A stretch of 64,000 nt of DNA from Deltaproteobacteria bacterium (GCA_033763315.1 JANRKS010000002.1:128001-192000), one strand, 5' to 3'; shown: positions 1 to 64,000, numbered from the stretch's first letter. Numbers and translations are program-made. Notes: generated by a model from the sequence alone, not told the origin.

Positions 1-210
1 CCAGAGCTTGAGACCGCTTTGTTTTCAGATGGGGTCTCGACCCTCGACAGCGCCACGACTGTGTCGGGGCGTGGTGTGGGGATGGCAGCTGTACGCCAAG
101 AGGTACTGGACCGTGGCGGCAAGATCAGCATCCATTCAGAGCTTGGCCTCGGCACCACATTCGAGTTTTCTTTCCCCTATCCGTTGGCGAGCGCTGTGCG
201 TGCGGCCTAG
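1..210 (+). CDS. 3' end of CheA-like histidine kinase (HATPase C-terminus, no CheW domain follows); partial
   Basis: Frame open from base 1: LFSDGVST..ATTVSGRGVGMAAV..GGKISIHSELGLGTTF (F/G2 boxes), stop soon after. Confidence 0.85.
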   Translation, partial: PELETALFSDGVSTLDSATTVSGRGVGMAAVRQEVLDRGGKISIHSELGLGTTFEFSFPYPLASAVRAA

Positions 211-366
211 GTCGCTAACCGCGGGCCCACGCTCGTGATCGTTGTGCAAGCGAGGCCACCCCTCTTGATATTTTTCATTAAAGCGGCTGGCGCCTCCACC
301 CGATAGCCCTCGTGCATTCAAGCAAGTGCCGGGTCAAGTGAAAAGGCCGCCAGTGCCGGAGGTTTT

Positions 367-855
367 ATGAAAGCGAGAGATGTCATTTCCCGCAGGGCGT
401 TCGTCCGCGGCGCTTCTTTGGCCGCAGCGGCCGGTGGCTTAAGCTTGTTGCCGTGTCCCGCGCACGCACAAGCTGAACTGGTGGTGGTGGTGAACGCGCA
501 AGCGGACACGGGGCCGCTCAATGAAGCGCAGTTGGCTTCGATATTCACTGGCGGCGATAAGGCGTGGAAGAACGGTAAACCCATCAAGGTCTTCAACCTC
601 GCGGCGCAGACACCGGAACGAGCCCAGTTTGACAAGGTCGTTCTGAAAAAGACCCCCGAACAAGTGTCTCAGTACTGGGTCGATAAGTTGGTCCGTGGCG
701 AGGGACAGCCACCCACGCAGGTACCTCGCGTTGAACTTATGGCAAAGGTTGTGGCGTCGTTGCCGGGTGCCATTGGTTACGTCACGCCTGACAAGGTCGA
801 TGCAAAACTCATCGTGGTGGCCCGCATTCGCGGTGGAAAGGTGGTGGCGCCATGA
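367..855 (+). CDS. Small periplasmic PBP-like ('phosphate ABC transporter substrate-binding'-like) protein with Tat signal
   Basis: SRRAFV twin-arginine signal; VVVVN..IFTG..W.NG.PI..PGAIGYV pattern; paralog of 7688-8137. Confidence 0.75.
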   Translation: MKARDVISRRAFVRGASLAAAAGGLSLLPCPAHAQAELVVVVNAQADTGPLNEAQLASIFTGGDKAWKNGKPIKVFNLAAQTPERAQFDKVVLKKTPEQVSQYWVDKLVRGEGQPPTQVPRVELMAKVVASLPGAIGYVTPDKVDAKLIVVARIRGGKVVAP

Positions 856-887
856 ACTCCTACTTGCGAGCAAACGAGGTAAAGGGA

Positions 888-2402
888 ATGAGGCTTAGGT
901 TCTTTGCAAAAACGGCTCGCACCACAGCTTGTGCGCTTGCGTGCACAGCTCTGCTTGGGTCTTCGCTCGCCAGCGCGGCCCCCGCCCCGGCGAACGCCGA
1001 CATCGAGGCGCTCAAGAAGGAGCTTGCTGAGCTCAAAGCAGAGTTAGGCGCGCAGCGCGAGAAAGTTGATGCGGCTTCTGCCAAAGCCGTGGAGCGTGCG
1101 GTCGTCGAGGTTGTTGATCAAGCCACGCCCGCAAGCAACACGGAACTCGAAACTGTGAAGCAAGAGTTGGCCGCCATCAAGGCGGAAATGGCCTCGGCGG
1201 CTGAAGCCCAGCTTGCCAAAGAGATGGAAGAGCTGCAGGCGGCCGACGCCGAGCGCGAAAAGCCATCCCTCAAGATCTATGGCTTCCTGGACGCCGGTCT
1301 GTCGAAAGCGTGGTTGTCGAATCAGAATCCGTTCGGACCTGCCTATCCGTTCAAAAATGCGACGTTCGTGCCTGGCAATATGAATCTGTATTTCGACGGG
1401 CGGCCGTCGCCCTACTTCCGCGCTTTGCTAGAAACGCGTTACTCGTTCTATCCCCACGGTGATGTTCCAACCACCGGCACCGATGTCAAGCGCACCGATA
1501 CGCGCCTGCTCGATACCTTCAGCACCTCTGGATACAACAAGGTTGTTTGGGGCGGCACGATCATCGAACGCGCCCAGATGGACTGGCTGCCAAAGCAAGA
1601 ATTTAACCTGCGTATCGGATACTTTTTAACGCCCTACGGGATCTGGAACGTAGACCATGGCACGCCCACGCTCATCTCGATGCTGCTGCCGCAATTTCAG
1701 GTGGAAGAAGCGATCCCTCAACGCCAAACGGGTGTGCAGGCCTTTGGCTCTCACAGCGTCGCTCCGTTCGAGGTGGGTTACAACGCCTATATCAGCAACG
1801 GCCGCGCGCCTTTCATCATGCGGACGGCGCCTGGCTTCGGCTCGGGCGGCAGGCTTTACCTGCGGCACATGGGCACCGCCACCACCACGGTGGGCACAAG
1901 TTGGTACTACAGCACGTTCCAGCAAGACAAGCTTGGATTCAAGCTTTCGCCTGAGTTCTCGCTCACGTCGGCGGCCGTGTACAAAGGAACAGAGTGGGCG
2001 GTTGGCGCAGATCTTTCTGTCGACTACGGCCCCTTGCGCATCCGCAGCGAAGGCCTGATTCGCCATGTGAAATATGACGAAGGTTTCCACGAGCCCACAA
2101 GCGAATTTGGTACCAGCAATAAGCCGAACCGCTACGAGAACTATGGTTACGTGATCGCTGCCTACCGCATTGGCAAGTACTTCGAACCCTATTGGTATCA
2201 AGAAATTAAATGGGGGCGGCCCGCGTATACCTCTGCGGAGATCGCGAACGTGACCTCCGGCGGCCTGAACATCTACTTCACGGCCCAGACGATGTTGAAG
2301 CTCCAGTACGTCTACTTGAACTTTTACAATCGAAACGAGGCGCCCGATCCTGACAACCAGGATCTGAAATACTTCATCTCCCGCTTCATCACCGTGTTCT
2401 AG
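888..2402 (+). CDS. Outer-membrane beta-barrel (porin-like) with N-terminal coiled coil
   Basis: Signal peptide, helical coiled-coil segment, IERAQMDW..G.FLTPYG.WN motif, C-terminal Phe; ATG 888 chosen for RBS (ORF opens at 852). Confidence 0.75.
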   Translation: MRLRFFAKTARTTACALACTALLGSSLASAAPAPANADIEALKKELAELKAELGAQREKVDAASAKAVERAVVEVVDQATPASNTELETVKQELAAIKAEMASAAEAQLAKEMEELQAADAEREKPSLKIYGFLDAGLSKAWLSNQNPFGPAYPFKNATFVPGNMNLYFDGRPSPYFRALLETRYSFYPHGDVPTTGTDVKRTDTRLLDTFSTSGYNKVVWGGTIIERAQMDWLPKQEFNLRIGYFLTPYGIWNVDHGTPTLISMLLPQFQVEEAIPQRQTGVQAFGSHSVAPFEVGYNAYISNGRAPFIMRTAPGFGSGGRLYLRHMGTATTTVGTSWYYSTFQQDKLGFKLSPEFSLTSAAVYKGTEWAVGADLSVDYGPLRIRSEGLIRHVKYDEGFHEPTSEFGTSNKPNRYENYGYVIAAYRIGKYFEPYWYQEIKWGRPAYTSAEIANVTSGGLNIYFTAQTMLKLQYVYLNFYNRNEAPDPDNQDLKYFISRFITVF

Positions 2403-2411
2403 GACCCCCTC

Positions 2412-2813
2412 ATGCGAGCCATGCATCTCATCACCATGTTGTCGTTGATGTTGGGTTTCACCGCCATCGCCTGCACAGAAGACGATCCGTGTGACCCCGG
2501 CTTCATTCACGTCAAATCCGCGTGCGTGAAGCTGCCGCCAGCCCCCGTGGCACCCAACCTAGATGCGGCCGACGACGCCGCCAGCCCCGACGCCATGGCG
2601 GCCAAAACTTCAGAGTTGGGGGACCCATGCACAAGCAACGCCGATTGCGTGGGCGCTAACAACATATGCATCAACGACTTCTCCAACCCTATGTACTGCA
2701 CCAAGAGTTGCGTACAAGGCGACCCCTCCGCTTGTCCCGCCACATGGACGTGTTTCAATGCAGAGCCCTTTCTCCCCGGGACAGGGCAGATCTGCGCCAA
2801 ACCTCGAAAGTAG
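2412..2813 (+). CDS. Cys-rich lipoprotein
   Basis: Lipobox IAC, Asp/Ala linker, C-terminal multi-Cys domain. Confidence 0.7.
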   Translation: MRAMHLITMLSLMLGFTAIACTEDDPCDPGFIHVKSACVKLPPAPVAPNLDAADDAASPDAMAAKTSELGDPCTSNADCVGANNICINDFSNPMYCTKSCVQGDPSACPATWTCFNAEPFLPGTGQICAKPRK

Positions 2814-2816
2814 CTC

Positions 2817-3314
2817 ATGACCATGTTTAAGAACGCTCTGTTGACGATTGGCGTGGTTGCGCTTGCGATGTCTGCAGGCTGCGACAAGGATCCCGGATGT
2901 CCCGACAATGGGGTTTTCGGCAAGTACGGTTGCGAACCAGCCACCGACGCGGCGGCTGACGTGGCAATGAGCACGAACGGTTCAGACGTCAGACCTGCAA
3001 CTGACGGTTCAACGGTAGACGCCGCAACGGACGGCCCCGCAGCCATCCGCGACGCGGGCTCCGACGACGCCATGTCCGTTGCAGACACAGGCGCAGGCGA
3101 CGCAGCGCCTTCCTTTGGGTCGGCCTGTTCGTCGAACGCCCAGTGCACGGGTGCCGTTGACTATTGCAGCAAGCAGCCAGGTGCGCCCGTCGGCTATTGC
3201 ACGCACACGGGATGCAACACGATGCCTGCGATTTGTCCCGCGAATTGGTCTTGCCTTAACTTGGGCATGTTCGCGCCGAATCTGCCCCACGTGTGTGCCA
3301 AGCCAGCGACGTAG
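2817..3314 (+). CDS. Cys-rich lipoprotein (paralog of 2412 and 21571)
   Basis: Lipobox AGC; FGSAC..C.GA..YC..GYC..GC..CP domain. Confidence 0.7.
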   Translation: MTMFKNALLTIGVVALAMSAGCDKDPGCPDNGVFGKYGCEPATDAAADVAMSTNGSDVRPATDGSTVDAATDGPAAIRDAGSDDAMSVADTGAGDAAPSFGSACSSNAQCTGAVDYCSKQPGAPVGYCTHTGCNTMPAICPANWSCLNLGMFAPNLPHVCAKPAT

Positions 3315-3328
3315 GACTCAAAGTTAGC

Positions 3329-3353
3329 CGGCGCAAAGTATTGATTTGCGCCG
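3329..3353. terminator. Hairpin between convergent genes, probable terminator
   Basis: CGGCGCAAA-gtattga-TTTGCGCCG followed by pyrimidine-rich tract. Confidence 0.55.
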
Positions 3354-3422
3354 ACCTTCTTCTTCCGTGTACTCCGAAAACCTTCTGGGCGTGATCGATA
3401 AGATCTCGTCTCTACGTTCGCG

Positions 3423-3947
3423 CTAGAACATCAACGATTCACCTTCTTCTACGGCTGCCTGCGTCTCGTCACGTTCGAACGACATCTCAAAACCGTCCAA
3501 GAGTTCGATATCGATCCACACCGTGATAACGCCGCCGGGCGCATCGAACACCAAGGGGCGAAGGCAAGAGCTCGCCTCCATGAAGATGTGCTCACCACGC
3601 AAGACCACGGGGGTGCTGATCGAAATGTCCACCTTGTGGGGCAGCATGCGGTTCTTCACGCGTCCGGCCAGCTGGTTCGAAAGCTCTGCGGTCCAATCGC
3701 GCTGCGAACCAGCGCCTGTAACAGGGTTTGATCGCGCCAAGGGCTCTGCGGTGGCTGAAAGTACGAGGCTGCCGCGAAAGTTGTCAGCCGTGAATCCGAC
3801 GATGCCACAGTAAAGGATGCCGTCTGCCCCGCCCGCGGCCCCCGAGCCGTTTTCAGAGACATGAACGTTGTAGTCCTGAAACAGCTTGACGCAGCTCTCG
3901 GTGGTAAGCGTTTCCAAGAAACTTCTAACTTGCTTCTCATCGGTCAT
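3423..3947 (-). CDS. cheX: CheX-family chemotaxis phosphatase
   Basis: GIVGF..G..DWTAELSNQLAG (ExxN motif)..ISTPVV. Confidence 0.85.
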   Translation of the reverse strand: MTDEKQVRSFLETLTTESCVKLFQDYNVHVSENGSGAAGGADGILYCGIVGFTADNFRGSLVLSATAEPLARSNPVTGAGSQRDWTAELSNQLAGRVKNRMLPHKVDISISTPVVLRGEHIFMEASSCLRPLVFDAPGGVITVWIDIELLDGFEMSFERDETQAAVEEGESLMF

Positions 3948-4191
3948 CTCGTCATTCCTTTCCTCAGCCAACCAACGCAGAGGCCGCCGGCGGACGTCGT
4001 GGTGGTAACGCGCCCTCCACGTCGGTCCCTGCTTTCCCCGTGCTTCTCGTACTTTCCTGCCCGCTGAAATCGGAGGCCCAGCAACGGAACTTGAGCAGTG
4101 CGTTTCTCTGTTTCAGATTCAAGTTGGCCAGGCGCAGAACCGATACGAACATTGGGCTTTTCGTTCATTTTGCAAACAGGAAGGTAGAGGA

Positions 4192-4560
4192 ATGAAGCGC
4201 ATTTTGGTCGTAGACGATTCGCCGAGCGTCAGGCAGCAAGTGAGCATGTCGTTGACCCAGGCCGGTTATGATGTGGTGGAAGCAGGCGATGGCACCGAGG
4301 GCGTAAGTAAGATCGCAAGCGATCGCGCCATTGGCCTTGTTATCTGCGACGTCAACATGCCGCGCATGAACGGGCTCGAAATGATCGAGGTCGTGAAGAA
4401 GGAGCCCAGCAACGCGAGCCTGCCAATCATCGTGCTGACGAGCGAAGGACAACCCGCGCTGATAGAACGCGCGAAGAAGGCGGGTGCCAAGGGATGGATT
4501 GTAAAACCCTTCAAGGCCGACTTGCTTGTGGCCGCCGTGAAGAAGCTGCTCGCTGCCTGA
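4192..4560 (+). CDS. cheY: Single-domain response regulator (CheY-like)
   Basis: VVDDS, CDVNMP, LTSE, KPF receiver motifs. Confidence 0.9.
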   Translation: MKRILVVDDSPSVRQQVSMSLTQAGYDVVEAGDGTEGVSKIASDRAIGLVICDVNMPRMNGLEMIEVVKKEPSNASLPIIVLTSEGQPALIERAKKAGAKGWIVKPFKADLLVAAVKKLLAA

Positions 4561-4566
4561 GGTTCG

Positions 4567-5499
4567 ATGGACTCTGAAGACGCATCCACGCCTCCGATCG
4601 GCGATAAGGCGGTTGAGATCAGCATCACGCTGCGATCCACGCTGGCCCAGCGGATCAGCGAAGTCGTAGCCATGACTGAACGAGAGGTCATGGCCGCCGC
4701 TGAGAGTGTGCATAGCATCGTTGGGGTTGCGTCTGGCCAGGTCACCGCGCTTAAGGAAGTCATTCGGAATTCCACGGATGGAGCCGGTGAATCCTCAATG
4801 GGTCGTGCCATATCGTTGCAGCTAGGAAGCGCGACGAGTTTTGCCAAAGACCTGGCAATGCGTATCGAAGAGCAAAGGCAGATTGCGCGTGCGGCGGCAG
4901 ACAGCGCGGCCGGCATTTCAGAAGCGGCGTCGAGCGTGCAGGGGTTGACCCGACGAGCAAACATCCTGGCGCTCAATGCGCGGATTGAAGCCACTCGTCT
5001 TGCGGGCAACGCCCAGGGCTTCTCCGTCATTGCCACGGACATGAAGAACCTAAGCCAGGCCATCGCCGATTTGAACGGGACAATTTCGGGGCTCGCACGA
5101 ACCGTGCAGTCGTTGATTCCGAAGTTGGCGTCAGGCGTGGAAACGATGAGCCTGAAGTCGCACGACTTTTCCGAAACGTTGCGCGCGGGCATGTCGGAAA
5201 TTGAAGAGGTGTCGATTCGTCAACGCAATGAGGTCAACCAAGCGTTGGAGACGAGTGATCAAGCGATGAGCCGAATCATCCGCGCGTCGCACCAAGCCCT
5301 TTCCCACCTGCAGTTTCAAGACGCTGTGGCGCAGGGACTCATGCGCTTGGATAGCCGCGCAAGAGACGCTGTGGTGGAGCTCTGCAAGTTGAGCGGCCGG
5401 GAAGACCGGATCGCTGGTCTGGCGCCGGCGATGCACATTGAAATGGGTGGCGAGAAGCCTGTTGAGCAGACCAACGCCGGCGAAGTGACGTTGTTCTAA
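4567..5499 (+). CDS. Soluble MCP-signalling-domain protein
   Basis: NILALNARIEA..GFSVIA hairpin tip; no TM; LQFQD motif; ends GEVTLF. Confidence 0.8.
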   Translation: MDSEDASTPPIGDKAVEISITLRSTLAQRISEVVAMTEREVMAAAESVHSIVGVASGQVTALKEVIRNSTDGAGESSMGRAISLQLGSATSFAKDLAMRIEEQRQIARAAADSAAGISEAASSVQGLTRRANILALNARIEATRLAGNAQGFSVIATDMKNLSQAIADLNGTISGLARTVQSLIPKLASGVETMSLKSHDFSETLRAGMSEIEEVSIRQRNEVNQALETSDQAMSRIIRASHQALSHLQFQDAVAQGLMRLDSRARDAVVELCKLSGREDRIAGLAPAMHIEMGGEKPVEQTNAGEVTLF

Positions 5500-5558
5500 G
5501 CTCCTCTGGGCGACGAAGCGCTCGCCCGGGCATCACCGAGGGCCAACAAGCGGAGCCG

Positions 5559-7670
5559 CTATGCCGCGGACGCGGATTGCCACCATGTGGCGTTCGCCAA
5601 CGGCAGCTCTATATCGAACCGGGTGCCGCTCCCTGGCTTCGTTTCGACCCTCATCGCACCGCCTTGGACAAGCACAGCGTCTCGCAGCGCGCCCACGCCC
5701 ACGCCACGCCCAGAATTCTCTGTGACTTCACTTGCGGTGGAAGCCCCCCGCGCGCAAACCAGGTCTATCAGCGACCAAGACGCCGCAGCGGCGCCATGAA
5801 TCTGCGTCACCTTTTCACGCAGGCGTTCCACGTCGATGCCACGGCCGTCGTCCTCGATGCTCAACCTCAAAATGCCGTTTTCTGCGCGGCCACGCAGCAC
5901 CACTGTCCCCGTGCGGTCCTTGCCTCGATCGGCCCGTTCCTCCGGCGATTCAATTCCGTGATCCACTGCGTTGCGAATCGCATGAACCATCGACGCCCAT
6001 ACGCCGTCAAACTGCTTTCGATCCATGCGAATGTCGTGGCAATCAACCACCACGTCAACATCCTTGGCCATGCGCTCGCCGATGCGCTTGGCGTGCCCAC
6101 CCAACTGCTCCAGAATGCGTTCAGCCCGTGTGAGTCTCCACGATGAAACGCGGGCCGCGGTCGCGGGATCTCGATGCAATAACGTTTGGCGCAGCCACTC
6201 GAATTCGTCCGGCTGCACCTGCACCATATCCTGGCTCTGACCCGCCAGGGCTTCAACGCGCTTGCGGCTCTCGGCAAACATCTCCTCCAACTGTTCGAAG
6301 CGAGACGGGTCCAGGGCTTTCCCCGTTTCAGCGATCTCGTCTTCCAGTTTGTGGCACGCCTCAGCCATTCGGCCAAAGCCAATCATACCTGCATTTCCCT
6401 TGAGCGTATGCAGATCAGCCTGCTGCCGGATGATCCCACCTTGTTTCATCAAATCAAGACGCCGCAAGCTGTCCTCGACAAAGCCCGTATACAGTTCTGG
6501 ATCGCGAAAGCACAGGCCCACAACGCTGAAGACTTCTTTTGATTCGGCTTCTTGTGCCTCTGCCTCTCGTTGTGCGGTCACGTCTGAAATGACCACCAGG
6601 ACGCCGGCCAACTTCTCGACGCTGCCAACGGCGCGGTAGCTGAGGCCGTAGATCGTTTTGCCGATCTTCAAGTCCTTGGGCATCAGGTCGGCGGCACACT
6701 CGAACGGGAAGATCTCGGACGCCATTTGATCGAACGCCACACTGAATTTTTCAGCGAACCCTGGGCATTGGGCTCCTAGATGCTCCCAAACGGGCACACC
6801 TTCGGGAATCTCTCCAAACCAATCGTTCGTGCGTTTCGAGCACGCGCCAGCGAGCCGCCCATCCATCCCGATAGGTATCAAGGCATCGCCCGTGCTGTCC
6901 AACACCAGCCGCAGGCGCGCGGTTCGATCTGTGATCTGTTCGGCCATGTTGTTGAACGATCTGGCCAGTTCACCCAGTTCGTCTTTGGCATCCGTGTTCA
7001 CAAGCAGCCGTTCGCCTTGCGCCAACGCGCGCACGCCTGCCAGCAGTTTGTTGATGGGGGTTGTGATGCGCGTAAGCACGAAGGCCATGACCAGCAAGGC
7101 GACGAACAGACCCACCGCGGCCACGGTCCAGAACATCTTGACCGGTGCGCGGACGTCCTTTCGAACGCCCACAAGGCTGGCGTCAACACCCTTGCCGATG
7201 CTGATTTTGAGCTTTGCAAGTGTTCCAAGGGCATCTGTGATCGCCTCTTCCAATTGCAGCGCTTCAATTTCATCTAACGCCTTGCCTCTTGACGCTGTCG
7301 TCTTCTCCTGTGCGTCGGAAAAGGTCTTCGACGCTTCCAACAACGACTTCATCACGTCACCTTGCGGGCTGCGGGCAATGGCCCGCTGCAAGTGTTGTTG
7401 AGCGTCTGTCAGAGTCGCAAGGAACCTCACCTGCAAGCCGTCGTCGGGGGGATCGGCCCAGCCTCGGGAAAGCGTTTTGGTCAAGGAATCGCCGTTGTCC
7501 AAGGTGTTGGTCAGGCGAATCAACAGTTCTGATTCGCTCGATACGCGGTCAACAGTGCGCGCGATGCTCGCAAACTGAACCGTTCCCAAGATCGTTACAG
7601 AAAGAAGAAGAGCCGCCAGAAGGCCCGTCGTGGCCATCAAACGGAACCGGATGCTGCTGAGCCAATTCAT
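5559..7670 (-). CDS. Membrane-anchored CheA-like kinase (TM-TM-HAMP-PAS-like-Hpt-HATPase, no CheW domain)
   Basis: Two TM helices, DELGELARSFNNM HAMP, LHTLKGNA Hpt, HAIRNAVDHGIE, DDGRG, SGRGVG. Confidence 0.85.
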   Translation of the reverse strand: MNWLSSIRFRLMATTGLLAALLLSVTILGTVQFASIARTVDRVSSESELLIRLTNTLDNGDSLTKTLSRGWADPPDDGLQVRFLATLTDAQQHLQRAIARSPQGDVMKSLLEASKTFSDAQEKTTASRGKALDEIEALQLEEAITDALGTLAKLKISIGKGVDASLVGVRKDVRAPVKMFWTVAAVGLFVALLVMAFVLTRITTPINKLLAGVRALAQGERLLVNTDAKDELGELARSFNNMAEQITDRTARLRLVLDSTGDALIPIGMDGRLAGACSKRTNDWFGEIPEGVPVWEHLGAQCPGFAEKFSVAFDQMASEIFPFECAADLMPKDLKIGKTIYGLSYRAVGSVEKLAGVLVVISDVTAQREAEAQEAESKEVFSVVGLCFRDPELYTGFVEDSLRRLDLMKQGGIIRQQADLHTLKGNAGMIGFGRMAEACHKLEDEIAETGKALDPSRFEQLEEMFAESRKRVEALAGQSQDMVQVQPDEFEWLRQTLLHRDPATAARVSSWRLTRAERILEQLGGHAKRIGERMAKDVDVVVDCHDIRMDRKQFDGVWASMVHAIRNAVDHGIESPEERADRGKDRTGTVVLRGRAENGILRLSIEDDGRGIDVERLREKVTQIHGAAAASWSLIDLVCARGASTASEVTENSGRGVGVGALRDAVLVQGGAMRVETKPGSGTRFDIELPLANATWWQSASAA

Positions 7671-7687
7671 GGTGTCACCGCGCCCAA

Positions 7688-8137
7688 CTATCCCTTGATC
7701 CGAAATACGACTTTGATTGGTTTGTCGCTGGCTTTCTCCAGAGAGCTGGCAGCCACGAAGCCGATGGCGCCCTTAAACGCGCCGATGTATTTGATCACGC
7801 CCTCGTCGTCTGTCATCCGCTTGGGCGGGCTTTCCGCCGAACGGTATTTGATCTCAAGCCAGTGACGTTCCAAGTCGGTTGCGTTTGTTTTGAGAACCTT
7901 GGTGATGAAGACGGTTCGTGCCCCATCGTCCATCTCGCTTTCCACCGGGCGTATTTTTTCGCCATTAGGCCAGGCGCTTTTTTGTTTCATGAAGTGACTG
8001 CGGATGTCGTCCGCGGTCATCGTGGTGTTCGGATTCGAGGCGTGCACGATGACGGCAATCTCAACGGGTGTGGCTGAAACGGCTGGCTTGCCCAGAGCTG
8101 CCAATACGAGAATCAATGCGATTCGTAGAATTTTCAT
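7688..8137 (-). CDS. Small periplasmic PBP-like protein
   Basis: Signal peptide; IAVIVH..WPNG..GAIGFV; paralog of 367-855. Confidence 0.75.
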   Translation of the reverse strand: MKILRIALILVLAALGKPAVSATPVEIAVIVHASNPNTTMTADDIRSHFMKQKSAWPNGEKIRPVESEMDDGARTVFITKVLKTNATDLERHWLEIKYRSAESPPKRMTDDEGVIKYIGAFKGAIGFVAASSLEKASDKPIKVVFRIKG

Positions 8138-8147
8138 GGTGTGCCCC

Positions 8148-9368
8148 TTAGAAAGCAAAAGCGGTTTGAAGCATCAGTCCGTGTTTCGCGCGAGCTCCCG
8201 CAAGCGCTTCGGAGTACTCGACCTTCACGCGAACCCGGGGGGCGAAATCGTAGGAAAGGCCTCCCATCAACATCGCTGTTCTTGGCACGAAAACGCGCAC
8301 CACATCGTCGCCATCGCCTCGGAGGCCAAGGTAGGGGCCGCCGTTGGTTTGCGGAAGCTTCACGTAGTCAAAGCGCACGTAAGGCTTGAGCGCTCCGGTC
8401 GAAAGCAGATTGGCAGAAAGTTCGACGAATGCACCTTGGAGGGCGCCATTGCGCTCAGTGGCGGGCAGCACATTGTCGCGATCCCTATGCTGCTGATAAA
8501 GGTATTCGCCGATAAGGTTCACGTGGTTGGAGAAGATCGCGAGATGGGCGTCCACGCCAACTTCGGTGAGGCGAAGGCCCTGTGCTGCGGGATTCAGTGT
8601 TGAGTCGCCGCCACCCACCGTGGGAATGTAGAAGCTGGAAATACGGTCATACCAGCCTGAAACACCGAGTGTGGTTGAACGAAAGGCGGGAACCAACCAT
8701 TCGAGCATCGCAGTTGTGGTTCGCCAGCCGTCGTCGTCGCGCGCATATACCGCTTTGTCAGGCGAGGTGTTTCGCCCATTGCCCACCGAAACAGCGTATT
8801 TCAGCAGGTGAGACCGGCCCAGATCGAAGATGCCGTGCGCATGAACGCCCGTTGTGTGCGTGGGAACAAAGTTGTTCTCTTCCTCGAAAAGGTCGGGAAT
8901 TTGCGCCGAAATCATCATCCACGCCCGCGCGTAAAGGTTCCGGTTAAAATAGCCAATGGGTGTGAAGAACAACCCCGCTTGGATGTTCAACTGCGGCAAA
9001 ATGCGGTACTCAAGGAACATTCGTTCCACATCCAGTTCAATCTCGTCCTTGCGGCCACGGGCGGCTTGAAGGTTCACTTCCGCAAGATAGACGAAACGAT
9101 CGTCCAACTCCGTGGTGAGGACAAAGTCGGTTCCTACCAGCCCAAAGCCCTGATTGCTGTTCTTTACAAAAGCGTCTTCGCCACCCGCACCAAAGGCGGC
9201 ACCCTGGGTGGCCTGCGCGGGCTTGCCTCTCAGCACGCCGTACGTGATATCTGAAAACGCCGAAAGTGACGTTTCGAATTCACCCGCACGGCTGACGCCG
9301 GGCAGCGCGAAGAGCCCTACGCCTGCCATCACTGAAGCATACCGAAGCAACGTTGACTTTTGGAACAC
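8148..9368 (-). CDS. Outer-membrane beta-barrel (porin-like)
   Basis: Signal peptide, DVERMFLEY..GLFFTPIGYFN, C-terminal AFAF; GGAGG RBS. Confidence 0.75.
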   Translation of the reverse strand: MFQKSTLLRYASVMAGVGLFALPGVSRAGEFETSLSAFSDITYGVLRGKPAQATQGAAFGAGGEDAFVKNSNQGFGLVGTDFVLTTELDDRFVYLAEVNLQAARGRKDEIELDVERMFLEYRILPQLNIQAGLFFTPIGYFNRNLYARAWMMISAQIPDLFEEENNFVPTHTTGVHAHGIFDLGRSHLLKYAVSVGNGRNTSPDKAVYARDDDGWRTTTAMLEWLVPAFRSTTLGVSGWYDRISSFYIPTVGGGDSTLNPAAQGLRLTEVGVDAHLAIFSNHVNLIGEYLYQQHRDRDNVLPATERNGALQGAFVELSANLLSTGALKPYVRFDYVKLPQTNGGPYLGLRGDGDDVVRVFVPRTAMLMGGLSYDFAPRVRVKVEYSEALAGARAKHGLMLQTAFAF

Positions 9369-9400
9369 GAAGACCTCCCTACACGACTCTGATTTTTGGG

Positions 9401-10576
9401 CTAAAGGCCCGACACGAACAAAATCAATTGCTGACGCTCGGCATCGGAGAGAGCCAGGTACGCCGCTTTGACCCCCGACGCCTCACCTGCGTGATCGGCG
9501 ATGGCGTCTGCCACCCCACCCGCGCGTCCGTCATGCATCAACCCGACGTTGCGCGAAAGGCCCCAAAGGGGCGGCGTTCGGAATTCAGCGCCCGTTGCGG
9601 CGCCTTGAACGATCGAATCACCCGTACCCACATCGTGAAGCAGCAGATCCGAATACAGACGCACCGTTTGGTTCGCCAGAGCGGGGGAGACCTGACTGCC
9701 CGTTTGATAGCTAGTCCGGTGGCACGAGGCGCAGCCCACCGACGTGAACAAGGCCGCGCCCGCGGCCATCTCAGGTGTAAGCGGCGCCGACACCGGCGCA
9801 GTGGAGAATCGCATGAAGCTTGCGAGCGCAGGCACCACGCCCAACCGGGCTTCCGGATCTGGGGTGGGATCCATCAGCTTCAGCATCTCAACATTCCCTC
9901 CCGGCGCGTTCTCGGTGGGAAAGATGTCGTTCGTTATGCCCATCTCATTCCGGTACGCGTCTGCAGCGAACACATCCAGCGTTGCGTGCTGCGACTTCCA
10001 ACCGAAACGACCGACGCGCATCACCTTGCTCTTCGCATCCAACACCATGGCGGCCCTGCCGAGCACGCCGGCCGGTTTGGGCTCTTGTGCGGCGGCCATG
10101 ATGGCTTCGTCTGGTATCGCTTCAATGAGGCCTAAACCAAGGACGTTTGTGGTACGGCGTCGCGCGATCGTTTGGCAATGCGCCGGAACGTTCGCACTCG
10201 CCACTTCAGGGCGGGTTGAGAACAAGAAAATGAGCGACCCACCGGGAGGATCGCTTAACGATCCATCGGGACCTTTGCAGGCCGCCCTCGCCACCGTCAC
10301 AACCCCGGGGCCGCCCACGCCTTGGCTCGCGTGACAGCCAGCGCACGATGTCCCGTTAAAGAGTGGCCCGATACCGGCGGCGGCGGATTCAGTTTCCAGA
10401 AACTCGGAGCGTCCGAATATGAATTGCGCGGTTTCGTCCGCTGAAAGACCCTCCATCGCTAAGGCTGCGGTGGCACCGTGAACTTCAGGAGCCGGGGTCG
10501 CGTCTTCACACCCTGCGAGGGGCGCCGAAGCCAATGCAGCCGCCACCAACGCCACGATGCGCAAACCAACTTGCAT
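9401..10576 (-). CDS. Di-heme oxidoreductase (DHOR) family lipoprotein
   Basis: LAGC lipobox; GPLFN..CAGCH; GRFGWK; GCASCH; YSDLLLHD; FRTPPLWG; HDGRA. Confidence 0.85.
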   Translation of the reverse strand: MQVGLRIVALVAAALASAPLAGCEDATPAPEVHGATAALAMEGLSADETAQFIFGRSEFLETESAAAGIGPLFNGTSCAGCHASQGVGGPGVVTVARAACKGPDGSLSDPPGGSLIFLFSTRPEVASANVPAHCQTIARRRTTNVLGLGLIEAIPDEAIMAAAQEPKPAGVLGRAAMVLDAKSKVMRVGRFGWKSQHATLDVFAADAYRNEMGITNDIFPTENAPGGNVEMLKLMDPTPDPEARLGVVPALASFMRFSTAPVSAPLTPEMAAGAALFTSVGCASCHRTSYQTGSQVSPALANQTVRLYSDLLLHDVGTGDSIVQGAATGAEFRTPPLWGLSRNVGLMHDGRAGGVADAIADHAGEASGVKAAYLALSDAERQQLILFVSGL

Positions 10577-10749
10577 GGGAAGTTCATCGGCGCACCACTT
10601 GCGTCACTTGAGTGAAACCAACCCGGCTGAGGGCTACGTGAATCTTCGTGAGAAGGCCGTCAAAATTCGCGAACCTCCGTGAGACTCATATCGGCTAGGC
10701 ACGGTTCAACGCTTGGTCGAGCCTCGTCCAGATCCGTGGCGATCTGTCG

Positions 10750-11130
10750 ATGAAATACCCGAGCATGACCGCGATCAACTTCAACGCTCAGCTGGACCCC
10801 GTCGCGATGGACAAAGTTAAATCGATCGTCCAAGCGAGTGGGGAGCGATGCGTGGCGTACTTCGACATCGATGGAACGTTGGTAAATGACGACAACGAAC
10901 CGAACGTTCACGTTCTGTCTTTATTGACGTACCTGCACGCGCGTCAGTGCCGGATCTATTTGTGGAGCGCGGGAGGGGATGACAACTGTCGCAAGGTGGC
11001 GGAGCGTTATGGCATCGCATCACTGGTGTCGGCGTATCTTCCCAAACCAGTCATCAGCGTCGATGACATGCGGTACGACGATTATGTTTTCCTCAAGCTG
11101 CATCCGCGCGACCTTGAGCCGAAGGGTTAG
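10750..11130 (+). CDS. Small cap-less HAD-superfamily hydrolase
   Basis: YFDIDGTL motif I, WS motif II, PK motif III, VDD motif IV. Confidence 0.7.
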   Translation: MKYPSMTAINFNAQLDPVAMDKVKSIVQASGERCVAYFDIDGTLVNDDNEPNVHVLSLLTYLHARQCRIYLWSAGGDDNCRKVAERYGIASLVSAYLPKPVISVDDMRYDDYVFLKLHPRDLEPKG

Positions 11131-11132
11131 CC

Positions 11133-12635
11133 ATGGCTTTTTGTCCGGTGTGTGGCGCACCTGGGCCTGAGATCTCTACTCGCTGCGAGCGGGTGGCTCG
11201 CTTTTACGGATATTCGCGAGCGGACCTCGACAAGCTGGCGGCCCTTAAGTCTTCGATCGCGGTTCCCTTTTTTGATGTAAAGCGATTTTTCTTTGTACTT
11301 GAGAGCCTCGCCCAGCACCCGTTGGCCACGGAGATGTTGTTGGCCATCGAATCGAATGCCGCCCCACCGCCGCCCAACGAGTTTGGTAATGCTGTGCGGA
11401 TTATCCCTTTTCACAGCGCTGCGTTTCCTGGCTACCAAGAGCTTTATATCAAAGAAGATGTCTCGAAGACTATGGTCGTCTACCAGCATGAAGAGGCCAT
11501 CGAGCATCTGGGCTCTGAGGAGCGCGCCGTGCTTTTCGCGGAGCTCGCCACACGGTTCTTTGGTCGCGAGGATCTCGTTCCGGCGTCGGTCTGTGGCCTG
11601 ACGCAAGCCGGTGCGAAGTTCGTGGCCAGCGCCGGTGTCTCCAAGCAGACGTTTGCTTCGCTACAGGAGCTGCAGGATCCGGACGTGCTTGGGCTATGGC
11701 ACCAAGGCGTGGTTCCTCAGGCCGCGCTCGTTGACCTGGTGTTGGGCCAAAATGATCGCAACTCGCAAAACGTTCTTCTTTCGCGCGATGGTTCTCTTGG
11801 CACAATACGCCTGATTGACAACGATGATGCCTTCGTGACACACGAACGTCTGGTGGCTCCGTTTGCCTATCTGCATCGGCTCGTCTCGGTTCCCGACCTG
11901 CACTTCGGCACGGTGAGAACTTGGTTTGATCACTTCAGCCTCGCGTCGCTCGTTTCCAGGCTCACGCCCTTTGCTCTGCCTGAAGCGACTTTATCGGCGT
12001 TGTGTCGGCGCTTCGCCTTCGCCCGCCATGCGACCGTGTCGTCAATGCCGCTCGAGACCTTTATCAACCAGGTGTTCGTAGAGCGCCCTCCCGTGTCGTG
12101 GCGCTTGCCTGGCTGCCCATGGACGGTATGTCGAACGGTCGTCAAAGAGGAACAGGGGTCAACGTCCTACCGGACCTTTGTCGGCGAAGGCGTCGGCCAT
12201 GGTTTCGTCGTGCATAGGATCGAAGGAAAGCAACTGGATATGCATGTGCAAATAAGCCAACCCTGTTGGGTGTCGCGGCAAGACGAAGCGACGGCCCTTA
12301 TGGATTCTTTGATCAACGACGCTGCGGCCGAGGGCTTCGTGCACATGATCAGACGGCGTTTCTTTGTGGCAACACCTGATGTCCCCGATCGCCTCAGCCT
12401 CAGAGTCGTGGACGTTCGTAGTGATGCTTCAGGGTTTCACGTGGTGGTCAAACGCGGGAGCCTCGATCGTTACGGTTCCCGTCAAGTGGACAAATTCATT
12501 TCGTTCGCCTCTCTTGAACTCGCTTTGGCTGCCGCGGATTCGCTCGAGGCCGAACTCCTTCGCTCGCATTTCGTGGATATGCGCGCGCGTCTAGAGGCCT
12601 TCAAGGCCCCTCGACCGGCCACGTTCTTTGCATAG
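11133..12635 (+). CDS. PI3/PI4-kinase/HipA-like kinase-fold protein with possible degenerate C-terminal WGR-like domain
   Basis: N-terminal CPVC; YIKE; DLVLGQNDRNSQNVLL..IDNDDAF; starts 2 bp after HAD stop. Confidence 0.55.
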   Translation: MAFCPVCGAPGPEISTRCERVARFYGYSRADLDKLAALKSSIAVPFFDVKRFFFVLESLAQHPLATEMLLAIESNAAPPPPNEFGNAVRIIPFHSAAFPGYQELYIKEDVSKTMVVYQHEEAIEHLGSEERAVLFAELATRFFGREDLVPASVCGLTQAGAKFVASAGVSKQTFASLQELQDPDVLGLWHQGVVPQAALVDLVLGQNDRNSQNVLLSRDGSLGTIRLIDNDDAFVTHERLVAPFAYLHRLVSVPDLHFGTVRTWFDHFSLASLVSRLTPFALPEATLSALCRRFAFARHATVSSMPLETFINQVFVERPPVSWRLPGCPWTVCRTVVKEEQGSTSYRTFVGEGVGHGFVVHRIEGKQLDMHVQISQPCWVSRQDEATALMDSLINDAAAEGFVHMIRRRFFVATPDVPDRLSLRVVDVRSDASGFHVVVKRGSLDRYGSRQVDKFISFASLELALAAADSLEAELLRSHFVDMRARLEAFKAPRPATFFA

Positions 12636-12646
12636 GCCACGTGGCG

Positions 12647-14419
12647 TTAGTCTTTGGAAACCACGGCCGCCCATGTGCCTGAGTCTGAGGTCGATACAAC
12701 CGCTCCCGGCGGCACGATCGTGAGCTCGAGGCACGTGAGATCATCGCTGGCCGCCTCGCGACCCTTCCATGCCGAAAGATCCTCGAGCAGCTTCTGGATC
12801 ACGTCGGCACCTGGGCCCAGCGACTGGATGACGCGCTCAAGTCGTTCGATGCCGAACAACTCATCGGACCCATTGCGTTGCTCCGTGACACCGTCGGAGT
12901 AGAGCAAGAGCCTATCTCCGGTTGAAACGGAAATCGGCAAAAGCGGGAATGTGAGCTGGTTTGACGGCACCACGCCAAGCGGCAGTTGCCGCGTCGCCCA
13001 GCGCGTGGTGGCGCCCGAGTCGGCCTGGTTAATCAATACGGGTGGTGTGCCTGCTGTGAAGAGCTGGACGTTGTTCCAAGCTGAGTTCACTTCCAGTATC
13101 GTGGCCGCGCAGAACATGGATGGCGGCAACAGCTCATGAAGCTTCTGATTGATGGTTGAGATGGACTCGGCCAAAGGCACGCCCTTGCGCACGGTCGCGA
13201 AGAATATGGAGGCCAAGGGAATGGTGCCGATCGCCGCAGCAAGACCGTGCCCGGCAAAGTCTCCCAGGAATACGCGTAATCCACCATGAGGTAGTGGGTG
13301 AACCAAGAGGCAGTCGCCGCTGAACTTCTCAAGCGGTGCCTGAATGCAACGTACGGCGGGGTGCTTCAGTTGGCTGCTGGAAAGCACGTTCGTGAGGACG
13401 CGCAAGGCCATGTCCTGATCCTGTTTGGCCGCCAAGTTCAGCCTAAGCAGCTCATCAAGCTGTGCAAAGACGTTTGTGGTGGCCGCAGGTTGCATCGGTA
13501 TCGGTGTTTGATTTGCTCGGTGATTAACCCCCTCATCGCTCGGCGCCGCCGCGATCTTGGCGACCACGTGGTTGCCTCGCCCCAGGTACTCGAGGCTGTC
13601 AAAAGATATGGCGCGAGCCAGGGCAATGCCGCGGCCGTTCGGTGCGAAGCCCGCGTCTGTCGCCCCCGTCATCCATCGCTCGTGATCGAATCCGTCTCCT
13701 TCGTCGACCACGCTCAAAGAGATTTCGTTGGCCTGTTGGTGCCAAAACACCTGAACGCGTTTGCCACTGTTTTGCGGTTGCTCCAACCGGTGGCTTAGTT
13801 CCGCCTGCCAATCTTGGCCTGAGAGCAGCAGCTGCGCCTTTTCCGCATTGTCGATGCCCAAGTTGCCGTGCTCCACGGCGTTGAGCAGCAACTCCTCAAT
13901 GCCTAACTGCTGGCGAGCTGGGTCCGGGCAGTGGTTGCCAAGCAAGTGAGCCAACCAACGTGCTTCCTCGTGCGAGCGAAATGTGAAGCGTGCTTCACGC
14001 AGCAAGCCGTTTCCTTGTGCGGCGGTGCGCGGACGCGGGGCCGTACACTTAGACGCGGCCTCTATCATTGGTAGGATGTCTTCGGGCGGCACCGGATGTG
14101 TGCAGTGAACGAATCCCGCGCGAACCAAAAGCTCCGTGTCAGCGGTGTGAAATGGCGGCCCGATGGCAATGCCGGGGACGAGGTAGCCCAGCGTGTGGCG
14201 CAGTCGAAACAACTCGGCGATCGCTGCCACGGGACCCTCGGCTGCGTGCACAACCGCAACTTTTATCTCAGACGGGCGGCCGCTCGACGATGTGCCTTCG
14301 CACGATCTTAGCGACACAAACAGAAACCGGGCACTGTTGTCGACACCCGCCAGTGACTCAAGCAAGTCGTCACTGGCCGCGACCCGAATCGGCGTCACAG
14401 TGTTGTTCGCCTTCAGCAC
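12647..14419 (-). CDS. Anti-sigma kinase (HATPase_c_2) + SpoIIE/PP2C phosphatase fusion
   Basis: ELLLNAVEHGN, DEGDGFD, GRGI; SGD, GDFAGHG, YSDGVTE, DDLT. Confidence 0.85.
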   Translation of the reverse strand: MLKANNTVTPIRVAASDDLLESLAGVDNSARFLFVSLRSCEGTSSSGRPSEIKVAVVHAAEGPVAAIAELFRLRHTLGYLVPGIAIGPPFHTADTELLVRAGFVHCTHPVPPEDILPMIEAASKCTAPRPRTAAQGNGLLREARFTFRSHEEARWLAHLLGNHCPDPARQQLGIEELLLNAVEHGNLGIDNAEKAQLLLSGQDWQAELSHRLEQPQNSGKRVQVFWHQQANEISLSVVDEGDGFDHERWMTGATDAGFAPNGRGIALARAISFDSLEYLGRGNHVVAKIAAAPSDEGVNHRANQTPIPMQPAATTNVFAQLDELLRLNLAAKQDQDMALRVLTNVLSSSQLKHPAVRCIQAPLEKFSGDCLLVHPLPHGGLRVFLGDFAGHGLAAAIGTIPLASIFFATVRKGVPLAESISTINQKLHELLPPSMFCAATILEVNSAWNNVQLFTAGTPPVLINQADSGATTRWATRQLPLGVVPSNQLTFPLLPISVSTGDRLLLYSDGVTEQRNGSDELFGIERLERVIQSLGPGADVIQKLLEDLSAWKGREAASDDLTCLELTIVPPGAVVSTSDSGTWAAVVSKD

Positions 14420-14428
14420 TTGCCGGCC

Positions 14429-14731
14429 TTAAGACAAACGAAAAAGCTGTCCGAAGTTCGCGACCGTTAGCACGTCTTTGGGTTGGCCCTGCGCGTTTGT
14501 AATTTGCACGCGATTGACGTCGCCACCGACCTTGTCGCGCAACAAGAGCAACATCCCCAATGCGGCGCTGTCCATGTATGTGGCGCCGCTAAGGTCCAGC
14601 ATAAAATTCGCGCCGCTGGGCGCCGATGCAAACGCCTTTCGGAACTCTGCGTGACAGGTGAAATCGAAGCGGCCTTCGATCGTGATTTGTACAAGGTTGC
14701 TCTCGGGTTTTGCTGCAATCGTGATAGGCAT
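14429..14731 (-). CDS. STAS-domain anti-sigma antagonist
   Basis: GRFDF..DLSGATYMDSAALGMLL..ANF. Confidence 0.9.
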   Translation of the reverse strand: MPITIAAKPESNLVQITIEGRFDFTCHAEFRKAFASAPSGANFMLDLSGATYMDSAALGMLLLLRDKVGGDVNRVQITNAQGQPKDVLTVANFGQLFRLS

Positions 14732-14747
14732 TTTGCGCCACTTTTCT

Positions 14748-15677
14748 CTAAAACAGTTCGATTTCGCCGTGGCTCATATTTGTTTGTGCCACGGCCCCGG
14801 GTTGAGCCAGCTCCGACAAGAGGCGTGTGATGATGTGCAACTGATCGCTGCCGGCTCGGTCATTGGATGCCATGGCGTCGAACGCTTGTTTGGTCAATGT
14901 CCCAAGAGAAATGACCTTCTTGCTGATGCCATCCAGAAGCTGCGTCAACATGTCTTCAAACTGCATCGATCGCGTGGCATCGGCGATCAATGTGGTCACC
15001 CGAGCGACAGTGCCCTCGAGTGTACCGTTGACTTCGTCCAGCCGTCGCACGACGTCGAACAAACCACTGCGCGATTCGATGGCCGTGTTCATGTCGTGTG
15101 AGGCCAGGTCAGTGGCACTCTTGCGGATGAGCCCGAGGCATTCAACCGATTTGGCTACCTCTTGGCGAATGTGGGAGCTCAAAGTGGCCGAAGCACCAGC
15201 CAAACGCTTAATCTCTTCAGCCACCACTTTGAATGTCACGCCGGCGTCGCCCGCGCGCTGGGTTTCAATCCGCGCGTTAAAAGCGATGAAACGTGATTCT
15301 CGCGCCAGCTGGTCGATGCCAGAGGTGTCCTTCGAGATCATATCGATGTGTTCTGAAAGGACCATGAGGTGCTCGATGATCTGCATACTGGTGCCGCTCA
15401 CTCGCACGACTTGTTCAACGAATTCGCGCAGCAGCTTCGACGTTGTTCCTGTCAGGCCCTCGCCGTGCTTGTGGGCGTTTTCTCGCAACGCCGTCGAAAT
15501 GCTGGCCAATAGCTCACGTTGGGTTGCCACGGCACCTTCGAGGCCGCGAAAGCTCGCCAACAGGTGCCCCACGGCGTCACGCACCACCGCCCGAGCGCGC
15601 ATCAAGTCCCCCTTGAGCCCGTCGAACACGAGATCCAAGCTTTGCTTGAGATTCTCGAGATCCCCACCCTTGGCCAT
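14748..15677 (-). CDS. Soluble MCP-signalling-domain protein
   Basis: FIAFNARIETQRAG..FKVVAEEIKRLA; MQFED; ends GEIELF; start uncertain (15677/15689/15719). Confidence 0.8.
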   Translation of the reverse strand: MAKGGDLENLKQSLDLVFDGLKGDLMRARAVVRDAVGHLLASFRGLEGAVATQRELLASISTALRENAHKHGEGLTGTTSKLLREFVEQVVRVSGTSMQIIEHLMVLSEHIDMISKDTSGIDQLARESRFIAFNARIETQRAGDAGVTFKVVAEEIKRLAGASATLSSHIRQEVAKSVECLGLIRKSATDLASHDMNTAIESRSGLFDVVRRLDEVNGTLEGTVARVTTLIADATRSMQFEDMLTQLLDGISKKVISLGTLTKQAFDAMASNDRAGSDQLHIITRLLSELAQPGAVAQTNMSHGEIELF

Positions 15678-15787
15678 ATGTTCGACCATCGGAGGGTGAC
15701 CATCGGCAGCCGGGCGCAAAGGTTTAAATGAGATCCGTTGGTTTTGTAGACTTATGTTGGTTGTAAAGTTCCTAAAACGGGACGCCG

Positions 15788-16099
15788 ATGTGCTGGTCCA
15801 TGTCGACCACGCACGCTGGGGGCGTCACTTTGAAGATTGATGGCGAGCTCACGATCGCAGTGGCTCGGACCACGGCTGGCCAATGGCACGAGGCCGTGAG
15901 ACGCGCGGGGCCCGTTGTGGTCGACGTGGAACGCTTAGGGAAGGTGGATACGGCGGGCCTGCAGCTGCTGTTGTCGCTCAAACGCACGTGCGAGGAATCG
16001 AACCGCACGTTCTTGTGGCAGGGCAACTCCGCATCGCTGCAGGACGCAGCCACGCGCTGCGGGTTGGCGGACGAACTTGGGTTGAAAGCGGGAGATTGA
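15788..16099 (+). CDS. STAS domain protein
   Basis: IDGELTI..VDTAGLQLLLSL. Confidence 0.8.
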   Translation: MCWSMSTTHAGGVTLKIDGELTIAVARTTAGQWHEAVRRAGPVVVDVERLGKVDTAGLQLLLSLKRTCEESNRTFLWQGNSASLQDAATRCGLADELGLKAGD

Positions 16100-16109
16100 A
16101 GGGAACGAC

Positions 16110-16472
16110 ATGGCGCGCATCATGACGATTGATGACTCTGTTTCGATGAGAAAGCTTGTCGCGGCAACGTTGGCCGCTGCCGGCCATGAGGTCGTGGAGG
16201 CCAGCAACGGCAGCGAAGGCCTGAGCCTCGCGAAGCAAGGCTTGGTGCAGCTTTTCATTAGCGACATCAACATGCCGGTCATGGACGGACTCGCATTCGT
16301 GAAAAGTTTGCGCACGATAGCCGCGTACAAGTTCACGCCCGTGCTGATGTTGACCACCGAGATGGATCCCGACAAAAAGAAGGTGGCCAAAGAGGCGGGG
16401 GCCACCGGGTGGCTGGTAAAGCCCTTCGATCCCGATCAGCTCCTGGCGACCATTCGCAAAGTTCTGGACTAG
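16110..16472 (+). CDS. cheY: Chemotaxis response regulator CheY
   Basis: Receiver motifs; YKFTPVLMLTTE..GATGWLVKPF; directly upstream of cheA. Confidence 0.92.
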   Translation: MARIMTIDDSVSMRKLVAATLAAAGHEVVEASNGSEGLSLAKQGLVQLFISDINMPVMDGLAFVKSLRTIAAYKFTPVLMLTTEMDPDKKKVAKEAGATGWLVKPFDPDQLLATIRKVLD

Positions 16473-16480
16473 GTGGCGCC

Positions 16481-18487
16481 ATGGCACCCAGCCTTTCCGA
16501 ACTCCAACAGCAGCTGTTGGGTACATTCCTCGAAGAAAGTTATGAAGGCCTCGACAACCTCGAGTCGGGGCTTTTGGGCCTCGAGTCTTCTGAGGATGGC
16601 TCTGTGGCGATCAACGACATCTTCCGTGCCGCGCACTCGCTCAAAGGTGGCGCTGCAACCTTCGGCTTCGCGGGGCTCACCGAGCTTGCGCACGAGATGG
16701 AAACGGTGCTCGACGACGTGCGGGCCGGAAAACGCGTGGTCACACCCGCGCTGTCGTCCTTGCTCCTGCAAGGCGTCGATGGCTTACGCGCGCTGCTCGC
16801 TGACGTGCGCCAAGGGCTACCCGCGGACGCCACAGCTTTTGCCGCTCTGATAAGTCAGCTGCGCGCGGTTAGCAAACAGCCCAAGCACACCGACGCCCCG
16901 GTCACGTCGAAGTCTACGGTCGCTGCAACGCGCGCGGCTCCCGGCACATGGCACATCAAGCTGAAAGCCGCGGCGTCGATTCTGTCGTCAGGCAATGAAC
17001 CGCTGCGTTTGTTCCGAGAGCTTGGATCCCTAGGGCAGCTGCAAGTGAGCTGCGATGCCACCGACGTGCCGCCCCTGTCCACCTTGGAGCCGGAGACGTG
17101 TTACCTGTCGTGGGCGATGACGGTCAGCGGCAATATCACGCGGGGTCAAATCGAAGACGTTTTTGCGTGGGTGGCTGACGAATGCCAGCTAGACATCTCC
17201 TCCTCGGCCACGACCAAGGAAAGCGACCCCTCTGCCGCCAGCGCCGCCCCCGTCCGGGTTGAAAGCGGCGCGCGCAATGCAGAAGAGCCGCTTGAGTCCA
17301 TCCGTGTTTCGGTCGGCAAGGTTGACCAGCTCATGAACATGGTTGGCGAGCTGGTGATCACTCAGTCGATGCTGGGCGAGCTTGAGGACGATGGACCAAT
17401 CGATCGCGCCCGCTTGGCACGCATCCGCGAGGGGCTCAGCCTGCTAGCGCGCAACACGCGCTCGCTGCAAGACAGCGTGATGCGTTTGCGAAGCATTCCG
17501 GTGAGCATCGTCTTCGCGCGCTTTCCCCGCCTGGTGCGCGACACATCCCAGAGCCTAAACAAGAAGGTCGATCTGCGACTCACGGGCCAAACCACTGAAG
17601 TTGATAAGACGGTCTTGGAAAAGTTGTCCGATCCGTTGGTTCACCTGGTGCGCAATTCACTGGACCACGGCGTTGAGGGGCCGCAAGAGCGCCTGGCAGC
17701 GGGAAAGCCCGAATCTGGAACGATCGAGCTTCGTGCTTACCACCGCGGCGGCGACATCGTGGTCGAGGTGGAAGACGATGGCCGCGGCTTGTCGCGCGAG
17801 CGCATTCTCGACAAGGCGCGGCGGGTGGGCCTGGTGGCCGATGACGCCGACTTGGATGACAATGCCGTTTACGATCTAATATTCGCGCCTGGGTTTTCGA
17901 CGGCCGAGTCCGTCACCGATCTTTCGGGACGCGGCGTGGGCATGGACGTGGTCCGCAAGAACATCCGTACTTTGGGCGGCGACGTTTCGGTTACAACCAA
18001 ACCGGGCAAAGGCACCAAGGTCTGCCTGCGCGTGCCACTGACATTGGCCATCATCGACGGGCAGCTTGTGCGTTTGGGAGATTACCACTACGTGGTGCCG
18101 CTTTTGTCGATCGTGGAATCAATTCAAGTCGATCCCAAGTTCGTGATGCGGGTGGACGGACGAATCCCCGCCTATCGTTTGCGCGACGAGGTGGTTCGCA
18201 TGGTTGATTTGGCAAAAGTGCTTGCCATACCCGTTGCCAAGAATGAAGCCTCCGATCGCTTGATGGTTGTGGTCGAATCGGATGGCGAAAAGATCGGCTT
18301 GTTGGTGGATGAGTTGCTGGCCCAGCAACAAGTGGTGGTCAAGAGCCTCGAAACAAATTTCGATCACGTGGACGGTGTGTCCGGCGCCACCGTGTTGGGC
18401 GACGGCGGCATCGCTTTCATCTTGGACATTGTCGTTCTGGGACGACTTTCGCGCCGACGTTCGGCTTTAGGATTGGTGGCTGCATGA
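16481..18487 (+). CDS. cheA: Chemotaxis histidine kinase CheA
   Basis: FRAAHSLKG Hpt, SIRV..VGELVI, HLVRNSLDHG, PLTLAII plus CheW domain. Confidence 0.95.
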   Translation: MAPSLSELQQQLLGTFLEESYEGLDNLESGLLGLESSEDGSVAINDIFRAAHSLKGGAATFGFAGLTELAHEMETVLDDVRAGKRVVTPALSSLLLQGVDGLRALLADVRQGLPADATAFAALISQLRAVSKQPKHTDAPVTSKSTVAATRAAPGTWHIKLKAAASILSSGNEPLRLFRELGSLGQLQVSCDATDVPPLSTLEPETCYLSWAMTVSGNITRGQIEDVFAWVADECQLDISSSATTKESDPSAASAAPVRVESGARNAEEPLESIRVSVGKVDQLMNMVGELVITQSMLGELEDDGPIDRARLARIREGLSLLARNTRSLQDSVMRLRSIPVSIVFARFPRLVRDTSQSLNKKVDLRLTGQTTEVDKTVLEKLSDPLVHLVRNSLDHGVEGPQERLAAGKPESGTIELRAYHRGGDIVVEVEDDGRGLSRERILDKARRVGLVADDADLDDNAVYDLIFAPGFSTAESVTDLSGRGVGMDVVRKNIRTLGGDVSVTTKPGKGTKVCLRVPLTLAIIDGQLVRLGDYHYVVPLLSIVESIQVDPKFVMRVDGRIPAYRLRDEVVRMVDLAKVLAIPVAKNEASDRLMVVVESDGEKIGLLVDELLAQQQVVVKSLETNFDHVDGVSGATVLGDGGIAFILDIVVLGRLSRRRSALGLVAA

Positions 18488-18963
18488 GCCTTGCTGCTGT
18501 TGCTCCCTCCGCGGTGTCTCATGCCGCCTCAACGCTGCAGATCTTGACGTTCGTGGTCAATGGCGATGAGTACGGTGTTGACATTCTATCGGTGCAGGAG
18601 ATCCGAGGTTGGGCGCAACCCATGCCCATCCCGAACGCACCACCTTCCGTAAGAGGTGTGATAAACATCCGCGGAGAGATTGTGCCGATTGTTGATCTGC
18701 GCTCGATCCTCGGCTTGCCGGAGCGGCGGCCCGACGAAACAACTGTGGTTGTCGTGTTGCGCGATCACAACACGCCACCGCGTGTGCTTGGCACCATCGT
18801 CGATGCGATGGCCGACGTGATGGACATTACGCGCGAAGCCATTAAGCCGCTGCCAACGTTCGAGACCACCGGCGTGACGGTCGGCGTGGTCACTTTGCCA
18901 GAAAAGATGATCAGCTTGCTTAACCCCAATGCTTTGCTGCCACCGCGCAAGGCATCCGTTTAG
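18484..18963 (+). CDS. cheW: CheW
   Basis: YGVDILSVQEI..GVINIRGEIVPIVDLR. Confidence 0.93.
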   Translation: MSLAAVAPSAVSHAASTLQILTFVVNGDEYGVDILSVQEIRGWAQPMPIPNAPPSVRGVINIRGEIVPIVDLRSILGLPERRPDETTVVVVLRDHNTPPRVLGTIVDAMADVMDITREAIKPLPTFETTGVTVGVVTLPEKMISLLNPNALLPPRKASV

Positions 18964-18972
18964 GAGGTTTGC

Positions 18973-19830
18973 GTGGATCGTCCTTTTGAGTTCGCGATGA
19001 CCGACTCAGACTTTTCTCGCGTGCGCGCGTTTGTAAAGCGGCAGTCCGGCATCGAATTAGGTGAGGCGAAGCGGATGCTGGTTTATGGCAGGCTGGCGCG
19101 CAGGCTGAGGCACCTTGGTCTGCAGAATTTCCGCACTTACATGGATCTGGTGGAAAAGGGTGGATCCGATGAGCCCAAACGCATGCTCAACGCGATCACC
19201 ACCAACGTTACCGAATTCTTTCGCGAGAACCACCACTTTGAGTTGCTGGAAAATCGCATTATCCCTGAGCTGATGGTTCGAAATGCCAAGGACAAGCGCA
19301 TCCGCATTTGGTCCGCGGGTTGCTCGACGGGCGAAGAGCCATACTCGATTGCCATGGTGTTGGCGCCGCATTTCCCCCCGGGCTGCGCTTGGGATGTGAA
19401 AGTGCTGGCCACTGACATAGATTCCGACGTGCTCGCGCACGGTGTGCGGGGCGAGTACGCCGCGGCTCGCATAACCAAGTTGCCGATCGAACTCAAGCGA
19501 CGCGGTTTCCTCAAAGGCGCAGGGGCCAATGCTGATCTTGTTCGCATCAAGCCGGAGATCCAAAGCTTTGTCACTTTTCGTCAGCTAAATCTTCTTGACG
19601 CGTGGCCGATGCGCGGCTCGTTCGATCTCATCTTTTGCCGCAACGTCGTCATCTATTTCGACTCCGAGACAAAAACGAAATTGGTTGGTCGATTCCTGCA
19701 CGTGCTGAGCGACACAGGGTATCTTTTCGTGGGCCATTCGGAATCGCTTGTGGGCGTGCAAACGGGCTTGCGGCCCGTGGGCCCAACGGCTCATCAAAAG
19801 CATCGTGACGTTGAGGGCCGCGTGTCATGA
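18973..19830 (+). CDS. cheR: CheR methyltransferase
   Basis: TTNVTEFFRE, WSAGCSTGEEPYS, FCRNVVIYFD, GHSES. Confidence 0.95.
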   Translation: MDRPFEFAMTDSDFSRVRAFVKRQSGIELGEAKRMLVYGRLARRLRHLGLQNFRTYMDLVEKGGSDEPKRMLNAITTNVTEFFRENHHFELLENRIIPELMVRNAKDKRIRIWSAGCSTGEEPYSIAMVLAPHFPPGCAWDVKVLATDIDSDVLAHGVRGEYAAARITKLPIELKRRGFLKGAGANADLVRIKPEIQSFVTFRQLNLLDAWPMRGSFDLIFCRNVVIYFDSETKTKLVGRFLHVLSDTGYLFVGHSESLVGVQTGLRPVGPTAHQKHRDVEGRVS

Positions 19831-20456
19831 GCATCCCGGCCACGGCAAAACGTTTTCCTCCCGAAGCCTTGCCTGGTTTTGAGAAAGCTCACCGCTATTG
19901 GGAAGATTCAACGCAGTCGTGGATCGCGCAGATCCTGCCCGGAGAATACTACGTCACTATGTCCACTGAGGTCCTGGCCACCGTGCTTGGTTCATGCGTC
20001 TCAACTTGCATTCGCGACACCCGGACAGGCCTAGGCGGCATGAACCACTTCATGTTGCCGTACGATCCAGGGCGGGAGAAGGAAGGCGAGGCGATGCGCT
20101 ATGGTTGCTTCGCCATCGAACGGCTTATCAATGAACTGCTCAAGCGTGGCGCCAAGCGTGGTTACCTCGAGGTCAAGGTTTTCGGCGGTGGGCACGTCTT
20201 GCCCGGGGTTGCCGGCGATATAGGGAAGGCGAACGTCGAGTTTGTGCGCCAATACTTGCGTGATGAAGGTTTACCCGTCCGTTCTGAGGACGTCGGCGGA
20301 ACGTGTGGCCGACGGCTGCGCTATTTTCCCGCCACAGGCAAAGCACTGGTCAAACATCTGGAGATGAACGAAACCAGAGCCGTTGCGGTGCAAGAAACCG
20401 CGCACGAGCGAGCCCTTCGCATGAAGCGCGTTCATGGGGATGTGGAACTGTTCTAA
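19827..20456 (+). CDS. cheD: CheD glutamine deamidase
   Basis: [27 protein letters not shown]. Confidence 0.93.
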
Positions 20457-21499
20457 TGAGTGAACCGATTCGAGTCCTTGTGGTCGATGATTCCGCGCTG
20501 GTGCGCAAGCTTTTGACAAGCCTGCTGTCGTCCGATCCAGAGATTGAGGTGGTGGGCACGGCCTCCGAGCCGTTTGCGGCGCGCGAACTCATCAAGACGT
20601 TGAACCCTCACGTTCTGACCTTGGATGTCGAGATGCCCCGGATGGATGGCGTCACCTTCTTGCGCAATCTCATGCGCTTGCGGCCCATGCCGGTGGTCAT
20701 GGTGTCTTCACTCACCGAGCGTGGCGCCGACGTCACCCTGGAGGCCTTGTCGTTAGGCGCGGTTGATTATGTGGCGAAGCCAAAACTTGGGTTGGCGGAG
20801 GGCCTTGAACGCCTGTCAGACGAGATCATCGCGAAGGTAAAGATTGCGAGCAAAGCGAAGATTCGTCCGCGTGCTCAACCGACCACAGCAGAGCCGAGCC
20901 TTGTGGCGCCACGAATGTCGTTGCGAACGACGGATCGGGTGATCGCCATCGGTGCCTCCACAGGCGGCACGGAAGCGATTGCCGAGATCCTGCAGCAATT
21001 CCCTCCGGACTCTCCTGCCGTCGTCATCACCCAACACATACCCGAAGGGTTCAGCGAGCGTTTCGCCCTTCGCTTAAACGACTTGTGTGCCATGTCAGTC
21101 AAAGAGGCGCGGGATGGCGATCCTGTGATCGTGGGCTGCGCGTACGTGGCGCCCGGCAACCATCACTTGCGCGTGGTGCGCAGTGGCGCTCGTTATCTTT
21201 GCAAGGTCACGCAGGAAGATCCGGTGAACCGTCACAGACCCTCTGTTGACGTTCTGTTTGGATCCATCGCCCAGCACGTGGGGCCAAACGCCGTGGGCGT
21301 CATCTTGACCGGCATGGGTGCTGACGGCGCCGATGGTCTTGGGCTCATTCGTGCGGCGGGCTCTCCCACGATCGCGCAAGACAAAGAAAGCAGCGTCGTG
21401 TGGGGGATGCCAGGCGAAGCCACAAAGCGCGGCAACGCGATGGAAGTTCTACCTTTGGATAAGATCGCCAAGCGCGTGCTTACGCTTGCCACGCGCTAA
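20456..21499 (+). CDS. cheB: CheB methylesterase
   Basis: Receiver domain plus [24 protein letters not shown]; ATG overlaps cheD stop. Confidence 0.95.
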
Positions 21500-21523
21500 G
21501 CAACGAGCGGCTTCGAAAAAACA

Positions 21524-21549
21524 AACGGGCCCTCGTGTGAGAGCCCGTT
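21524..21549. terminator. Bidirectional intrinsic terminator
   Basis: AACGGGCcCTC-gtgt-GAGaGCCCGTT with A-run on the left and T-rich on the right, between convergent genes. Confidence 0.7.
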
Positions 21550-21570
21550 GTTCATTGCGTGACGCTGTGG

Positions 21571-22035
21571 CTATTGCGCGTCTGCGCCCGAGTCAGAACC
21601 TGCATCGCCGCCTGCATCGGTGCCACCGTCGCCCGGGGGCTTCAATTTCGCAGGGTTCACGCAGAGGAAGGTGTTCGCCGGCACACCAGCGAGGTACATG
21701 CTCACGTCTGTGCATGGGTCGCTTGCGGGACAAACACCCGGTTTCAGATTGCAGCCATAGTAGGTACATTGACCGGTGGCTGCGGTGGGCGGTGACTTCG
21801 CGCAATAGTTGGTCGCGCCGCCACAATCAGCAATGCTCGCGCAGACGGTGCCGAAATCAACCGAGCGCACGTCGCCCTTAGGCGCATCGCTACCCGTGTC
21901 TGCCGCACCTGTATCGGCTGATGCGTCGACGCCCGGAATAACCTCGTCGTCGTCATCACAGGCCACGCCCAAAGCGGCCACGCCCAACACAGCACATAGG
22001 CCCAAGGCCCAACGCAATTTCCCAATGTCCTTCAT
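21571..22035 (-). CDS. Cys-rich lipoprotein (paralog of 2817-3314)
   Basis: VAC lipobox; FGTVC..C.GATNYC..GQC..GC..CP. Confidence 0.7.
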   Translation of the reverse strand: MKDIGKLRWALGLCAVLGVAALGVACDDDDEVIPGVDASADTGAADTGSDAPKGDVRSVDFGTVCASIADCGGATNYCAKSPPTAATGQCTYYGCNLKPGVCPASDPCTDVSMYLAGVPANTFLCVNPAKLKPPGDGGTDAGGDAGSDSGADAQ

Positions 22036-22185
22036 CGTTTCGTTTCCTCGAGGCTCAGTTGATGATACGCGCAGCCAACGCGCTGCGTCCGGCCGGAGTG
22101 TACATCAACTTTGCTGAAACTTGAAACGTCCTGCGTCGTTTTTTGCCGCAAGTGCAAAGTTATCAAAGGACCAAAAAGGTTGCGA

Positions 22186-22228
22186 GAGCGGGATATCGGG
22201 TTCGAACCGACGACATTCAGCTTGGGAA
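22186..22228 (-). mobile_element. 3' half of tRNA-Gly(CCC), probable att site (displaced tRNA fragment) of an integrated element
   Basis: Minus strand TTCCCAA-GCTGA-ATGTC-GTCGG-TTCGAAC-CCGAT-ATCCCGC-TC: anticodon loop, T-arm and acceptor 3' strand present; D-arm and 5' acceptor strand absent. Confidence 0.85.
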
Positions 22229-22333
22229 TGTGAACAGACACCGTGTGCAGCCGTGACGGGGCGTGCCTGAAGTAAGGAATTCCGAGGAGTTCCGCGACCA
22301 GGCGCAACGGAGCGTCCCCACCCGTCACGGCCG

Positions 22334-22357
22334 CGGGGTGTGAAACGGGGTGTGAAA
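22334..22357 (+). repeat. Perfect 12-bp tandem repeat CGGGGTGTGAAA x2 (possible integrase arm or Xis site)
   Basis: Read directly; about 105 bp from the tRNA fragment, just before ATG 22359. Confidence 0.7.
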
Positions 22358-22358
22358 G

Positions 22359-23072
22359 ATGGCTGGATCGACACGGCGCGCGTGGTGGTCGCGGCGGGAG
22401 GTGGAGAGGTATTTGGAGGTGAGCCGGGCGCGGGTGCGGCAGTTGGCGGCGGATGGGCGGCTGAAGGTGCGGCGGGGAGCGGCTGGTGCGTTCGAGTACC
22501 ACCGGGATTCTGTTCTCGCGTACGAGCGGCACCGCGACGGTATGCCTGGCTCGGGGCGGCGGGGTTTCGAGTTTGCGGACGTGCCCGTTTCGCCGGCCGT
22601 GTCTGGGGACCGGGCCACCCCGGGTGTCGCGGCGGACCCGCAGGCGCGACGAGGACGGCTGTTCGACGCGTTCGACGTCATGCGGCTGCAGTCCGCCGTG
22701 GACGGCCGATGGGACGGCCAGCACCCCGAGGGGTTGGTCCAGGCCATCAATCAGGTGAGGGACACCGAACGGTGGGTTGGCGAGGCACAGGCGGCGGTCC
22801 ACTACCAGCACGCGCTCGGCAGCCTCGAGCGCGAGAACACCCGGTTGCGTCGCGAGCGGGACAACTGGCGGCGGCGGGCGCAGCTCGATGCGCGCGAGCG
22901 CCGGCAGCGTGCCCGCTCTGTGGCGGTGCTGGCGCAGAGGACGGCGGGGGCGCGGGAACCGCTCGCGGAGTATATGTTGCAGCGTCTTTGGAAGCGGTTC
23001 CCGGATTTCTCGCTGTCGGATCAGCAGATTGAGGAGGCGCTTTCGGAAGAGCTCGCGGCCCTGCTACGGTGA
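22359..23072 (+). CDS. Excisionase/MerR-like HTH protein with C-terminal coiled coil
   Basis: WSRREVERYLEVSRARVRQLAADGRL..YHRDSV winged-helix pattern; next to att-like site. Confidence 0.6.
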   Translation: MAGSTRRAWWSRREVERYLEVSRARVRQLAADGRLKVRRGAAGAFEYHRDSVLAYERHRDGMPGSGRRGFEFADVPVSPAVSGDRATPGVAADPQARRGRLFDAFDVMRLQSAVDGRWDGQHPEGLVQAINQVRDTERWVGEAQAAVHYQHALGSLERENTRLRRERDNWRRRAQLDARERRQRARSVAVLAQRTAGAREPLAEYMLQRLWKRFPDFSLSDQQIEEALSEELAALLR

Positions 23073-23197
23073 CGATCTGGGTATAGGTGTTACTGGACCC
23101 GCTTACCCATGGTCCACAGGACTAACGCGGGATGGCTGCCCGCGGCGTGGGATCTTCTATCGCGGCTGAGGGTTTTCTCTCGCCCATCGCGAAACAG

Positions 23198-23225
23198 TGT
23201 CCGGATCCACCACGCCTCGTTCGTC
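23198..23225 (+). promoter_or_regulatory. Putative ECF42-type promoter (TGTCCG..CGTC)
   Basis: Resembles published ECF42 TGTCGA/CG(A/T)C consensus; upstream of YciI-ECF42 operon. Confidence 0.45.
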
Positions 23226-23273
23226 ATGATTCTGGGAGCCCATCGCAAGCCCGCCGTAGAAGGAGAGCACCAA

Positions 23274-23615
23274 ATGCAAAAGTACATGTTCCTGTTCAGA
23301 GGTGGTGATGCTGCCCGCGCCGCGGCGTCGCCCGAGGAGATGCAGCAGCACCTAAGGAAGTGGGGGACGTGGTTCCGGGGGCTGGGTGACAAATTCAAAG
23401 GCGGCGAGCCGCTCGACATGACAGGCAAGGTCCTGCGTGGCACGGGCAAGGCGCTCAGCGACGGACCCTTCGCCGAGACCAAGGATCTCGTTGGCGGCTA
23501 TGCCATCGTCGAGGCGTCAAGCCTCGAGGATGCGGTGGAGATCGCCCGCGGCTGCCCCATTTTCGAGCACGATGGCATCCTGGAGGTGCGGCCAATCCGT
23601 GAGATGAAGATGTGA
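23274..23615 (+). CDS. YciI/DGPF family protein
   Basis: DGPFAETKDLVGGY..GCP..LEVRP; AGGAG RBS. Confidence 0.9.
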   Translation: MQKYMFLFRGGDAARAAASPEEMQQHLRKWGTWFRGLGDKFKGGEPLDMTGKVLRGTGKALSDGPFAETKDLVGGYAIVEASSLEDAVEIARGCPIFEHDGILEVRPIREMKM

Positions 23616-24883
23616 CGGGAACCCCCGAGGAACTGGTCGACCATCTGTTCCGGCACCAGTCCGGGCGGATGGTCGCCGTTCTCACTCGCATCGTGGGACC
23701 GGCCAACATCTCGCTCGCGGAGGACATCGTCCAGGATGTCCTTTGCGACGCGCTCGAGACCTGGAAATTCGGCCGCTTGCCTGAAAACCCGGCGGCCTGG
23801 CTGATGCAGGCTGCGCGGCATCGCGCGATCGATCTCGTCCGCAGGGCTGGGCGGTTTTCCGCGCTGTCGGGCGAGCTCCGACGGCACCTGGAGTCGCAGC
23901 AGCAACTGATCACTGCCATTGATAATCTATTCGGCGAATCGGCGATCGACGATGGCGTCCTGGCGCTGGCCTTTGCCTGCTGCCACCCCGACCTCCAACC
24001 CGATTCACAGGTCACCATCATCCTGAAGTACCTCTGCGGTTTCAGCGTGCGCGAGATCGCGCATGCCTTCTTGGTATCCGAGCAGACCATCGAGAAGAGG
24101 CTGACGAGGGGGCGGGCTGCGCTGAAGTCGCAGATCGCGCTCGACCTCGATCTAGGGCACGGGCTGGAAACGGCTCGGCTCGGATCCGTCCTGCGCGCCA
24201 TTTATCTCCTCTTCAACGAGGGTTATCACGGCGCCAACGAGTCGTTCCCGATCCGCGAGGAACTCTGTTCCGAAGCGCTGCGTCTCGGACTTCTGCTCGC
24301 GACCCGCCCGCCGTTCGATGGGCCCGAGACCAAGGCGTTGGTCGCGCTCTTGTTCCTGCACGGAGCGCGGCTGCCGGGCAGGGTCGACGAAGAGCAGTAC
24401 CTCGTGACGCTGGCCGAACAGGATCGTTCGCGCTGGGATCGCGACCTCATCCAACGAGGCCTATTCTGGTTGGGCGAATCCGCTGCGGGCGATTCTGTGA
24501 GCGAATACCACATCGAGGCGGCAATCGCTGCCCACCATGTCGTCGCGCCCAGCGTGGAGGGAACCGACTGGGGTGAAATACGCACGCTCTACGCGGCTCT
24601 CGCGCAACTGCGGCCATCACCGGTGATCGCCTTGAACCACGCGATCGCCGCCGGCATGGCTGACGGACCCTCGGCGGGGCTGGCCGCGCTCAACTCCATC
24701 GGGGGCAAGGAACGGTTGCAAGCGTACCCCTTCTTTCACGCGGCGCTAGCCGAGTTCCAGGGGCGTCTCGGCGACCTGAGTGCCGCGCGGAGGTCCCTCG
24801 ATCGCGCGATCGCGGCAGCGCGCAACCCGAGGGAACGCGTCCTGCTGCAAGACAGAAGGTTAGCGCTGGGGGAGAATTCATGA
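23612..24883 (+). CDS. ECF sigma factor with C-terminal TPR-like extension (ECF42-type)
   Basis: AEDIVQD, FACCHP, YLLFNEGY, QDRSRWD, EAAIAAHH. Confidence 0.9.
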   Translation: MTGTPEELVDHLFRHQSGRMVAVLTRIVGPANISLAEDIVQDVLCDALETWKFGRLPENPAAWLMQAARHRAIDLVRRAGRFSALSGELRRHLESQQQLITAIDNLFGESAIDDGVLALAFACCHPDLQPDSQVTIILKYLCGFSVREIAHAFLVSEQTIEKRLTRGRAALKSQIALDLDLGHGLETARLGSVLRAIYLLFNEGYHGANESFPIREELCSEALRLGLLLATRPPFDGPETKALVALLFLHGARLPGRVDEEQYLVTLAEQDRSRWDRDLIQRGLFWLGESAAGDSVSEYHIEAAIAAHHVVAPSVEGTDWGEIRTLYAALAQLRPSPVIALNHAIAAGMADGPSAGLAALNSIGGKERLQAYPFFHAALAEFQGRLGDLSAARRSLDRAIAAARNPRERVLLQDRRLALGENS

Positions 24884-25320
24884 GAGTAGACGTGTCGAGC
24901 GACATCGTGATTCAGAGACCACCCGCGATCGTGGCGGCCTTCGCCGCCAACCCGGACAACGCGCCCGCGTGGTACGTGAACATCAAAGCGGTGCAGTGGC
25001 GCTCGCCGCCGCCGCTGAAGGTCGGTGCGCGGGTGGCCTTCGTCGCGCAGTTTCTTGGCCGGCGGCTTGCCTATACGTATGAGATCGCGGAATACGTTCC
25101 CGAGACGCGCATGGTCATGCGGACGACCGAAGGCCCGTTCCCGATGCAGACGTCCTACACATGGGAGGCTGCCGGCGACAGCGAGACGCTCATGACCCTC
25201 CGGAATCGCGGCGAACCGTCGGGGTTCGGCAAGTTGATGGTGCCGTTCATGGTGGCCGCCATGAGGCGGGCGAACCGAAGGGACCTGGCGAGGCTGAAAG
25301 ACTTGCTCGAGGGGGAATGA
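24880..25320 (+). CDS. SRPBCC family protein
   Basis: NPDNAPAWY..YTYEI..GPFPM..DLARLKDLLE. Confidence 0.85.
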   Translation: MRVDVSSDIVIQRPPAIVAAFAANPDNAPAWYVNIKAVQWRSPPPLKVGARVAFVAQFLGRRLAYTYEIAEYVPETRMVMRTTEGPFPMQTSYTWEAAGDSETLMTLRNRGEPSGFGKLMVPFMVAAMRRANRRDLARLKDLLEGE

Positions 25321-25358
25321 GGTATGGCAGCCCGGTGCCTTCACCGGTGCGGCCGCCG

Positions 25359-25736
25359 CTACCGGTTGCGTGGGCGCGGCTGGCGTCGGTCCTTGCCGGC
25401 ACCGGATTTTTTGGCGAGCAACGCGCCCTCCCGGAGCAGCGCGCCCCACCGCCGACGATCGGGCTCCGGCACGGATACCCATTCCTTGAAGACTCTCCCT
25501 GCGGGAGCAAACGGCTGCCCCGTGCCCGCGGCGACGAGCGCAGCGACACGCTCCGCCGTGAGCTTGACCACCAACCCCGAGCCCTTGTAGTCGACGAGCG
25601 CCAGGAACTCCTCGCCCACGCGAAGGCAGCGCCCGTTCATGATCGTCCCTTCCACGACGGTCGGGCTCTCCCTCATGAGCTCTGCGGCGAGGCTCCAAAA
25701 TAGACGCTCTGTTTTCGATTCTTCTTGTCGCTTCAC
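25359..25736 (-). CDS. TfoX/MmcQ-like small protein
   Basis: LVVKL..GRVFKEWVSVP; similar to 28834-29190. Confidence 0.6.
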   Translation of the reverse strand: MKRQEESKTERLFWSLAAELMRESPTVVEGTIMNGRCLRVGEEFLALVDYKGSGLVVKLTAERVAALVAAGTGQPFAPAGRVFKEWVSVPEPDRRRWGALLREGALLAKKSGAGKDRRQPRPRNR

Positions 25737-26992
25737 GACAGAGCCTCCGGTTCGGTGCCAGGGAGTCGCCCCAGGCGTGTGTCGATCTGCGCACGCTCAG
25801 CGCCGTTCCGCGCATGCTCGCGCGCGACAATGAGTGCCGCGCGCGCATCCGTCGTGCGGCCAAGCTCCTCGAGGAGGACCGCACGGACGAGGTGCACGTA
25901 GGGGTAGCTGTCCACCGTTGGTCCGGCGGGGTGCTCGAGCAACCGAAGGCCGGCAGCTGCACCCTGGGCGCGTCCCACTGCGAACGCACGATTCACCCGG
26001 ACCGCCGGCGTCGGCCGGAGCCGCTCGAGCGCCTCGTACAGCGACGCGATCTCGCTCCAGTCGGTTACCTCGGCGCTCGATGCCCTGCAATGCGCGGCCG
26101 AGATCGCCGCTTCGATCTGAAACGGCCCCACGCGGCCGAGTGAGAGTGCGCGCTCGAGGATCGCCACCGCGCTGGCGATCGCATCCGCATCCCATCGGGT
26201 GCGGTCTTGGTCCGGCAGGGGAACGGGCGCGCCTGCAGAATCGAGACGCGCGCCACGCCGCGCGTCGTGCAAGCGCAAGAGCGCGAGGAGCCCCAGCGCC
26301 TCCGGCTCCCCGGGAAACGCCTCGGCGAGCGAGTGTGCGAGCCCGAGCGCGAGGCGACACAGGTCGCCCCGAATCGGTGCTTCGTCGTCAGTCGACCAGT
26401 AGCCTTCATTGAAGATCAGCACGATCGTCTGGAGCGCGGCGGTGAGTCGGTTGCCGGAGTGTTCGGGCGGTTCGCCGTCTGGATCCCCCCGTTCCCTCAT
26501 GCGCTGTCGCGCGCGGGTCAGACGCTGCTCCATCGTCCGCGGCGCAACAACGAAGGCCGCTGCGATCTCCTTGGTCGACAGCCCCACGATCGTGCCCAGC
26601 GCCAACGCCGCGCTCTCGCCGCCCTCGACAGCCGGATGGCAGCAGGCGAAGAGAAGACGCAATAGCTCGTCCTTCCAGCCGCGAACGAATTCTGGCTGGC
26701 CGACGGCGATCCGCACCCACGGGCTCATCTGGGCAACGACTTCGAGCGCATTCGGGTGCGGGGCCTCGCGCGCCGCTCGGCGTACGCGATCGCGAAAGGC
26801 GTTGTGTGCGACGGCGACGAGCCACGCCTCAGGAACGTCCGGGCGCCCCTGTAGAGGCCACGTCGCGAGCGCCCGCGCGACGGCCTCCTGCACGGCGTCC
26901 TCGGCGTCGGGGAGGTTTTGCGTGAAACCGAGCGTCTTCGCAAGCACGCGCGGATACAAGCCGCGAAGGATGTCGGCGTGGTTCTTCGTCAT
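25733..26992 (-). CDS. Second ECF42-type sigma factor
   Basis: AEDAVQEA, FACCHP, IFNEGY, QDRTRWD; ATGA overlap with upstream YciI. Confidence 0.88.
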   Translation of the reverse strand: MTKNHADILRGLYPRVLAKTLGFTQNLPDAEDAVQEAVARALATWPLQGRPDVPEAWLVAVAHNAFRDRVRRAAREAPHPNALEVVAQMSPWVRIAVGQPEFVRGWKDELLRLLFACCHPAVEGGESAALALGTIVGLSTKEIAAAFVVAPRTMEQRLTRARQRMRERGDPDGEPPEHSGNRLTAALQTIVLIFNEGYWSTDDEAPIRGDLCRLALGLAHSLAEAFPGEPEALGLLALLRLHDARRGARLDSAGAPVPLPDQDRTRWDADAIASAVAILERALSLGRVGPFQIEAAISAAHCRASSAEVTDWSEIASLYEALERLRPTPAVRVNRAFAVGRAQGAAAGLRLLEHPAGPTVDSYPYVHLVRAVLLEELGRTTDARAALIVAREHARNGAERAQIDTRLGRLPGTEPEALS

Positions 26993-27381
26993 TTCTTCCA
27001 TCGCCAGCCGACCGGTCTCACCTCGATCGCGTGGCCGTCGATCGCGCAGATCATTTTCGCGCGTTCGACGGCCTCTGCCTGGTTGGTGCAATCGATGAGG
27101 TAGAACCCGACCAACCACTCTTTCGTGTCGATGTACGGTCCGTCCGTGACTGCATGCACGCCTTTCTGCACCGAGATGGTCTTTGCGTCTGTCACGTCAT
27201 CGAGCCTCGCCACGGCGTGCAGGTCACCCGCCGCCCCGGCGAGTGCTTGAAGAGAGCGGTGTCCCTCGAGCGCTCGTCGTTCGTCCTTTCTCGAAAGGTC
27301 GCCCTCCAACGTGCGGTAGATCAGGAGCGCGTATGTAGACTTCGTGGTCAAGTCGTGGTCCTCGATGTCGCTCTGTGACAT
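26989..27381 (-). CDS. YciI/DGPF family protein
   Basis: TDGPYIDTKEWLVGFY..IEVRP. Confidence 0.88.
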   Translation of the reverse strand: MSQSDIEDHDLTTKSTYALLIYRTLEGDLSRKDERRALEGHRSLQALAGAAGDLHAVARLDDVTDAKTISVQKGVHAVTDGPYIDTKEWLVGFYLIDCTNQAEAVERAKMICAIDGHAIEVRPVGWRWKK

Positions 27382-27473
27382 TGCCCTCGGGGTCCCAGGA
27401 CAAAGCTCGTTCAGCCTAGCCCGGCCTCGAGGTCACGCGCGAGCCCTAGCTTGCGCCGGGCGATCGCTTGCCG

Positions 27474-27809
27474 TTACGCCTTCTGCCACAGGGCGACGGC
27501 GGCGCCGCCCGGGTCGCGCACCACCGAAAACTCGCCCGCGGGACCGCGGGTTTTTTCCTTGAGCACGGTGGCGCCGAGGTCCTTGGCCTTCCTCGTGGCG
27601 TCGTCTACGTCAGCGACCTGGACGTAAGGGATCCAACCGACCGCGCCGTCTTCGCTGCCAACCCCGGCCAGCGGACCTTTCTCACCGGCCAGCATCGTCA
27701 TGCCTGGGGGGCCATCGGTGCGCTTCCAGCCGAGCAGTGACTCGTAGAACGCAGCGGATTCACTGGGCTTCTTGCTGCTGTTGTGGAACCAGACGAACGC
27801 TTGCGACAT
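27474..27809 (-). CDS. VOC/glyoxalase family protein
   Basis: FYESLLGW..WIPYVQVADVD..DPGGA; GGAG RBS. Confidence 0.85.
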   Translation of the reverse strand: MSQAFVWFHNSSKKPSESAAFYESLLGWKRTDGPPGMTMLAGEKGPLAGVGSEDGAVGWIPYVQVADVDDATRKAKDLGATVLKEKTRGPAGEFSVVRDPGGAAVALWQKA

Positions 27810-27860
27810 GGGAGACTCCTTGGATTCGTAACCCCCGAAGTAGGGGCGCCTTCTCGTGGA

Positions 27861-27887
27861 GACGTGTAACGGCGCGTCCCCACGACA
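27861..27887 (-). promoter_or_regulatory. Putative ECF42-type promoter (TGTCGT-N17-CGTC)
   Basis: Upstream of VOC-YciI-ECF42 genes. Confidence 0.5.
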
Positions 27888-28005
27888 GGTCTCTCGATTT
27901 TTTTTCGGAGGCGGGTTGAGAGGTGACCAGTCGCCCGGCGCCGAACCCTCCCGCCCGTGTCGGGTCAGGTTCTCCTGGAGCTTCGCCTCCCACCGTTGAC
28001 CTCCA

Positions 28006-28455
28006 CTACCCCAGGCCCCCTGGTGGTGACGCCTTCCACGGGTCGGGCCCGGGATTACCGCCACCTGCCGCGACGCCGAGCCGCGCGATGAAGTGCGGCC
28101 AGCCGATCGCGTGTTTCTTCGCCTCCGCCGGCACGAGACCGCGGTGCTCGAGCTCCACATGTGTGGACGCGCCCCGTGCCTCGAACGTCACCCGAAGCCG
28201 CGTCGCGCCCGGCGGCATGACCTCGTTCCCTGCTTCACCCCAGGCGATCTCGAGGTAGCGCGGCCGGTCGACGTGTACGAAATGACCCCGGATGAGCACG
28301 CCGTTGATATCTACAGAGAAGAGTCCGCCATCGACCGCATCGAGCCGCGCGAAGTCACCCATCCACCTGACGAGCATCTCGGGCTTGGTGAAGTAGTCGA
28401 ACACCTGCTCCGGCGGCGCTTCGATATCGATGGTGGTCCGGTAGGTCTCGCTCAT
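28006..28455 (-). CDS. SRPBCC/AHSA1 domain protein
   Basis: IEAPPEQVF..RWMG..HAIGWPHF; ATGA overlap with ArsR. Confidence 0.85.
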   Translation of the reverse strand: MSETYRTTIDIEAPPEQVFDYFTKPEMLVRWMGDFARLDAVDGGLFSVDINGVLIRGHFVHVDRPRYLEIAWGEAGNEVMPPGATRLRVTFEARGASTHVELEHRGLVPAEAKKHAIGWPHFIARLGVAAGGGNPGPDPWKASPPGGLG

Positions 28456-28769
28456 CGCTTCTTCTCGATCTCGTCCTTGAGCGCCTTGAGCCGAGGTGCC
28501 CAGAAGCTCTCTACGAACGCGGCTACCGGCGCGAATCCGTCGGGCTTGATGGCAAAAAGACGGCGTGTGCCCTCCCTGCGCGCTTCGACGAGGCCCGCCT
28601 TGTCGAGCACGGCGAGGTGCTGCGACGCCGCCTGCTGGGTCACGTCGAGCTCGCTCGCGATCTCCCCGACCGCGCGGGCCCCCGACCGCAGCACGCGCAA
28701 GATCTCCACGCGTCTCGGTTCCCCGAGCGCCTTCAAGGCCAGGGCCGCCTGTTGCTCCGCTCGCTTCAC
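28452..28769 (-). CDS. ArsR/SmtB family regulator
   Basis: ALGEPRRVEIL..VGEIA..SQHLAVL..AGLV..EG; start uncertain (28769/28790). Confidence 0.88.
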   Translation of the reverse strand: MKRAEQQAALALKALGEPRRVEILRVLRSGARAVGEIASELDVTQQAASQHLAVLDKAGLVEARREGTRRLFAIKPDGFAPVAAFVESFWAPRLKALKDEIEKKR

Positions 28770-28825
28770 AAGTACACGCTTGTGTATCACGTGTTCGGGT
28801 GATAAACCACAAGTATCCGCTTGTG
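28767..28825. promoter_or_regulatory. Two palindromic operators CACAAG-N6-CTTGTG
   Basis: 28767-28784 and 28808-28825, between divergent ArsR and TfoX-like genes. Confidence 0.7.
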
Positions 28826-28833
28826 GAGACGAA

Positions 28834-29190
28834 ATGAAGAACACGCCCAAGAAGAAGACCGCCTTGACGGCGAACGGTGAGGTCGATCCGCTGTTCGCGC
28901 CGCTCGCGCGCGCGTTCGAGAAGGTTCGCGACGTGACCGTAGGCAAGATGTTTGGTTCCGCCGGCCTCAAGGTGAACGGCAAGGTGTTCGCCATGGTCGT
29001 CAAGGGCAGGTTCGTCGCGAAGCTCCCGAAGCCTCAGGTCGATGCCCTCGTGGCATCCGGAGCTGGTGAGCACTTCGATCCCGGCCACGGCAAGCTCATG
29101 AAGGAGTGGGTGTCTGTCCCGTCCGATGGGACTCCGTGGCTGAAACTCGCGCGCGAAGCACACGGCTACGTGAAGGGCGGTCCGCGATGA
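28834..29190 (+). CDS. TfoX/Sxy N-terminal-like protein
   Basis: KMFG..LKVNGKVFAM..KLP..MKEWV. Confidence 0.75.
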   Translation: MKNTPKKKTALTANGEVDPLFAPLARAFEKVRDVTVGKMFGSAGLKVNGKVFAMVVKGRFVAKLPKPQVDALVASGAGEHFDPGHGKLMKEWVSVPSDGTPWLKLAREAHGYVKGGPR

Positions 29191-29681
29191 CGACCTTGCG
29201 CCACCAGACTCGTATCGAGGCGCCGATCACGCTCGTGTGGCAAGCCGTCGCCGGGGACCTCACGGCAGTACAGCGCTACAACCCCATGGTTTCTTCCGCG
29301 CGACTCTTGACCGACACCCAGGAAGGCGTCGGAGCGTCTAGGCGCTGCGAGCTCAAGCCCAGGGGGTTCGTCGAGGAACGCGTCTGGGAGTGGACCCCGC
29401 TGAAGGCGATCGGTCTCGAGGTGGTGGCAAGCGGGTGGCCGATCGTCTTCATGAAGTGGCGCACCGAACTCGCAGCGGATGGAGCGGCGACCGTGGTTAC
29501 CCAGCAGATGAACTACAGGCTGAAGTTCGGTCCCCTCGGTTTTCTCATGGACGCGCTCATGATGCGCCGCAAGCTGGACAGCGGTATCCGCGACATCTTC
29601 GAGAATCTCAAGCGCTACGTCGAGTCGGGTGGCGTGCAGTCCGTCGATGGCCGGACGTCTCCGCGTCCCTCGCGCTCGTGA
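29187..29681 (+). CDS. SRPBCC family protein
   Basis: IEAP..VW..GVGASRRC..LKRYVE. Confidence 0.8.
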   Translation: MTTLRHQTRIEAPITLVWQAVAGDLTAVQRYNPMVSSARLLTDTQEGVGASRRCELKPRGFVEERVWEWTPLKAIGLEVVASGWPIVFMKWRTELAADGAATVVTQQMNYRLKFGPLGFLMDALMMRRKLDSGIRDIFENLKRYVESGGVQSVDGRTSPRPSRS

Positions 29682-30532
29682 ACTGCAATCCTGCTCCAGA
29701 ACAGGTCGTGAAGACCCTGTGACCGTCCTGCATCGACGTCGCACTCTCGGACAATATTGAGCCGCCGCCCGAGTGACAATACGTCGGGCGCCGGTTCGCC
29801 CTGCCGGCTGGCATCGGGGATCGCATCCCGGAGCCCGCTACATTGGTAGCAGACGCCCTGTTTGTTCACGAGGGCGCAGAGCCCCTCGAACGACCTCTCC
29901 ATGGTGCTACGCGCCTCTGACAGCCTGTGGCGGAAAACCGACTCGGACAGTCCGAGAAATTTCGCTGCCTCCTGGTTGCTCAGTTCCTCGACCTCGCGGA
30001 GCACGAGGGCTACCTGCAGATCCGGATCGAGCGAGCGGCTGACGCAGGTGAAACAGAACGCGACGTGCTCCTTTACGTCGTAGTGGAAGGAGGGCGACAT
30101 CAGGACAGCCCCCACCTCCATCGCGAGCTCGGGTGACGCGTTACACTCGTTGGCGTAGGCGATCTGCGCATGCTCCCGCCAGCGCTTTTCGGCGCGGAGA
30201 AAGTCGATTGTCAGGTTTGTTCCAATTCGGCAGAGCCACGTGGAGAACGCGGAGCGGCCGTCAAAGGACCTGATAGATCCCCAGGCCTTCGCCAGCGCAT
30301 CCTGCACCAAATCATCGGTCTGTTGAGGATGACCAATCATGCGCCGGATCGTTCCGCGGAGCTTGGGCATCGCGCCCTGCGCGAGCTGGTCGAAGGCGCG
30401 GCGATCGCCGGTTTTGGCGGCGGCGATCGCCTGTTCGTCGGTCGAAGGTGGATCCTGCACGGTGAAAGACCATAGCTGCTCGGCGGGCGCCATTCCAATC
30501 GACGAGTGGTGGCTCACGCCATTCGGCTTCAT
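29615..30532 (-). CDS. ECF sigma factor with Cys-rich internal and C-terminal segments
   Basis: DDLVQD..FDGRSAFSTWL..LVLRE..EAA; CFTC and CALVNKQGVCYQC. Confidence 0.85.
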   Translation of the reverse strand: MKPNGVSHHSSIGMAPAEQLWSFTVQDPPSTDEQAIAAAKTGDRRAFDQLAQGAMPKLRGTIRRMIGHPQQTDDLVQDALAKAWGSIRSFDGRSAFSTWLCRIGTNLTIDFLRAEKRWREHAQIAYANECNASPELAMEVGAVLMSPSFHYDVKEHVAFCFTCVSRSLDPDLQVALVLREVEELSNQEAAKFLGLSESVFRHRLSEARSTMERSFEGLCALVNKQGVCYQCSGLRDAIPDASRQGEPAPDVLSLGRRLNIVRECDVDAGRSQGLHDLFWSRIAVHEREGRGDVRPSTDCTPPDST

Positions 30533-31005
30533 CGGGCGCCCGCGAGGACGCCATCAGGTCGGGCCTCGTCCGACGTGACCCGCCGAAGTCCGAGCGTCGA
30601 AAAAAGGCCTCCTCCCGCAAACAGTAGGGGACCAAGCCACCCGTCGCCCCACGCCATGTACCCGGGGACAAGGAGAAACGCGATCAGCCCGATGTCGAGA
30701 AACCCGGTGAGGGCGAGGTTCAGCCAATAGCCACCGCGCGAGTTTCGCCAGTTGAGGCGTACAGCGATCAGCCCGACGAGCAGCCCGATCCACACCATGT
30801 TGAAGGAGTGGAAAGCGATGATCGCCGAGACCACGGTGTGCTCGTAGAGCGTTGGTAGCTGCGCCGCCGTCGCAGCAGTTCCGATCTCACGCAAGTGGCC
30901 GTTGACGTCCGTCAGGGCGGACCCGACCAGCGTCGCGCCAGCACCTATGTGAAGAAGCGCCCATAGCGCGTAGAACACGGCTCCGACTTTGTGCATCTTT
31001 TTCAT
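30529..31005 (-). CDS. Membrane protein
   Basis: About four hydrophobic helices; overlaps the sigma start. Confidence 0.65.
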   Translation of the reverse strand: MKKMHKVGAVFYALWALLHIGAGATLVGSALTDVNGHLREIGTAATAAQLPTLYEHTVVSAIIAFHSFNMVWIGLLVGLIAVRLNWRNSRGGYWLNLALTGFLDIGLIAFLLVPGYMAWGDGWLGPLLFAGGGLFSTLGLRRVTSDEARPDGVLAGAR

Positions 31006-31020
31006 GGCAACCCGTTCGGC

Positions 31021-31596
31021 TCAGCCTGCGGTCGCCTTGAAGCTCTCGCGCGACGTCATTTCCCCGAGCCAACGCTTCAGCGCGACTCGCTCGCGGGGCG
31101 CGAAGCGTGCATCTTTGCTTTCGGCAAACGCGACCATCGGCGCGACAAAGAGGTCCGCGAGCGAAAGGGTATCACCGGCGAGATACGGGCTCTTGGAGAG
31201 TCGCTGTTCGAGGATGTCGAGGTCCCGCGCGGCTATCTCGGTGGCGCCTTCGGCGATGGCGTCCGCGAGCAGCGCCCCCACGAAGTCGCGGTACAAGTAG
31301 TCGATGGCGACGCTGATCCACTGCATCATCGTTGCCCGCTGAACGGTGCTCGCCGGCTGGAGCGCGGGGGTCGCGGTCAGGCTGTCCAGGTAGGTCCCGA
31401 CCGCGAGTGTCTCGAAAAACGACTGTCCCTCGTGCTCGATGGCCGGCATCTTCAAGAAGGGATGACGGGCGCGATGCGACTCGGCCCGGAACTCGAGCGG
31501 GACGAGCTCGTGAGGGAGGCCCTTCTCGACGCAGATGGCGCGAGCGGTGCGAACGTAGGTGCTTCCAGCGAAACCGAAGATCTTGATGGGATTCAT
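31021..31596 (-). CDS. Glutathione S-transferase family protein
   Basis: STYVR..HPFLKMP..FET..YLAGDTLSLADL. Confidence 0.88.
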   Translation of the reverse strand: MNPIKIFGFAGSTYVRTARAICVEKGLPHELVPLEFRAESHRARHPFLKMPAIEHEGQSFFETLAVGTYLDSLTATPALQPASTVQRATMMQWISVAIDYLYRDFVGALLADAIAEGATEIAARDLDILEQRLSKSPYLAGDTLSLADLFVAPMVAFAESKDARFAPRERVALKRWLGEMTSRESFKATAG

Positions 31597-31929
31597 TTCG
31601 TTCCTTTCGCCTGGTTAGACGAATGGCGTGCAAGAATCCGCCAAGTCAATGTAATGACTGCGATTTTCTCGGCATCCGGTTCGGGCCAGCGCGATCACTC
31701 GCCACTGCGATGCTCGGCGAGCCCCTGGGCAAGGTCGTTGGACACGGCGTCGAGGCCGTCCGCACGGCGCGGGCCAGCGTGGTCGCCGGCATCGACAGCT
31801 GCAGCGACTCCAGCGCGCGCGCTTCCGCCAGGCCATGTGCGCCACTTCTGAGGCGGGCCCGGCGTGAGCCTTCTGGACTCATGACCCGCTTCGAGGAGGG
31901 CGGGCTCAAACCCTTGTCGCGGGCCGGGT

Positions 31930-32928
31930 CTAGCCGCCGCCGAAAGTCGGCGATCTCGCCCAGTCACAGCCACTGCCGAAGCCGGGATGATGCACGGCCA
32001 TCTCTGACGGCGACCTTCCGCGCATTGAAGACACGCCCCCGAGCAGTGGCCCAAGGTCGTTGGGCTCCGTCGGGCAATAGAGCGCTGCCACCTGTCTCGC
32101 TTGTTCCCGTCCCGGCCCCACCTCGAACATGCCCCCGAAGTAGGCTCGCCCCCGTGCCGAGCGTATCGCTTCGAGACCCCGCATGACCTCCAGGAACCCG
32201 CCCATTCGCGGCGCTTTCAGATTGACGATTCGACCGGACGCCACCGCGCGGACCACGGCTTCGTGATCCGAGATCTCCCGATCGAGTGCGACCAGAGAGG
32301 CGGCGCAGGCCGCTGGCGGATCCTCGAAGATGCTGGTGGGGAAAGCGGCTTCCAACCTTCGGCAGGAATCAGGATCGCCGGCGGATTTGAAGTCCAGGGT
32401 GACGATCTCCCCTGCGGCCCGTAGCTCGTCGATTACGGAATCGGTCCACCCGGCGTCCACATCAACCTTGAACTCGCTCACGTCAAGCGTCGTCCGAATC
32501 GCTCGCACACGCGCGGCGGGATCGGCAGTTGCCGCGAAGGAAGACAGCCAACGCAGGCGCGAATCAGAGACCCCGGCGAGCTCGGCCATGCTGGACTGCC
32601 GTTGGCGAAGCGCCAGATCCAGCAGCGCCGCTTCGAGAGCCGTCCGCTCGAATGGATCGACGTTTCCGTTCAGCAGGGCCGACAACCGCCAAGTTCCGGC
32701 TGGAACGAGCGCCGTGGCCCGCTGGCGGAATGTCTGTTGCGCCTTTAGATCGAAAGCGACGTTTTCACCGAATCCAGAGACACCCGATCCATGGATCTCC
32801 ACAATGCCCGTGGGCCGTAGGCCGCCAGGATAGTCCGCGAGCGGCACCGACCCCACTTGAACTTTGACACCGTCCACGCGAACCGACAGGTCGCTCAAAG
32901 CATCTGCGAGCGCATGCGGGGCCAGCAT
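31930..32928 (-). CDS. Enolase-superfamily (mandelate racemase/MLE-like) protein
   Basis: GFGE, EAALLDL, FKVD, FEDP, NLKAPRMG, GGMFE; start abuts egtD-egtB stop. Confidence 0.7.
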   Translation of the reverse strand: MLAPHALADALSDLSVRVDGVKVQVGSVPLADYPGGLRPTGIVEIHGSGVSGFGENVAFDLKAQQTFRQRATALVPAGTWRLSALLNGNVDPFERTALEAALLDLALRQRQSSMAELAGVSDSRLRWLSSFAATADPAARVRAIRTTLDVSEFKVDVDAGWTDSVIDELRAAGEIVTLDFKSAGDPDSCRRLEAAFPTSIFEDPPAACAASLVALDREISDHEAVVRAVASGRIVNLKAPRMGGFLEVMRGLEAIRSARGRAYFGGMFEVGPGREQARQVAALYCPTEPNDLGPLLGGVSSMRGRSPSEMAVHHPGFGSGCDWARSPTFGGG

Positions 32929-35277
32929 CTATGCATCCTTCGCCAATCGGAATCCGGCAAAGATTTGCCGACGCTGCGGCAGATCCCAGTTGCGGAACGT
33001 GTTGCGTGCCACCTCACGAGACGTTGCAAACGATCCCCCGCGCAGCACCCGATGGGTGGTCCCGAAGAAGGGCTCAGAGTATTCGCGATAAGGAAATGCC
33101 TTGAACCCGGGATAAGGCTTGAACCAGCTGGCCGTCCACTCCCAGACATCACCCAGCATCTGGTGGCAGCCAAATGCACTGCGGCCTGCTGGGAAGGTGC
33201 CTACCGGAAGCGGCTCTAGCCAGCGCTGGTCAAGGTTGGCGTTGTCGGCCGCGGGGGCATCGCCCCAAGGGTAACGGCGAGGTGTGCCGCGCGCTGGATC
33301 CCAGGCGGCGGCCTTTTCCCACTCGGCCTCCGTCGGAAGTCGTTTGCCGGCCCAGCGCGCGTAGGCGTCCGCTTCATACCAGGACACGTGCACAACTGGC
33401 CGACGACGATCGAGGGGCACGAGGCTCGAGAAGGCTCGGCGCCACCAGCCTTCGTCCGTGCGGACCCATCCCAGGGGAGCTTGTACGGCTTCCTCCATCA
33501 GCCAACCCCATCCCTCGGGAGACCAGAACTCGGGGCGGCGGTAACCACCGTCCTCTATGAACTGCGTGAAGTCATCGTTTGTCACTGGTGCAATGTCGAT
33601 CCAGAAGGACCCGACGTCGACGAGGTGGGCCGGCCTTTCGTTATCGTAGGCCGCGCTCTCGTCATTCGTTCCCATCAAGAAGGGCCCGCCCGGCACCAGC
33701 ACTCGCTCGCCGTGAGGCGGCCGCGTAGCCGGCGGGGAGGGGTCGATGAACGCAGGCGCGTACGGCAGGTCAGTGCGCAGGTTCAGCGACTGCAGGATGG
33801 TTTCTTGATGCTGTGCTTCATGCTGCGCGACCAGGGCGAGCGCGTATCCGTCCTCGATGAGGCGGGAACGCCCGAGTTGTTCTGGGGTGAGTGTCTCCCA
33901 AAGCCGGCGCGAGCTGACGCGGACCTCGCCCAGCTCGGCCAGCACCTGTGCCGAGCCCGGGAGCGGCAACTCGCTTCGTCTTGCTCGTGGGACGCGGTTT
34001 GCATCATAGATTGGGTCGAGTCCCTCAGTCGTGTTCACGCCCGCGTCCCGCAGGCTTGCGATGACGTTCCGTTGTAGCCAGATCTGCTCGAAGTTGGCGA
34101 CATGTCCGAGGTCCCAAACGATGGGACTCATCAACCGGCTGTGTTGCTGCTCAAGATCGTCAGGAGCCAGGGGATCAACGAGTGCCAGAGTGCGCTGGCG
34201 AATGCGCTCGAGGGCCGCAAATCTCAGCGCAAGTGGTTTTGCGCGGCGGGAGAGCGGGGCGCGGCGCCGGAACAAGAACAAGCCGAACCGTTCGTGCTCG
34301 TCTAAACTTTGCCAGGCGAGCGAGAAACCATGGCGCTCGACCTCGGCAATCATCTCCGCTCCGTATTTCTGGCTGACCTCGGTTTGAACACGTTCGCCTC
34401 TGGCGATGCGGAACGAGCGTCCAATGGCAGGTAGCTCGATGATGGTTTCCTGAGCGAACTCGGCGAAGATCTCGACTCGCTGTCGCTCTCGGTCGTAGAA
34501 CGCCACGTGATGGATGATGTCGAGGGGGATGTCAGTGCCCAGCTCGCGGTTCATGCGCGCGAACAGATTTCGTGTGAACCTAGCCGACCAGCCCGCGACA
34601 TCGTTGTACGCAGCCTCGAGGATATCTGGTGCGTGTGCCTGGTCTAGTCCAAGCAGGAGGTGATCTCCGCCCCGTAGGTTGTCAGAAATCAGGGTAAGGA
34701 ACTCATGCTGATCGTGTTGGCCGAGGTTGCCGATGCTCGACCCGAGGAAGGCCAATACGGCGGGTGACAGCTGATAGACCAATGGCAAGGCCCGGTCATA
34801 GGCGCCGGCCAGCGCGTGCACGGTCAGCCTGTCCCGGTAGCGGTTCGCGAGGCGGTGGATGGCTTCGGTGAGCGATGTCTGGCTGACGTCGACTGGGGCA
34901 TAGAATGTCGGCTCTCGTTCGGTCCATGCGTCCAGCAGTCGCTCCGTCTTGGTCGAATTGCCGGAGCCGAGCTCGATCAGGCTGGTCGAACCGACCATGG
35001 CCCGCAGGTCCCGCGCGTGACGGGCAAGAATCGCATCCTCGACGCGCGTCTGGTAATACTCGGGCTGCCGTGTGATCTCGGCGAAGATCCGGCACCCCTC
35101 GTCGTCGTAAAGATACGTGGAGTCGAGTCGCCGTGGGCGCGCATCCAGGCCGTGTGCGATCGATAGCGCAAAACCCAAAGTGGGGTCGTTCTTCGCGTCC
35201 GCGGCCATGAGCGTCCGGTCGGCCATCTTCAGCGAGGTCCATCCTGGTGGCAGATCCAGGGTCTTGGGGTGATGCAT
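32929..35277 (-). CDS. egtD-egtB: Fused histidine trimethyltransferase EgtD + sulfoxide synthase EgtB (ergothioneine biosynthesis)
   Basis: YDDEG..F..IT..PEYY, ELGSG, GSSIGN, AAYND; WDLGH, QHEAQHQE, RLPTEAEWE, YREYSEPFF, FRNWD..RRQIF. Confidence 0.92.
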   Translation of the reverse strand: MHHPKTLDLPPGWTSLKMADRTLMAADAKNDPTLGFALSIAHGLDARPRRLDSTYLYDDEGCRIFAEITRQPEYYQTRVEDAILARHARDLRAMVGSTSLIELGSGNSTKTERLLDAWTEREPTFYAPVDVSQTSLTEAIHRLANRYRDRLTVHALAGAYDRALPLVYQLSPAVLAFLGSSIGNLGQHDQHEFLTLISDNLRGGDHLLLGLDQAHAPDILEAAYNDVAGWSARFTRNLFARMNRELGTDIPLDIIHHVAFYDRERQRVEIFAEFAQETIIELPAIGRSFRIARGERVQTEVSQKYGAEMIAEVERHGFSLAWQSLDEHERFGLFLFRRRAPLSRRAKPLALRFAALERIRQRTLALVDPLAPDDLEQQHSRLMSPIVWDLGHVANFEQIWLQRNVIASLRDAGVNTTEGLDPIYDANRVPRARRSELPLPGSAQVLAELGEVRVSSRRLWETLTPEQLGRSRLIEDGYALALVAQHEAQHQETILQSLNLRTDLPYAPAFIDPSPPATRPPHGERVLVPGGPFLMGTNDESAAYDNERPAHLVDVGSFWIDIAPVTNDDFTQFIEDGGYRRPEFWSPEGWGWLMEEAVQAPLGWVRTDEGWWRRAFSSLVPLDRRRPVVHVSWYEADAYARWAGKRLPTEAEWEKAAAWDPARGTPRRYPWGDAPAADNANLDQRWLEPLPVGTFPAGRSAFGCHQMLGDVWEWTASWFKPYPGFKAFPYREYSEPFFGTTHRVLRGGSFATSREVARNTFRNWDLPQRRQIFAGFRLAKDA

Positions 35278-35319
35278 GCGACCAGCCTGCGAGGTGTTCC
35301 GGCGATCCGCAACGAGGAG

Positions 35320-35345
35320 TGTAACGAAAAACGAGGCGCCGAGAC
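35320..35345 (+). promoter_or_regulatory. ECF-type motif TGTAAC-N16-AGAC with no sense gene downstream
   Basis: Exact match to island motif; faces the 3' end of 35387-36172(-). Confidence 0.5.
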
Positions 35346-35386
35346 CGACACCACTGGTGGGATTCCGTCTGCCCGGGTTCGGCCTG

Positions 35387-36172
35387 TCAGCGCGGCTTCA
35401 CGAATCGCAGCGCGAAGCGGTCGCTGGTTCCACGCCGGGTTTCGTCGAACACGTTCCAGTCGCGCGCGTCGGCCGCATTCCGCAGGAAGTCCGACTCCGA
35501 TTCGAGGTGGAAACCTGCGGCCAACAACTCGGCCTTCACCATGTCTTCCTCGATGCGATGATGGCTCTTGACGACGGCGGCGCCCGCGCCCTTTGCAGCC
35601 GCATGGTCGATGACTACGAACGAGCCGCCAGGTTTCAACGCACGCAGAACCGCCCGGTTCATGCGAGCGCGGTCGGTGCCGAACCAGTAGGTGTCGTGGT
35701 AAAAGAGAATCATCACGACCAGGTCGAGACCCTCAATCTCCTGTGGAAACGGATCCTCGAGCTCGCGGTCGAGGCGTACGACGTTGGCCATGGCGGGGCG
35801 GGCGAGGCGGGCGGTCCAGGGCTTCTCGGCGAACCGCTGCAGCACGAACGGCGTGTTGTGACCATAGACGCGGCCGGTGGGGCCGACCGCGCGGGCCAGC
35901 AGTTCAGCCGTGTATCCGCGGCCGGCAACCAGCTCGGCGACGCGCTGTCCGGGACGCAGGTCGAGGAAGGCCAGAAGTGCGGCCGGCTTTCGCTGCCCAT
36001 CCATCTCGCGGTCTTCGGGCGTGCGATCGGGCGCGTTCACGATGTCGGCCGCATCGGGAGGTCCGGGCGGTGGGGCGGCGGTTCCGGCCGCAGGCGCGTC
36101 CACGCGCTTCTGAACGGGCGCACAGCCGAGGAGAGTGATGAACGCGATGGCTGCAAGACGGGGACGGCTCAT
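35387..36172 (-). CDS. Predicted SAM-dependent methyltransferase lipoprotein
   Basis: LLGC lipobox; D..RKP..L.F..VAEL..G.GY..YHD..LKPGG..DH..HRI. Confidence 0.8.
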   Translation of the reverse strand: MSRPRLAAIAFITLLGCAPVQKRVDAPAAGTAAPPPGPPDAADIVNAPDRTPEDREMDGQRKPAALLAFLDLRPGQRVAELVAGRGYTAELLARAVGPTGRVYGHNTPFVLQRFAEKPWTARLARPAMANVVRLDRELEDPFPQEIEGLDLVVMILFYHDTYWFGTDRARMNRAVLRALKPGGSFVVIDHAAAKGAGAAVVKSHHRIEEDMVKAELLAAGFHLESESDFLRNAADARDWNVFDETRRGTSDRFALRFVKPR

Positions 36173-36234
36173 GTGCGGCCATGATAACGCGATGACCTGG
36201 CGGCCGACCACGAGCCGTGTACCCAAGCTTGGTT

Positions 36235-36762
36235 TTACTTGGACAGGTCGTGCGTGCGTAGGCCGTCGTTGATGTTGGTCTGGTGGCAGGTCGTGCACAT
36301 GGTGACGGACTTGCCCTCGAGCGGCGCTCCCTTGTCGTCGAGGAAGACCTTGCCGTCCGGAGTCACCTGACACCAATACCAGTCGGCGCCCTGCTTGTGC
36401 ATGATGGTGAGCGCCATGGGACCCGCGTCGGTCGGCGCGGCCCAGTTCTCCTTCACGATGAGCGCACCGTCAGGGAGGGGCAAAGTCTTCGATGCCATGG
36501 CCTGTCCGACGACGTCGTTGTAGTAGCTGATGACGTGCATGTTGTTGTGCGTGGGCGACGGCTTGAGCGTCGGATTCTCTGCGAAGGTGGGCCAGTCCCG
36601 GTAGCTGGTGGTGAGCGCGAGGACGCTGCGGGTTTCGGCTGACGACTCCTGCAGCGCCGGGCCCGATGGCGAATCGGTGTCTTGGCCATCGTCGTTGCCG
36701 CAGGCCGCGATGGCGATGATGGCAAAGAAGGCCACGAGGGATGAACGAGGATGGGTGGTCAT
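36235..36762 (-). CDS. Cytochrome P460-family lipoprotein
   Basis: AAC lipobox; PDGALIVKE..W.W..CTTCH; GGAGG RBS. Confidence 0.75.
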   Translation of the reverse strand: MTTHPRSSLVAFFAIIAIAACGNDDGQDTDSPSGPALQESSAETRSVLALTTSYRDWPTFAENPTLKPSPTHNNMHVISYYNDVVGQAMASKTLPLPDGALIVKENWAAPTDAGPMALTIMHKQGADWYWCQVTPDGKVFLDDKGAPLEGKSVTMCTTCHQTNINDGLRTHDLSK

Positions 36763-36793
36763 GGATGGTCCTCCGGTTAAGGTGTGGCGGGTT

Positions 36794-36819
36794 GTCTCGC
36801 CAGCACCGCAACCGTTACA
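36794..36819 (-). promoter_or_regulatory. ECF promoter TGTAAC-N16-AGAC
   Basis: Upstream of P460 gene. Confidence 0.75.
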
Positions 36820-36834
36820 CCTGACCACCTGCGC

Positions 36835-37119
36835 TCACGTCTCGACGCGGACGCCGTTCCAGAAACCGATCCAGCCCTGGATGTGGCGGGCGGCCTCCAG
36901 TGTCCGGGGATAGCTCCAGGCGGCGTTGGGGTTGACCTCGTCGCCCAAAACAACATCGAAGTAGTCGGCTGTGCCTTTCCAGCCGCACGTGGTGTGCTTG
37001 GGTGAGGGTCGCAGCAGGTCCCGGTTCACGCTTTCGGGTGGAAAATACGTATAACCATCGACGACCTGGGTGTTCAGGCTTTCGGCGATGACGCGACCGT
37101 TCCAGACGGCTTTGGCCAT
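36835..37119 (-). CDS. DUF427 family protein
   Basis: WNGRVIAES..YFP..CGWKG.A.Y..AAWSYP. Confidence 0.9.
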   Translation of the reverse strand: MAKAVWNGRVIAESLNTQVVDGYTYFPPESVNRDLLRPSPKHTTCGWKGTADYFDVVLGDEVNPNAAWSYPRTLEAARHIQGWIGFWNGVRVET

Positions 37120-37130
37120 GATGGCGTTCT

Positions 37131-37156
37131 GTATTGCAGGCGCCGGCAGCGTTACA
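37131..37156 (-). promoter_or_regulatory. ECF promoter TGTAAC-N16-ATAC
   Basis: Upstream of DUF427; back-to-back with 37164-37189. Confidence 0.75.
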
Positions 37157-37163
37157 GTGCGGT

Positions 37164-37189
37164 CGTAACGGCCAGCCAGGTCGAGGGAC
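37164..37189 (+). promoter_or_regulatory. ECF promoter CGTAAC-N16-GGAC
   Basis: Upstream of TIGR04282-like gene. Confidence 0.7.
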
Positions 37190-37218
37190 CCAAGGCACGT
37201 CTAGACCGATCTCTTGCC

Positions 37219-37875
37219 ATGATTCCCGATGTGACCGTCTGTGTGTTTGCCAAGCCACCCTGGCCAGGGAAGGCCAAGACTCGGCTCGCCCGCACCGTTG
37301 GTGCCGATGGGGCGGCGCGTTTGGCAGCCGCCTTTCTCGCGGACACGCTGCGCAGCGTGGGTGGCTTGCCGTGGGCACGGGTGATCTTGGCCCTGGCGGA
37401 GCCGTGGGCAGACGCGCCCATGCAGGGCGATCGCGTGTGGCTCCAGGGGGACGGCGATCTCGGCCAGCGCTTGGAAACGGTCACGGCGCGGGCGCTACAG
37501 CTGAGGGATCCCGTGCTCGCCATCGGGGCCGACTCGCCGGGATTGCCCGCGGATCGGTTGGTCGCGGCCCGCGCCCGCCTGCAAGACTCGGACGCGGTGC
37601 TCGGTCCGTCCGAGGACGGCGGCTTCTACCTGCTCGGGCTGCGTCGCTGCCCTCCGGGGCTGCTGAAAGACCTCCCCTGGAGCGCCAGCCACACCGGGGT
37701 GGCCACCCGAAAGAGGCTGCACGAGTCGGGATTTCGGGTCACTGAGCTCGAGCCCTGGTTCGATGTCGACGAGTGGCCCGAGTTGCAAAAGCTCGTGCGG
37801 CTGCTCGAGGCCGGTGACGTCACGGCGCCCGAGACGCGCGCCGTGCTCGAGGAGCTGGGTCTATGGCCGGCGTAG
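37219..37875 (+). CDS. TIGR04282-like (CofC-like) arsenosugar-associated transferase
   Basis: FAKPP.PG..KTRL, QG.GDLG.R, IGADSP, GPSEDGGFYLLG, DVD. Confidence 0.88.
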   Translation: MIPDVTVCVFAKPPWPGKAKTRLARTVGADGAARLAAAFLADTLRSVGGLPWARVILALAEPWADAPMQGDRVWLQGDGDLGQRLETVTARALQLRDPVLAIGADSPGLPADRLVAARARLQDSDAVLGPSEDGGFYLLGLRRCPPGLLKDLPWSASHTGVATRKRLHESGFRVTELEPWFDVDEWPELQKLVRLLEAGDVTAPETRAVLEELGLWPA

Positions 37876-38582
37876 GTGAGACGCAGCGCCCGTCCATCGG
37901 CATCGTCATCCCCACCCTCGACGAAGAGGCGCGCATCGGCGCTCGCCTGGAGCAGCTGCGCCTTGCCTGTGGATTCGACCGCATCGTCGTGAGTGATGGC
38001 GGCAGCCGCGACGACACCGTCGCCATCGCGTGCAGCCACCCTGACGTGGTCGTCGTCGAAGCGCCGAGGGGCCGGGCGCATCAGATGAACCGCGGCGCCG
38101 AGGCGCTCGCCGAGGTGGACACACTCTGCTTCGTGCATGCGGACGTGTCGTTGCCGCATGATGCGGGCACCCTGATTCGACGGGCATTGGCCGACCCCGC
38201 GGTCGTGGCAGGAGCGTTCAAGACCTGGACGGTGGCGGATTGTGAAAGTCGGCCCTGGTGGAGCCCCCTGCTGCACCTCGCGGACGTACGTTCACGATAT
38301 ACAGGGTTGCCTTATGGCGATCAGGCGCTGTTCGTGCGACGCGAGATCTTCACCGCGATCGGCGGCTTTCCCGAGCAGCCGCTCATGGAGGACCTCGAGC
38401 TGTCGCGACGCCTGCGCCGCCGAGGCCGCATCGTCCGGGTACCCGCCTGCGTGCGCGTCTCTGGCCGGCGTTTCATCGAGCGGCCCCTGTTCTTCACGGC
38501 CGTGGTGAACGTCTTCCCACTTCTCTACAAAATGGGGGTCTCGCCGACCGCCTTGCGGCGTCTCTACGACGACATCCGCTGA
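37863..38582 (+). CDS. TIGR04283-like GT2 glycosyltransferase
   Basis: IPTLDE, DGGSRD, GRA.QMN.GA, HAD, YGDQ, LMED, SGRR. Confidence 0.88.
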   Translation: MAGVGETQRPSIGIVIPTLDEEARIGARLEQLRLACGFDRIVVSDGGSRDDTVAIACSHPDVVVVEAPRGRAHQMNRGAEALAEVDTLCFVHADVSLPHDAGTLIRRALADPAVVAGAFKTWTVADCESRPWWSPLLHLADVRSRYTGLPYGDQALFVRREIFTAIGGFPEQPLMEDLELSRRLRRRGRIVRVPACVRVSGRRFIERPLFFTAVVNVFPLLYKMGVSPTALRRLYDDIR

Positions 38583-38587
38583 GCGTC

Positions 38588-39607
38588 TCAACCGAGCGCG
38601 CCGCCGCAGCTCGAGCCGGCCCCGGCGGTGCAGCCGAGGCAGTGGTCCGCCACCGCGATGCGCGCGCCCACGAAGTCACTCAGGCTGTCGATCTCGAACA
38701 GCGTCGGCGTACGTGCATCACGATCGGCGGCGGGAAGTTCCAGCATCTGGTTGAAGTCGCAATCGTACACACGACCGTCCCATCCGACGCTGACGAGGCT
38801 CCGGCACATGAGCGCCGGCACGGTGTCGGGGTTGAAGTGATTCACCAGCAGCGACATGTACGCCTCGTATTGCCCCGTGCGCTCGAGCGTGTGCGCGAAG
38901 CGGCTGATCGGCATGTTCGTGATGGTGAGCAGGCGACCAAACGAGACGTCGAAGTGTTCGGCGAGCTCGAGCTTGTAGCGCGCTTCGAGCTTGTCTTGTG
39001 CAGGTGGAAGTGACGGGCCCTGCGGGTTGTAGACCAGGTCGAGCTGAAGAGGCGAGCCATGCTCGCCGTAACCAAGCGCGTTCAGACGCCGCAGAGCCTC
39101 GATGCTCTTGTCGAAAACGCCGCGCCCGCGTTGTTTGTCGACGTTGCCGGCCGAGTAGCAAGGCAGGCTGGCGACGACGTGCACCTCGTTCGCGGCGAGG
39201 AACTCCGCGAGATCTTCCATGCTGGGCTCGAAGAGGATGGTGAGGTTGCAGCGGTCGATCACCTGCTTGCCGAGGGAACGCGCCCGGGACACCAGCGTGC
39301 GAAAGTGCGCGTTCAGCTCCGGCGCACCGCCGGTGATGTCGATCGTTTCAATCTGTGGATCGTCCATGAGCGACATGAGCCGATGGGCGGTGTGGGCCTG
39401 CAGCTCCTCGGTGCGCTTGGGGCCCGCGTCCACGTGACAGTGGTGGCAGGCTTGATTGCAGCGTTTGCCCACGTTGATTTGCAGCGTCGCGACCGAATCG
39501 CGGCGCAAAGCCGGCATGTCGTGGACCGCGAGACGTTGCTCGAAGAGCTGCGCGCCGAGTAGTGGCAGGTGGCGAGGTCGTGCCATCGCGGTGGATGGAG
39601 GGGACAT
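38588..39607 (-). CDS. arsS: Arsenosugar biosynthesis radical SAM protein ArsS
   Basis: LQINVGKRCNQACHHCH, ASLPCY, YDCDFNQ, HCLGCTAGAGSSCGG. Confidence 0.92.
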   Translation of the reverse strand: MSPPSTAMARPRHLPLLGAQLFEQRLAVHDMPALRRDSVATLQINVGKRCNQACHHCHVDAGPKRTEELQAHTAHRLMSLMDDPQIETIDITGGAPELNAHFRTLVSRARSLGKQVIDRCNLTILFEPSMEDLAEFLAANEVHVVASLPCYSAGNVDKQRGRGVFDKSIEALRRLNALGYGEHGSPLQLDLVYNPQGPSLPPAQDKLEARYKLELAEHFDVSFGRLLTITNMPISRFAHTLERTGQYEAYMSLLVNHFNPDTVPALMCRSLVSVGWDGRVYDCDFNQMLELPAADRDARTPTLFEIDSLSDFVGARIAVADHCLGCTAGAGSSCGGALG

Positions 39608-39629
39608 CAGAAAGTTGGCTCCGTTTGTT

Positions 39630-40316
39630 TCACGTCGAAGGACGAGTTTGCGGCTGCCGCCAGAGCGCGACGCCCCAGGTGGCGAAGATGAACGCGGTCA
39701 CCACCCCGACATGGAACAACAACATGTGCGTCAGGTCGTTGGCGGGGCAGCGCGACTGCGCGAACGCCTGACCGGCGAGGGCCCCAACACCTCCCACCGT
39801 CGCCAGGACAGCCGGCTCCAGTCGCACACGCAGACCCCTGCTGGCGATGGCGATCGCGACGAGCGGCATCAAGCCGCCCATGAGCTCGGCCATGGCGCAC
39901 ATCGCCCCCGCCGAGAGCGGGAGACCCACGTGGACGTGGTTCTGCGGAAGGAAGGCGAGCAGACCCGAGGCCGTCACCAGCACGAGGGCGGCCAGCAGAC
40001 CCCATCGCCGCTGCGACAGCGCGTTGGCGGTCGTCAGGAATCGGGCCAGCGCCGCCGCCCGCTTCGGTGATGCCTGCATGGCCTCCGCCTGAGCCTGGAA
40101 GGCGCGCAGGAGCTCCGCGGGTGGCGAGGTGGTCGCGGGCAAGCGCCCGGCCCGCGCCACGAACTGCGTGGTGGCCCGCAACTCGTGACGATAGGCGCGG
40201 CAGCGGGCGCACCCGAGCCGATGCAGCCACCAGCGCGCGTAGCGCGGGGCCGTCAAAGCACCGTCGATCTCGTCGCTGGCTTCACGCGCGAACTTGGGAC
40301 AAACATTGGGGGACAT
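39630..40316 (-). CDS. Anti-sigma factor: zf-HC2 (ZAS) N-terminus + NrsF-like membrane domain
   Basis: HRLGCARC (HxxxCxxC); TM helices with Cys and CP..H..FH. Confidence 0.7.
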   Translation of the reverse strand: MSPNVCPKFAREASDEIDGALTAPRYARWWLHRLGCARCRAYRHELRATTQFVARAGRLPATTSPPAELLRAFQAQAEAMQASPKRAAALARFLTTANALSQRRWGLLAALVLVTASGLLAFLPQNHVHVGLPLSAGAMCAMAELMGGLMPLVAIAIASRGLRVRLEPAVLATVGGVGALAGQAFAQSRCPANDLTHMLLFHVGVVTAFIFATWGVALWRQPQTRPST

Positions 40317-40353
40317 CGTTGTGGCTCCGGACCTCACGGGCTCACGGGGTACA

Positions 40354-40379
40354 GTCGTCGGGGCGACGAAAACGTTACA
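40354..40379 (-). promoter_or_regulatory. ECF promoter TGTAAC-N16-CGAC
   Basis: Upstream of anti-sigma and arsS. Confidence 0.75.
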
Positions 40380-40427
40380 ACGGATTCTTGTCCCCCGCCG
40401 GGCTCCCTCGCTTTCTCGAGGTTGTCC

Positions 40428-40453
40428 GGTAACCTCCGGACAGCCGTGGCATC
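40428..40453 (+). promoter_or_regulatory. Weaker ECF promoter GGTAAC-N16-CATC
   Basis: Upstream of sigma gene; -10 deviates from consensus. Confidence 0.45.
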
Positions 40454-40510
40454 CACCACGTTGGTGTCTGCAACCATTCGAGCGCCCACGTGCGGGAGGC
40501 AAAACTTGGT

Positions 40511-41233
40511 ATGGTGTCGGCGGTGATTTCGCAGTCGAAGCGGGGCCAGGCGCGGCCCGTCGAGCCGGGCCGGTCTGACGCGCCGGCCGCTGCTACAGCC
40601 GCTGCTGAGGACGAGGACGAGGCCGAGCGTCTCGTCGCCAGCTTGCGACGCGCCGACAGCGCCGCCTTCACCGCGCTCTACCAGCGCTATCACCGTTCCA
40701 TGCTGCGGGTGGCCGCTGCTTACGTGTCCAGCCACGCGGTCGTCGAGGAGGTCGTGCAGGAGACCTGGCTCGCGGTGCTGGAAGGCATCGCGCGATTCGA
40801 GCAGCGTTCCAGCTTTCGCACCTGGCTGTTCGCCATCCTCGTCAATCGGGCCAAGACACGCGGCCAGCGTGAAAAGCGCAGCGTGCCGTTCTCGGTGCTG
40901 GCGGGGGACCCCGACGACGCGGCGCAGCCCGGCAGCGAAACGGTGGTCGCGCAGGCGCTGCCCTGGCCGGGGGCCGGGGAATCCCCCGAGGCGTCGCCCG
41001 AGACGGAGCTCGGGCGCAAGCGGATGGTCGAGGTACTGGAACAGGCGCTGTCTCGTCTGCCAGAGAACTACCAGGTGGTCGTCACCATGCGCGACATCGA
41101 GGGCATCGACGCCGCCGAGGTGTGCCGGCTGCTCGACATCAGCGCCGAGAACCAACGGGTTTTGCTGCATCGCGCACGTCATCGGTTGCGGGACCTTTTG
41201 TCAGAGATCGTCCCGGCGCTCGAAGGGCGCTGA
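40511..41233 (+). CDS. ECF sigma factor
   Basis: EEVVQETWL..FEQRSSFRTWL..LP..RD.EG..EVC..L.IS..RVLLHRAR. Confidence 0.92.
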   Translation: MVSAVISQSKRGQARPVEPGRSDAPAAATAAAEDEDEAERLVASLRRADSAAFTALYQRYHRSMLRVAAAYVSSHAVVEEVVQETWLAVLEGIARFEQRSSFRTWLFAILVNRAKTRGQREKRSVPFSVLAGDPDDAAQPGSETVVAQALPWPGAGESPEASPETELGRKRMVEVLEQALSRLPENYQVVVTMRDIEGIDAAEVCRLLDISAENQRVLLHRARHRLRDLLSEIVPALEGR

Positions 41234-41247
41234 GGCGGCGACGGCCG

Positions 41248-41273
41248 CGTAACGGTGGCGCTCGTTGCGAGAC
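41248..41273 (+). promoter_or_regulatory. ECF promoter CGTAAC-N16-AGAC
   Basis: Immediately upstream of pstS-like gene. Confidence 0.75.
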
Positions 41274-41282
41274 TGGACGGAC

Positions 41283-42116
41283 GTGAACGTCTGTCGGTGG
41301 TTGAAACGACAACCTTGGCCGCTTCTGCTCCTCGTCGCTCTGGCCGTGGTGGAAGGATGTCGCCGGCCCCAGGAGGGGGAGACCCTGGTCGTGACCGGAT
41401 CGAGCACGTTGGCGCCGCTCATCCTGCAAATCGGACGGCGCTACGAGGAGCGGCACCCCGGCGTGCGCATCGACGTGCAGACTGGTGGATCCGCGCGTGG
41501 CATCACCGACGCGCGCACGGGCGTGGCCAGCGCCGGTATGGTCTCGCGGCGGCTCGGGGCGGGGGAGGCGGACCTCACGGCGCACCTCGTGGCCAGGGAC
41601 GGCATCGGGCTCATCGTTCACGGCGAGAATCCCGTAACCTCGCTCACGCGCGAGCAGGTTGTCGGCATCTTCACCGGTCGCCTCACGAATTGGCAGGCGG
41701 TCGGCGGCCGTGCAGCCCCGATTACAGTCGTCAACAAGGCCGAAGGGCGGTCGACGCTCGAGTTGTTCGTGCATCACTTCGGCCTCGAGAACGCGGCGAT
41801 CAAGGCCGACGTGGTCATCGGTGACAATGAACAAGGGGTGAAGACGGTCGCGGGCAATCCCGCCGCCATCGGGTACGTGTCCATCGGGACTGCGGAGACG
41901 GACATCGCGGGCGGCGTGCCCATTCGCCTGCTGCCGATGGACGGTGTCGTGGCGAACACGGCGCAGGTGGCCGCGGGGAAATATCCCCTTTCGCGCGAGC
42001 TGAATCTGGTCACCCGTGGTGCGCCGACCGGGGCGCTGGCCGCGTTCATCGCCTATGCGCAAGGGCGCGAGGTCGTGGATCTGGTTGGGGAGCATGCGTT
42101 CGTCCCGGTGCGCTGA
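41283..42116 (+). CDS. pstS: Phosphate-type ABC transporter substrate-binding lipoprotein
   Basis: TGSSTLAP, GGSARG, SR, DGI, AIGYVS, YPLSR; GTG 41283 preferred because TTG 41265 lies inside the promoter. Confidence 0.85.
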   Translation: MNVCRWLKRQPWPLLLLVALAVVEGCRRPQEGETLVVTGSSTLAPLILQIGRRYEERHPGVRIDVQTGGSARGITDARTGVASAGMVSRRLGAGEADLTAHLVARDGIGLIVHGENPVTSLTREQVVGIFTGRLTNWQAVGGRAAPITVVNKAEGRSTLELFVHHFGLENAAIKADVVIGDNEQGVKTVAGNPAAIGYVSIGTAETDIAGGVPIRLLPMDGVVANTAQVAAGKYPLSRELNLVTRGAPTGALAAFIAYAQGREVVDLVGEHAFVPVR

Positions 42117-42948
42117 CCGCTTGGTGCGGGCCTTCTCCGCCTTGGCGGCCTTGGTGTCTATCGCAGCGCTTGTCGCCATCGCGGCCTTCGTGGTTCAAGG
42201 TGCGTTGCCGTTCTTGCTCGCGGAGGGGGGAAGCGCCGTCGTGGGGAGTCGCTGGGCGCCGCAGGCCGGTTCGTTCGGCATGGCGCCGCTGCTGGTCGGA
42301 TCGGCGGTCGTGAGCGGGCTTTCCGTGGTCCTCGCGCTGCCGCTGGGGCTACTGCTGGCCATCTTCGTTCACACGCGCGCCGAGACGCGCGGCGGCCGTT
42401 GTGCTCGAACGTTCCTGGTGATTCTGGCGGCCGTGCCGTCGGTCGTCTACGGACTGTGGGGACTCACCGCCATCGCGCCGCTGGTACGTCGCCTGGCGCC
42501 GCCCGGGCCCAGCGTTCTTGCCGCCAGTTTGTGTCTCGCCGTCATGACGATGCCGACGATCGCCATCATGGTGGATGCGGCGTTTCGGCGGCTACCCCGG
42601 GCGACGGTGGCGGGCGCAGCCGCGCTGGCCCTGTCTCCCGAAACGGCGATCTGGAAGGTGTACGTGCCCGCGATCCGGGGGGCTGTGGCCGCAGCCGGCA
42701 TCGTTGGTTTGGCGCGTGCGCTCGGCGAGACCATGGTGGTGCTAATGGTGGCTGGCAACGTCGTGCAGTTTCCGACCGGTCCGTTCGCCTCCATCCGCAC
42801 GCTCACCGCGAACATCGGCCTCGAGATGGCCTACGCCATGGATCGACATCGGTCGGCCTTGTTCGCCTGCGGCTTGCTCCTGCTCGTGGCGGCGATGGCG
42901 ACGGCCGGCGCGTTTGCGCGCGTCGAACGAAGGGTCGTGCGGCGGTGA
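42094..42948 (+). CDS. pstC: Phosphate ABC permease PstC
   Basis: LAAVPSVVYGLWG, RALGETM, RTLT. Confidence 0.85.
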   Translation: MRSSRCADRLVRAFSALAALVSIAALVAIAAFVVQGALPFLLAEGGSAVVGSRWAPQAGSFGMAPLLVGSAVVSGLSVVLALPLGLLLAIFVHTRAETRGGRCARTFLVILAAVPSVVYGLWGLTAIAPLVRRLAPPGPSVLAASLCLAVMTMPTIAIMVDAAFRRLPRATVAGAAALALSPETAIWKVYVPAIRGAVAAAGIVGLARALGETMVVLMVAGNVVQFPTGPFASIRTLTANIGLEMAYAMDRHRSALFACGLLLLVAAMATAGAFARVERRVVRR

Positions 42949-43796
42949 GCGTGCTTACCAGGAGGCTGGTTGCCTCGCTGCCGGGAGCCGCGGTCGCGAT
43001 CACCACCATAGCGGCGGGCAGCCTGCTCTGGGGGCTCGGGACGGGGGCGTGGGCGCGCTTCTCGCTGGGCTTCTTCACCCAGGCGCCCACGGGCGCAGGT
43101 CGCACTGGTGGGATCGCGCCCATGTTGTTTTCGACCTTGGTGGTGGTCGCACTGGCACTCGCGCTGGCGGCGCCGGTCGGGCTGGGCGCCGCCCTCTTCT
43201 TGCACGACCGGCTGGAGAGCGCCAGAGGCGCAGGGCGAGTCTTGGTGCGCACCGGGGTGGACGTGCTGGGGGCGGTGCCGTCGATCGTGTTCGGCATGTT
43301 CGGCAATGCGCTCTTCGTTCGCACCCTCGGCTTTGGCTTCTCGCTCCTCTCGGGTTCGCTCACGCTGGCGATCATGATCGTGCCGCTGCTCATTCGGGTG
43401 GTCGTGAGCGGGCTCGAGACGACGCCGGAGGCGCATCTGCAGGCGGGCGCCGCGTTGGGGCTGGGACGGGCGACCATGGTGCGGGCGGTGCTGCTACCCG
43501 CCGCGTTGCCCGCGTTGGTCGCGGGGCTGGTGCTGGGGACGGCCCGAGCGTTGGCGGAGACCGCGGCGCTGCTCTTCACGAGCGGCTATGCCGATCGCAT
43601 GCCCGCGTCGGTGTGGGACTCGGGTCGCACCCTGTCGGTTCACATCTACGACCTGACGATGAACGTCCCCGGGGGCAACGCTTCGGCGCAGGCCACCGCC
43701 GCCGCGCTGGTCCTGGGCGTGTTCATCGTCGAGTTGCTGGCCTCCGGCATCGTGCTGTACATCTCGCGCGGGCGCTCCCAAGGTGAAGACGCATGA
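42945..43796 (+). CDS. pstA: Phosphate ABC permease PstA
   Basis: GGI.P, VPSIVFG, RALAETAALLFT, RTLSVHIY. Confidence 0.85.
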   Translation: MSVLTRRLVASLPGAAVAITTIAAGSLLWGLGTGAWARFSLGFFTQAPTGAGRTGGIAPMLFSTLVVVALALALAAPVGLGAALFLHDRLESARGAGRVLVRTGVDVLGAVPSIVFGMFGNALFVRTLGFGFSLLSGSLTLAIMIVPLLIRVVVSGLETTPEAHLQAGAALGLGRATMVRAVLLPAALPALVAGLVLGTARALAETAALLFTSGYADRMPASVWDSGRTLSVHIYDLTMNVPGGNASAQATAAALVLGVFIVELLASGIVLYISRGRSQGEDA

Positions 43797-44599
43797 CGAA
43801 GCTCGAGTTGCTGCCAGGGGGACGACAACCGCGCGACGTGGTCCAGGTCGAGTCGCTGTCCGTGAATTACGGGGCGCGCGTCGTGCTCGACGGGGTCTCG
43901 TTGCGCGCGGCCCGGGGCCGCTTGCTGGCGCTGCTCGGGCCGTCAGGGGCGGGGAAGAGCACGCTGCTGCATTGCTTGAATCGCATGACAGACCTCGTGC
44001 CGGGGTGTCGCGTGGAAGGGACCATCAGGCTCGACGGACGTGACGTTCATCGTGCCGTCCCGGTGACGATGTTGCGACGGCAGGTGGGTTTGATCTTCCA
44101 GAAGCCGAACCCATTTCCGCTCTCGATCTGGCGCAACCTCGAGCTGCCGTTGCGCGAGCACGTCACCTCGAACCGCGCCGAGCTGGCCGATCGCATCGAG
44201 GATGTGCTCGAGGCGGTCGGCCTTTGGAAAGAGGTGCAGGGCCGCCTCGATGATCGCGCGGAGACGCTGTCGGGCGGCCAGCAGCAACGGCTTTGCGTCG
44301 CGCGCGCTCTCACCCTTTCGCCCAAGGTGCTCTTGCTCGATGAACCGACGAGCGCCCTCGATCCCGTCGCGACACGGGTCATGGAGGACCTCATCACGCG
44401 CCTGAAGAGCGAGTTGGCCCTGGTGATGGTCACGCACGATCCGTCCCAGGCCAGGCGTTTGGCGGATGATCTGGCCGTGCTCGTCGAAGGCCCCCGCGGC
44501 GGCGGTATCATCGCCGAGCAGGGACCGACCGGGCAGCTGCTCGAGCGTCCTGCACACGCCATGACGGTCGCTTACCTCGGCAACTGGCGCTCGCGCTGA
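43793..44599 (+). CDS. pstB: Phosphate ABC ATPase PstB
   Basis: GPSGAGKS, LNRM, FQKPNPFP, LSGGQQQRLC, DEPTSALDP. Confidence 0.9.
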   Translation: MTKLELLPGGRQPRDVVQVESLSVNYGARVVLDGVSLRAARGRLLALLGPSGAGKSTLLHCLNRMTDLVPGCRVEGTIRLDGRDVHRAVPVTMLRRQVGLIFQKPNPFPLSIWRNLELPLREHVTSNRAELADRIEDVLEAVGLWKEVQGRLDDRAETLSGGQQQRLCVARALTLSPKVLLLDEPTSALDPVATRVMEDLITRLKSELALVMVTHDPSQARRLADDLAVLVEGPRGGGIIAEQGPTGQLLERPAHAMTVAYLGNWRSR

Positions 44600-45534
44600 G
44601 GCGATGGACGAAGGTCGAAGGCATGGGTCACCCCCACGAACAACGGCAACCCAGTGGGGAAGTTCTCGCCTGCGATGAGCCACCGGAGGCTCGCGTCCAT
44701 TGAGGTGTTCGGGGTTGCCTTCCAGACGACGCCACCCCACAACGAGAACAGCCGCCGGCGCGGCCACTCTGAATCAGCGAAGCCGATCGTGCCTGGCTGT
44801 CCGAGCAGGGCATCCGCGGCGGCCTTGACCATGAGACGATAGGGTAGGTTGGCCCCAAGTTCGGCTGCGAGCACGACCTCGTCTCCGGGCGCGAATTGGT
44901 TCGAGGCCTTGCGGAGACGAAGCTTGTAGCCTGCGGATGCACCGGCATAGCCGAACCGCCCCAAGGACACCCCGACCTGGGTCATTCCGGACAAGTCCGT
45001 CTGGCCCTCGGTGATGGGTGTTTGCCACGCGTTCGGGTCGAAACGTCCCGTGGGAATCTTGGCCTCCATCTTGATCGCGCCCACCCAGCCGGTCCCACGT
45101 GCGACGCGGAGCTTGACGCCGGCGAGCAAGTCGCCGAGACCCACCCGTGCATCGACGACGTCGCCCGCGGCTTGCGGATCACCTGCGCGGCTCGCGGTGT
45201 CGAAGTCGACCCGCAGGACCGGGAGGCTGGCGGACAGATCCAGCCAGGGAAGCACGCCGTAGCTCACCGAGGTGGTCGCGCCGAAGATTGTGAAGCGTCC
45301 TGCCGTGACGGGATCGAAAGGGATGCGATCGCCGCGCGCAGGTGAGCTTGGTGTGCGCATCGGAAAGAGCAGCTGTTCGTCGATGGTGGATGCGAACTTT
45401 CGATCCGACGACCAGTAGCCGAAACTCTCTTTGACGATCAGTTGCCCCTCACCCACCGTCCAGCCGGAGGCATGCGCGTCGAAAGCGACGAACGCGAGCA
45501 ACAGCGTCGGCGCGAGGACGTGACGAAACCTCAC
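44572..45534 (-). CDS. Outer-membrane beta-barrel protein
   Basis: Signal peptide; YGV..L...LP, GLGD, K.PTG, G.TD, PGD motifs. Confidence 0.65.
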   Translation of the reverse strand: MRFRHVLAPTLLLAFVAFDAHASGWTVGEGQLIVKESFGYWSSDRKFASTIDEQLLFPMRTPSSPARGDRIPFDPVTAGRFTIFGATTSVSYGVLPWLDLSASLPVLRVDFDTASRAGDPQAAGDVVDARVGLGDLLAGVKLRVARGTGWVGAIKMEAKIPTGRFDPNAWQTPITEGQTDLSGMTQVGVSLGRFGYAGASAGYKLRLRKASNQFAPGDEVVLAAELGANLPYRLMVKAAADALLGQPGTIGFADSEWPRRRLFSLWGGVVWKATPNTSMDASLRWLIAGENFPTGLPLFVGVTHAFDLRPSPQRERQLPR

Positions 45535-46748
45535 GGCGCGAACGGCTCGGCGACGAAGCTGAGCAAACCCGCGGCGGCCTCGGCCGCGAAGGCGCGGACG
45601 AGCTGGGACTTCGATTCCCAGACGACGACGATAGGGCGGCCCGCGAAGGAATCGAGCAAGGCCCCGCTTGGTCCGCCCTGGGCCTGCAGGTCGCTGTGCA
45701 CGAAGCCGCGGGCCACGCCGCCAGCGCGATCTGCCAACGCGAACACCATGTTCTTGTTGGGATAACGGCCATCGGGCTCCGGTGAGGTGCGCCGGAAGGT
45801 GTCACCGTGGTTCACGCGGTAGTCGCCGTACGGATAGCTGGAGTAACTCCGGCTGGCTCCGGTTCTGTCGCTCAAGACGACGGTATCGGGGTGCAGAGTC
45901 CGCCACCTGGCCCACGTCATCTCGGCGAACGGGAACATGGTCAGCCACTTGCCGCGCGCCTGGCCCGACACCGCCCCCATGAACAGCTGCGGCCACAGCG
46001 ACTGCGTCTGGTGGTCGTACATGACAAGGTTCGAGTTGAAGAGGTTGCCGCTGACCCCGAACGTGTAGCCCTCGTCGCCGCCGCCCCAGACCACGGCGGA
46101 GCCCGTGAGGGGGCACATCGTCACCGACACCTTGTGCCCGGCGATGTCGTCATTGGCGATCTCGTGCCACCAGAGGATGTTGTGAGGGTAGGCGCGGGCG
46201 ACGCCATTCACGAACAACCCCACGACCAGATCATCGTCACGGAGGTAAGAAGCGTCCGCTGCGTTTGCATTGGTGAAGTTCAATCCGCCCCGTGGAGGGC
46301 CGGTGTTGGGCAAAGAAGGGATGCAGTCGCGTCCCCCACCACAGGCGATCGAACCTGTCTTGTCATCGGGCAGTGACGCCTGTCGCACCGGCTCCGTGCT
46401 GCCCCAGACCGTCGCGCCTGGGAAGTACACCGAGAAGGCGAACCAGAACATGTTGACGCCGGGCAACTGCGTGAGTATGCGCTTCTCGTCGGCCAACGGG
46501 CCCCGGATGGCCTCGCCGCGCAGATTGAAGATGGAGTTTGTGGTGGTCTCCCGCAGCACCAGCTCACCCGGTTTCGGTTCGAGCGGCGTCCAGGTATAGC
46601 TCTGCGGCGATGAGGGCGGCGGGGGTGTGGACGTGGCAGGCGGCGGTGTAGGCAGGCCTGGTGAGGAGGGTGAGTCGGCATTGGGGCCGCCGCCTCCGCA
46701 AGCGAGCGCTGCCACGGCTTGCGCCAACACGAGGTGCTTCAGGTTCAT
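45531..46748 (-). CDS. DUF3179-domain lipoprotein (apparently circularly permuted)
   Basis: LAC lipobox; DCIPSL, ARAYP..HEIAND..CPLTGS..GVSG.L.NSNLVMYD..T.SLW.Q. Confidence 0.85.
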   Translation of the reverse strand: MNLKHLVLAQAVAALACGGGGPNADSPSSPGLPTPPPATSTPPPPSSPQSYTWTPLEPKPGELVLRETTTNSIFNLRGEAIRGPLADEKRILTQLPGVNMFWFAFSVYFPGATVWGSTEPVRQASLPDDKTGSIACGGGRDCIPSLPNTGPPRGGLNFTNANAADASYLRDDDLVVGLFVNGVARAYPHNILWWHEIANDDIAGHKVSVTMCPLTGSAVVWGGGDEGYTFGVSGNLFNSNLVMYDHQTQSLWPQLFMGAVSGQARGKWLTMFPFAEMTWARWRTLHPDTVVLSDRTGASRSYSSYPYGDYRVNHGDTFRRTSPEPDGRYPNKNMVFALADRAGGVARGFVHSDLQAQGGPSGALLDSFAGRPIVVVWESKSQLVRAFAAEAAAGLLSFVAEPFAP

Positions 46749-47032
46749 TCGCATTCTCGTCCCTCTTTCTGACCCGCCCGAAACAGGACGCCCGCGGCCG
46801 TGAGGCTCGCGAGTCCGCCCAGGGCGAATCCGGTAAAGTGCCCGATGTCGCTCATCTGGAACGCGAGCGCCCCTAGCCCGCCACCCGTAGCAGCCAGCAC
46901 GACCGTCCCCATCCAAAAATGGCGCCGCCGCAACCGAGCCGTGGCAATCTGAAGTTCCACCGCTGGCGCCCTGGAGGAGGTAGGTTCCCAGGCCACCACT
47001 GACGTTTCAAGGTCCACGAGACGCGGTTGCAT
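46745..47032 (-). CDS. Small two-TM membrane protein
   Basis: AAGGAGG RBS, ATG 47032, ATGA overlap with DUF3179 gene. Confidence 0.6.
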   Translation of the reverse strand: MQPRLVDLETSVVAWEPTSSRAPAVELQIATARLRRRHFWMGTVVLAATGGGLGALAFQMSDIGHFTGFALGGLASLTAAGVLFRAGQKEGRECE

Positions 47033-48410
47033 GCGGCACCTCCTTCGTCTCTCGACGGGCGCCAACGTTACAGAGTCTCAGGAGCCACTCGCGCGTTCGT
47101 TGGTGACGGAGCCGCAGCAGCGCCCATGTCAGGAGCAACAGGTTCAAGGGCCAGCGTGCGGGTTGCCAGGCGCCGGTGGCTGCATAGCTGTCTATGACTT
47201 CGTAGGTCAGCGGATGCAGAGCGACCCACGCCATCACGTATGAACTGGGGGCCAGCGGTAGGACGGCCGCGAGGGGCATCAGATACCAGGGGAAAACCAC
47301 GGGACTTGCCAGCAGCGGGGTCGCAAGGGCCACCTGAAGGGCTCGATCGTGATGCCGTCGCTTGAGCTCAACCGAGAGCCAGACCAGGGCACCCGCCGCG
47401 AGCAAGAAACTCGCCCACGGGATCTGCCCGTCGACAAAGGGCGGTGGCGCTGTGGAAAAGAACGGAGAGCCGAAGCGCCACTTGCGGAAAAATGTCGCCA
47501 GCGAGCCCCCCGGCATGAAACCGAGCGCCACGGGCAGCATGTACCCGAACGAGAGCGTGGCGGCCAAGCACGTTGCAAAGGCGGCGCGTAGCTTGCCGGC
47601 CTTGCCTAGGCAGGCGAAGAGCGCCAGCGCCACCAGTGCTGGCGTGAACTTCATCAAGATCGCAAGACCCAGGGCGACAGCGGCCGCTGCCGCTCGCGCG
47701 CGAGCCTGGTGCCGCGCTCCAGGCGGGAGAATGGCGAAGCTGAGGGTAAGAAAGAGCGCGACGAAGACGTCAACGTGCGCGCCGACGGCGGCTTCGAGTA
47801 TCAGGAGCGGAGACAGGCTCACCAGTACGAGGTGTTGGCTCGCGCCCCGCTTGCGCAGGATGAAGGCCATCAGCAGCAGTGACGCGATCGAGGCCGCAGC
47901 GCATAGCGCCTTCCAGAGCGGCAGGGCCAAATCAGGGCCCGCATGTGCACAGAGCGAGAACAGCGCCAGCGCGAGAGGCGGGTATAGCGTGGGGACGTCG
48001 CGGTTGTCGGGTGGCGGAGCAAATGTGTCTTGCCCGCGAAGGGAGAGGGCGCGTTCTGCCTGGGCCGGGGTCAGGCGATAGGGATCGAGGCCTGCGGCAG
48101 CGACGTGCCCGTCCCAGATGTAACGGTGGACGTCATTGCTCGTGAACGGCTGCGTTCCGGCGAGGGAGAGGCGGAGCACGATGCCGACGAGGAGCGATAC
48201 CCGTGTCGCCTTGCCGCTCAGCTCCCGGGTCGTGAGGCGCTGATGCAGCCGCCAGGCCGCGATCCAGAAGAACGCGGCCAACAGCGAAGCCCCGCCATAG
48301 CCTGCCCCTCTGTGGGCGGGCCAGGTGGCGATCACGGGGATCGTCAAGAGTGTGCCTCCACACGCGAGAACCGCCAGCCCGAACGAGCGGGCCGCGCCCG
48401 CCTCGCTCAC
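47007..48410 (-). CDS. GT87-like (GT-C) membrane glycosyltransferase
   Basis: SNDVHRYIWDG, DPY, YPP, H.D, PVVFPWY; many TM helices. Confidence 0.8.
   Translation of the reverse strand: MSEAGAARSFGLAVLACGGTLLTIPVIATWPAHRGAGYGGASLLAAFFWIAAWRLHQRLTTRELSGKATRVSLLVGIVLRLSLAGTQPFTSNDVHRYIWDGHVAAAGLDPYRLTPAQAERALSLRGQDTFAPPPDNRDVPTLYPPLALALFSLCAHAGPDLALPLWKALCAAASIASLLLMAFILRKRGASQHLVLVSLSPLLILEAAVGAHVDVFVALFLTLSFAILPPGARHQARARAAAAAVALGLAILMKFTPALVALALFACLGKAGKLRAAFATCLAATLSFGYMLPVALGFMPGGSLATFFRKWRFGSPFFSTAPPPFVDGQIPWASFLLAAGALVWLSVELKRRHHDRALQVALATPLLASPVVFPWYLMPLAAVLPLAPSSYVMAWVALHPLTYEVIDSYAATGAWQPARWPLNLLLLTWALLRLRHQRTREWLLRLCNVGARRETKEVPHATASRGP
47047..47072 (-). promoter_or_regulatory. ECF promoter TGTAAC-N16-AGAC inside 3' end of upstream gene
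   Basis: Followed directly by RBS and ATG 47032. Confidence 0.75.
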
Positions 48411-49120
48411 GATCCCGTCCGCGAAGGTCGCAGGGCCAGCGAATCGTGGCGCGCCAGCCAGCCGATGATCTTGTAGGCTGCCCCCAGGGTGCCGCGAAGC
48501 GTGCCAGATACCTTGGAGCGTCCCAGCCTCCGTCTGTACCGTACCGGCACCTCCTTGTAACGCAGGCCGTGCCGGGCCGCCTTGATCTGCATCTCCACCG
48601 TCCAGCCGTAGTCGCGATCACGCATCTCGAGCGCATCGAGCGCGGACCTCCGGATCGCGCGGAACGGGCCGAGGTCGGTGGCGTGAAGGCCAAAACGGCG
48701 ACGGAGCCAGTTGGCGGCAATCCAGTTGCCGAGGCGCTGGGCGGGCGCGAGCGATCCTGGTTCGGCGAGTCCGAGCACGCGCGAGCCCACGACCATGTCG
48801 GCCGTGTCTGCCAGCAAGGGGGCGAGCAAGGCAGGCAAACTCGCCGGATCGTCGCTGCCGTCGCCGTCTGCGAACACCACGAGGTCGGTGTCTGGCGGCA
48901 ACGCGGCGATCCCAGCGAGGCAGGCGGCGCCATAGCCGCGCTCGGGCTGATGGACCACGCGGGCCCCAGCCGCAGACGCGCGCTCCGCCGTACGATCATG
49001 ACTGCCGTTGTCGACGACGATGACCTCGCGAACCGAATCCACGCGTAGCCCCGATACCACGCCCGCGATGGCAGCTTCCTCGTCGAGGGCGGGGATGATG
49101 ACGCTGACTTTCGCCGACAA
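48407..49120 (-). CDS. GT2 (polyprenol-phosphate-type) glycosyltransferase
   Basis: IPALDEE, VDNGS.D, GYGAAC, DGDGS, TDLGPFRA, GWTVEMQ; start uncertain. Confidence 0.88.
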   Translation of the reverse strand: MSAKVSVIIPALDEEAAIAGVVSGLRVDSVREVIVVDNGSHDRTAERASAAGARVVHQPERGYGAACLAGIAALPPDTDLVVFADGDGSDDPASLPALLAPLLADTADMVVGSRVLGLAEPGSLAPAQRLGNWIAANWLRRRFGLHATDLGPFRAIRRSALDALEMRDRDYGWTVEMQIKAARHGLRYKEVPVRYRRRLGRSKVSGTLRGTLGAAYKIIGWLARHDSLALRPSRTGS

Positions 49121-49133
49121 GGTCGTGCCCCGC

Positions 49134-50654
49134 TCAGCGCCGCTTGGCAAGCAACCAGGTGAAGAATCGCCGGACCCCGGGGGTGAGCCGTGTGCGGCTG
49201 TGGGCATCTGCCAGCTTCTTGATGACCTCCGACTGGGTGGGGTACGGGTGGATGGTCTGCGCGATCTGTCCCATGGTGATCCCCGCGGTCATGGCGAGAC
49301 TCAACTCGGCGATCATCTCGCCCGCGTGGCGGGCGACGATCGTGGCGCCGAGGATGCGCCCCTTGCGGTCGACGTGAACGCGCGCAAAGCCGTCTGTGTC
49401 ACCCTCGAGAATGGCGCGGTCGACGTCCTTCATCGGGATGGTGAGGGTCGCGACGTCAGTGTTTGCGTCCGCCTGTTTCTGGTTGATGCCGACATGGGCG
49501 ACCTCGGGATCCGTGTAGGTCGCCCATGGCACGATCAGGCTGTCCGTTCGCGCCCGCCCGAAGAAGAGCGCGTTGCGAAGCACGATGCGCGCCATGGCGT
49601 CGGCGGCATGGGTGAACTGATATTGCCCAGCCACATCGCCGGCCGCGAAGATGCGCCGGTTGCTGGTGCGCAGGCGGGCGTCGACCCGCACCCCTTTGCG
49701 GTGATCGAACTCCACACCCGCCGCCTCGAGGCCTACGTCGTCGACATTGGGGGCGCGACCGGCCGCGACCAAGATGGCGTCGACGATCACGGTTGAATCG
49801 GGGCCACCCTGCGCGCGGGTGAAGGTGATGCACTTGCCTCCGTCCACGCGCTCCACACGTTTGATCGAAGTGCCGAGCGCCAGCGTGATGCCTTCTCGTT
49901 CGAACGCCGCGCGTACGAGTGCGGCGGCGTCGGCGTCTTCGCGTGGAAGCAGCTGATCGTCGATGGCCAGGACGGTCACCGCGGCACCAAAGCGCCGGAA
50001 GGCTTGGGCCAGCTCGCAGCCGATGGGGCCCGCGCCGATGACGGCAAGCCGGCGCGGCAGCTCGGTGAGCGAGAACACCGTCTCGTTGGTGAGACTGCCT
50101 GCCTCGGCCAATCCCGGAATGGGCGGCAGCATCGCGCGGGCACCGGTCGCGATCACGGCGCGTGCGAAACGCAGTGTCCGTCCGCCGACCTCCAAGGTGT
50201 CGGGCCCCGTGAAGCGACCGGCGCCGAGGAAGACGTCCACACCCAGCTTCTGGAACCGGGCGGCCCCGTCGTTGGGGGCGATGTCGGCGCGCAGCTTCCG
50301 CATGCGCGCCATCGCGTGCGAGAAGGAGATGCCCGGATCGCCTGCCAGGGTCACGCCGAAGTTTCCGGCAGCACGGGCCGCGTGAATGGCGCCCGCCGCG
50401 CGTAGCACGGCCTTCGACGGCACGCAGCCCACGTTGAGGCAGTCGCCGCCCATGAGATGGCGTTCGACCAGGGCCACCTTGGCGCCGAGCCCGGCGGCCC
50501 CCGCAGCCGAGACCAGGCCCGCGGTCCCCGCCCCCAGCACCACGAGGTTGTAGCGATCCGCGGGTTCGGGATTGGTCCAGTCCGCGGGGTGAACGGCCGC
50601 GAGCAGGCGTTGATTGCTGTCGTCTTCAGGTTCGAGTCGCAGTGCGGGTTGCAT
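49134..50654 (-). CDS. Pyridine nucleotide-disulfide oxidoreductase (MerA/LpdA-like, no C-terminal Cys pair)
   Basis: GAGTAG, GGDCLNVGCVPSK, GAGPIG, HPYPT. Confidence 0.9.
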   Translation of the reverse strand: MQPALRLEPEDDSNQRLLAAVHPADWTNPEPADRYNLVVLGAGTAGLVSAAGAAGLGAKVALVERHLMGGDCLNVGCVPSKAVLRAAGAIHAARAAGNFGVTLAGDPGISFSHAMARMRKLRADIAPNDGAARFQKLGVDVFLGAGRFTGPDTLEVGGRTLRFARAVIATGARAMLPPIPGLAEAGSLTNETVFSLTELPRRLAVIGAGPIGCELAQAFRRFGAAVTVLAIDDQLLPREDADAAALVRAAFEREGITLALGTSIKRVERVDGGKCITFTRAQGGPDSTVIVDAILVAAGRAPNVDDVGLEAAGVEFDHRKGVRVDARLRTSNRRIFAAGDVAGQYQFTHAADAMARIVLRNALFFGRARTDSLIVPWATYTDPEVAHVGINQKQADANTDVATLTIPMKDVDRAILEGDTDGFARVHVDRKGRILGATIVARHAGEMIAELSLAMTAGITMGQIAQTIHPYPTQSEVIKKLADAHSRTRLTPGVRRFFTWLLAKRR

Positions 50655-51360
50655 GTCGTTCGCTGTTCTCGAGCTCGCGGGCGAGGGCCCGGCGCGCGGT
50701 GCGGGTGATGAGCACGGTCACGAGCACGGTTGCGCCGAGCCCGACCCAGTAGAAGGCGCTGGTTGCGCCGGCAGCGCCGCTTCCGGCGCCCCGCGCCTGC
50801 AGTAGCTGACTCGCGTTGGTGACCAGCGAGCCGAGATAGACGTAGAGGAAAGTGCCGGGAAGCATGCCGACCAGAGAGCCGGCGATATAGGCGGGCAGCG
50901 ACACCCGGGTGAGGCCCAGGCTGTAGTTCAGCAAGTTGAATGGCAGAATCGGGGACAGGCGCAACAAGAAGACGATCTTGAAGCCGCCCTCACCGATGGC
51001 CTTGTCGAGCGCCGCGAAGCGAGGTCGACCGGCGAGCTTCTTCGCCACCCAGCCTCGCGCGACGAAGCGCCCGACCAAGAACGCGAGCGTGGCCCCGACG
51101 ACGCTGGCAGGCGACACCACCAGCGTGCCGAGCAGTGGTCCGTAGAGAAACCCGGACCCGAGCGTGAGCACGGACCCGGGGAGCATGAACACCGTCGCCA
51201 GTACGTAAGCGACTCCGAAGACGACCGCGCCGAGCGCCCCGAGGCCCCGCACCCACTCGACGAAGGCGAGCAGCCAGGCGGTCACGGGCAGGGTCACCAG
51301 CGCGACGATGGCGGCTACGGCCACCAGCGCGGCCACGATTGCTTTGTACTTGCCCGTCAC
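50626..51360 (-). CDS. TVP38/TMEM64 (DedA/VTT) membrane protein
   Basis: LPGS.LT..G.L.G..RLSP..PFN..NY..G. Confidence 0.9.
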   Translation of the reverse strand: MTGKYKAIVAALVAVAAIVALVTLPVTAWLLAFVEWVRGLGALGAVVFGVAYVLATVFMLPGSVLTLGSGFLYGPLLGTLVVSPASVVGATLAFLVGRFVARGWVAKKLAGRPRFAALDKAIGEGGFKIVFLLRLSPILPFNLLNYSLGLTRVSLPAYIAGSLVGMLPGTFLYVYLGSLVTNASQLLQARGAGSGAAGATSAFYWVGLGATVLVTVLITRTARRALARELENSERHATRTATRT

Positions 51361-51378
51361 GATGCCCTCAACGCCGTG

Positions 51379-52575
51379 TTAGCAGCAGCCGTCGCCGGGA
51401 CCGCAGGTCGCGGCGGCCGCTTCGGTCGTGGCGTCGTAGTCCTGGCCCTTGGTTTCGCGAGGGTGTCGGGTCAGCATGCCGCCCGTGCAAGGGAAGGGGG
51501 GCGCCTCTTCGAGCGGGATGAGGTCCCGCGGGGGCACGAGGTCGAAGTGTTCGCGATAGGGCGCGCGGCTGTAGATGCCGTAGGTCTTCTCGCAGACGGC
51601 GACGCGCGCGCCCCGGCGAAGCACGTGCCCGTCATCGTCCTGCACTTCACGGAACGGCCCCCGGTAGATGACGGCGTGCTTTTGGTCCAGGCACGGACCG
51701 TCCTTGCCCTTGTAGGCCGCGATCGTGACGCTGCGGAACTCGATGCCCTCGACGGTCCGCCAGGGCGCCTCGGCCCGAGAGAGCACCGTGATGCCGTGAA
51801 ATCCCGCCCTCTCGAATTCGGACAACAGCTCGTCCTCGCGGAAGGCGCCGGAGATGCACCCGCTCCAGAGGTCGGGGTCTTGGCGCAGGCGTTCGGGGAC
51901 GTCCTCGTCGCACACGATGTCCGAGATGACCGCGCGTCCCCCCCGGCGCAGCACCCGGTAGATTTCGCTGAAGAGGCGACTCTTGTCCGACGGACGGACC
52001 AGGTTGAGCACGCAGTTCGAGATGACGACATCAACGCTGTCCGCGGGCACGAGCGGCTCCTGCGATCGCAGTCGGTCCATCTCGGCCTCGAACCGTGCGA
52101 GGTCGTCAACGCCGCGCACGGGCTTTCCGGCCAGGTAGGCGTCGACTGCGTCGACGTCGAGGGCGAGGTCCTGAATTTTTCCTTTGCGGAAGCTCACGTT
52201 GCCGTACCCGAGGGCGCCCGCGACGACGGGAGCGCTCTTGCGCGCTAACGTCAACATCTCGTCGTTCATGTCGACCCCAATCACTTGACCACGCGGCCCT
52301 ACCACTTGCGCGGCCATGAAACACGCCTTACCCGTGCCGGAGCCGAGATCCAGCACGACCTCTCCTTGCCGGATGTGTTCCACGGGATTTCCGCAGCCGT
52401 AATCGCGTTCGATGACCTCCTGCGGGATGACCTCGAGGAGCTTGGGATCATAGGTGGACGTCGTGGGGCAACAAAGAGCGTCCTCGCGCGTCGCGGCTGC
52501 GCGGCTGTAGCGGTCGAAAACGGCTGCTTCCTCGGTGGGGGCGTTCGGGCGGGAGCTTCCGGAGATGTGGTCCAT
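51379..52575 (-). CDS. arsM: Arsenite methyltransferase (ArsM)-like protein
   Basis: ALCCP, YGCG, LDLGSG.G, SNCVLNL, WSGCISGA, C-terminal CC. Confidence 0.8.
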   Translation of the reverse strand: MDHISGSSRPNAPTEEAAVFDRYSRAAATREDALCCPTTSTYDPKLLEVIPQEVIERDYGCGNPVEHIRQGEVVLDLGSGTGKACFMAAQVVGPRGQVIGVDMNDEMLTLARKSAPVVAGALGYGNVSFRKGKIQDLALDVDAVDAYLAGKPVRGVDDLARFEAEMDRLRSQEPLVPADSVDVVISNCVLNLVRPSDKSRLFSEIYRVLRRGGRAVISDIVCDEDVPERLRQDPDLWSGCISGAFREDELLSEFERAGFHGITVLSRAEAPWRTVEGIEFRSVTIAAYKGKDGPCLDQKHAVIYRGPFREVQDDDGHVLRRGARVAVCEKTYGIYSRAPYREHFDLVPPRDLIPLEEAPPFPCTGGMLTRHPRETKGQDYDATTEAAAATCGPGDGCC

Positions 52576-52596
52576 TGGCGTGTCCTGTGACGCTAC

Positions 52597-52622
52597 GTCT
52601 CGGGCCGCGGAGAAACGTTACA
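52597..52622 (-). promoter_or_regulatory. ECF promoter TGTAAC-N16-AGAC
   Basis: Upstream of arsM operon. Confidence 0.8.
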
Positions 52623-52645
52623 AACGCTGTTCGCGATCTCGCCCG

Positions 52646-52671
52646 TGTAACGTTCGCGCGGCTGGCGGAAC
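52646..52671 (+). promoter_or_regulatory. ECF promoter TGTAAC-N16-GAAC
   Basis: Divergent partner, upstream of 52695. Confidence 0.65.
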
Positions 52672-52694
52672 AGACTTGACAAGGACGTGAGATC

Positions 52695-52922
52695 TTGACC
52701 ACCCGCTCCGATTCAAAGCCGCCCCGCTATCACGGCATCCAGGTCTTCTCGGCGACACGCGCGCGCGAGCGTGACCTGCTCGATCTGCGCATCAACGAAT
52801 GGATTCGTGTCAACCCGACCCGCACCGTGGTGGCGTGCAAGGTGCTGCAATCGTCCGACCAGAAGTACCACTGCCTTTCGGCGGTGCTGTTCTGGGCGGA
52901 ACCTGATGCCCCAGCACGGTGA
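52695..52922 (+). CDS. Small hypothetical protein
   Basis: AAGGA RBS; VFSATRARER..QSSD..HCLS pattern recalled from myxobacterial small proteins. Confidence 0.6.
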   Translation: MTTRSDSKPPRYHGIQVFSATRARERDLLDLRINEWIRVNPTRTVVACKVLQSSDQKYHCLSAVLFWAEPDAPAR

Positions 52923-54570
52923 CGGGCGAATCTGGCCGAGAGGACCTCCGTTCATGAGCAAAGCGGATACATCGGCTCGAGGGGGGCGCCCGGACCGGCT
53001 ATTGCTGGCGCGGGTCGCGGATGGCAGCGTCGCAGGTCGGCTTTGTTCGATCGTCGCCGAGGAGGCCGGCATCGACGGCCTCCCCGAGGAACTCCACGTC
53101 GAGACGCTGCAACGATTGAAGGCGCTGGTTGCGGTGCTGGGGATCCTTCACGTGGTGCCGCTCGCGGTCGAGAGCTACCACTGGTGGGGCGGCCGCTCCG
53201 CAGACCTCGCGACCGTCGCGGCCGTGTTGGGACACGGCGCAGGACTCGTGATGGCGGCCAGTTTCCTGATGCTGTTGCTTGCTTGCCGCATGGGGCTCGG
53301 GCGGGCGCTGGACCTGGCGTTGGCGTTCCAGGTCGTGACGAGCTTTGCGTTCGCCAGCACCGAGCGCGCGCACCGGCCGGGCGCCATTTCCGTCGTCGCC
53401 ATCGTCATCCTGGTCTTCGCTCTATTCGTGCCGCGCAACCCGCGCAAAACCATGGTAGCAGCGTTCTCTTCGGCGCTGACCGTGCCGCCCGCCCACCTGC
53501 TGGTCGAGTCGACGGAGCAGGGGGCCACGGGATGGCTGTTCCCTCTGGCCGTCAATCTCGCGGTGGCTGCCATCGCGATCGTCCCCGCGACCGTCGTTTC
53601 GAGCCTGGCGAAGGCGCTCGACTCCGCCCGCCGCATGGGCAGCTACGAGCTGGTCGAGAAGATCGGTGCGGGCGGTATGGGGGAAGTGTGGAGGGCGCAC
53701 CATCGCATGCTGCGGAGACCAGCGGCCGTCAAAATCGTCAAGCCGGCGGCGGCACGGGACGCCGTGGCGCTGACACGCGCCCGTTTGCGCTTCGAGCGTG
53801 AGGCCCAGGTGATAGCCGAGCTCGAGTCGGAGCACACGGTCCGTATCTTCGACTTTGGCGCCACCTCGGATGGGGGGCTGTTCTACGTGATGGAGCTGCT
53901 GTCGGGACTGGACCTCGAGTCGCTGGTTCGGACCCACGGTCCCATGCCACCTGAGAGGGTGGTGTATCTGATGGCGCAGGCGTGTGATTCCCTGGCCGAC
54001 GCACACCTACACGGGGTCATTCACCGGGATGTAAAGCCCGCGAACATTTTTGTCGCGCGAACGAGCACCATGGCGGACTTCATCAAGGTGCTCGATTTCG
54101 GCGTCGCGGCCTCGGTGACCGAAGGGCAGGCGGGGGTGACCCTGACGGCCGAAAATGCCGTGGTGGGAAGTCCAGCCTTTCTAGCCCCGGAGATGGTGCT
54201 CGGGGCGGAGCGCCCTGATCCCCGCTCGGATGTGTACGCCATTGGCTGTGTGATGTATTTCCTGCTGGCCGGCAATACCGTGTTTCAGGCGGCTTCAGCC
54301 ATGGAGATGGCGATCGCCCACGTGAACAAGGAGCCGGGGCGGGCCTCGGCGCTCGCACCCGGTCCGGTGCCGGTCTGGCTGGACGATCTCATCGCGGAGT
54401 GCTTGCGCAAGCATCCCGCGGCGCGCCCGCGCGACATGCAGGAGCTTCGTCAGCGTCTGCTCCAAGAACACCTCCCGAACCCGTGGACCGAGGAGCGAGC
54501 GCGGGGCTGGTGGGTAGCGCACGGCAAGCGAGCCGGCGCCAAGCAATCCCCGCGAAGGGTGGCGGTGTAA
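52906..54570 (+). CDS. Membrane-anchored Ser/Thr protein kinase
   Basis: About six TM helices, then IGAGGMGEV, AVK, HRDVKPAN, DFG, APE; start uncertain. Confidence 0.9.
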   Translation: MPQHGDGRIWPRGPPFMSKADTSARGGRPDRLLLARVADGSVAGRLCSIVAEEAGIDGLPEELHVETLQRLKALVAVLGILHVVPLAVESYHWWGGRSADLATVAAVLGHGAGLVMAASFLMLLLACRMGLGRALDLALAFQVVTSFAFASTERAHRPGAISVVAIVILVFALFVPRNPRKTMVAAFSSALTVPPAHLLVESTEQGATGWLFPLAVNLAVAAIAIVPATVVSSLAKALDSARRMGSYELVEKIGAGGMGEVWRAHHRMLRRPAAVKIVKPAAARDAVALTRARLRFEREAQVIAELESEHTVRIFDFGATSDGGLFYVMELLSGLDLESLVRTHGPMPPERVVYLMAQACDSLADAHLHGVIHRDVKPANIFVARTSTMADFIKVLDFGVAASVTEGQAGVTLTAENAVVGSPAFLAPEMVLGAERPDPRSDVYAIGCVMYFLLAGNTVFQAASAMEMAIAHVNKEPGRASALAPGPVPVWLDDLIAECLRKHPAARPRDMQELRQRLLQEHLPNPWTEERARGWWVAHGKRAGAKQSPRRVAV

Positions 54571-54591
54571 CAAATCTGCGGGGCAACGTAC
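54566..54591 (+). promoter_or_regulatory. ECF promoter TGTAAC-N16-GTAC
   Basis: Upstream of CKGKDG peptide gene. Confidence 0.75.
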
Positions 54592-54645
54592 TTCATGTTC
54601 AAGGGCATCGATTGCCAATGACTCGACAAGACAGGAGATGACGTG

Positions 54646-54852
54646 ATGACCAAGAAGGGTACTTTGATCGCGACGCTGGCGGCGGGCCTGTTGGCTTCGG
54701 GGGCGCCTCTCGTGGCGCAGTCAGCTCAGGCAGACGAAGGCCGTTCGGAGATGGGGAAGGACAAGGACGGTTGCAAGGGCAAGGATGGTTGCAAGGGCAA
54801 GGACGGTTGCAAGGGCAAGGACGGCTGCAAGGGCAAGGACGGCAAGAAGTGA
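54646..54852 (+). CDS. Secreted Cys/Lys/Gly repeat peptide (RiPP-precursor-like)
   Basis: AGGAG RBS; signal peptide ending AQA; (KDGCKG)x4. Confidence 0.75.
   Translation: MTKKGTLIATLAAGLLASGAPLVAQSAQADEGRSEMGKDKDGCKGKDGCKGKDGCKGKDGCKGKDGKK
54763..54843 (+). repeat. 18-bp coding tandem repeat AAGGA(C/T)GG(T/C)TGCAAGGGC x4.5
   Basis: Read directly; differences among the four full units are synonymous. Confidence 0.9.
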
Positions 54853-54945
54853 ACTGAGGCCCTGGGCCGGTCCCGTGAAACCACGGTGACCGGCACCGGT
54901 CTCGCGGCGGCTGGCGCCTCGACTCACGTGCAAAGGACCGATGAT

Positions 54946-55482
54946 ATGAAAACTGCGTTGGTGGCGACGCTCGAGCGCGCTCATGCCTTGGCTGCCCGTT
55001 TCAGTTGGGTCGGCGCCTTGCTCGTGCGCATCAGCATCGGGCTCATGTTCTTCCAAACGGGTAAAGGCAAGCTGGGGAACATCGAGGGCACCACGGGTTT
55101 CTTCGAATCGCTGGGCATCCCAGCCCCGGGCTTCCACGCCGTGTTCGTCGGCGGCCTAGAGATGCTGGGCGGTCTTGCTTTGGTGCTGGGGCTAGGCACG
55201 CGCTACTTCGCCGTACCGCTGGCGATCACGATGGTTGTCGCCATGGCCACCGGGGGCGCGTTCAGTGAGACTCCTGAGGGACTCATGGACGTCGTCACTG
55301 CCTCGGAGTTCACCTACATGGTGATCTTGTTCTGGCTGGCAGCCACGGGCGCGGGGCGCGCGTCCCTCGACGGCCTCGTCGCGCGTGTGTTGCATGGCAC
55401 AAGCCGATCGGAGGCCGACTCGGGCGAAGGTGACCGGATTTCTCAAGGGGAGCAGGCGGGGGCCGCCATTGGCAGGCCGTAG
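54946..55482 (+). CDS. DoxX family membrane protein
   Basis: LLVRI..F..G..KL..F.SLGIP..E..GG..L.LG..TR..GAG..SLD. Confidence 0.9.
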   Translation: MKTALVATLERAHALAARFSWVGALLVRISIGLMFFQTGKGKLGNIEGTTGFFESLGIPAPGFHAVFVGGLEMLGGLALVLGLGTRYFAVPLAITMVVAMATGGAFSETPEGLMDVVTASEFTYMVILFWLAATGAGRASLDGLVARVLHGTSRSEADSGEGDRISQGEQAGAAIGRP

Positions 55483-55943
55483 AAGGCTCCAAGCGCGGCT
55501 CCGAACGCTGCGTGCGCGATGAACACCGATACCGCCGTTCGACTGCCGTAGTTGCGCGCCAGGAAACCGGGCGGCTCGAGCTGGCGTAGCTGTGTAGGTC
55601 CTTGTTGCTCGCTCGCCATCCGCGGGTGGAGTCCGGGCAAGATCCGCATCCCCGCCGTGAGCACGAATGACGCGTGCACGATGCCTACAGCCGTGCCGGC
55701 CCACCAGGTCGCGCGGTCCCAGGCATGAAATGCCGCCACGTAGAGCAGAGAGAAGACGAAACCATTCCCGAGGTGAACCATGAAGCCGACCAGCTTGGCG
55801 CGGTCGCGATCGGGCGTGAACATGACACCGAGCATGTACGGGAGGTTCATGCGGGTGAGGTGCAGTCCCTGGCTGCCCGCCATGATGGTCGTGAGGATGA
55901 CCGTGGCTACGAATCCCCACAACAGCCAGCTGATGATGTTCAC
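55443..55943 (-). CDS. Four-TM membrane protein with conserved His
   Basis: GFVAT..MT..H..NG..H..FG; resembles 57802-58356. Confidence 0.7.
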   Translation of the reverse strand: MNIISWLLWGFVATVILTTIMAGSQGLHLTRMNLPYMLGVMFTPDRDRAKLVGFMVHLGNGFVFSLLYVAAFHAWDRATWWAGTAVGIVHASFVLTAGMRILPGLHPRMASEQQGPTQLRQLEPPGFLARNYGSRTAVSVFIAHAAFGAALGAFYGLPMAAPACSP

Positions 55944-57790
55944 GAGACCGTCCTCGCAGCGCTCGCGCGGGCCTCGTGCGAGTGCTCCTGAGCCAGTCGC
56001 CGCTGCAGGCTGATGGCGGCATTCATCAGGCCCACATGGGTGAACGCCTGGGGGAAGTTGCCAAGCGGCTCGCCCGTGCCGACATCGATCTCCTCTGCAT
56101 AGAGGCCGAGATCGTTGCCGAAGCGAAGTAGAGCCTCGAAGGCGGCTCGCGCCTGCGCTGCCGAGCCACCGCCAAGCGCGAGATACTCGGCGCCCCAGAA
56201 GCTGCAGATTCCGAAGGCGCCTTCCCCAGCGGAATCCGACGAGCGATAGCGATGGAGCAGCCCGTCGCGGGCGCCAAGCCGCAGGCGGATCCTGTTGTAG
56301 GTGCTGCGCATGCGCTCCGCGCGGGCGTCTTCGAAGCCGTACCAGGGGAGCAAGAGCAGGCTGGCATCAACATCGGCAGCCCCGTACGTGGCGACGTAAC
56401 TTGCGAGTCTCGGACAATAGCCGTTCTCGTGGACATCGCGCGCGATCCGGTCGCGGTGTTTTCGGAAATCGTCGAGCGGGGCCCGACGCAGTTGACCCAG
56501 CGCCGCGAGTTCGATCAAGCGGTCGAGCGCCGTCCAACACAGGACACGCGAATGGGTCCTGTGATGCCGCCCGGACCGCGGTTCCCAGATGCCTTCGTCA
56601 GCCAGCATCCAGTGGCGGCAAACGTACTTGCCGAGGTCGCAGAGAAATCGCTGTACGTCGTGATCGATTCGGCCACCACGGCGCACGGATTGCGCGACGG
56701 CATCGATGACTTCGCCATACACGTCCAGCTGGAGCTGGTCGGACGCGGCGTTGCCAACGCGGACTGGCTTGGAGTCGCGATGGCCCGCCAGGTGCGTCAG
56801 CTCCAACTCTTGGGTTGGTTGCCGCCCGTGAACATCATAGAGCACTTGCAACCTGGGCCGCGTCAGCCGTGTCGCGTGTAGCAGCCAGCTGACGAAGGAC
56901 TCGGCCTCCTCGTGAAAGCCCACCCCGAACAGCGCACGAACCGTCAACGCAGCGTCGCGCAGCCAGCAGTACCGGTAATCCCAGTTGAGGTCGCCGCCGA
57001 GTCGCTCGGGTAGTGACGTCGTTGGCGCTGCCACGATTGCTCCGGAGGGGGCGTACACCATCAGCCTCAATGCCAGGGCGCTGCGCACGACCGCCTCGCG
57101 CCTAGGCCCGTCGTAGGTGATTCGGGAGGCCCAGTCGGACCAGATCCGTTCGGTTCGTCGAATGGACTCGAAGGTCGCCTGTCCGAGAGGCGGAAGGACG
57201 GCTGGCCAGTCATCACAAAAGGTGAGGGAGACCAGGGCCGAATCGCCGGCGCGGAGCCGCGCCCGTCCGCGAACCGTGCCAGGATCATCTATCTCCAGCG
57301 ACCCTCTCGGCAGGTCGGTCCGCAGGACCAAAAGACCCTGGCGCGTCTCGATGCGAACGCCGAGCGGGCCCCAGCGCCGAACCCGCGGGAGTTCCCGGCC
57401 ATAATTGGGTCGGGTGGCCAATTCGATCACCACCTCCACTTCGCCCTTCGTGCAGGTCGCGACGCGGAGGATTTCGTGATCGGGCAACAGCGAGCGGCGG
57501 CGCTCGGCATCGGTGGTCGCGGTCATCGCGTCCATCACGCACAGCGCGCCGCTCGAGCCGGTCCACGATGTCTCGAGCACGTTGCTTGCTTCCACGTAGC
57601 GGCGGCGCGGGCCATGGAGTCCGCGCGGCTGAAGTCGGAAATGACCTGCCTGCGGGTCGAGCAAGGCCCCGAACAACGAAGGGCTGTCGAACCGCGGCCA
57701 GCAGAGCCAGTCGATCGAGCCCTCCTTCGATACCAGGGCCGCCGAGCGGCAGTCTCCGATGACACCATAGTTGCCAATTGATCCCGCCAT
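55940..57790 (-). CDS. Glycoside hydrolase family 15 (trehalase/glucoamylase-like)
   Basis: IGDC..AALV, AAPTTSLPE..NWDYRYCWLRD, QLDVYG, GIWE, GNFPQAFTH. Confidence 0.92.
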   Translation of the reverse strand: MAGSIGNYGVIGDCRSAALVSKEGSIDWLCWPRFDSPSLFGALLDPQAGHFRLQPRGLHGPRRRYVEASNVLETSWTGSSGALCVMDAMTATTDAERRRSLLPDHEILRVATCTKGEVEVVIELATRPNYGRELPRVRRWGPLGVRIETRQGLLVLRTDLPRGSLEIDDPGTVRGRARLRAGDSALVSLTFCDDWPAVLPPLGQATFESIRRTERIWSDWASRITYDGPRREAVVRSALALRLMVYAPSGAIVAAPTTSLPERLGGDLNWDYRYCWLRDAALTVRALFGVGFHEEAESFVSWLLHATRLTRPRLQVLYDVHGRQPTQELELTHLAGHRDSKPVRVGNAASDQLQLDVYGEVIDAVAQSVRRGGRIDHDVQRFLCDLGKYVCRHWMLADEGIWEPRSGRHHRTHSRVLCWTALDRLIELAALGQLRRAPLDDFRKHRDRIARDVHENGYCPRLASYVATYGAADVDASLLLLPWYGFEDARAERMRSTYNRIRLRLGARDGLLHRYRSSDSAGEGAFGICSFWGAEYLALGGGSAAQARAAFEALLRFGNDLGLYAEEIDVGTGEPLGNFPQAFTHVGLMNAAISLQRRLAQEHSHEARASAARTVS

Positions 57791-57801
57791 CCGGCTACGC
57801 C

Positions 57802-58356
57802 TCAGGCTGGGGTAGGCGCGGGGGGACTCAACGGCCGGTGCACGCGCGTTTCTGCGCGGTTCCTGGTGCCAGCGTCGGTTGCGTCCCTCTCCTCCACCGA
57901 CTCGATCTCGATGATCCTGAGCGTCGCGGTTAACGCAAGCGCGTATGCGATGTGGACGATGAAGCTGGCCAGCGCCATCATCACGGTGTTTGGTGCGTTG
58001 ACGAAGAACACGCCCGCTGGCGACGCAAGGGGGACCACGACCAGACCGGCTACCAGGGTGGTGAGAAGCGCATAGGCGAGCCCTTGGACGAGCCAGCCAC
58101 GCGGGAGGTGATCACGCACCAGGAAAACGAAGATGTACGCGAGCAGTACCCCGTTGGCGAAATGAGCCAGATTCCCAGCCCAGAACCCGTAAGGCGTTCC
58201 CTCGTGGGCGCGGTTCATGCTGGCAGTCAGCATCGCGCCGACATCGATGGCTGGCAGTCCCACCCCAGCTTGCCAGAAACCGATCATGGTCATCACGAAC
58301 GTCGCTATCAACCCCGCGAACGCCACCCGAATGTAGACGCTCCCCGACTTGGTCAT
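57802..58356 (-). CDS. Four-TM membrane protein with conserved His
   Basis: AGLIAT.VMT..HFANG..HIAY; GGGAG RBS. Confidence 0.7.
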   Translation of the reverse strand: MTKSGSVYIRVAFAGLIATFVMTMIGFWQAGVGLPAIDVGAMLTASMNRAHEGTPYGFWAGNLAHFANGVLLAYIFVFLVRDHLPRGWLVQGLAYALLTTLVAGLVVVPLASPAGVFFVNAPNTVMMALASFIVHIAYALALTATLRIIEIESVEERDATDAGTRNRAETRVHRPLSPPAPTPA

Positions 58357-58393
58357 CGCTCCCTCCCTTCGCTCGAACTGTTCCTATGGGGAC

Positions 58394-58419
58394 GTCCCGC
58401 CGGAGTCGCGGTCGTTACT
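58394..58419 (-). promoter_or_regulatory. ECF promoter AGTAAC-N16-GGAC
   Basis: Upstream of 58356 operon. Confidence 0.65.
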
Positions 58420-58486
58420 GGCCGGCTCACGATGTCGCGCGGGGGCAGGTCGCAGCTGGACTCCCCGCAGTTTTTCTTTGACCCGG

Positions 58487-58512
58487 TGTAACATCTGGAT
58501 AGCCAGATATAC
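58487..58512 (+). promoter_or_regulatory. ECF promoter TGTAAC-N16-ATAC
   Basis: Upstream of 58522 operon. Confidence 0.75.
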
Positions 58513-58521
58513 ACACGCTGG

Positions 58522-59778
58522 GTGAGGCGACCAAAACCCAGCTGTCGTGGTCCAGCGCGCGCGGGCTTCCCTGCCGCCTTGGCTGCCCTTCTCGCGGTTC
58601 TGTCGGTGGGCGTGCTCGCGTCGTCGCATGCAACGGCCCAGCCCGCCCTTTGCAGTGCCCTCCCCAATCCCGTGTTCATCCAGGTCGGTAGCACGCTGCT
58701 GCCGCTTCTACGGCAGATGGCGCGCAAGCTGCGGGACAGCACCCTCGATCCCATGACGGTGGTGTTCACCGACGGGCGCTCTTGCGCGATGATCGATGCC
58801 ATCCGTTCCGGGACCCCGCTCGTGGGCAACCTCAGCTACGCGCCCTCGACCGCGGAGGACCCGACATGGACACCGGACCGACCGCTCGTGACGTGTACGA
58901 CCGGCCCCGGCGGCGTGCCCCTACAGATGATCCACAGCGACGTCTTCGTGGAGAGTTGCACCTCTGAGCCCCTGCCACCTGGCATCGGCGTGTTCACGGG
59001 CCCGGTCTTGCCCTTCGTCTTCGTGACCTCGCCCGGGAGCTCGCAGCAGGCCATCACGGCCGAGGAGGCGTATTTCGCCTTTGGCTTCGGCCAGGTCGGC
59101 AGCGCGGCCCCCTGGGTCGACGAATCCTTCCTGTTCGCGCGCCCCAACACGTCGGGAACCAAGATCACATTCGGCGCGAACATAGGCGTCCCGGCCAACC
59201 GCTGGAAGGGCGCGCAGCTCGAGAAGACCACGGACGTCGTGAACGCGGTGGCCGCCTCCGTCAGTCCGGAGGCCACTTTGGGAATCGTGGGTGGCTCTGA
59301 TTATGATGGCAACCGCGACAAGCTCAAGGCGCTCGCGTTCCGCGCGTTCGGTCAGCGCTACGCGTTCTTTCCTGATTCGACGCCTTCGGCGTTCGACAAA
59401 AGAAACGTCCGCGATGGGCACTATCTCATCTGGGCGCCGGCGGTTTTCCTGGTCGCCGGTGCTGACGCCGCCGGCGTTCCCGCCGAGCCTCGGATCGCCC
59501 GGTTACGCGCCATCCTGCGCAGCGAAGTGCCGATCCCGGAGGCAGGCTTCGAGGCCACGCGCATGATGGTCGAGGGAGGCTTCGTACCCGAGTGTGCGAT
59601 GGGAGTGAAGCGCACCGGGCAGGCTGGCCGGCTGCAGCTGAATCGGCCGGGGCGACCGTGTGGTTGCTTCTTCGAGAAGGTCACCGGAGGAAGCCCTTCC
59701 TGTGCGGCGTGCACCGATGATTCGATGTGTGAAGGCGGGATCTGCAACCTGGGCTTCTGCGAGGCGAACCCACAATGA
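58522..59778 (+). CDS. Secreted PBP-fold-like protein with Cys-rich C-terminus
   Basis: Signal peptide; GST, GRSC, R.NTSGT, NVRDGHY; C-terminal Cys cluster. Confidence 0.6.
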   Translation: MRRPKPSCRGPARAGFPAALAALLAVLSVGVLASSHATAQPALCSALPNPVFIQVGSTLLPLLRQMARKLRDSTLDPMTVVFTDGRSCAMIDAIRSGTPLVGNLSYAPSTAEDPTWTPDRPLVTCTTGPGGVPLQMIHSDVFVESCTSEPLPPGIGVFTGPVLPFVFVTSPGSSQQAITAEEAYFAFGFGQVGSAAPWVDESFLFARPNTSGTKITFGANIGVPANRWKGAQLEKTTDVVNAVAASVSPEATLGIVGGSDYDGNRDKLKALAFRAFGQRYAFFPDSTPSAFDKRNVRDGHYLIWAPAVFLVAGADAAGVPAEPRIARLRAILRSEVPIPEAGFEATRMMVEGGFVPECAMGVKRTGQAGRLQLNRPGRPCGCFFEKVTGGSPSCAACTDDSMCEGGICNLGFCEANPQ

Positions 59779-60056
59779 CGACGACCTCGAAGCGCCGCTG
59801 GATTCCTGGGTTGCTGGTTGCCACGTGGGTCATGGTGCTGCCTGCGTGCGATGATGACCCGGCCACAGTCTCGGATACGGTGGTTGACGCCGCCGCGCCG
59901 AACGGCCCACCGGACGCCGCGTCCGGGCCAGCCTGTTTCGCGAATCCCGCCACGCATGCCGAACTCATCAACGCGTGCACCGACGCGGTGAAAATCGAGA
60001 AGAACCCGACCCTGCCGTTGCTGAGGCCAGATGGCACGCTCCCGCCTTTGCCTTGA
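59775..60056 (+). CDS. Small lipoprotein
   Basis: LPAC lipobox; CFANP..ELINACT..LPLL..G.LPPLP. Confidence 0.7.
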   Translation: MTTTSKRRWIPGLLVATWVMVLPACDDDPATVSDTVVDAAAPNGPPDAASGPACFANPATHAELINACTDAVKIEKNPTLPLLRPDGTLPPLP

Positions 60057-61290
60057 CCTCCTACGCGGGATCTGTCCGCTCGTGGCGATCTGCATCTCCT
60101 CGCGTGCCGTCGTTGCGGCGCCCGAGGCCGTCGTCGACGGATACGTTCAGGCGATGGCCGTCGTTCACGATCAGAGCTCGTTGAACGAGCTCGACGAGTC
60201 GACAGGTCGGCCTTTGAACGAAGACCGATTCCTGCTTCGTCGCGCCCGCCTCATCGCAATGTTCAACGGCCAACATGCTCACAGCCGCATCGAGCTCGAC
60301 GCGAACACGGTCCGCGGCTCACAGGTGCGGATTATCAGCGCGCTGGTCGGCATCGGTTGGCCAGAGCGGAATCCCGCCGGGTGGTATCCTGCCGAGGCAC
60401 AGGTCGGGCTCTTCCGCACACCCTTCGGAGCCGACTTGCAACTGTCTTCGCGCCGGCGCCTTTGGGCCGAGCGGAGCCATGTCGCGCGTGCGCTCTTTCC
60501 GGGGACCTACGACCTGGGCGTGCAGGCGCTGGGACAACTCGGGCGTTTCAGGTACCAGATCGCGCTCATGAACGGCGCACCCATCGAGGCCAGCGCTTTC
60601 CCCGGCCTCGATCCCGATCGCGGCAAGGACGTCGTGGGGCGGCTCGGGTTGGCCGATGTGCCCCTCGTCTCGTGGTTGTCGCTCGACGGCGGGGTGTCGA
60701 TCGCCGAGGGACGCGGTTTCTCGCCCGGTGTCCCGGCGACCAAGGACGACCTCCAGTGGCGAGACGCTAACGAGAACGGTGTGGTCGAGCTGGCGGAGTT
60801 GGTGCCGCTGGCCGGTCAACCAGGGCGGCCATCGCAGTCATTCTCCCGAGGCGCTCTCGGCGCGGACCTGGCGTTCCGTCTAAATGTCCCTCGGATCGGC
60901 CCTGCGCGGGTGTTCGCGGAGGTGTTCTGGGCACGCAATCTCGACCGGGCCTTCTTACCTGCCGACCCGATCAGCCTGGGGCGCGACCTGCGCGAACGCG
61001 GGGTCGTCGTGGGCGTCACGCAATGGCTACCGGGCGCGTTCGTGGTGGGCGCGCGATACGATCACTACGACCCCGATGCCGACGCCAGCGAGCAACGGGC
61101 GCGGCAGGTCGTGCCCCGTGATCGCAGCGTGGCATCGTTGTCGCTGCTGCTCGGGTGGGCCCCGAGCCGCAATGCTCTGCTCACCGCCCAGTACGACCGC
61201 AACGACAATCACCTGGGGCGAGACGCTGCCGGGAACCCGGCCCGTCTCGCCGACGACCGTATCTCGGTGCTCCTGCAGGTCGAACGATGA
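60031..61290 (+). CDS. Porin-like beta-barrel (OprO/P-like)
   Basis: FLLRRARL, G.F.TPFG, ERS, DLG, KD..GR, RYD; start uncertain. Confidence 0.7.
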   Translation: MARSRLCLDLLRGICPLVAICISSRAVVAAPEAVVDGYVQAMAVVHDQSSLNELDESTGRPLNEDRFLLRRARLIAMFNGQHAHSRIELDANTVRGSQVRIISALVGIGWPERNPAGWYPAEAQVGLFRTPFGADLQLSSRRRLWAERSHVARALFPGTYDLGVQALGQLGRFRYQIALMNGAPIEASAFPGLDPDRGKDVVGRLGLADVPLVSWLSLDGGVSIAEGRGFSPGVPATKDDLQWRDANENGVVELAELVPLAGQPGRPSQSFSRGALGADLAFRLNVPRIGPARVFAEVFWARNLDRAFLPADPISLGRDLRERGVVVGVTQWLPGAFVVGARYDHYDPDADASEQRARQVVPRDRSVASLSLLLGWAPSRNALLTAQYDRNDNHLGRDAAGNPARLADDRISVLLQVER

Positions 61291-62162
61291 GGGGCGTACC
61301 GCTTCTTGCCTTGTACCTCCTGTCCTGCGGCGGGCTCGATCCCGATCCCGGGCGTGACGCGTTGATGGCTGTCGAGGGCGCCCTCTTCATCCCGGGGGAC
61401 TTCCCGGCGGGCTCCGGAGGGCCAGTGGTCACGTCCGTGATCCCCGCCCGGCAGTTTGGCACGGTCGGTGAGGTCGATTTACCGCTGCGCGGCACGCTTG
61501 CACCCGAGGCGACGGCCGTCGCCCTCGGTGCCGAGGGGGACCGTGGATACTGGCGGCTGCTCGCGGCACCGCCGGACGTGAGCCTGCCGGGGCAGCCGGT
61601 GTTCGACGTGCGCCTGGCCTTCTCGCGTCTCGCGCATGCGGGGCCCTTGCCCCTGCTGGTGTCGGCGGCCGACGACCACGGCCGTTTCGGGCCCGTTGTA
61701 CGATCGGTGTTGACGCTGGCAGAGCGGCCCTCGCCGCAAGGGCGTCTCGTCGTCAGCCTGAGCTGGGACCGCGACGCCGATCTGGATCTTCGGGTTGTCG
61801 ACCCGCGCGGTGTCGTGCTCTGGTCACGCGACCCGAACACGGCGATGGCGGTCGATCCCACCTCGCCGCTGACGAACGAGGAACGGGCCGCAGGTGGTGT
61901 CCTCGACATCGACAGCAACGCTGCCTGTCGCATCGATGGCATGCGTGTCGAGCACGCGAGTTGGCAGACACCGCCGCCGGGGCGCTATCGCGTGCTGGTA
62001 GACACGATGTCAATGTGTGGTCAGTCGGAGGCCCACTGGCTCGTGCAGGTCCGTCGCGATGGTGCCGTGGTCGCGGCGGCGGAAGGCGTGAGTCTGCCGG
62101 TGAGCACCCGCTTCGAGCACGGTGCAGAGGCCGGCGTACTGGCGTTGCAATTCGACCTTTGA
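61287..62162 (+). CDS. Lipoprotein with YfaP-like C-terminal domain
   Basis: LSC lipobox; VSLSWD..DLDL.V.DP..LD.DSN..C..E. Confidence 0.65.
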   Translation: MRGVPLLALYLLSCGGLDPDPGRDALMAVEGALFIPGDFPAGSGGPVVTSVIPARQFGTVGEVDLPLRGTLAPEATAVALGAEGDRGYWRLLAAPPDVSLPGQPVFDVRLAFSRLAHAGPLPLLVSAADDHGRFGPVVRSVLTLAERPSPQGRLVVSLSWDRDADLDLRVVDPRGVVLWSRDPNTAMAVDPTSPLTNEERAAGGVLDIDSNAACRIDGMRVEHASWQTPPPGRYRVLVDTMSMCGQSEAHWLVQVRRDGAVVAAAEGVSLPVSTRFEHGAEAGVLALQFDL

Positions 62163-62176
62163 AGGAGACCTGAGTC

Positions 62177-62824
62177 GTGACGATGGAGAAACTCGCGCCT
62201 TTGGCCTTGTGGGGCAGCCGCTCCGTGCTTTGGCTGCTCGCGCTTCTGTCTGTGGCTTCAATCGCCATCATGGTCGAGCGGCTGGTGTGGTTCGCGCGGC
62301 GGCGCGCCGATGCTGATGCGCTCGCGCACGCGCTGCTCGAAAAGTTGTCTCGGGGGGACGTCGACGGGGCGCTCCAGGAACTGCGTGGCGGACGAAGCGT
62401 CGAGTCTCAGGTCCTGGCCGAGGCCCTCGTCTGGTACGAGGCGGGGCCCGAGGCGCTCGCGCAAGCCTTGCAAGCCAGCGTGCGCGCGCACAGGAAGCGC
62501 ATCAACGATGGCATGGTCTTTCTGGGCACGCTCGGCAACAACGCCCCCTTCGTGGGTCTGCTGGGCACGGTCCTCGGGGTGGTCACCGCCTTCGGCGAGC
62601 TGGGGGCGAACGCCGTGGGGGCGATGGGAAATGTAATGACGGGCATCGGAGAGGCGCTGGTGGCGACAGCGGTCGGTATCCTGGTCGCCTTGCCCGCCGT
62701 AGCCTCCTACAACCTGCTGCAAAAGCGGTCCCTCGACATCGAGGAGAACGTTGCTCGACTCGGTCACGTCGCGCTGGCCGTGCTCGAGCGCCGGCGGAGT
62801 CGGCGCGTAGAAGGGGAGCGCTGA
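62177..62824 (+). CDS. exbB: ExbB/TolQ/MotA proton channel
   Basis: LGTLGNNAPFVGLLGTVLG, EALVATA.G..VA.PA. Confidence 0.9.
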   Translation: MTMEKLAPLALWGSRSVLWLLALLSVASIAIMVERLVWFARRRADADALAHALLEKLSRGDVDGALQELRGGRSVESQVLAEALVWYEAGPEALAQALQASVRAHRKRINDGMVFLGTLGNNAPFVGLLGTVLGVVTAFGELGANAVGAMGNVMTGIGEALVATAVGILVALPAVASYNLLQKRSLDIEENVARLGHVALAVLERRRSRRVEGER

Positions 62825-62825
62825 C

Positions 62826-63260
62826 GTGGCTGGTGGCCTGGACGATGTGGGGCGTGGGGCTGCGGGCAGAGGCGCGATCGTGGGCATCAACGTCACGCCG
62901 CTCGTCGACGTGGTTCTCGTTCTGTTGGTCGTGTTGATGGTGGCATCCACCTATGTCGTTTCCCAGACCCTGAAGGTGCAGCTGCCGAAGGCAGGGCAAA
63001 GCGACGGCACGGCGACGGCGCCGTTGACCTTGACGATCTTGCGCGAGGGGCAGATCTTGCTCGATGGCGCAGCCATCGAGCCGGACGCCCTCGCCTCCTC
63101 GCTGCGGAGGGCTGCGCTTGCCAATGTGGAACGTGACCTGGTCGTGAGCGCTGACGCCGCGGTTCCTCACGGTGAGGTGGTGGGTGTGATCGACGCGGCG
63201 AAAGCGGCGGGTTTCGTTCGCTTTGCCATCAACGTCGAGCTGGGCGGTTCGGCGCGCTGA
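62826..63260 (+). CDS. exbD: ExbD/TolR
   Basis: INVTPLVDVVLVLL..LP..AD..V.HG. Confidence 0.9.
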   Translation: MAGGLDDVGRGAAGRGAIVGINVTPLVDVVLVLLVVLMVASTYVVSQTLKVQLPKAGQSDGTATAPLTLTILREGQILLDGAAIEPDALASSLRRAALANVERDLVVSADAAVPHGEVVGVIDAAKAAGFVRFAINVELGGSAR

Positions 63261-63269
63261 GGACCGGCG

Positions 63270-64000
63270 GTGAAGCTACGGACCATCATGATCTCGATGG
63301 CGGTTCACGCGGGCGTCGCCGCCGCGATTGTCGCGATCGATGGCAAACCGCGCGAGCGACTCGCGACGATCATTCGGATGGTCGAGGGTCGAGGCCGGCA
63401 GGCAACGGCGGAGCCGCTCCGCGAAGCGCCGCCTGCGGCCGATGTGCACGCGCGGCCCGCCCGGGCAAGGCCCGTCCGTCGGCGTCCCGCCGCGCGCGAG
63501 CCGGTGCCGCCACCACAAACAAACGAGCCGGTGGCGCCGGGGACCGAGGGTGCGAAGAGCGGCCCGGGCTTTTTCAGCGGTCTCGTGCTGGGCAACGAAG
63601 CGGGGCCGGGCCTGGCGATCGGCGTTTCAGAGGACGTGCAGAGGCGTGCGTCCGCAGGGGTCGGGGACGGACGAGGCGGCAGCGCATCCGACGAGATGGG
63701 TGCCCTGGAGCAGGGGCCCTGCAGCGAGCAGACCCGTCCCGTGGTGCGGTCGCAGCGGCTTACCGTCGAATACCCTCTTGAGGCGCGAGCCGCAGGCGCC
63801 GCAGGACGTCTGGTGCTCGAGCTCGAGGTCGATGCCGCGGGCATCGTGCGGCGGGTGAGAGTGCTGTCTCCGGTTCACCCGGCCATCGACACTGCCGCCA
63901 TCGATGCCGTGCGCTCATGGCGCTTCCAACCGGCGACCGCCTGTGGCAAACCCGTCTCGTCGGCCTACGTCGTCGCGAGGACCTTCGAGCTCGTCGATTG
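63270..64000 (+). CDS. tonB: TonB family energy transducer (stop codon cut by window end)
   Basis: Translated by hand: N-terminal S..VH TM, Pro-rich linker, YP..AR..G..G..V..WRFQPA..F.L; ends with TG at window edge. Confidence 0.85.
   Translation, partial: MKLRTIMISMAVHAGVAAAIVAIDGKPRERLATIIRMVEGRGRQATAEPLREAPPAADVHARPARARPVRRRPAAREPVPPPQTNEPVAPGTEGAKSGPGFFSGLVLGNEAGPGLAIGVSEDVQRRASAGVGDGRGGSASDEMGALEQGPCSEQTRPVVRSQRLTVEYPLEARAAGAAGRLVLELEVDAAGIVRRVRVLSPVHPAIDTAAIDAVRSWRFQPATACGKPVSSAYVVARTFELVD

Follow-up and report, generated by a model that had tools for sequence, protein, structure and literature searches.

The GTAAC motif with a 16-nt spacer that recurs through the analysed window (the whole stretch of 64,000 nucleotides) is probably the promoter read by an ECF sigma factor encoded at 40511 on the same genomic island. 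About 17 operons would be switched on when the divergently encoded zinc/two-cysteine anti-sigma factor is inactivated, most plausibly by thiol-oxidising stress. Direct observation covers the sites and the way they are spaced and oriented, as well as their restriction to the island and their reappearance near homologous sigma genes.

The motif and the island that carries it

The original prediction listed 13 elements consisting of GTAAC, a 16-nt spacer and a -10 tetramer. All were found in place with the tetramers as listed, and the spacer holds in 13 of 13 sites; the coordinates given there denote the base preceding the G of GTAAC (40428 and 35320 thus become 40429 and 35321). Twelve of the 13 form one class, YGTAACR-N15-NDAC. 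The interval contains 12 matches to GTAAC-N18-AC, whereas its 5,503 dinucleotide shuffles average 0.53 and never exceed 5; the intergenic DNA of the interval contains 10, where 0.13 are expected (maximum 2 in 5,000 shuffles). Spacers other than N16 (12–21 tried) gave 0–3 matches in the interval. The rest of the genome is not enriched and the motif is confined to the island: no 23.2-kb stretch outside it has more than 6 matches. In the island core, AC is found at N16 behind 16 of 19 upstream GTAAC, versus 26 of 417 upstream GTAAC and 223 of 4,201 GTAAC elsewhere in the rest of the genome. By eye, the motif had not been noticed in the first 22 kb; one match lies in 1–22000, another in 22001–35300 and none in 58521–64000. 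When the genome is ranked by a matrix built from 66 sites of other genera, island sites take 14 of the top 15 ranks, although only the flanking positions count as independent because the training sites were chosen with the same core filter as the island sites. The spacer has little information content in this matrix.

The four back-to-back pairs described for the interval are real, with -35 starts 10, 51, 26 and 70 nt apart. Twelve sites were said to lie close upstream of first genes, and the distance from the end of the -10 to the chosen start codons is 9–66 nt; a site is present at all 11 units read in 36.2–58.6 kb, where almost every unit had been expected to have one. Two short elements at fixed spacing, facing start codons and above chance, correspond to an ECF promoter class, and sequence evidence supports the motif as one such class marking nearly every unit of the interval. 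It is extremely improbable that the GTTAC...GTAAC pairs, instead of being promoters, serve a dimeric transcription factor as palindromic operators. Six back-to-back pairs do form inverted repeats, but their spacing varies (10–70 nt), many sites are single, and each half has its own AC element at fixed distance, behind an uninformative spacer and facing a start codon.

The regulon exceeds the 23 kb first assigned to it, as 18 sites are spread over 61 kb, beyond the window end. The left part of the island (21500..64000, left border approximate) has a GC content of ~0.66 vs ~0.59–0.60, and the island extends to an integrase and a tRNA-Gly ~56 kb past the window end. The GC step, the integrase at the tRNA 3' end and insertion sequences are those of a tRNA-integrated island; no exact repeat of at least 12 nt that might mark the attachment site was found in C2:100000–248200. 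The island also includes six more N16 sites, selA, selB, tRNA-Sec, selD and a candidate selenoprotein gene. Read-through of its UGA completes an AhpC/TSA domain and the selenocysteine machinery genes are present, with a downstream hairpin of z only -1.72. The genome is that of a myxobacterial relative, and the motif fronts thiol-redox, arsenic-methylation and selenoprotein genes of its island.

Operons behind the sites and the inducing signal

The leftmost site (35321..35345, +, AGAC; matrix rank 13 genome-wide) does not point at any plus-strand gene (the next that was called is 1.9 kb off). The methyltransferase-egtD/B run lies antisense to it, and a terminator-like hairpin of the minus strand (35335–35352) overlaps the site. 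That run is probably headed by the AGAC site at 36794..36818 (-), which is conserved in relative G401 and lies 31 nt before a cytochrome P460-like lipoprotein gene (36235–36762), followed by the methyltransferase (35387–36172) and an egtD-egtB fusion (32929–35277). An ATAC site (37131..37155, -) lies 11 nt before a DUF427 gene (36835–37119), and a GGAC site (37165..37189, +) 29 nt before a TIGR04282/DUF2064 gene (37219–37875), after which comes a TIGR04283 glycosyltransferase gene (37863–38582, +). The CGAC site at 40354..40378 (-) is located 37 nt before the operon of the likely anti-sigma gene (39630..40316, -) and, downstream of it, the gene for the radical SAM protein ArsS (38588..39517, -); a site is likewise found before the orthologues in relative G401 and both G402 copies.

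To the right of the sigma gene, an AGAC site (41249..41273, +) is followed after 9 nt by a pstSCAB-like ABC transporter operon (41283–44599), all four genes of which score under their NCBIfam cut-offs. Another (47047..47071, -), within the 3' end of a called ORF (47007–48410), is followed after 14 nt by a 95-aa gene, a DUF3179 lipoprotein and a MetA-type outer-membrane protein (44572–47032, -). A third AGAC site (52597..52621, -) stands 21 nt before an ArsM-like methyltransferase gene (51379–52575), whose unit also holds genes for a VTT protein, a MerA/RclA-like flavoprotein reductase, a GT2 and a GT87-like protein. On the plus strand, a GAAC site (52647..52671) precedes by 23 nt a 75-aa gene and a Ser/Thr kinase gene (52695–54570), and a GTAC site (54567..54591) overlaps the stop codon of the kinase gene and is followed after 54 nt by genes for a BufA2-like Cys-repeat peptide (54646–54852) and DoxX (54886–55482). 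A GGAC site (58394..58418, -) is found 37 nt before a unit encoding a membrane protein, a GH15 trehalase-like protein and a second membrane protein (55443–58356, -). The last site of the interval, ATAC (58488..58512, +), precedes a lipoprotein/ExbBD/TonB module, which begins at either 58522 or 58579 and extends past the window end.

The gene content might suggest that the same sigma factor and promoters answer to arsenite, as a dedicated arsenic methylation/arsenosugar and phosphate-uptake programme. ArsS (TIGR04167, 449.7 bits, cut-off 300), TIGR04282 (151.5, cut-off 134) and TIGR04283 (190.8, cut-off 182) score above their cut-offs, an ArsM-like gene and the pst-like transporter are members, arsM has an upstream site in 4/5 homologue loci, and arsenite binds cysteines. 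We regard this as unlikely, since the two host arsC-arsR-acr3 operons are without a site, the ArsM-like protein is under both ArsM cut-offs (140.8 against 400 for the arsenosugar type, 338.4 against 500 for the best model), most members are non-arsenic (reductases, P460, DoxX, egtD/B, selenoprotein), and in the analogues already studied the response is to H2O2, HOCl or Cr/Cd. Under the same sigma factor, a bufferin-SigF-type programme for copper/mercury buffering is quite unlikely. The BufA2-like peptide and DoxX behind 54567, the MerA-like reductase, merR-merC on the island and a site before doxX in 4/4 homologue loci are in its favour, but an MNIO maturase is absent from the island, a complete host locus on C8 lacks the site, and the peptide is well under the BufA2 cut-off (26.3 vs 60). 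In the accessible part of one report, moreover, sigma/NrsF genes occur with Buf1, not Buf2, clusters (PMC12452194). Thiol-oxidant stress would be the likeliest signal; the metal(loid)/thiol-stress programme proposed earlier is likewise an inference.

The sigma factor, its anti-sigma factor and their relatives

The sigma factor (40511..41233, +; TIGR02943 107.9 bits, cut-off 162.2) is not a SigF/ECF16 member and, judged from its sequence, is ECF293-like. Pfam regions 2 and 4 are located at 56–123 and 176–226, a linker for which the ECF293 group text gives no threshold, and region 4 has one cysteine, without the three-cysteine trait of most ECF293 subgroups. The proposal that it reads the sites is likely to be right, as the motif accompanies its family across genomes. 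The motif recurs at the same spacing near ~150 homologues, before arsM, arsS, doxX and P460. The flanks of 73 homologue loci contain 82 sites at N16 vs 16–30 at other spacers, and a second, independent set (75 loci from metagenomes) has 52 at N16, 32 at N17 and 8–23 at other spacers. An upstream site was found for arsS in 5/7 loci of other sigma-bearing genomes vs 1/21 from genomes without a sigma match. ArsS itself occurs in 14/50 genomes with the sigma vs 66/349 without, most arsS genomes lacking a 40511-type sigma, and in metagenome loci (many of them short) arsenic genes are seldom adjacent (arsS in 2, DUF2064 in 1, of 80). The modules had been called otherwise unrelated; they are not, given that a number of them stand behind this motif in other Myxococcota too.

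Another sigma factor might read the sites, either one of the other island ECFs (23612, 25733, 29615) or a host ECF. Candidates are many (79 ECF-like proteins in the genome) and GTAAC is the -35 of several ECF groups. This is nevertheless very improbable, as no host regulon of this motif was found outside the island, the other island ECF operons are without a site, and the motif tracks the 40511 family across genomes and occurs inside its genes.

The 39630 protein is a likely anti-sigma factor of a hybrid zinc/NrsF-like type. It combines an N-terminal zinc (ZAS) domain (C6, H32, C36, C39) with an NrsF-like hydrophobic domain containing C140 and C190, both invariant in 34/34 relatives, among which seven residues are invariant. 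The protein does not match the NrsF profile; 2/34 relatives do, and 23/34 match zf-HC2. Its predicted complex with the sigma factor scored 0.86 (best control 0.24), with at least 89% of contacts shared between runs and partner pLDDT of at least 84, by a mark that 116/157 solved and 2/215 mismatched pairs reach; ECF-ZAS complexes have already been solved, so the prediction shows likeness only.

A mechanism can be proposed in which a host stress sigma primes the island sigma via 40429, and the 39630 protein holds it by its zinc domain. Once the zinc ligands or C140/C190 are oxidised, the sigma would be free to transcribe the reductases, ergothioneine synthesis, ArsM/ArsS/glycosyltransferases, transporters and the selenoprotein. 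From 40378 it may also transcribe its own anti-sigma factor, shutting itself down by negative feedback.

The putative priming site (40429..40453, +), 57 nt before the sigma gene, had been counted as a weak member of the motif class but fits a separate host-wide class, GNAACC-N14-GCATC, and is conserved in relative G401. It is therefore likely read by a host sigma factor, and self-activation of 40511 is doubtful. In five genomes of other genera, the GCATC class gives 15 chance-like matches. The first view, a weak self-promoter without host input, has a modest chance of being correct: the site retains GTAAC with a 16-nt spacer and forms a back-to-back pair with 40378, another GTAAC-N16-CATC is paired in this way with a main-class site (C2:205749), and a search for the host sigma of the GCATC class identified none. 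On the other hand, the site departs from the main consensus in three places (GTAAC is preceded by G and followed by C, and the -10 is CATC), the trained matrix does not score it, 12/30 genome matches of the host class lie 28–150 nt upstream of genes (0–2 at other spacers), and a main-class site faces the sigma gene in only 4/69 homologue loci.

In 58/150 homologue loci (28/75, and 30/75 metagenome loci, with a complete copy), the motif lies inside the sigma's region-4 codons, ahead of a small zinc anti-sigma gene; relatives with this downstream gene would likely have the same feedback. A small soluble zinc anti-sigma is encoded at +1 in 55/75 homologue and 52/75 metagenome loci, not in the window. 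Codons of the helix-turn-helix (Cys/Arg-Asn and Glu/Asp/Gly/Ser-Thr) provide the -35 and -10, and the rare codons are retained across 16 families. A rare T-ending Cys/Arg codon is used in 70/73 rows with Asn next and 18/66 otherwise, against a background of TGT before Asn of 51/715 in this genome and 3/40 in homologue loci. Kinship is not statistically excluded for this trait, because an independent-pairs test (2 and 5 pairs, p 1) had no power. In one clade (support 100/99) the in-gene -10 is shifted to GCAC, and 6/9 nearby sites are also GCAC, vs 2/66 elsewhere. In E. coli, the sigmaE-only rseA promoter is positioned inside rpoE. The window's sigma gene lacks the in-gene motif, as 41124–41148 reads GCCGG/CCGA; this lineage has a free-standing site before a relocated anti-sigma gene instead. 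The four sigmas with divergent anti-sigma form one clade, and the rearrangement counts once.

As a tentative overall picture, the island could be a mobile plug-in stress programme that brings in its own ECF sigma together with 18 private promoters and all the selenocysteine machinery for a single redox selenoprotein. Its single host link would be the promoter before the sigma gene, where a genus-level thiol-stress sigma would act. In that case arsM, arsS, DUF2064 and TIGR04283, the 'arsenosugar' genes, would form a conserved part of oxidant defence and not arsenic-induced detoxification, and the family's feedback promoter would sit in the codons of its own DNA-reading helix. A whole regulon and its selenocysteine machinery would lie together on a single island, perhaps controlled by a host stress sigma. 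The work offers a promoter consensus that can be tested for an ECF subfamily which is widespread and unstudied, and whose nearest group is described without a conserved motif; as a promoter class nearly missing from the rest of the genome, it would also make a useful orthogonal switch.

Comparison with known systems

The predicted arsenosugar set is represented by three of four genes above cut-off, co-occurring with DUF547, VTT and the MerA-like reductase, but spread over four operons, each behind the ECF motif. No paper on ECF regulation of these genes was found in the open-access literature, where this is the first regulatory handle found on the set.

For ECF16, comparison is with the available parts of reports on SigF-NrsF and EcfF-OsrA from Caulobacter (PMC3511200), Bradyrhizobium (PMC3420878), an Azospira perchlorate island (PMC4436054) and Sinorhizobium RpoE7 (PMC6180224). 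Shared are the -35 GTAAC(g/a) with a ~16 nt spacer, an anti-sigma cysteine pair 50 residues apart (NrsF/OsrA 131/181 and 129/179; here 140/190), divergent targets, DoxX and redox genes and, with Azospira (PMC4436054), a sigma/anti-sigma pair on a horizontally transferred island. SigF/NrsF, cited earlier for its GTAACC-N16-CGAA promoters, is only an analogue, since the -10 (here NDAC in 12/13 sites, there CGAA/YCG(T/A)), anti-sigma architecture (here with an N-terminal zinc domain) and gene order (divergent and upstream, not +1) differ. The window's sigma apparently has no promoter of its own class in front. About 17 operons would be controlled here, compared with a single adjacent operon in Azospira and, in Bradyrhizobium, seven units.

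Among ECF293 systems, Pseudomonas FroR is PA3285. Points in common with the systems in the available parts of the reports on Neisseria sigmaE-MseR (PMC2893595, PMC3240639), Pseudomonas PA3285/FroR-FroI (bioRxiv 10.1101/2022.02.01.478687) and the group itself (supplement of PMC7826278) are a small soluble zinc anti-sigma, as found at +1 in most relatives of the 40511 sigma, an apparently long region 2–4 linker, an oxidative-stress context with DoxX, and a Neisseria -35 beginning GTMAG. The window's sigma differs in scoring under the TIGR02943 cut-off (a proxy for the group HMM) and having one region-4 cysteine, and its anti-sigma in an added membrane domain; promoter motifs are called not conserved in the group text (PMC7826278), whereas the 40511 subfamily has a clear consensus.

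Precedents exist for the architecture of an island-borne ECF with an in-gene anti-sigma promoter. As far as the accessible parts of the sources describe, the anti-sigma promoter PrshA lies inside sigH of Corynebacterium glutamicum (PMC3489674) and E. coli has a sigmaE-only downstream promoter for rseA (PMC12633294), so that the anti-sigma alone is expressed, in negative feedback, from a sigma-dependent promoter situated in the sigma gene or downstream of it. In the homologues, by contrast, the -35 and -10 are written in the region-4 helix-turn-helix codons, with rare codons retained.

Motif sites, island and extent of the proposed regulon

All 13 elements of the original prediction, which had been placed in a 23-kb interval as one promoter class, were found in the window with 16 nt (N16) between the -35 GTAAC and the -10 tetramer and with the tetramers as described; the coordinates used there lay one base ahead of the G in GTAAC. 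Twelve of them match GTAAC-N18-AC, and the remaining one, at 40429, is of a different class. Dinucleotide-shuffled versions of the interval (5,503 trials) averaged 0.53 matches and never exceeded 5, versus the 12 observed, and the intergenic DNA of the interval holds 10 matches where 0.13 are expected. Other spacers in the interval (12-15 and 17-21) gave 0-3 matches each, and elsewhere in the genome a 23.2-kb stretch contains at most 6. AC at N16 was not favoured after gene-upstream GTAAC in the rest of the genome (26/417 versus 223/4,201 at other places). Placement as promoters held for 12 sites, which end 9-66 nt ahead of a start, but not for the site at 35321, which points at no gene and coincides in part with a terminator-like hairpin on the minus strand; gene calls came from our own hexamer caller, with certain starts chosen by hand. 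A reading of the sites as palindromic operators of a dimeric transcription factor was rejected, as pair spacing ranges from 10 to 70 nt and many sites are single. Back-to-back pairs whose -35 elements lie 10-37 nt apart probably cannot fire simultaneously.

The motif set is real, but the proposed extent of 23 kb was too small, since 20 matches spread across 163-224.5 kb of contig C2, which carries the window at 128001-192000. Of these, 17 are intergenic or at most 20 nt from a gene end (10% of bases) and one lies 14 nt ahead of a start codon, while core matches within genes at C2:195659 and C2:197098 were dropped as probable chance. Downstream of the six extra sites beyond the window are genes for an MMPL transporter, a DUF547 protein, a TlpA-like lipoprotein with DUF6029, a small lipoprotein with a rhodanese, a candidate selenoprotein and an SRPBCC-rhodanese operon. 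The sites are confined to a genomic island: near window position 21.5 kb the GC content steps up from about 0.59 to about 0.66, and it stays high up to an integrase ending at a tRNA-Gly (C2:248.3 kb). IS21 elements lie within the island, and an attachment repeat was looked for and not found. The island core holds 12 of the 26 strict motif matches of this genome, and four other sigma-bearing genomes have the strict motif in local clusters of just 2-5 sites. In the same-genus genome G401 the cluster is smaller; it too adjoins a tRNA-Gly, shares its flanking genes with the island and retains the sites ahead of the P460, anti-sigma and sigma genes, with differing spacers.

Several further genes of the island were recorded. 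At C2:224156-225269, merR precedes merC, whose product has an N-terminal domain of the DF family, and the merC stop codon lies within the -35 of the site ranked highest by the matrix described below. Window 32929-35277 encodes a single-chain EgtD-EgtB fusion that scores above the cut-off of the EgtB model and below that of SenA. From window 58579-64000 onward, a lipoprotein/ExbBD/TonB/receptor module is matched gene for gene by paralogues (27-50% identity) in a host module at C11:75770-85615, which has no main-class site upstream. Near the right end of the island, at C2:240805-242951 (L003:10805-12951), a JAB-ThiF fusion adjoins a multi-ubiquitin/E2 protein; the locus resembles a prokaryotic ubiquitin-like system and possibly has an anti-phage role.

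Genes for selenocysteine use are all on the island, with selD (a fusion with an oxidoreductase domain), the only tRNA-Sec of the genome, selB and selA at C2:216752-222774 (locus L002); selA was not found in the two same-genus genomes. The sole clear selenoprotein candidate in a crude genome scan is a lipoprotein at C2:210974-212986 (L002:974-2986), in which an in-frame UGA in an F-U-P-I-C motif completes an AhpC/TSA domain, and a main-class site lies directly ahead of it. A site with a 17-nt spacer lies 136 nt ahead of selB, within selA on the opposite strand. It found no support in the selA loci of three other genomes and is doubtful, even though the metagenome loci show an enrichment at N17.

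The probable sigma factor for the motif and a predicted in-gene promoter in its family

The motif is very probably read by the ECF sigma factor encoded at window 40511-41233 (+), whose closest named homologue is annotated Myxococcales. The surroundings of 73 homologue loci, 875 kb in all, contain 82 copies of the motif at N16 versus 16-30 at other spacers, and 75 distinct metagenome loci contain 52 at N16, 32 at N17 and 8-23 at the rest. Counted over 74 loci, same-strand sites no more than 400 nt away accompany arsM in 4/5 cases, doxX in 4/4, P460 in 6/8 and DUF547 in 1/2. The arsS gene has an upstream site in 5/7 loci of other sigma-bearing genomes and in 1/21 loci of genomes without a sigma match, counts in which kin are not independent. 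When the 7.6 Mb were scored with a matrix trained on 66 sites of other genera, island sites took 14 of the 15 highest ranks; since the same core filter had served to choose the training sites, independence is limited to the flanking positions (Y, R, W, T, G). Against a tight link of sigma and arsS stand the occurrence of arsS in 14/50 genomes with and 66/349 without the sigma, and its position next to the sigma in 2/80 metagenome loci, many of which are short. Reading by another sigma was rejected because the motif accompanies the 40511 sigma family across genomes. The left part of the island (window 23274-30493) encodes three more ECF factors, two of the YCII/DUF6596 type and one with a C-terminal extension, and none of these genes has the motif. 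A scan of the genome collection with the single sigma sequence recovered 5 loci only.

In relatives, the region-4 codons of the sigma gene itself spell out the whole motif, about 100 nt ahead of the stop, in 28/75 GTDB-derived and 30/75 metagenome loci, and a small zinc anti-sigma was detected directly behind it in 25/28 and 23/30 of these, respectively. The in-gene -35 requires a T-ending Cys or Arg codon ahead of Asn. Such codons are used in 70/73 rows with Asn next and in 18/66 otherwise, a usage spanning 16 families in the GTDB-derived set; 10 GTDB-derived and 4 metagenome loci, lacking a region-4 anchor, were left out of these counts, as were the loci of two unpublished genomes, and L112 (mis-anchored) and L122 (short) were left out of the trees. 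An independent-pairs test of the codon trait yielded 2 and 5 supported pairs, too few for power. In ordinary genes TGT before Asn is rare (51/715 in this genome; 3/40 in the loci); whole-genome coding DNA strongly under-uses it there compared with 6,772/23,027 before other codons. In one clade the in-gene -10 has changed to GCAC, as have 6/9 nearby free sites versus 2/66 elsewhere, and the joint shift counts as one event.

The 40511 sigma and three same-genus relatives, forming one clade, have no in-gene copy; their anti-sigma gene lies upstream on the other strand, behind a free-standing site. In four metagenome loci lacking the in-gene site (L266, L274, L311 and L269), the sigma gene ends in a site and a zinc anti-sigma starts 35-59 nt past the sigma stop, which is a third layout of the predicted feedback. 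Precedents for the in-gene design are described in two papers, namely a promoter within a sigma gene (PrshA inside sigH, PMC3489674) and the rseA promoter used by sigmaE only (PMC12633294).

Likely anti-sigma, probable host input and proposed signal

The protein encoded at 39630-40316 (-), the likely anti-sigma, combines an N-terminal zinc motif as in small +1 anti-sigmas with a hydrophobic domain. H32, C36, C39, C140, C190, H197 and H202 are invariant across 34 relatives, of which 23 match zf-HC2 and 2 match NrsF; the window protein itself matches neither, and Atlas leads pointed to NrsF and zf-HC2 clusters. A single-sequence homologue search with it found only itself. A predicted complex of the sigma with anti-sigma residues 1-95 scored 0.86 (best control 0.24; a mark reached by 116/157 solved and 2/215 mismatched pairs), with a contact agreement of at least 89% and a partner pLDDT of at least 84. 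Structures of ECF-ZAS complexes have already been solved, and the prediction therefore speaks for likeness rather than binding. The C140-C190 spacing of 50 equals the cysteine spacing of NrsF and OsrA as reported in PMC3511200 and PMC3420878.

The site at 40429, before the sigma gene, has a G ahead of GTAAC, a C behind and the tetramer CATC, and was left unscored by the trained matrix. It fits GNAACC-N14-GCATC, of which 12/30 genome matches lie 28-150 nt upstream of genes (host examples are C31:180583, C11:149141, C7:434938 and C17:94432); other spacers gave 0-2 upstream matches. This bias has a binomial probability of 9e-9 against a 5% background, for a pattern chosen post hoc. By their sequence motifs, we take the targets to be glutaredoxins, a glutathione transferase, a DsbA-like protein and ribonucleotide reductase. 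In G401 the genes behind 3/11 matches are the sigma and orthologues of a glutaredoxin and of rhodanese-MoeB, and in G402, another same-genus genome, about 3/19 precede counterparts of the targets in the genome under study. A family-wide GCATC regulon was rejected, as 15 matches in five other genera look like chance. The class match, the target genes and the small share of homologue loci with a main-class site facing the sigma (4/69, with 19 on the opposite strand) suggest that 40429 is probably an input from the host; that it is a weak self-promoter appears rather unlikely. Among 79 ECF-like proteins of the genome, a full upstream GCATC match precedes the island sigma only. Two candidate host sigmas, a SigH-like gene (C34) and a PRK11922-like gene (C19), were rejected with upstream sites in 0/30 and 0/11 orthologue loci, respectively. 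An orphan small zinc anti-sigma-like gene (C17:70219-70482) with a near match to the GCATC class 108 nt upstream is a lead towards the host sigma of that class.

In the proposed mechanism, the island sigma would be primed by a host stress sigma and held by the hybrid anti-sigma until the zinc ligands or the two membrane cysteines of the latter are oxidised or attacked by thiol-reactive agents; the freed sigma would then transcribe about 17 operons and its own anti-sigma. A thiol oxidant is the somewhat favoured signal, judged from the inducers of analogous systems, the cargo (a flavoprotein disulfide reductase, TlpA-like proteins, EgtD/B and the selenoprotein) and host ars operons and a bufferin-like locus without sites. 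According to the respective papers, these inducers are H2O2 for EcfF (PMC3420878), Cr/Cd for Caulobacter SigF (PMC3511200) and reactive chlorine for Azospira SigF (PMC4436054) and FroR (bioRxiv 10.1101/2022.02.01.478687). Arsenic as the signal is unlikely, since two similar host arsC-arsR-acr3 operons (C31:210920-212764 and C11:199214-201055) both lack the motif, and Cu/Hg is slightly less likely still, as the host bufferin-like locus lacks it too. That locus, at C8:155049-157168 of the genome under study (G000), encodes a peptide, an MNIO and a partner, and might mature the island bufferin-like peptide, which is encoded with DoxX at window 54646-55482 without an MNIO maturase.

Comparison with known systems

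In the open-access literature, no description of the motif consensus, the sigma subfamily or ECF control of arsM/arsS was found. The system works like the SigF-NrsF and ECF293 systems, and membership tests for both were negative; the comparison also draws on PMC6180224, PMC2893595, PMC3240639, PMC12452194, PMC13492112 and PMC8801600. Compared with ECF16, the -10, gene order and anti-sigma are all different. With regard to ECF293, the 40511 sigma scores below the TIGR02943 cut-off and has one region-4 cysteine, and the soluble +1 anti-sigma is missing here, whereas relatives of the sigma have it; the group text is that of the PMC7826278 supplement, whose promoter logos and tables may bear on this assignment. 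The proposed regulon stands apart by its size, cargo and wiring: it is carried on an island, has a new consensus and a hybrid anti-sigma, belongs to a sigma family that keeps a predicted feedback promoter within its own genes, and may receive an input from the host.
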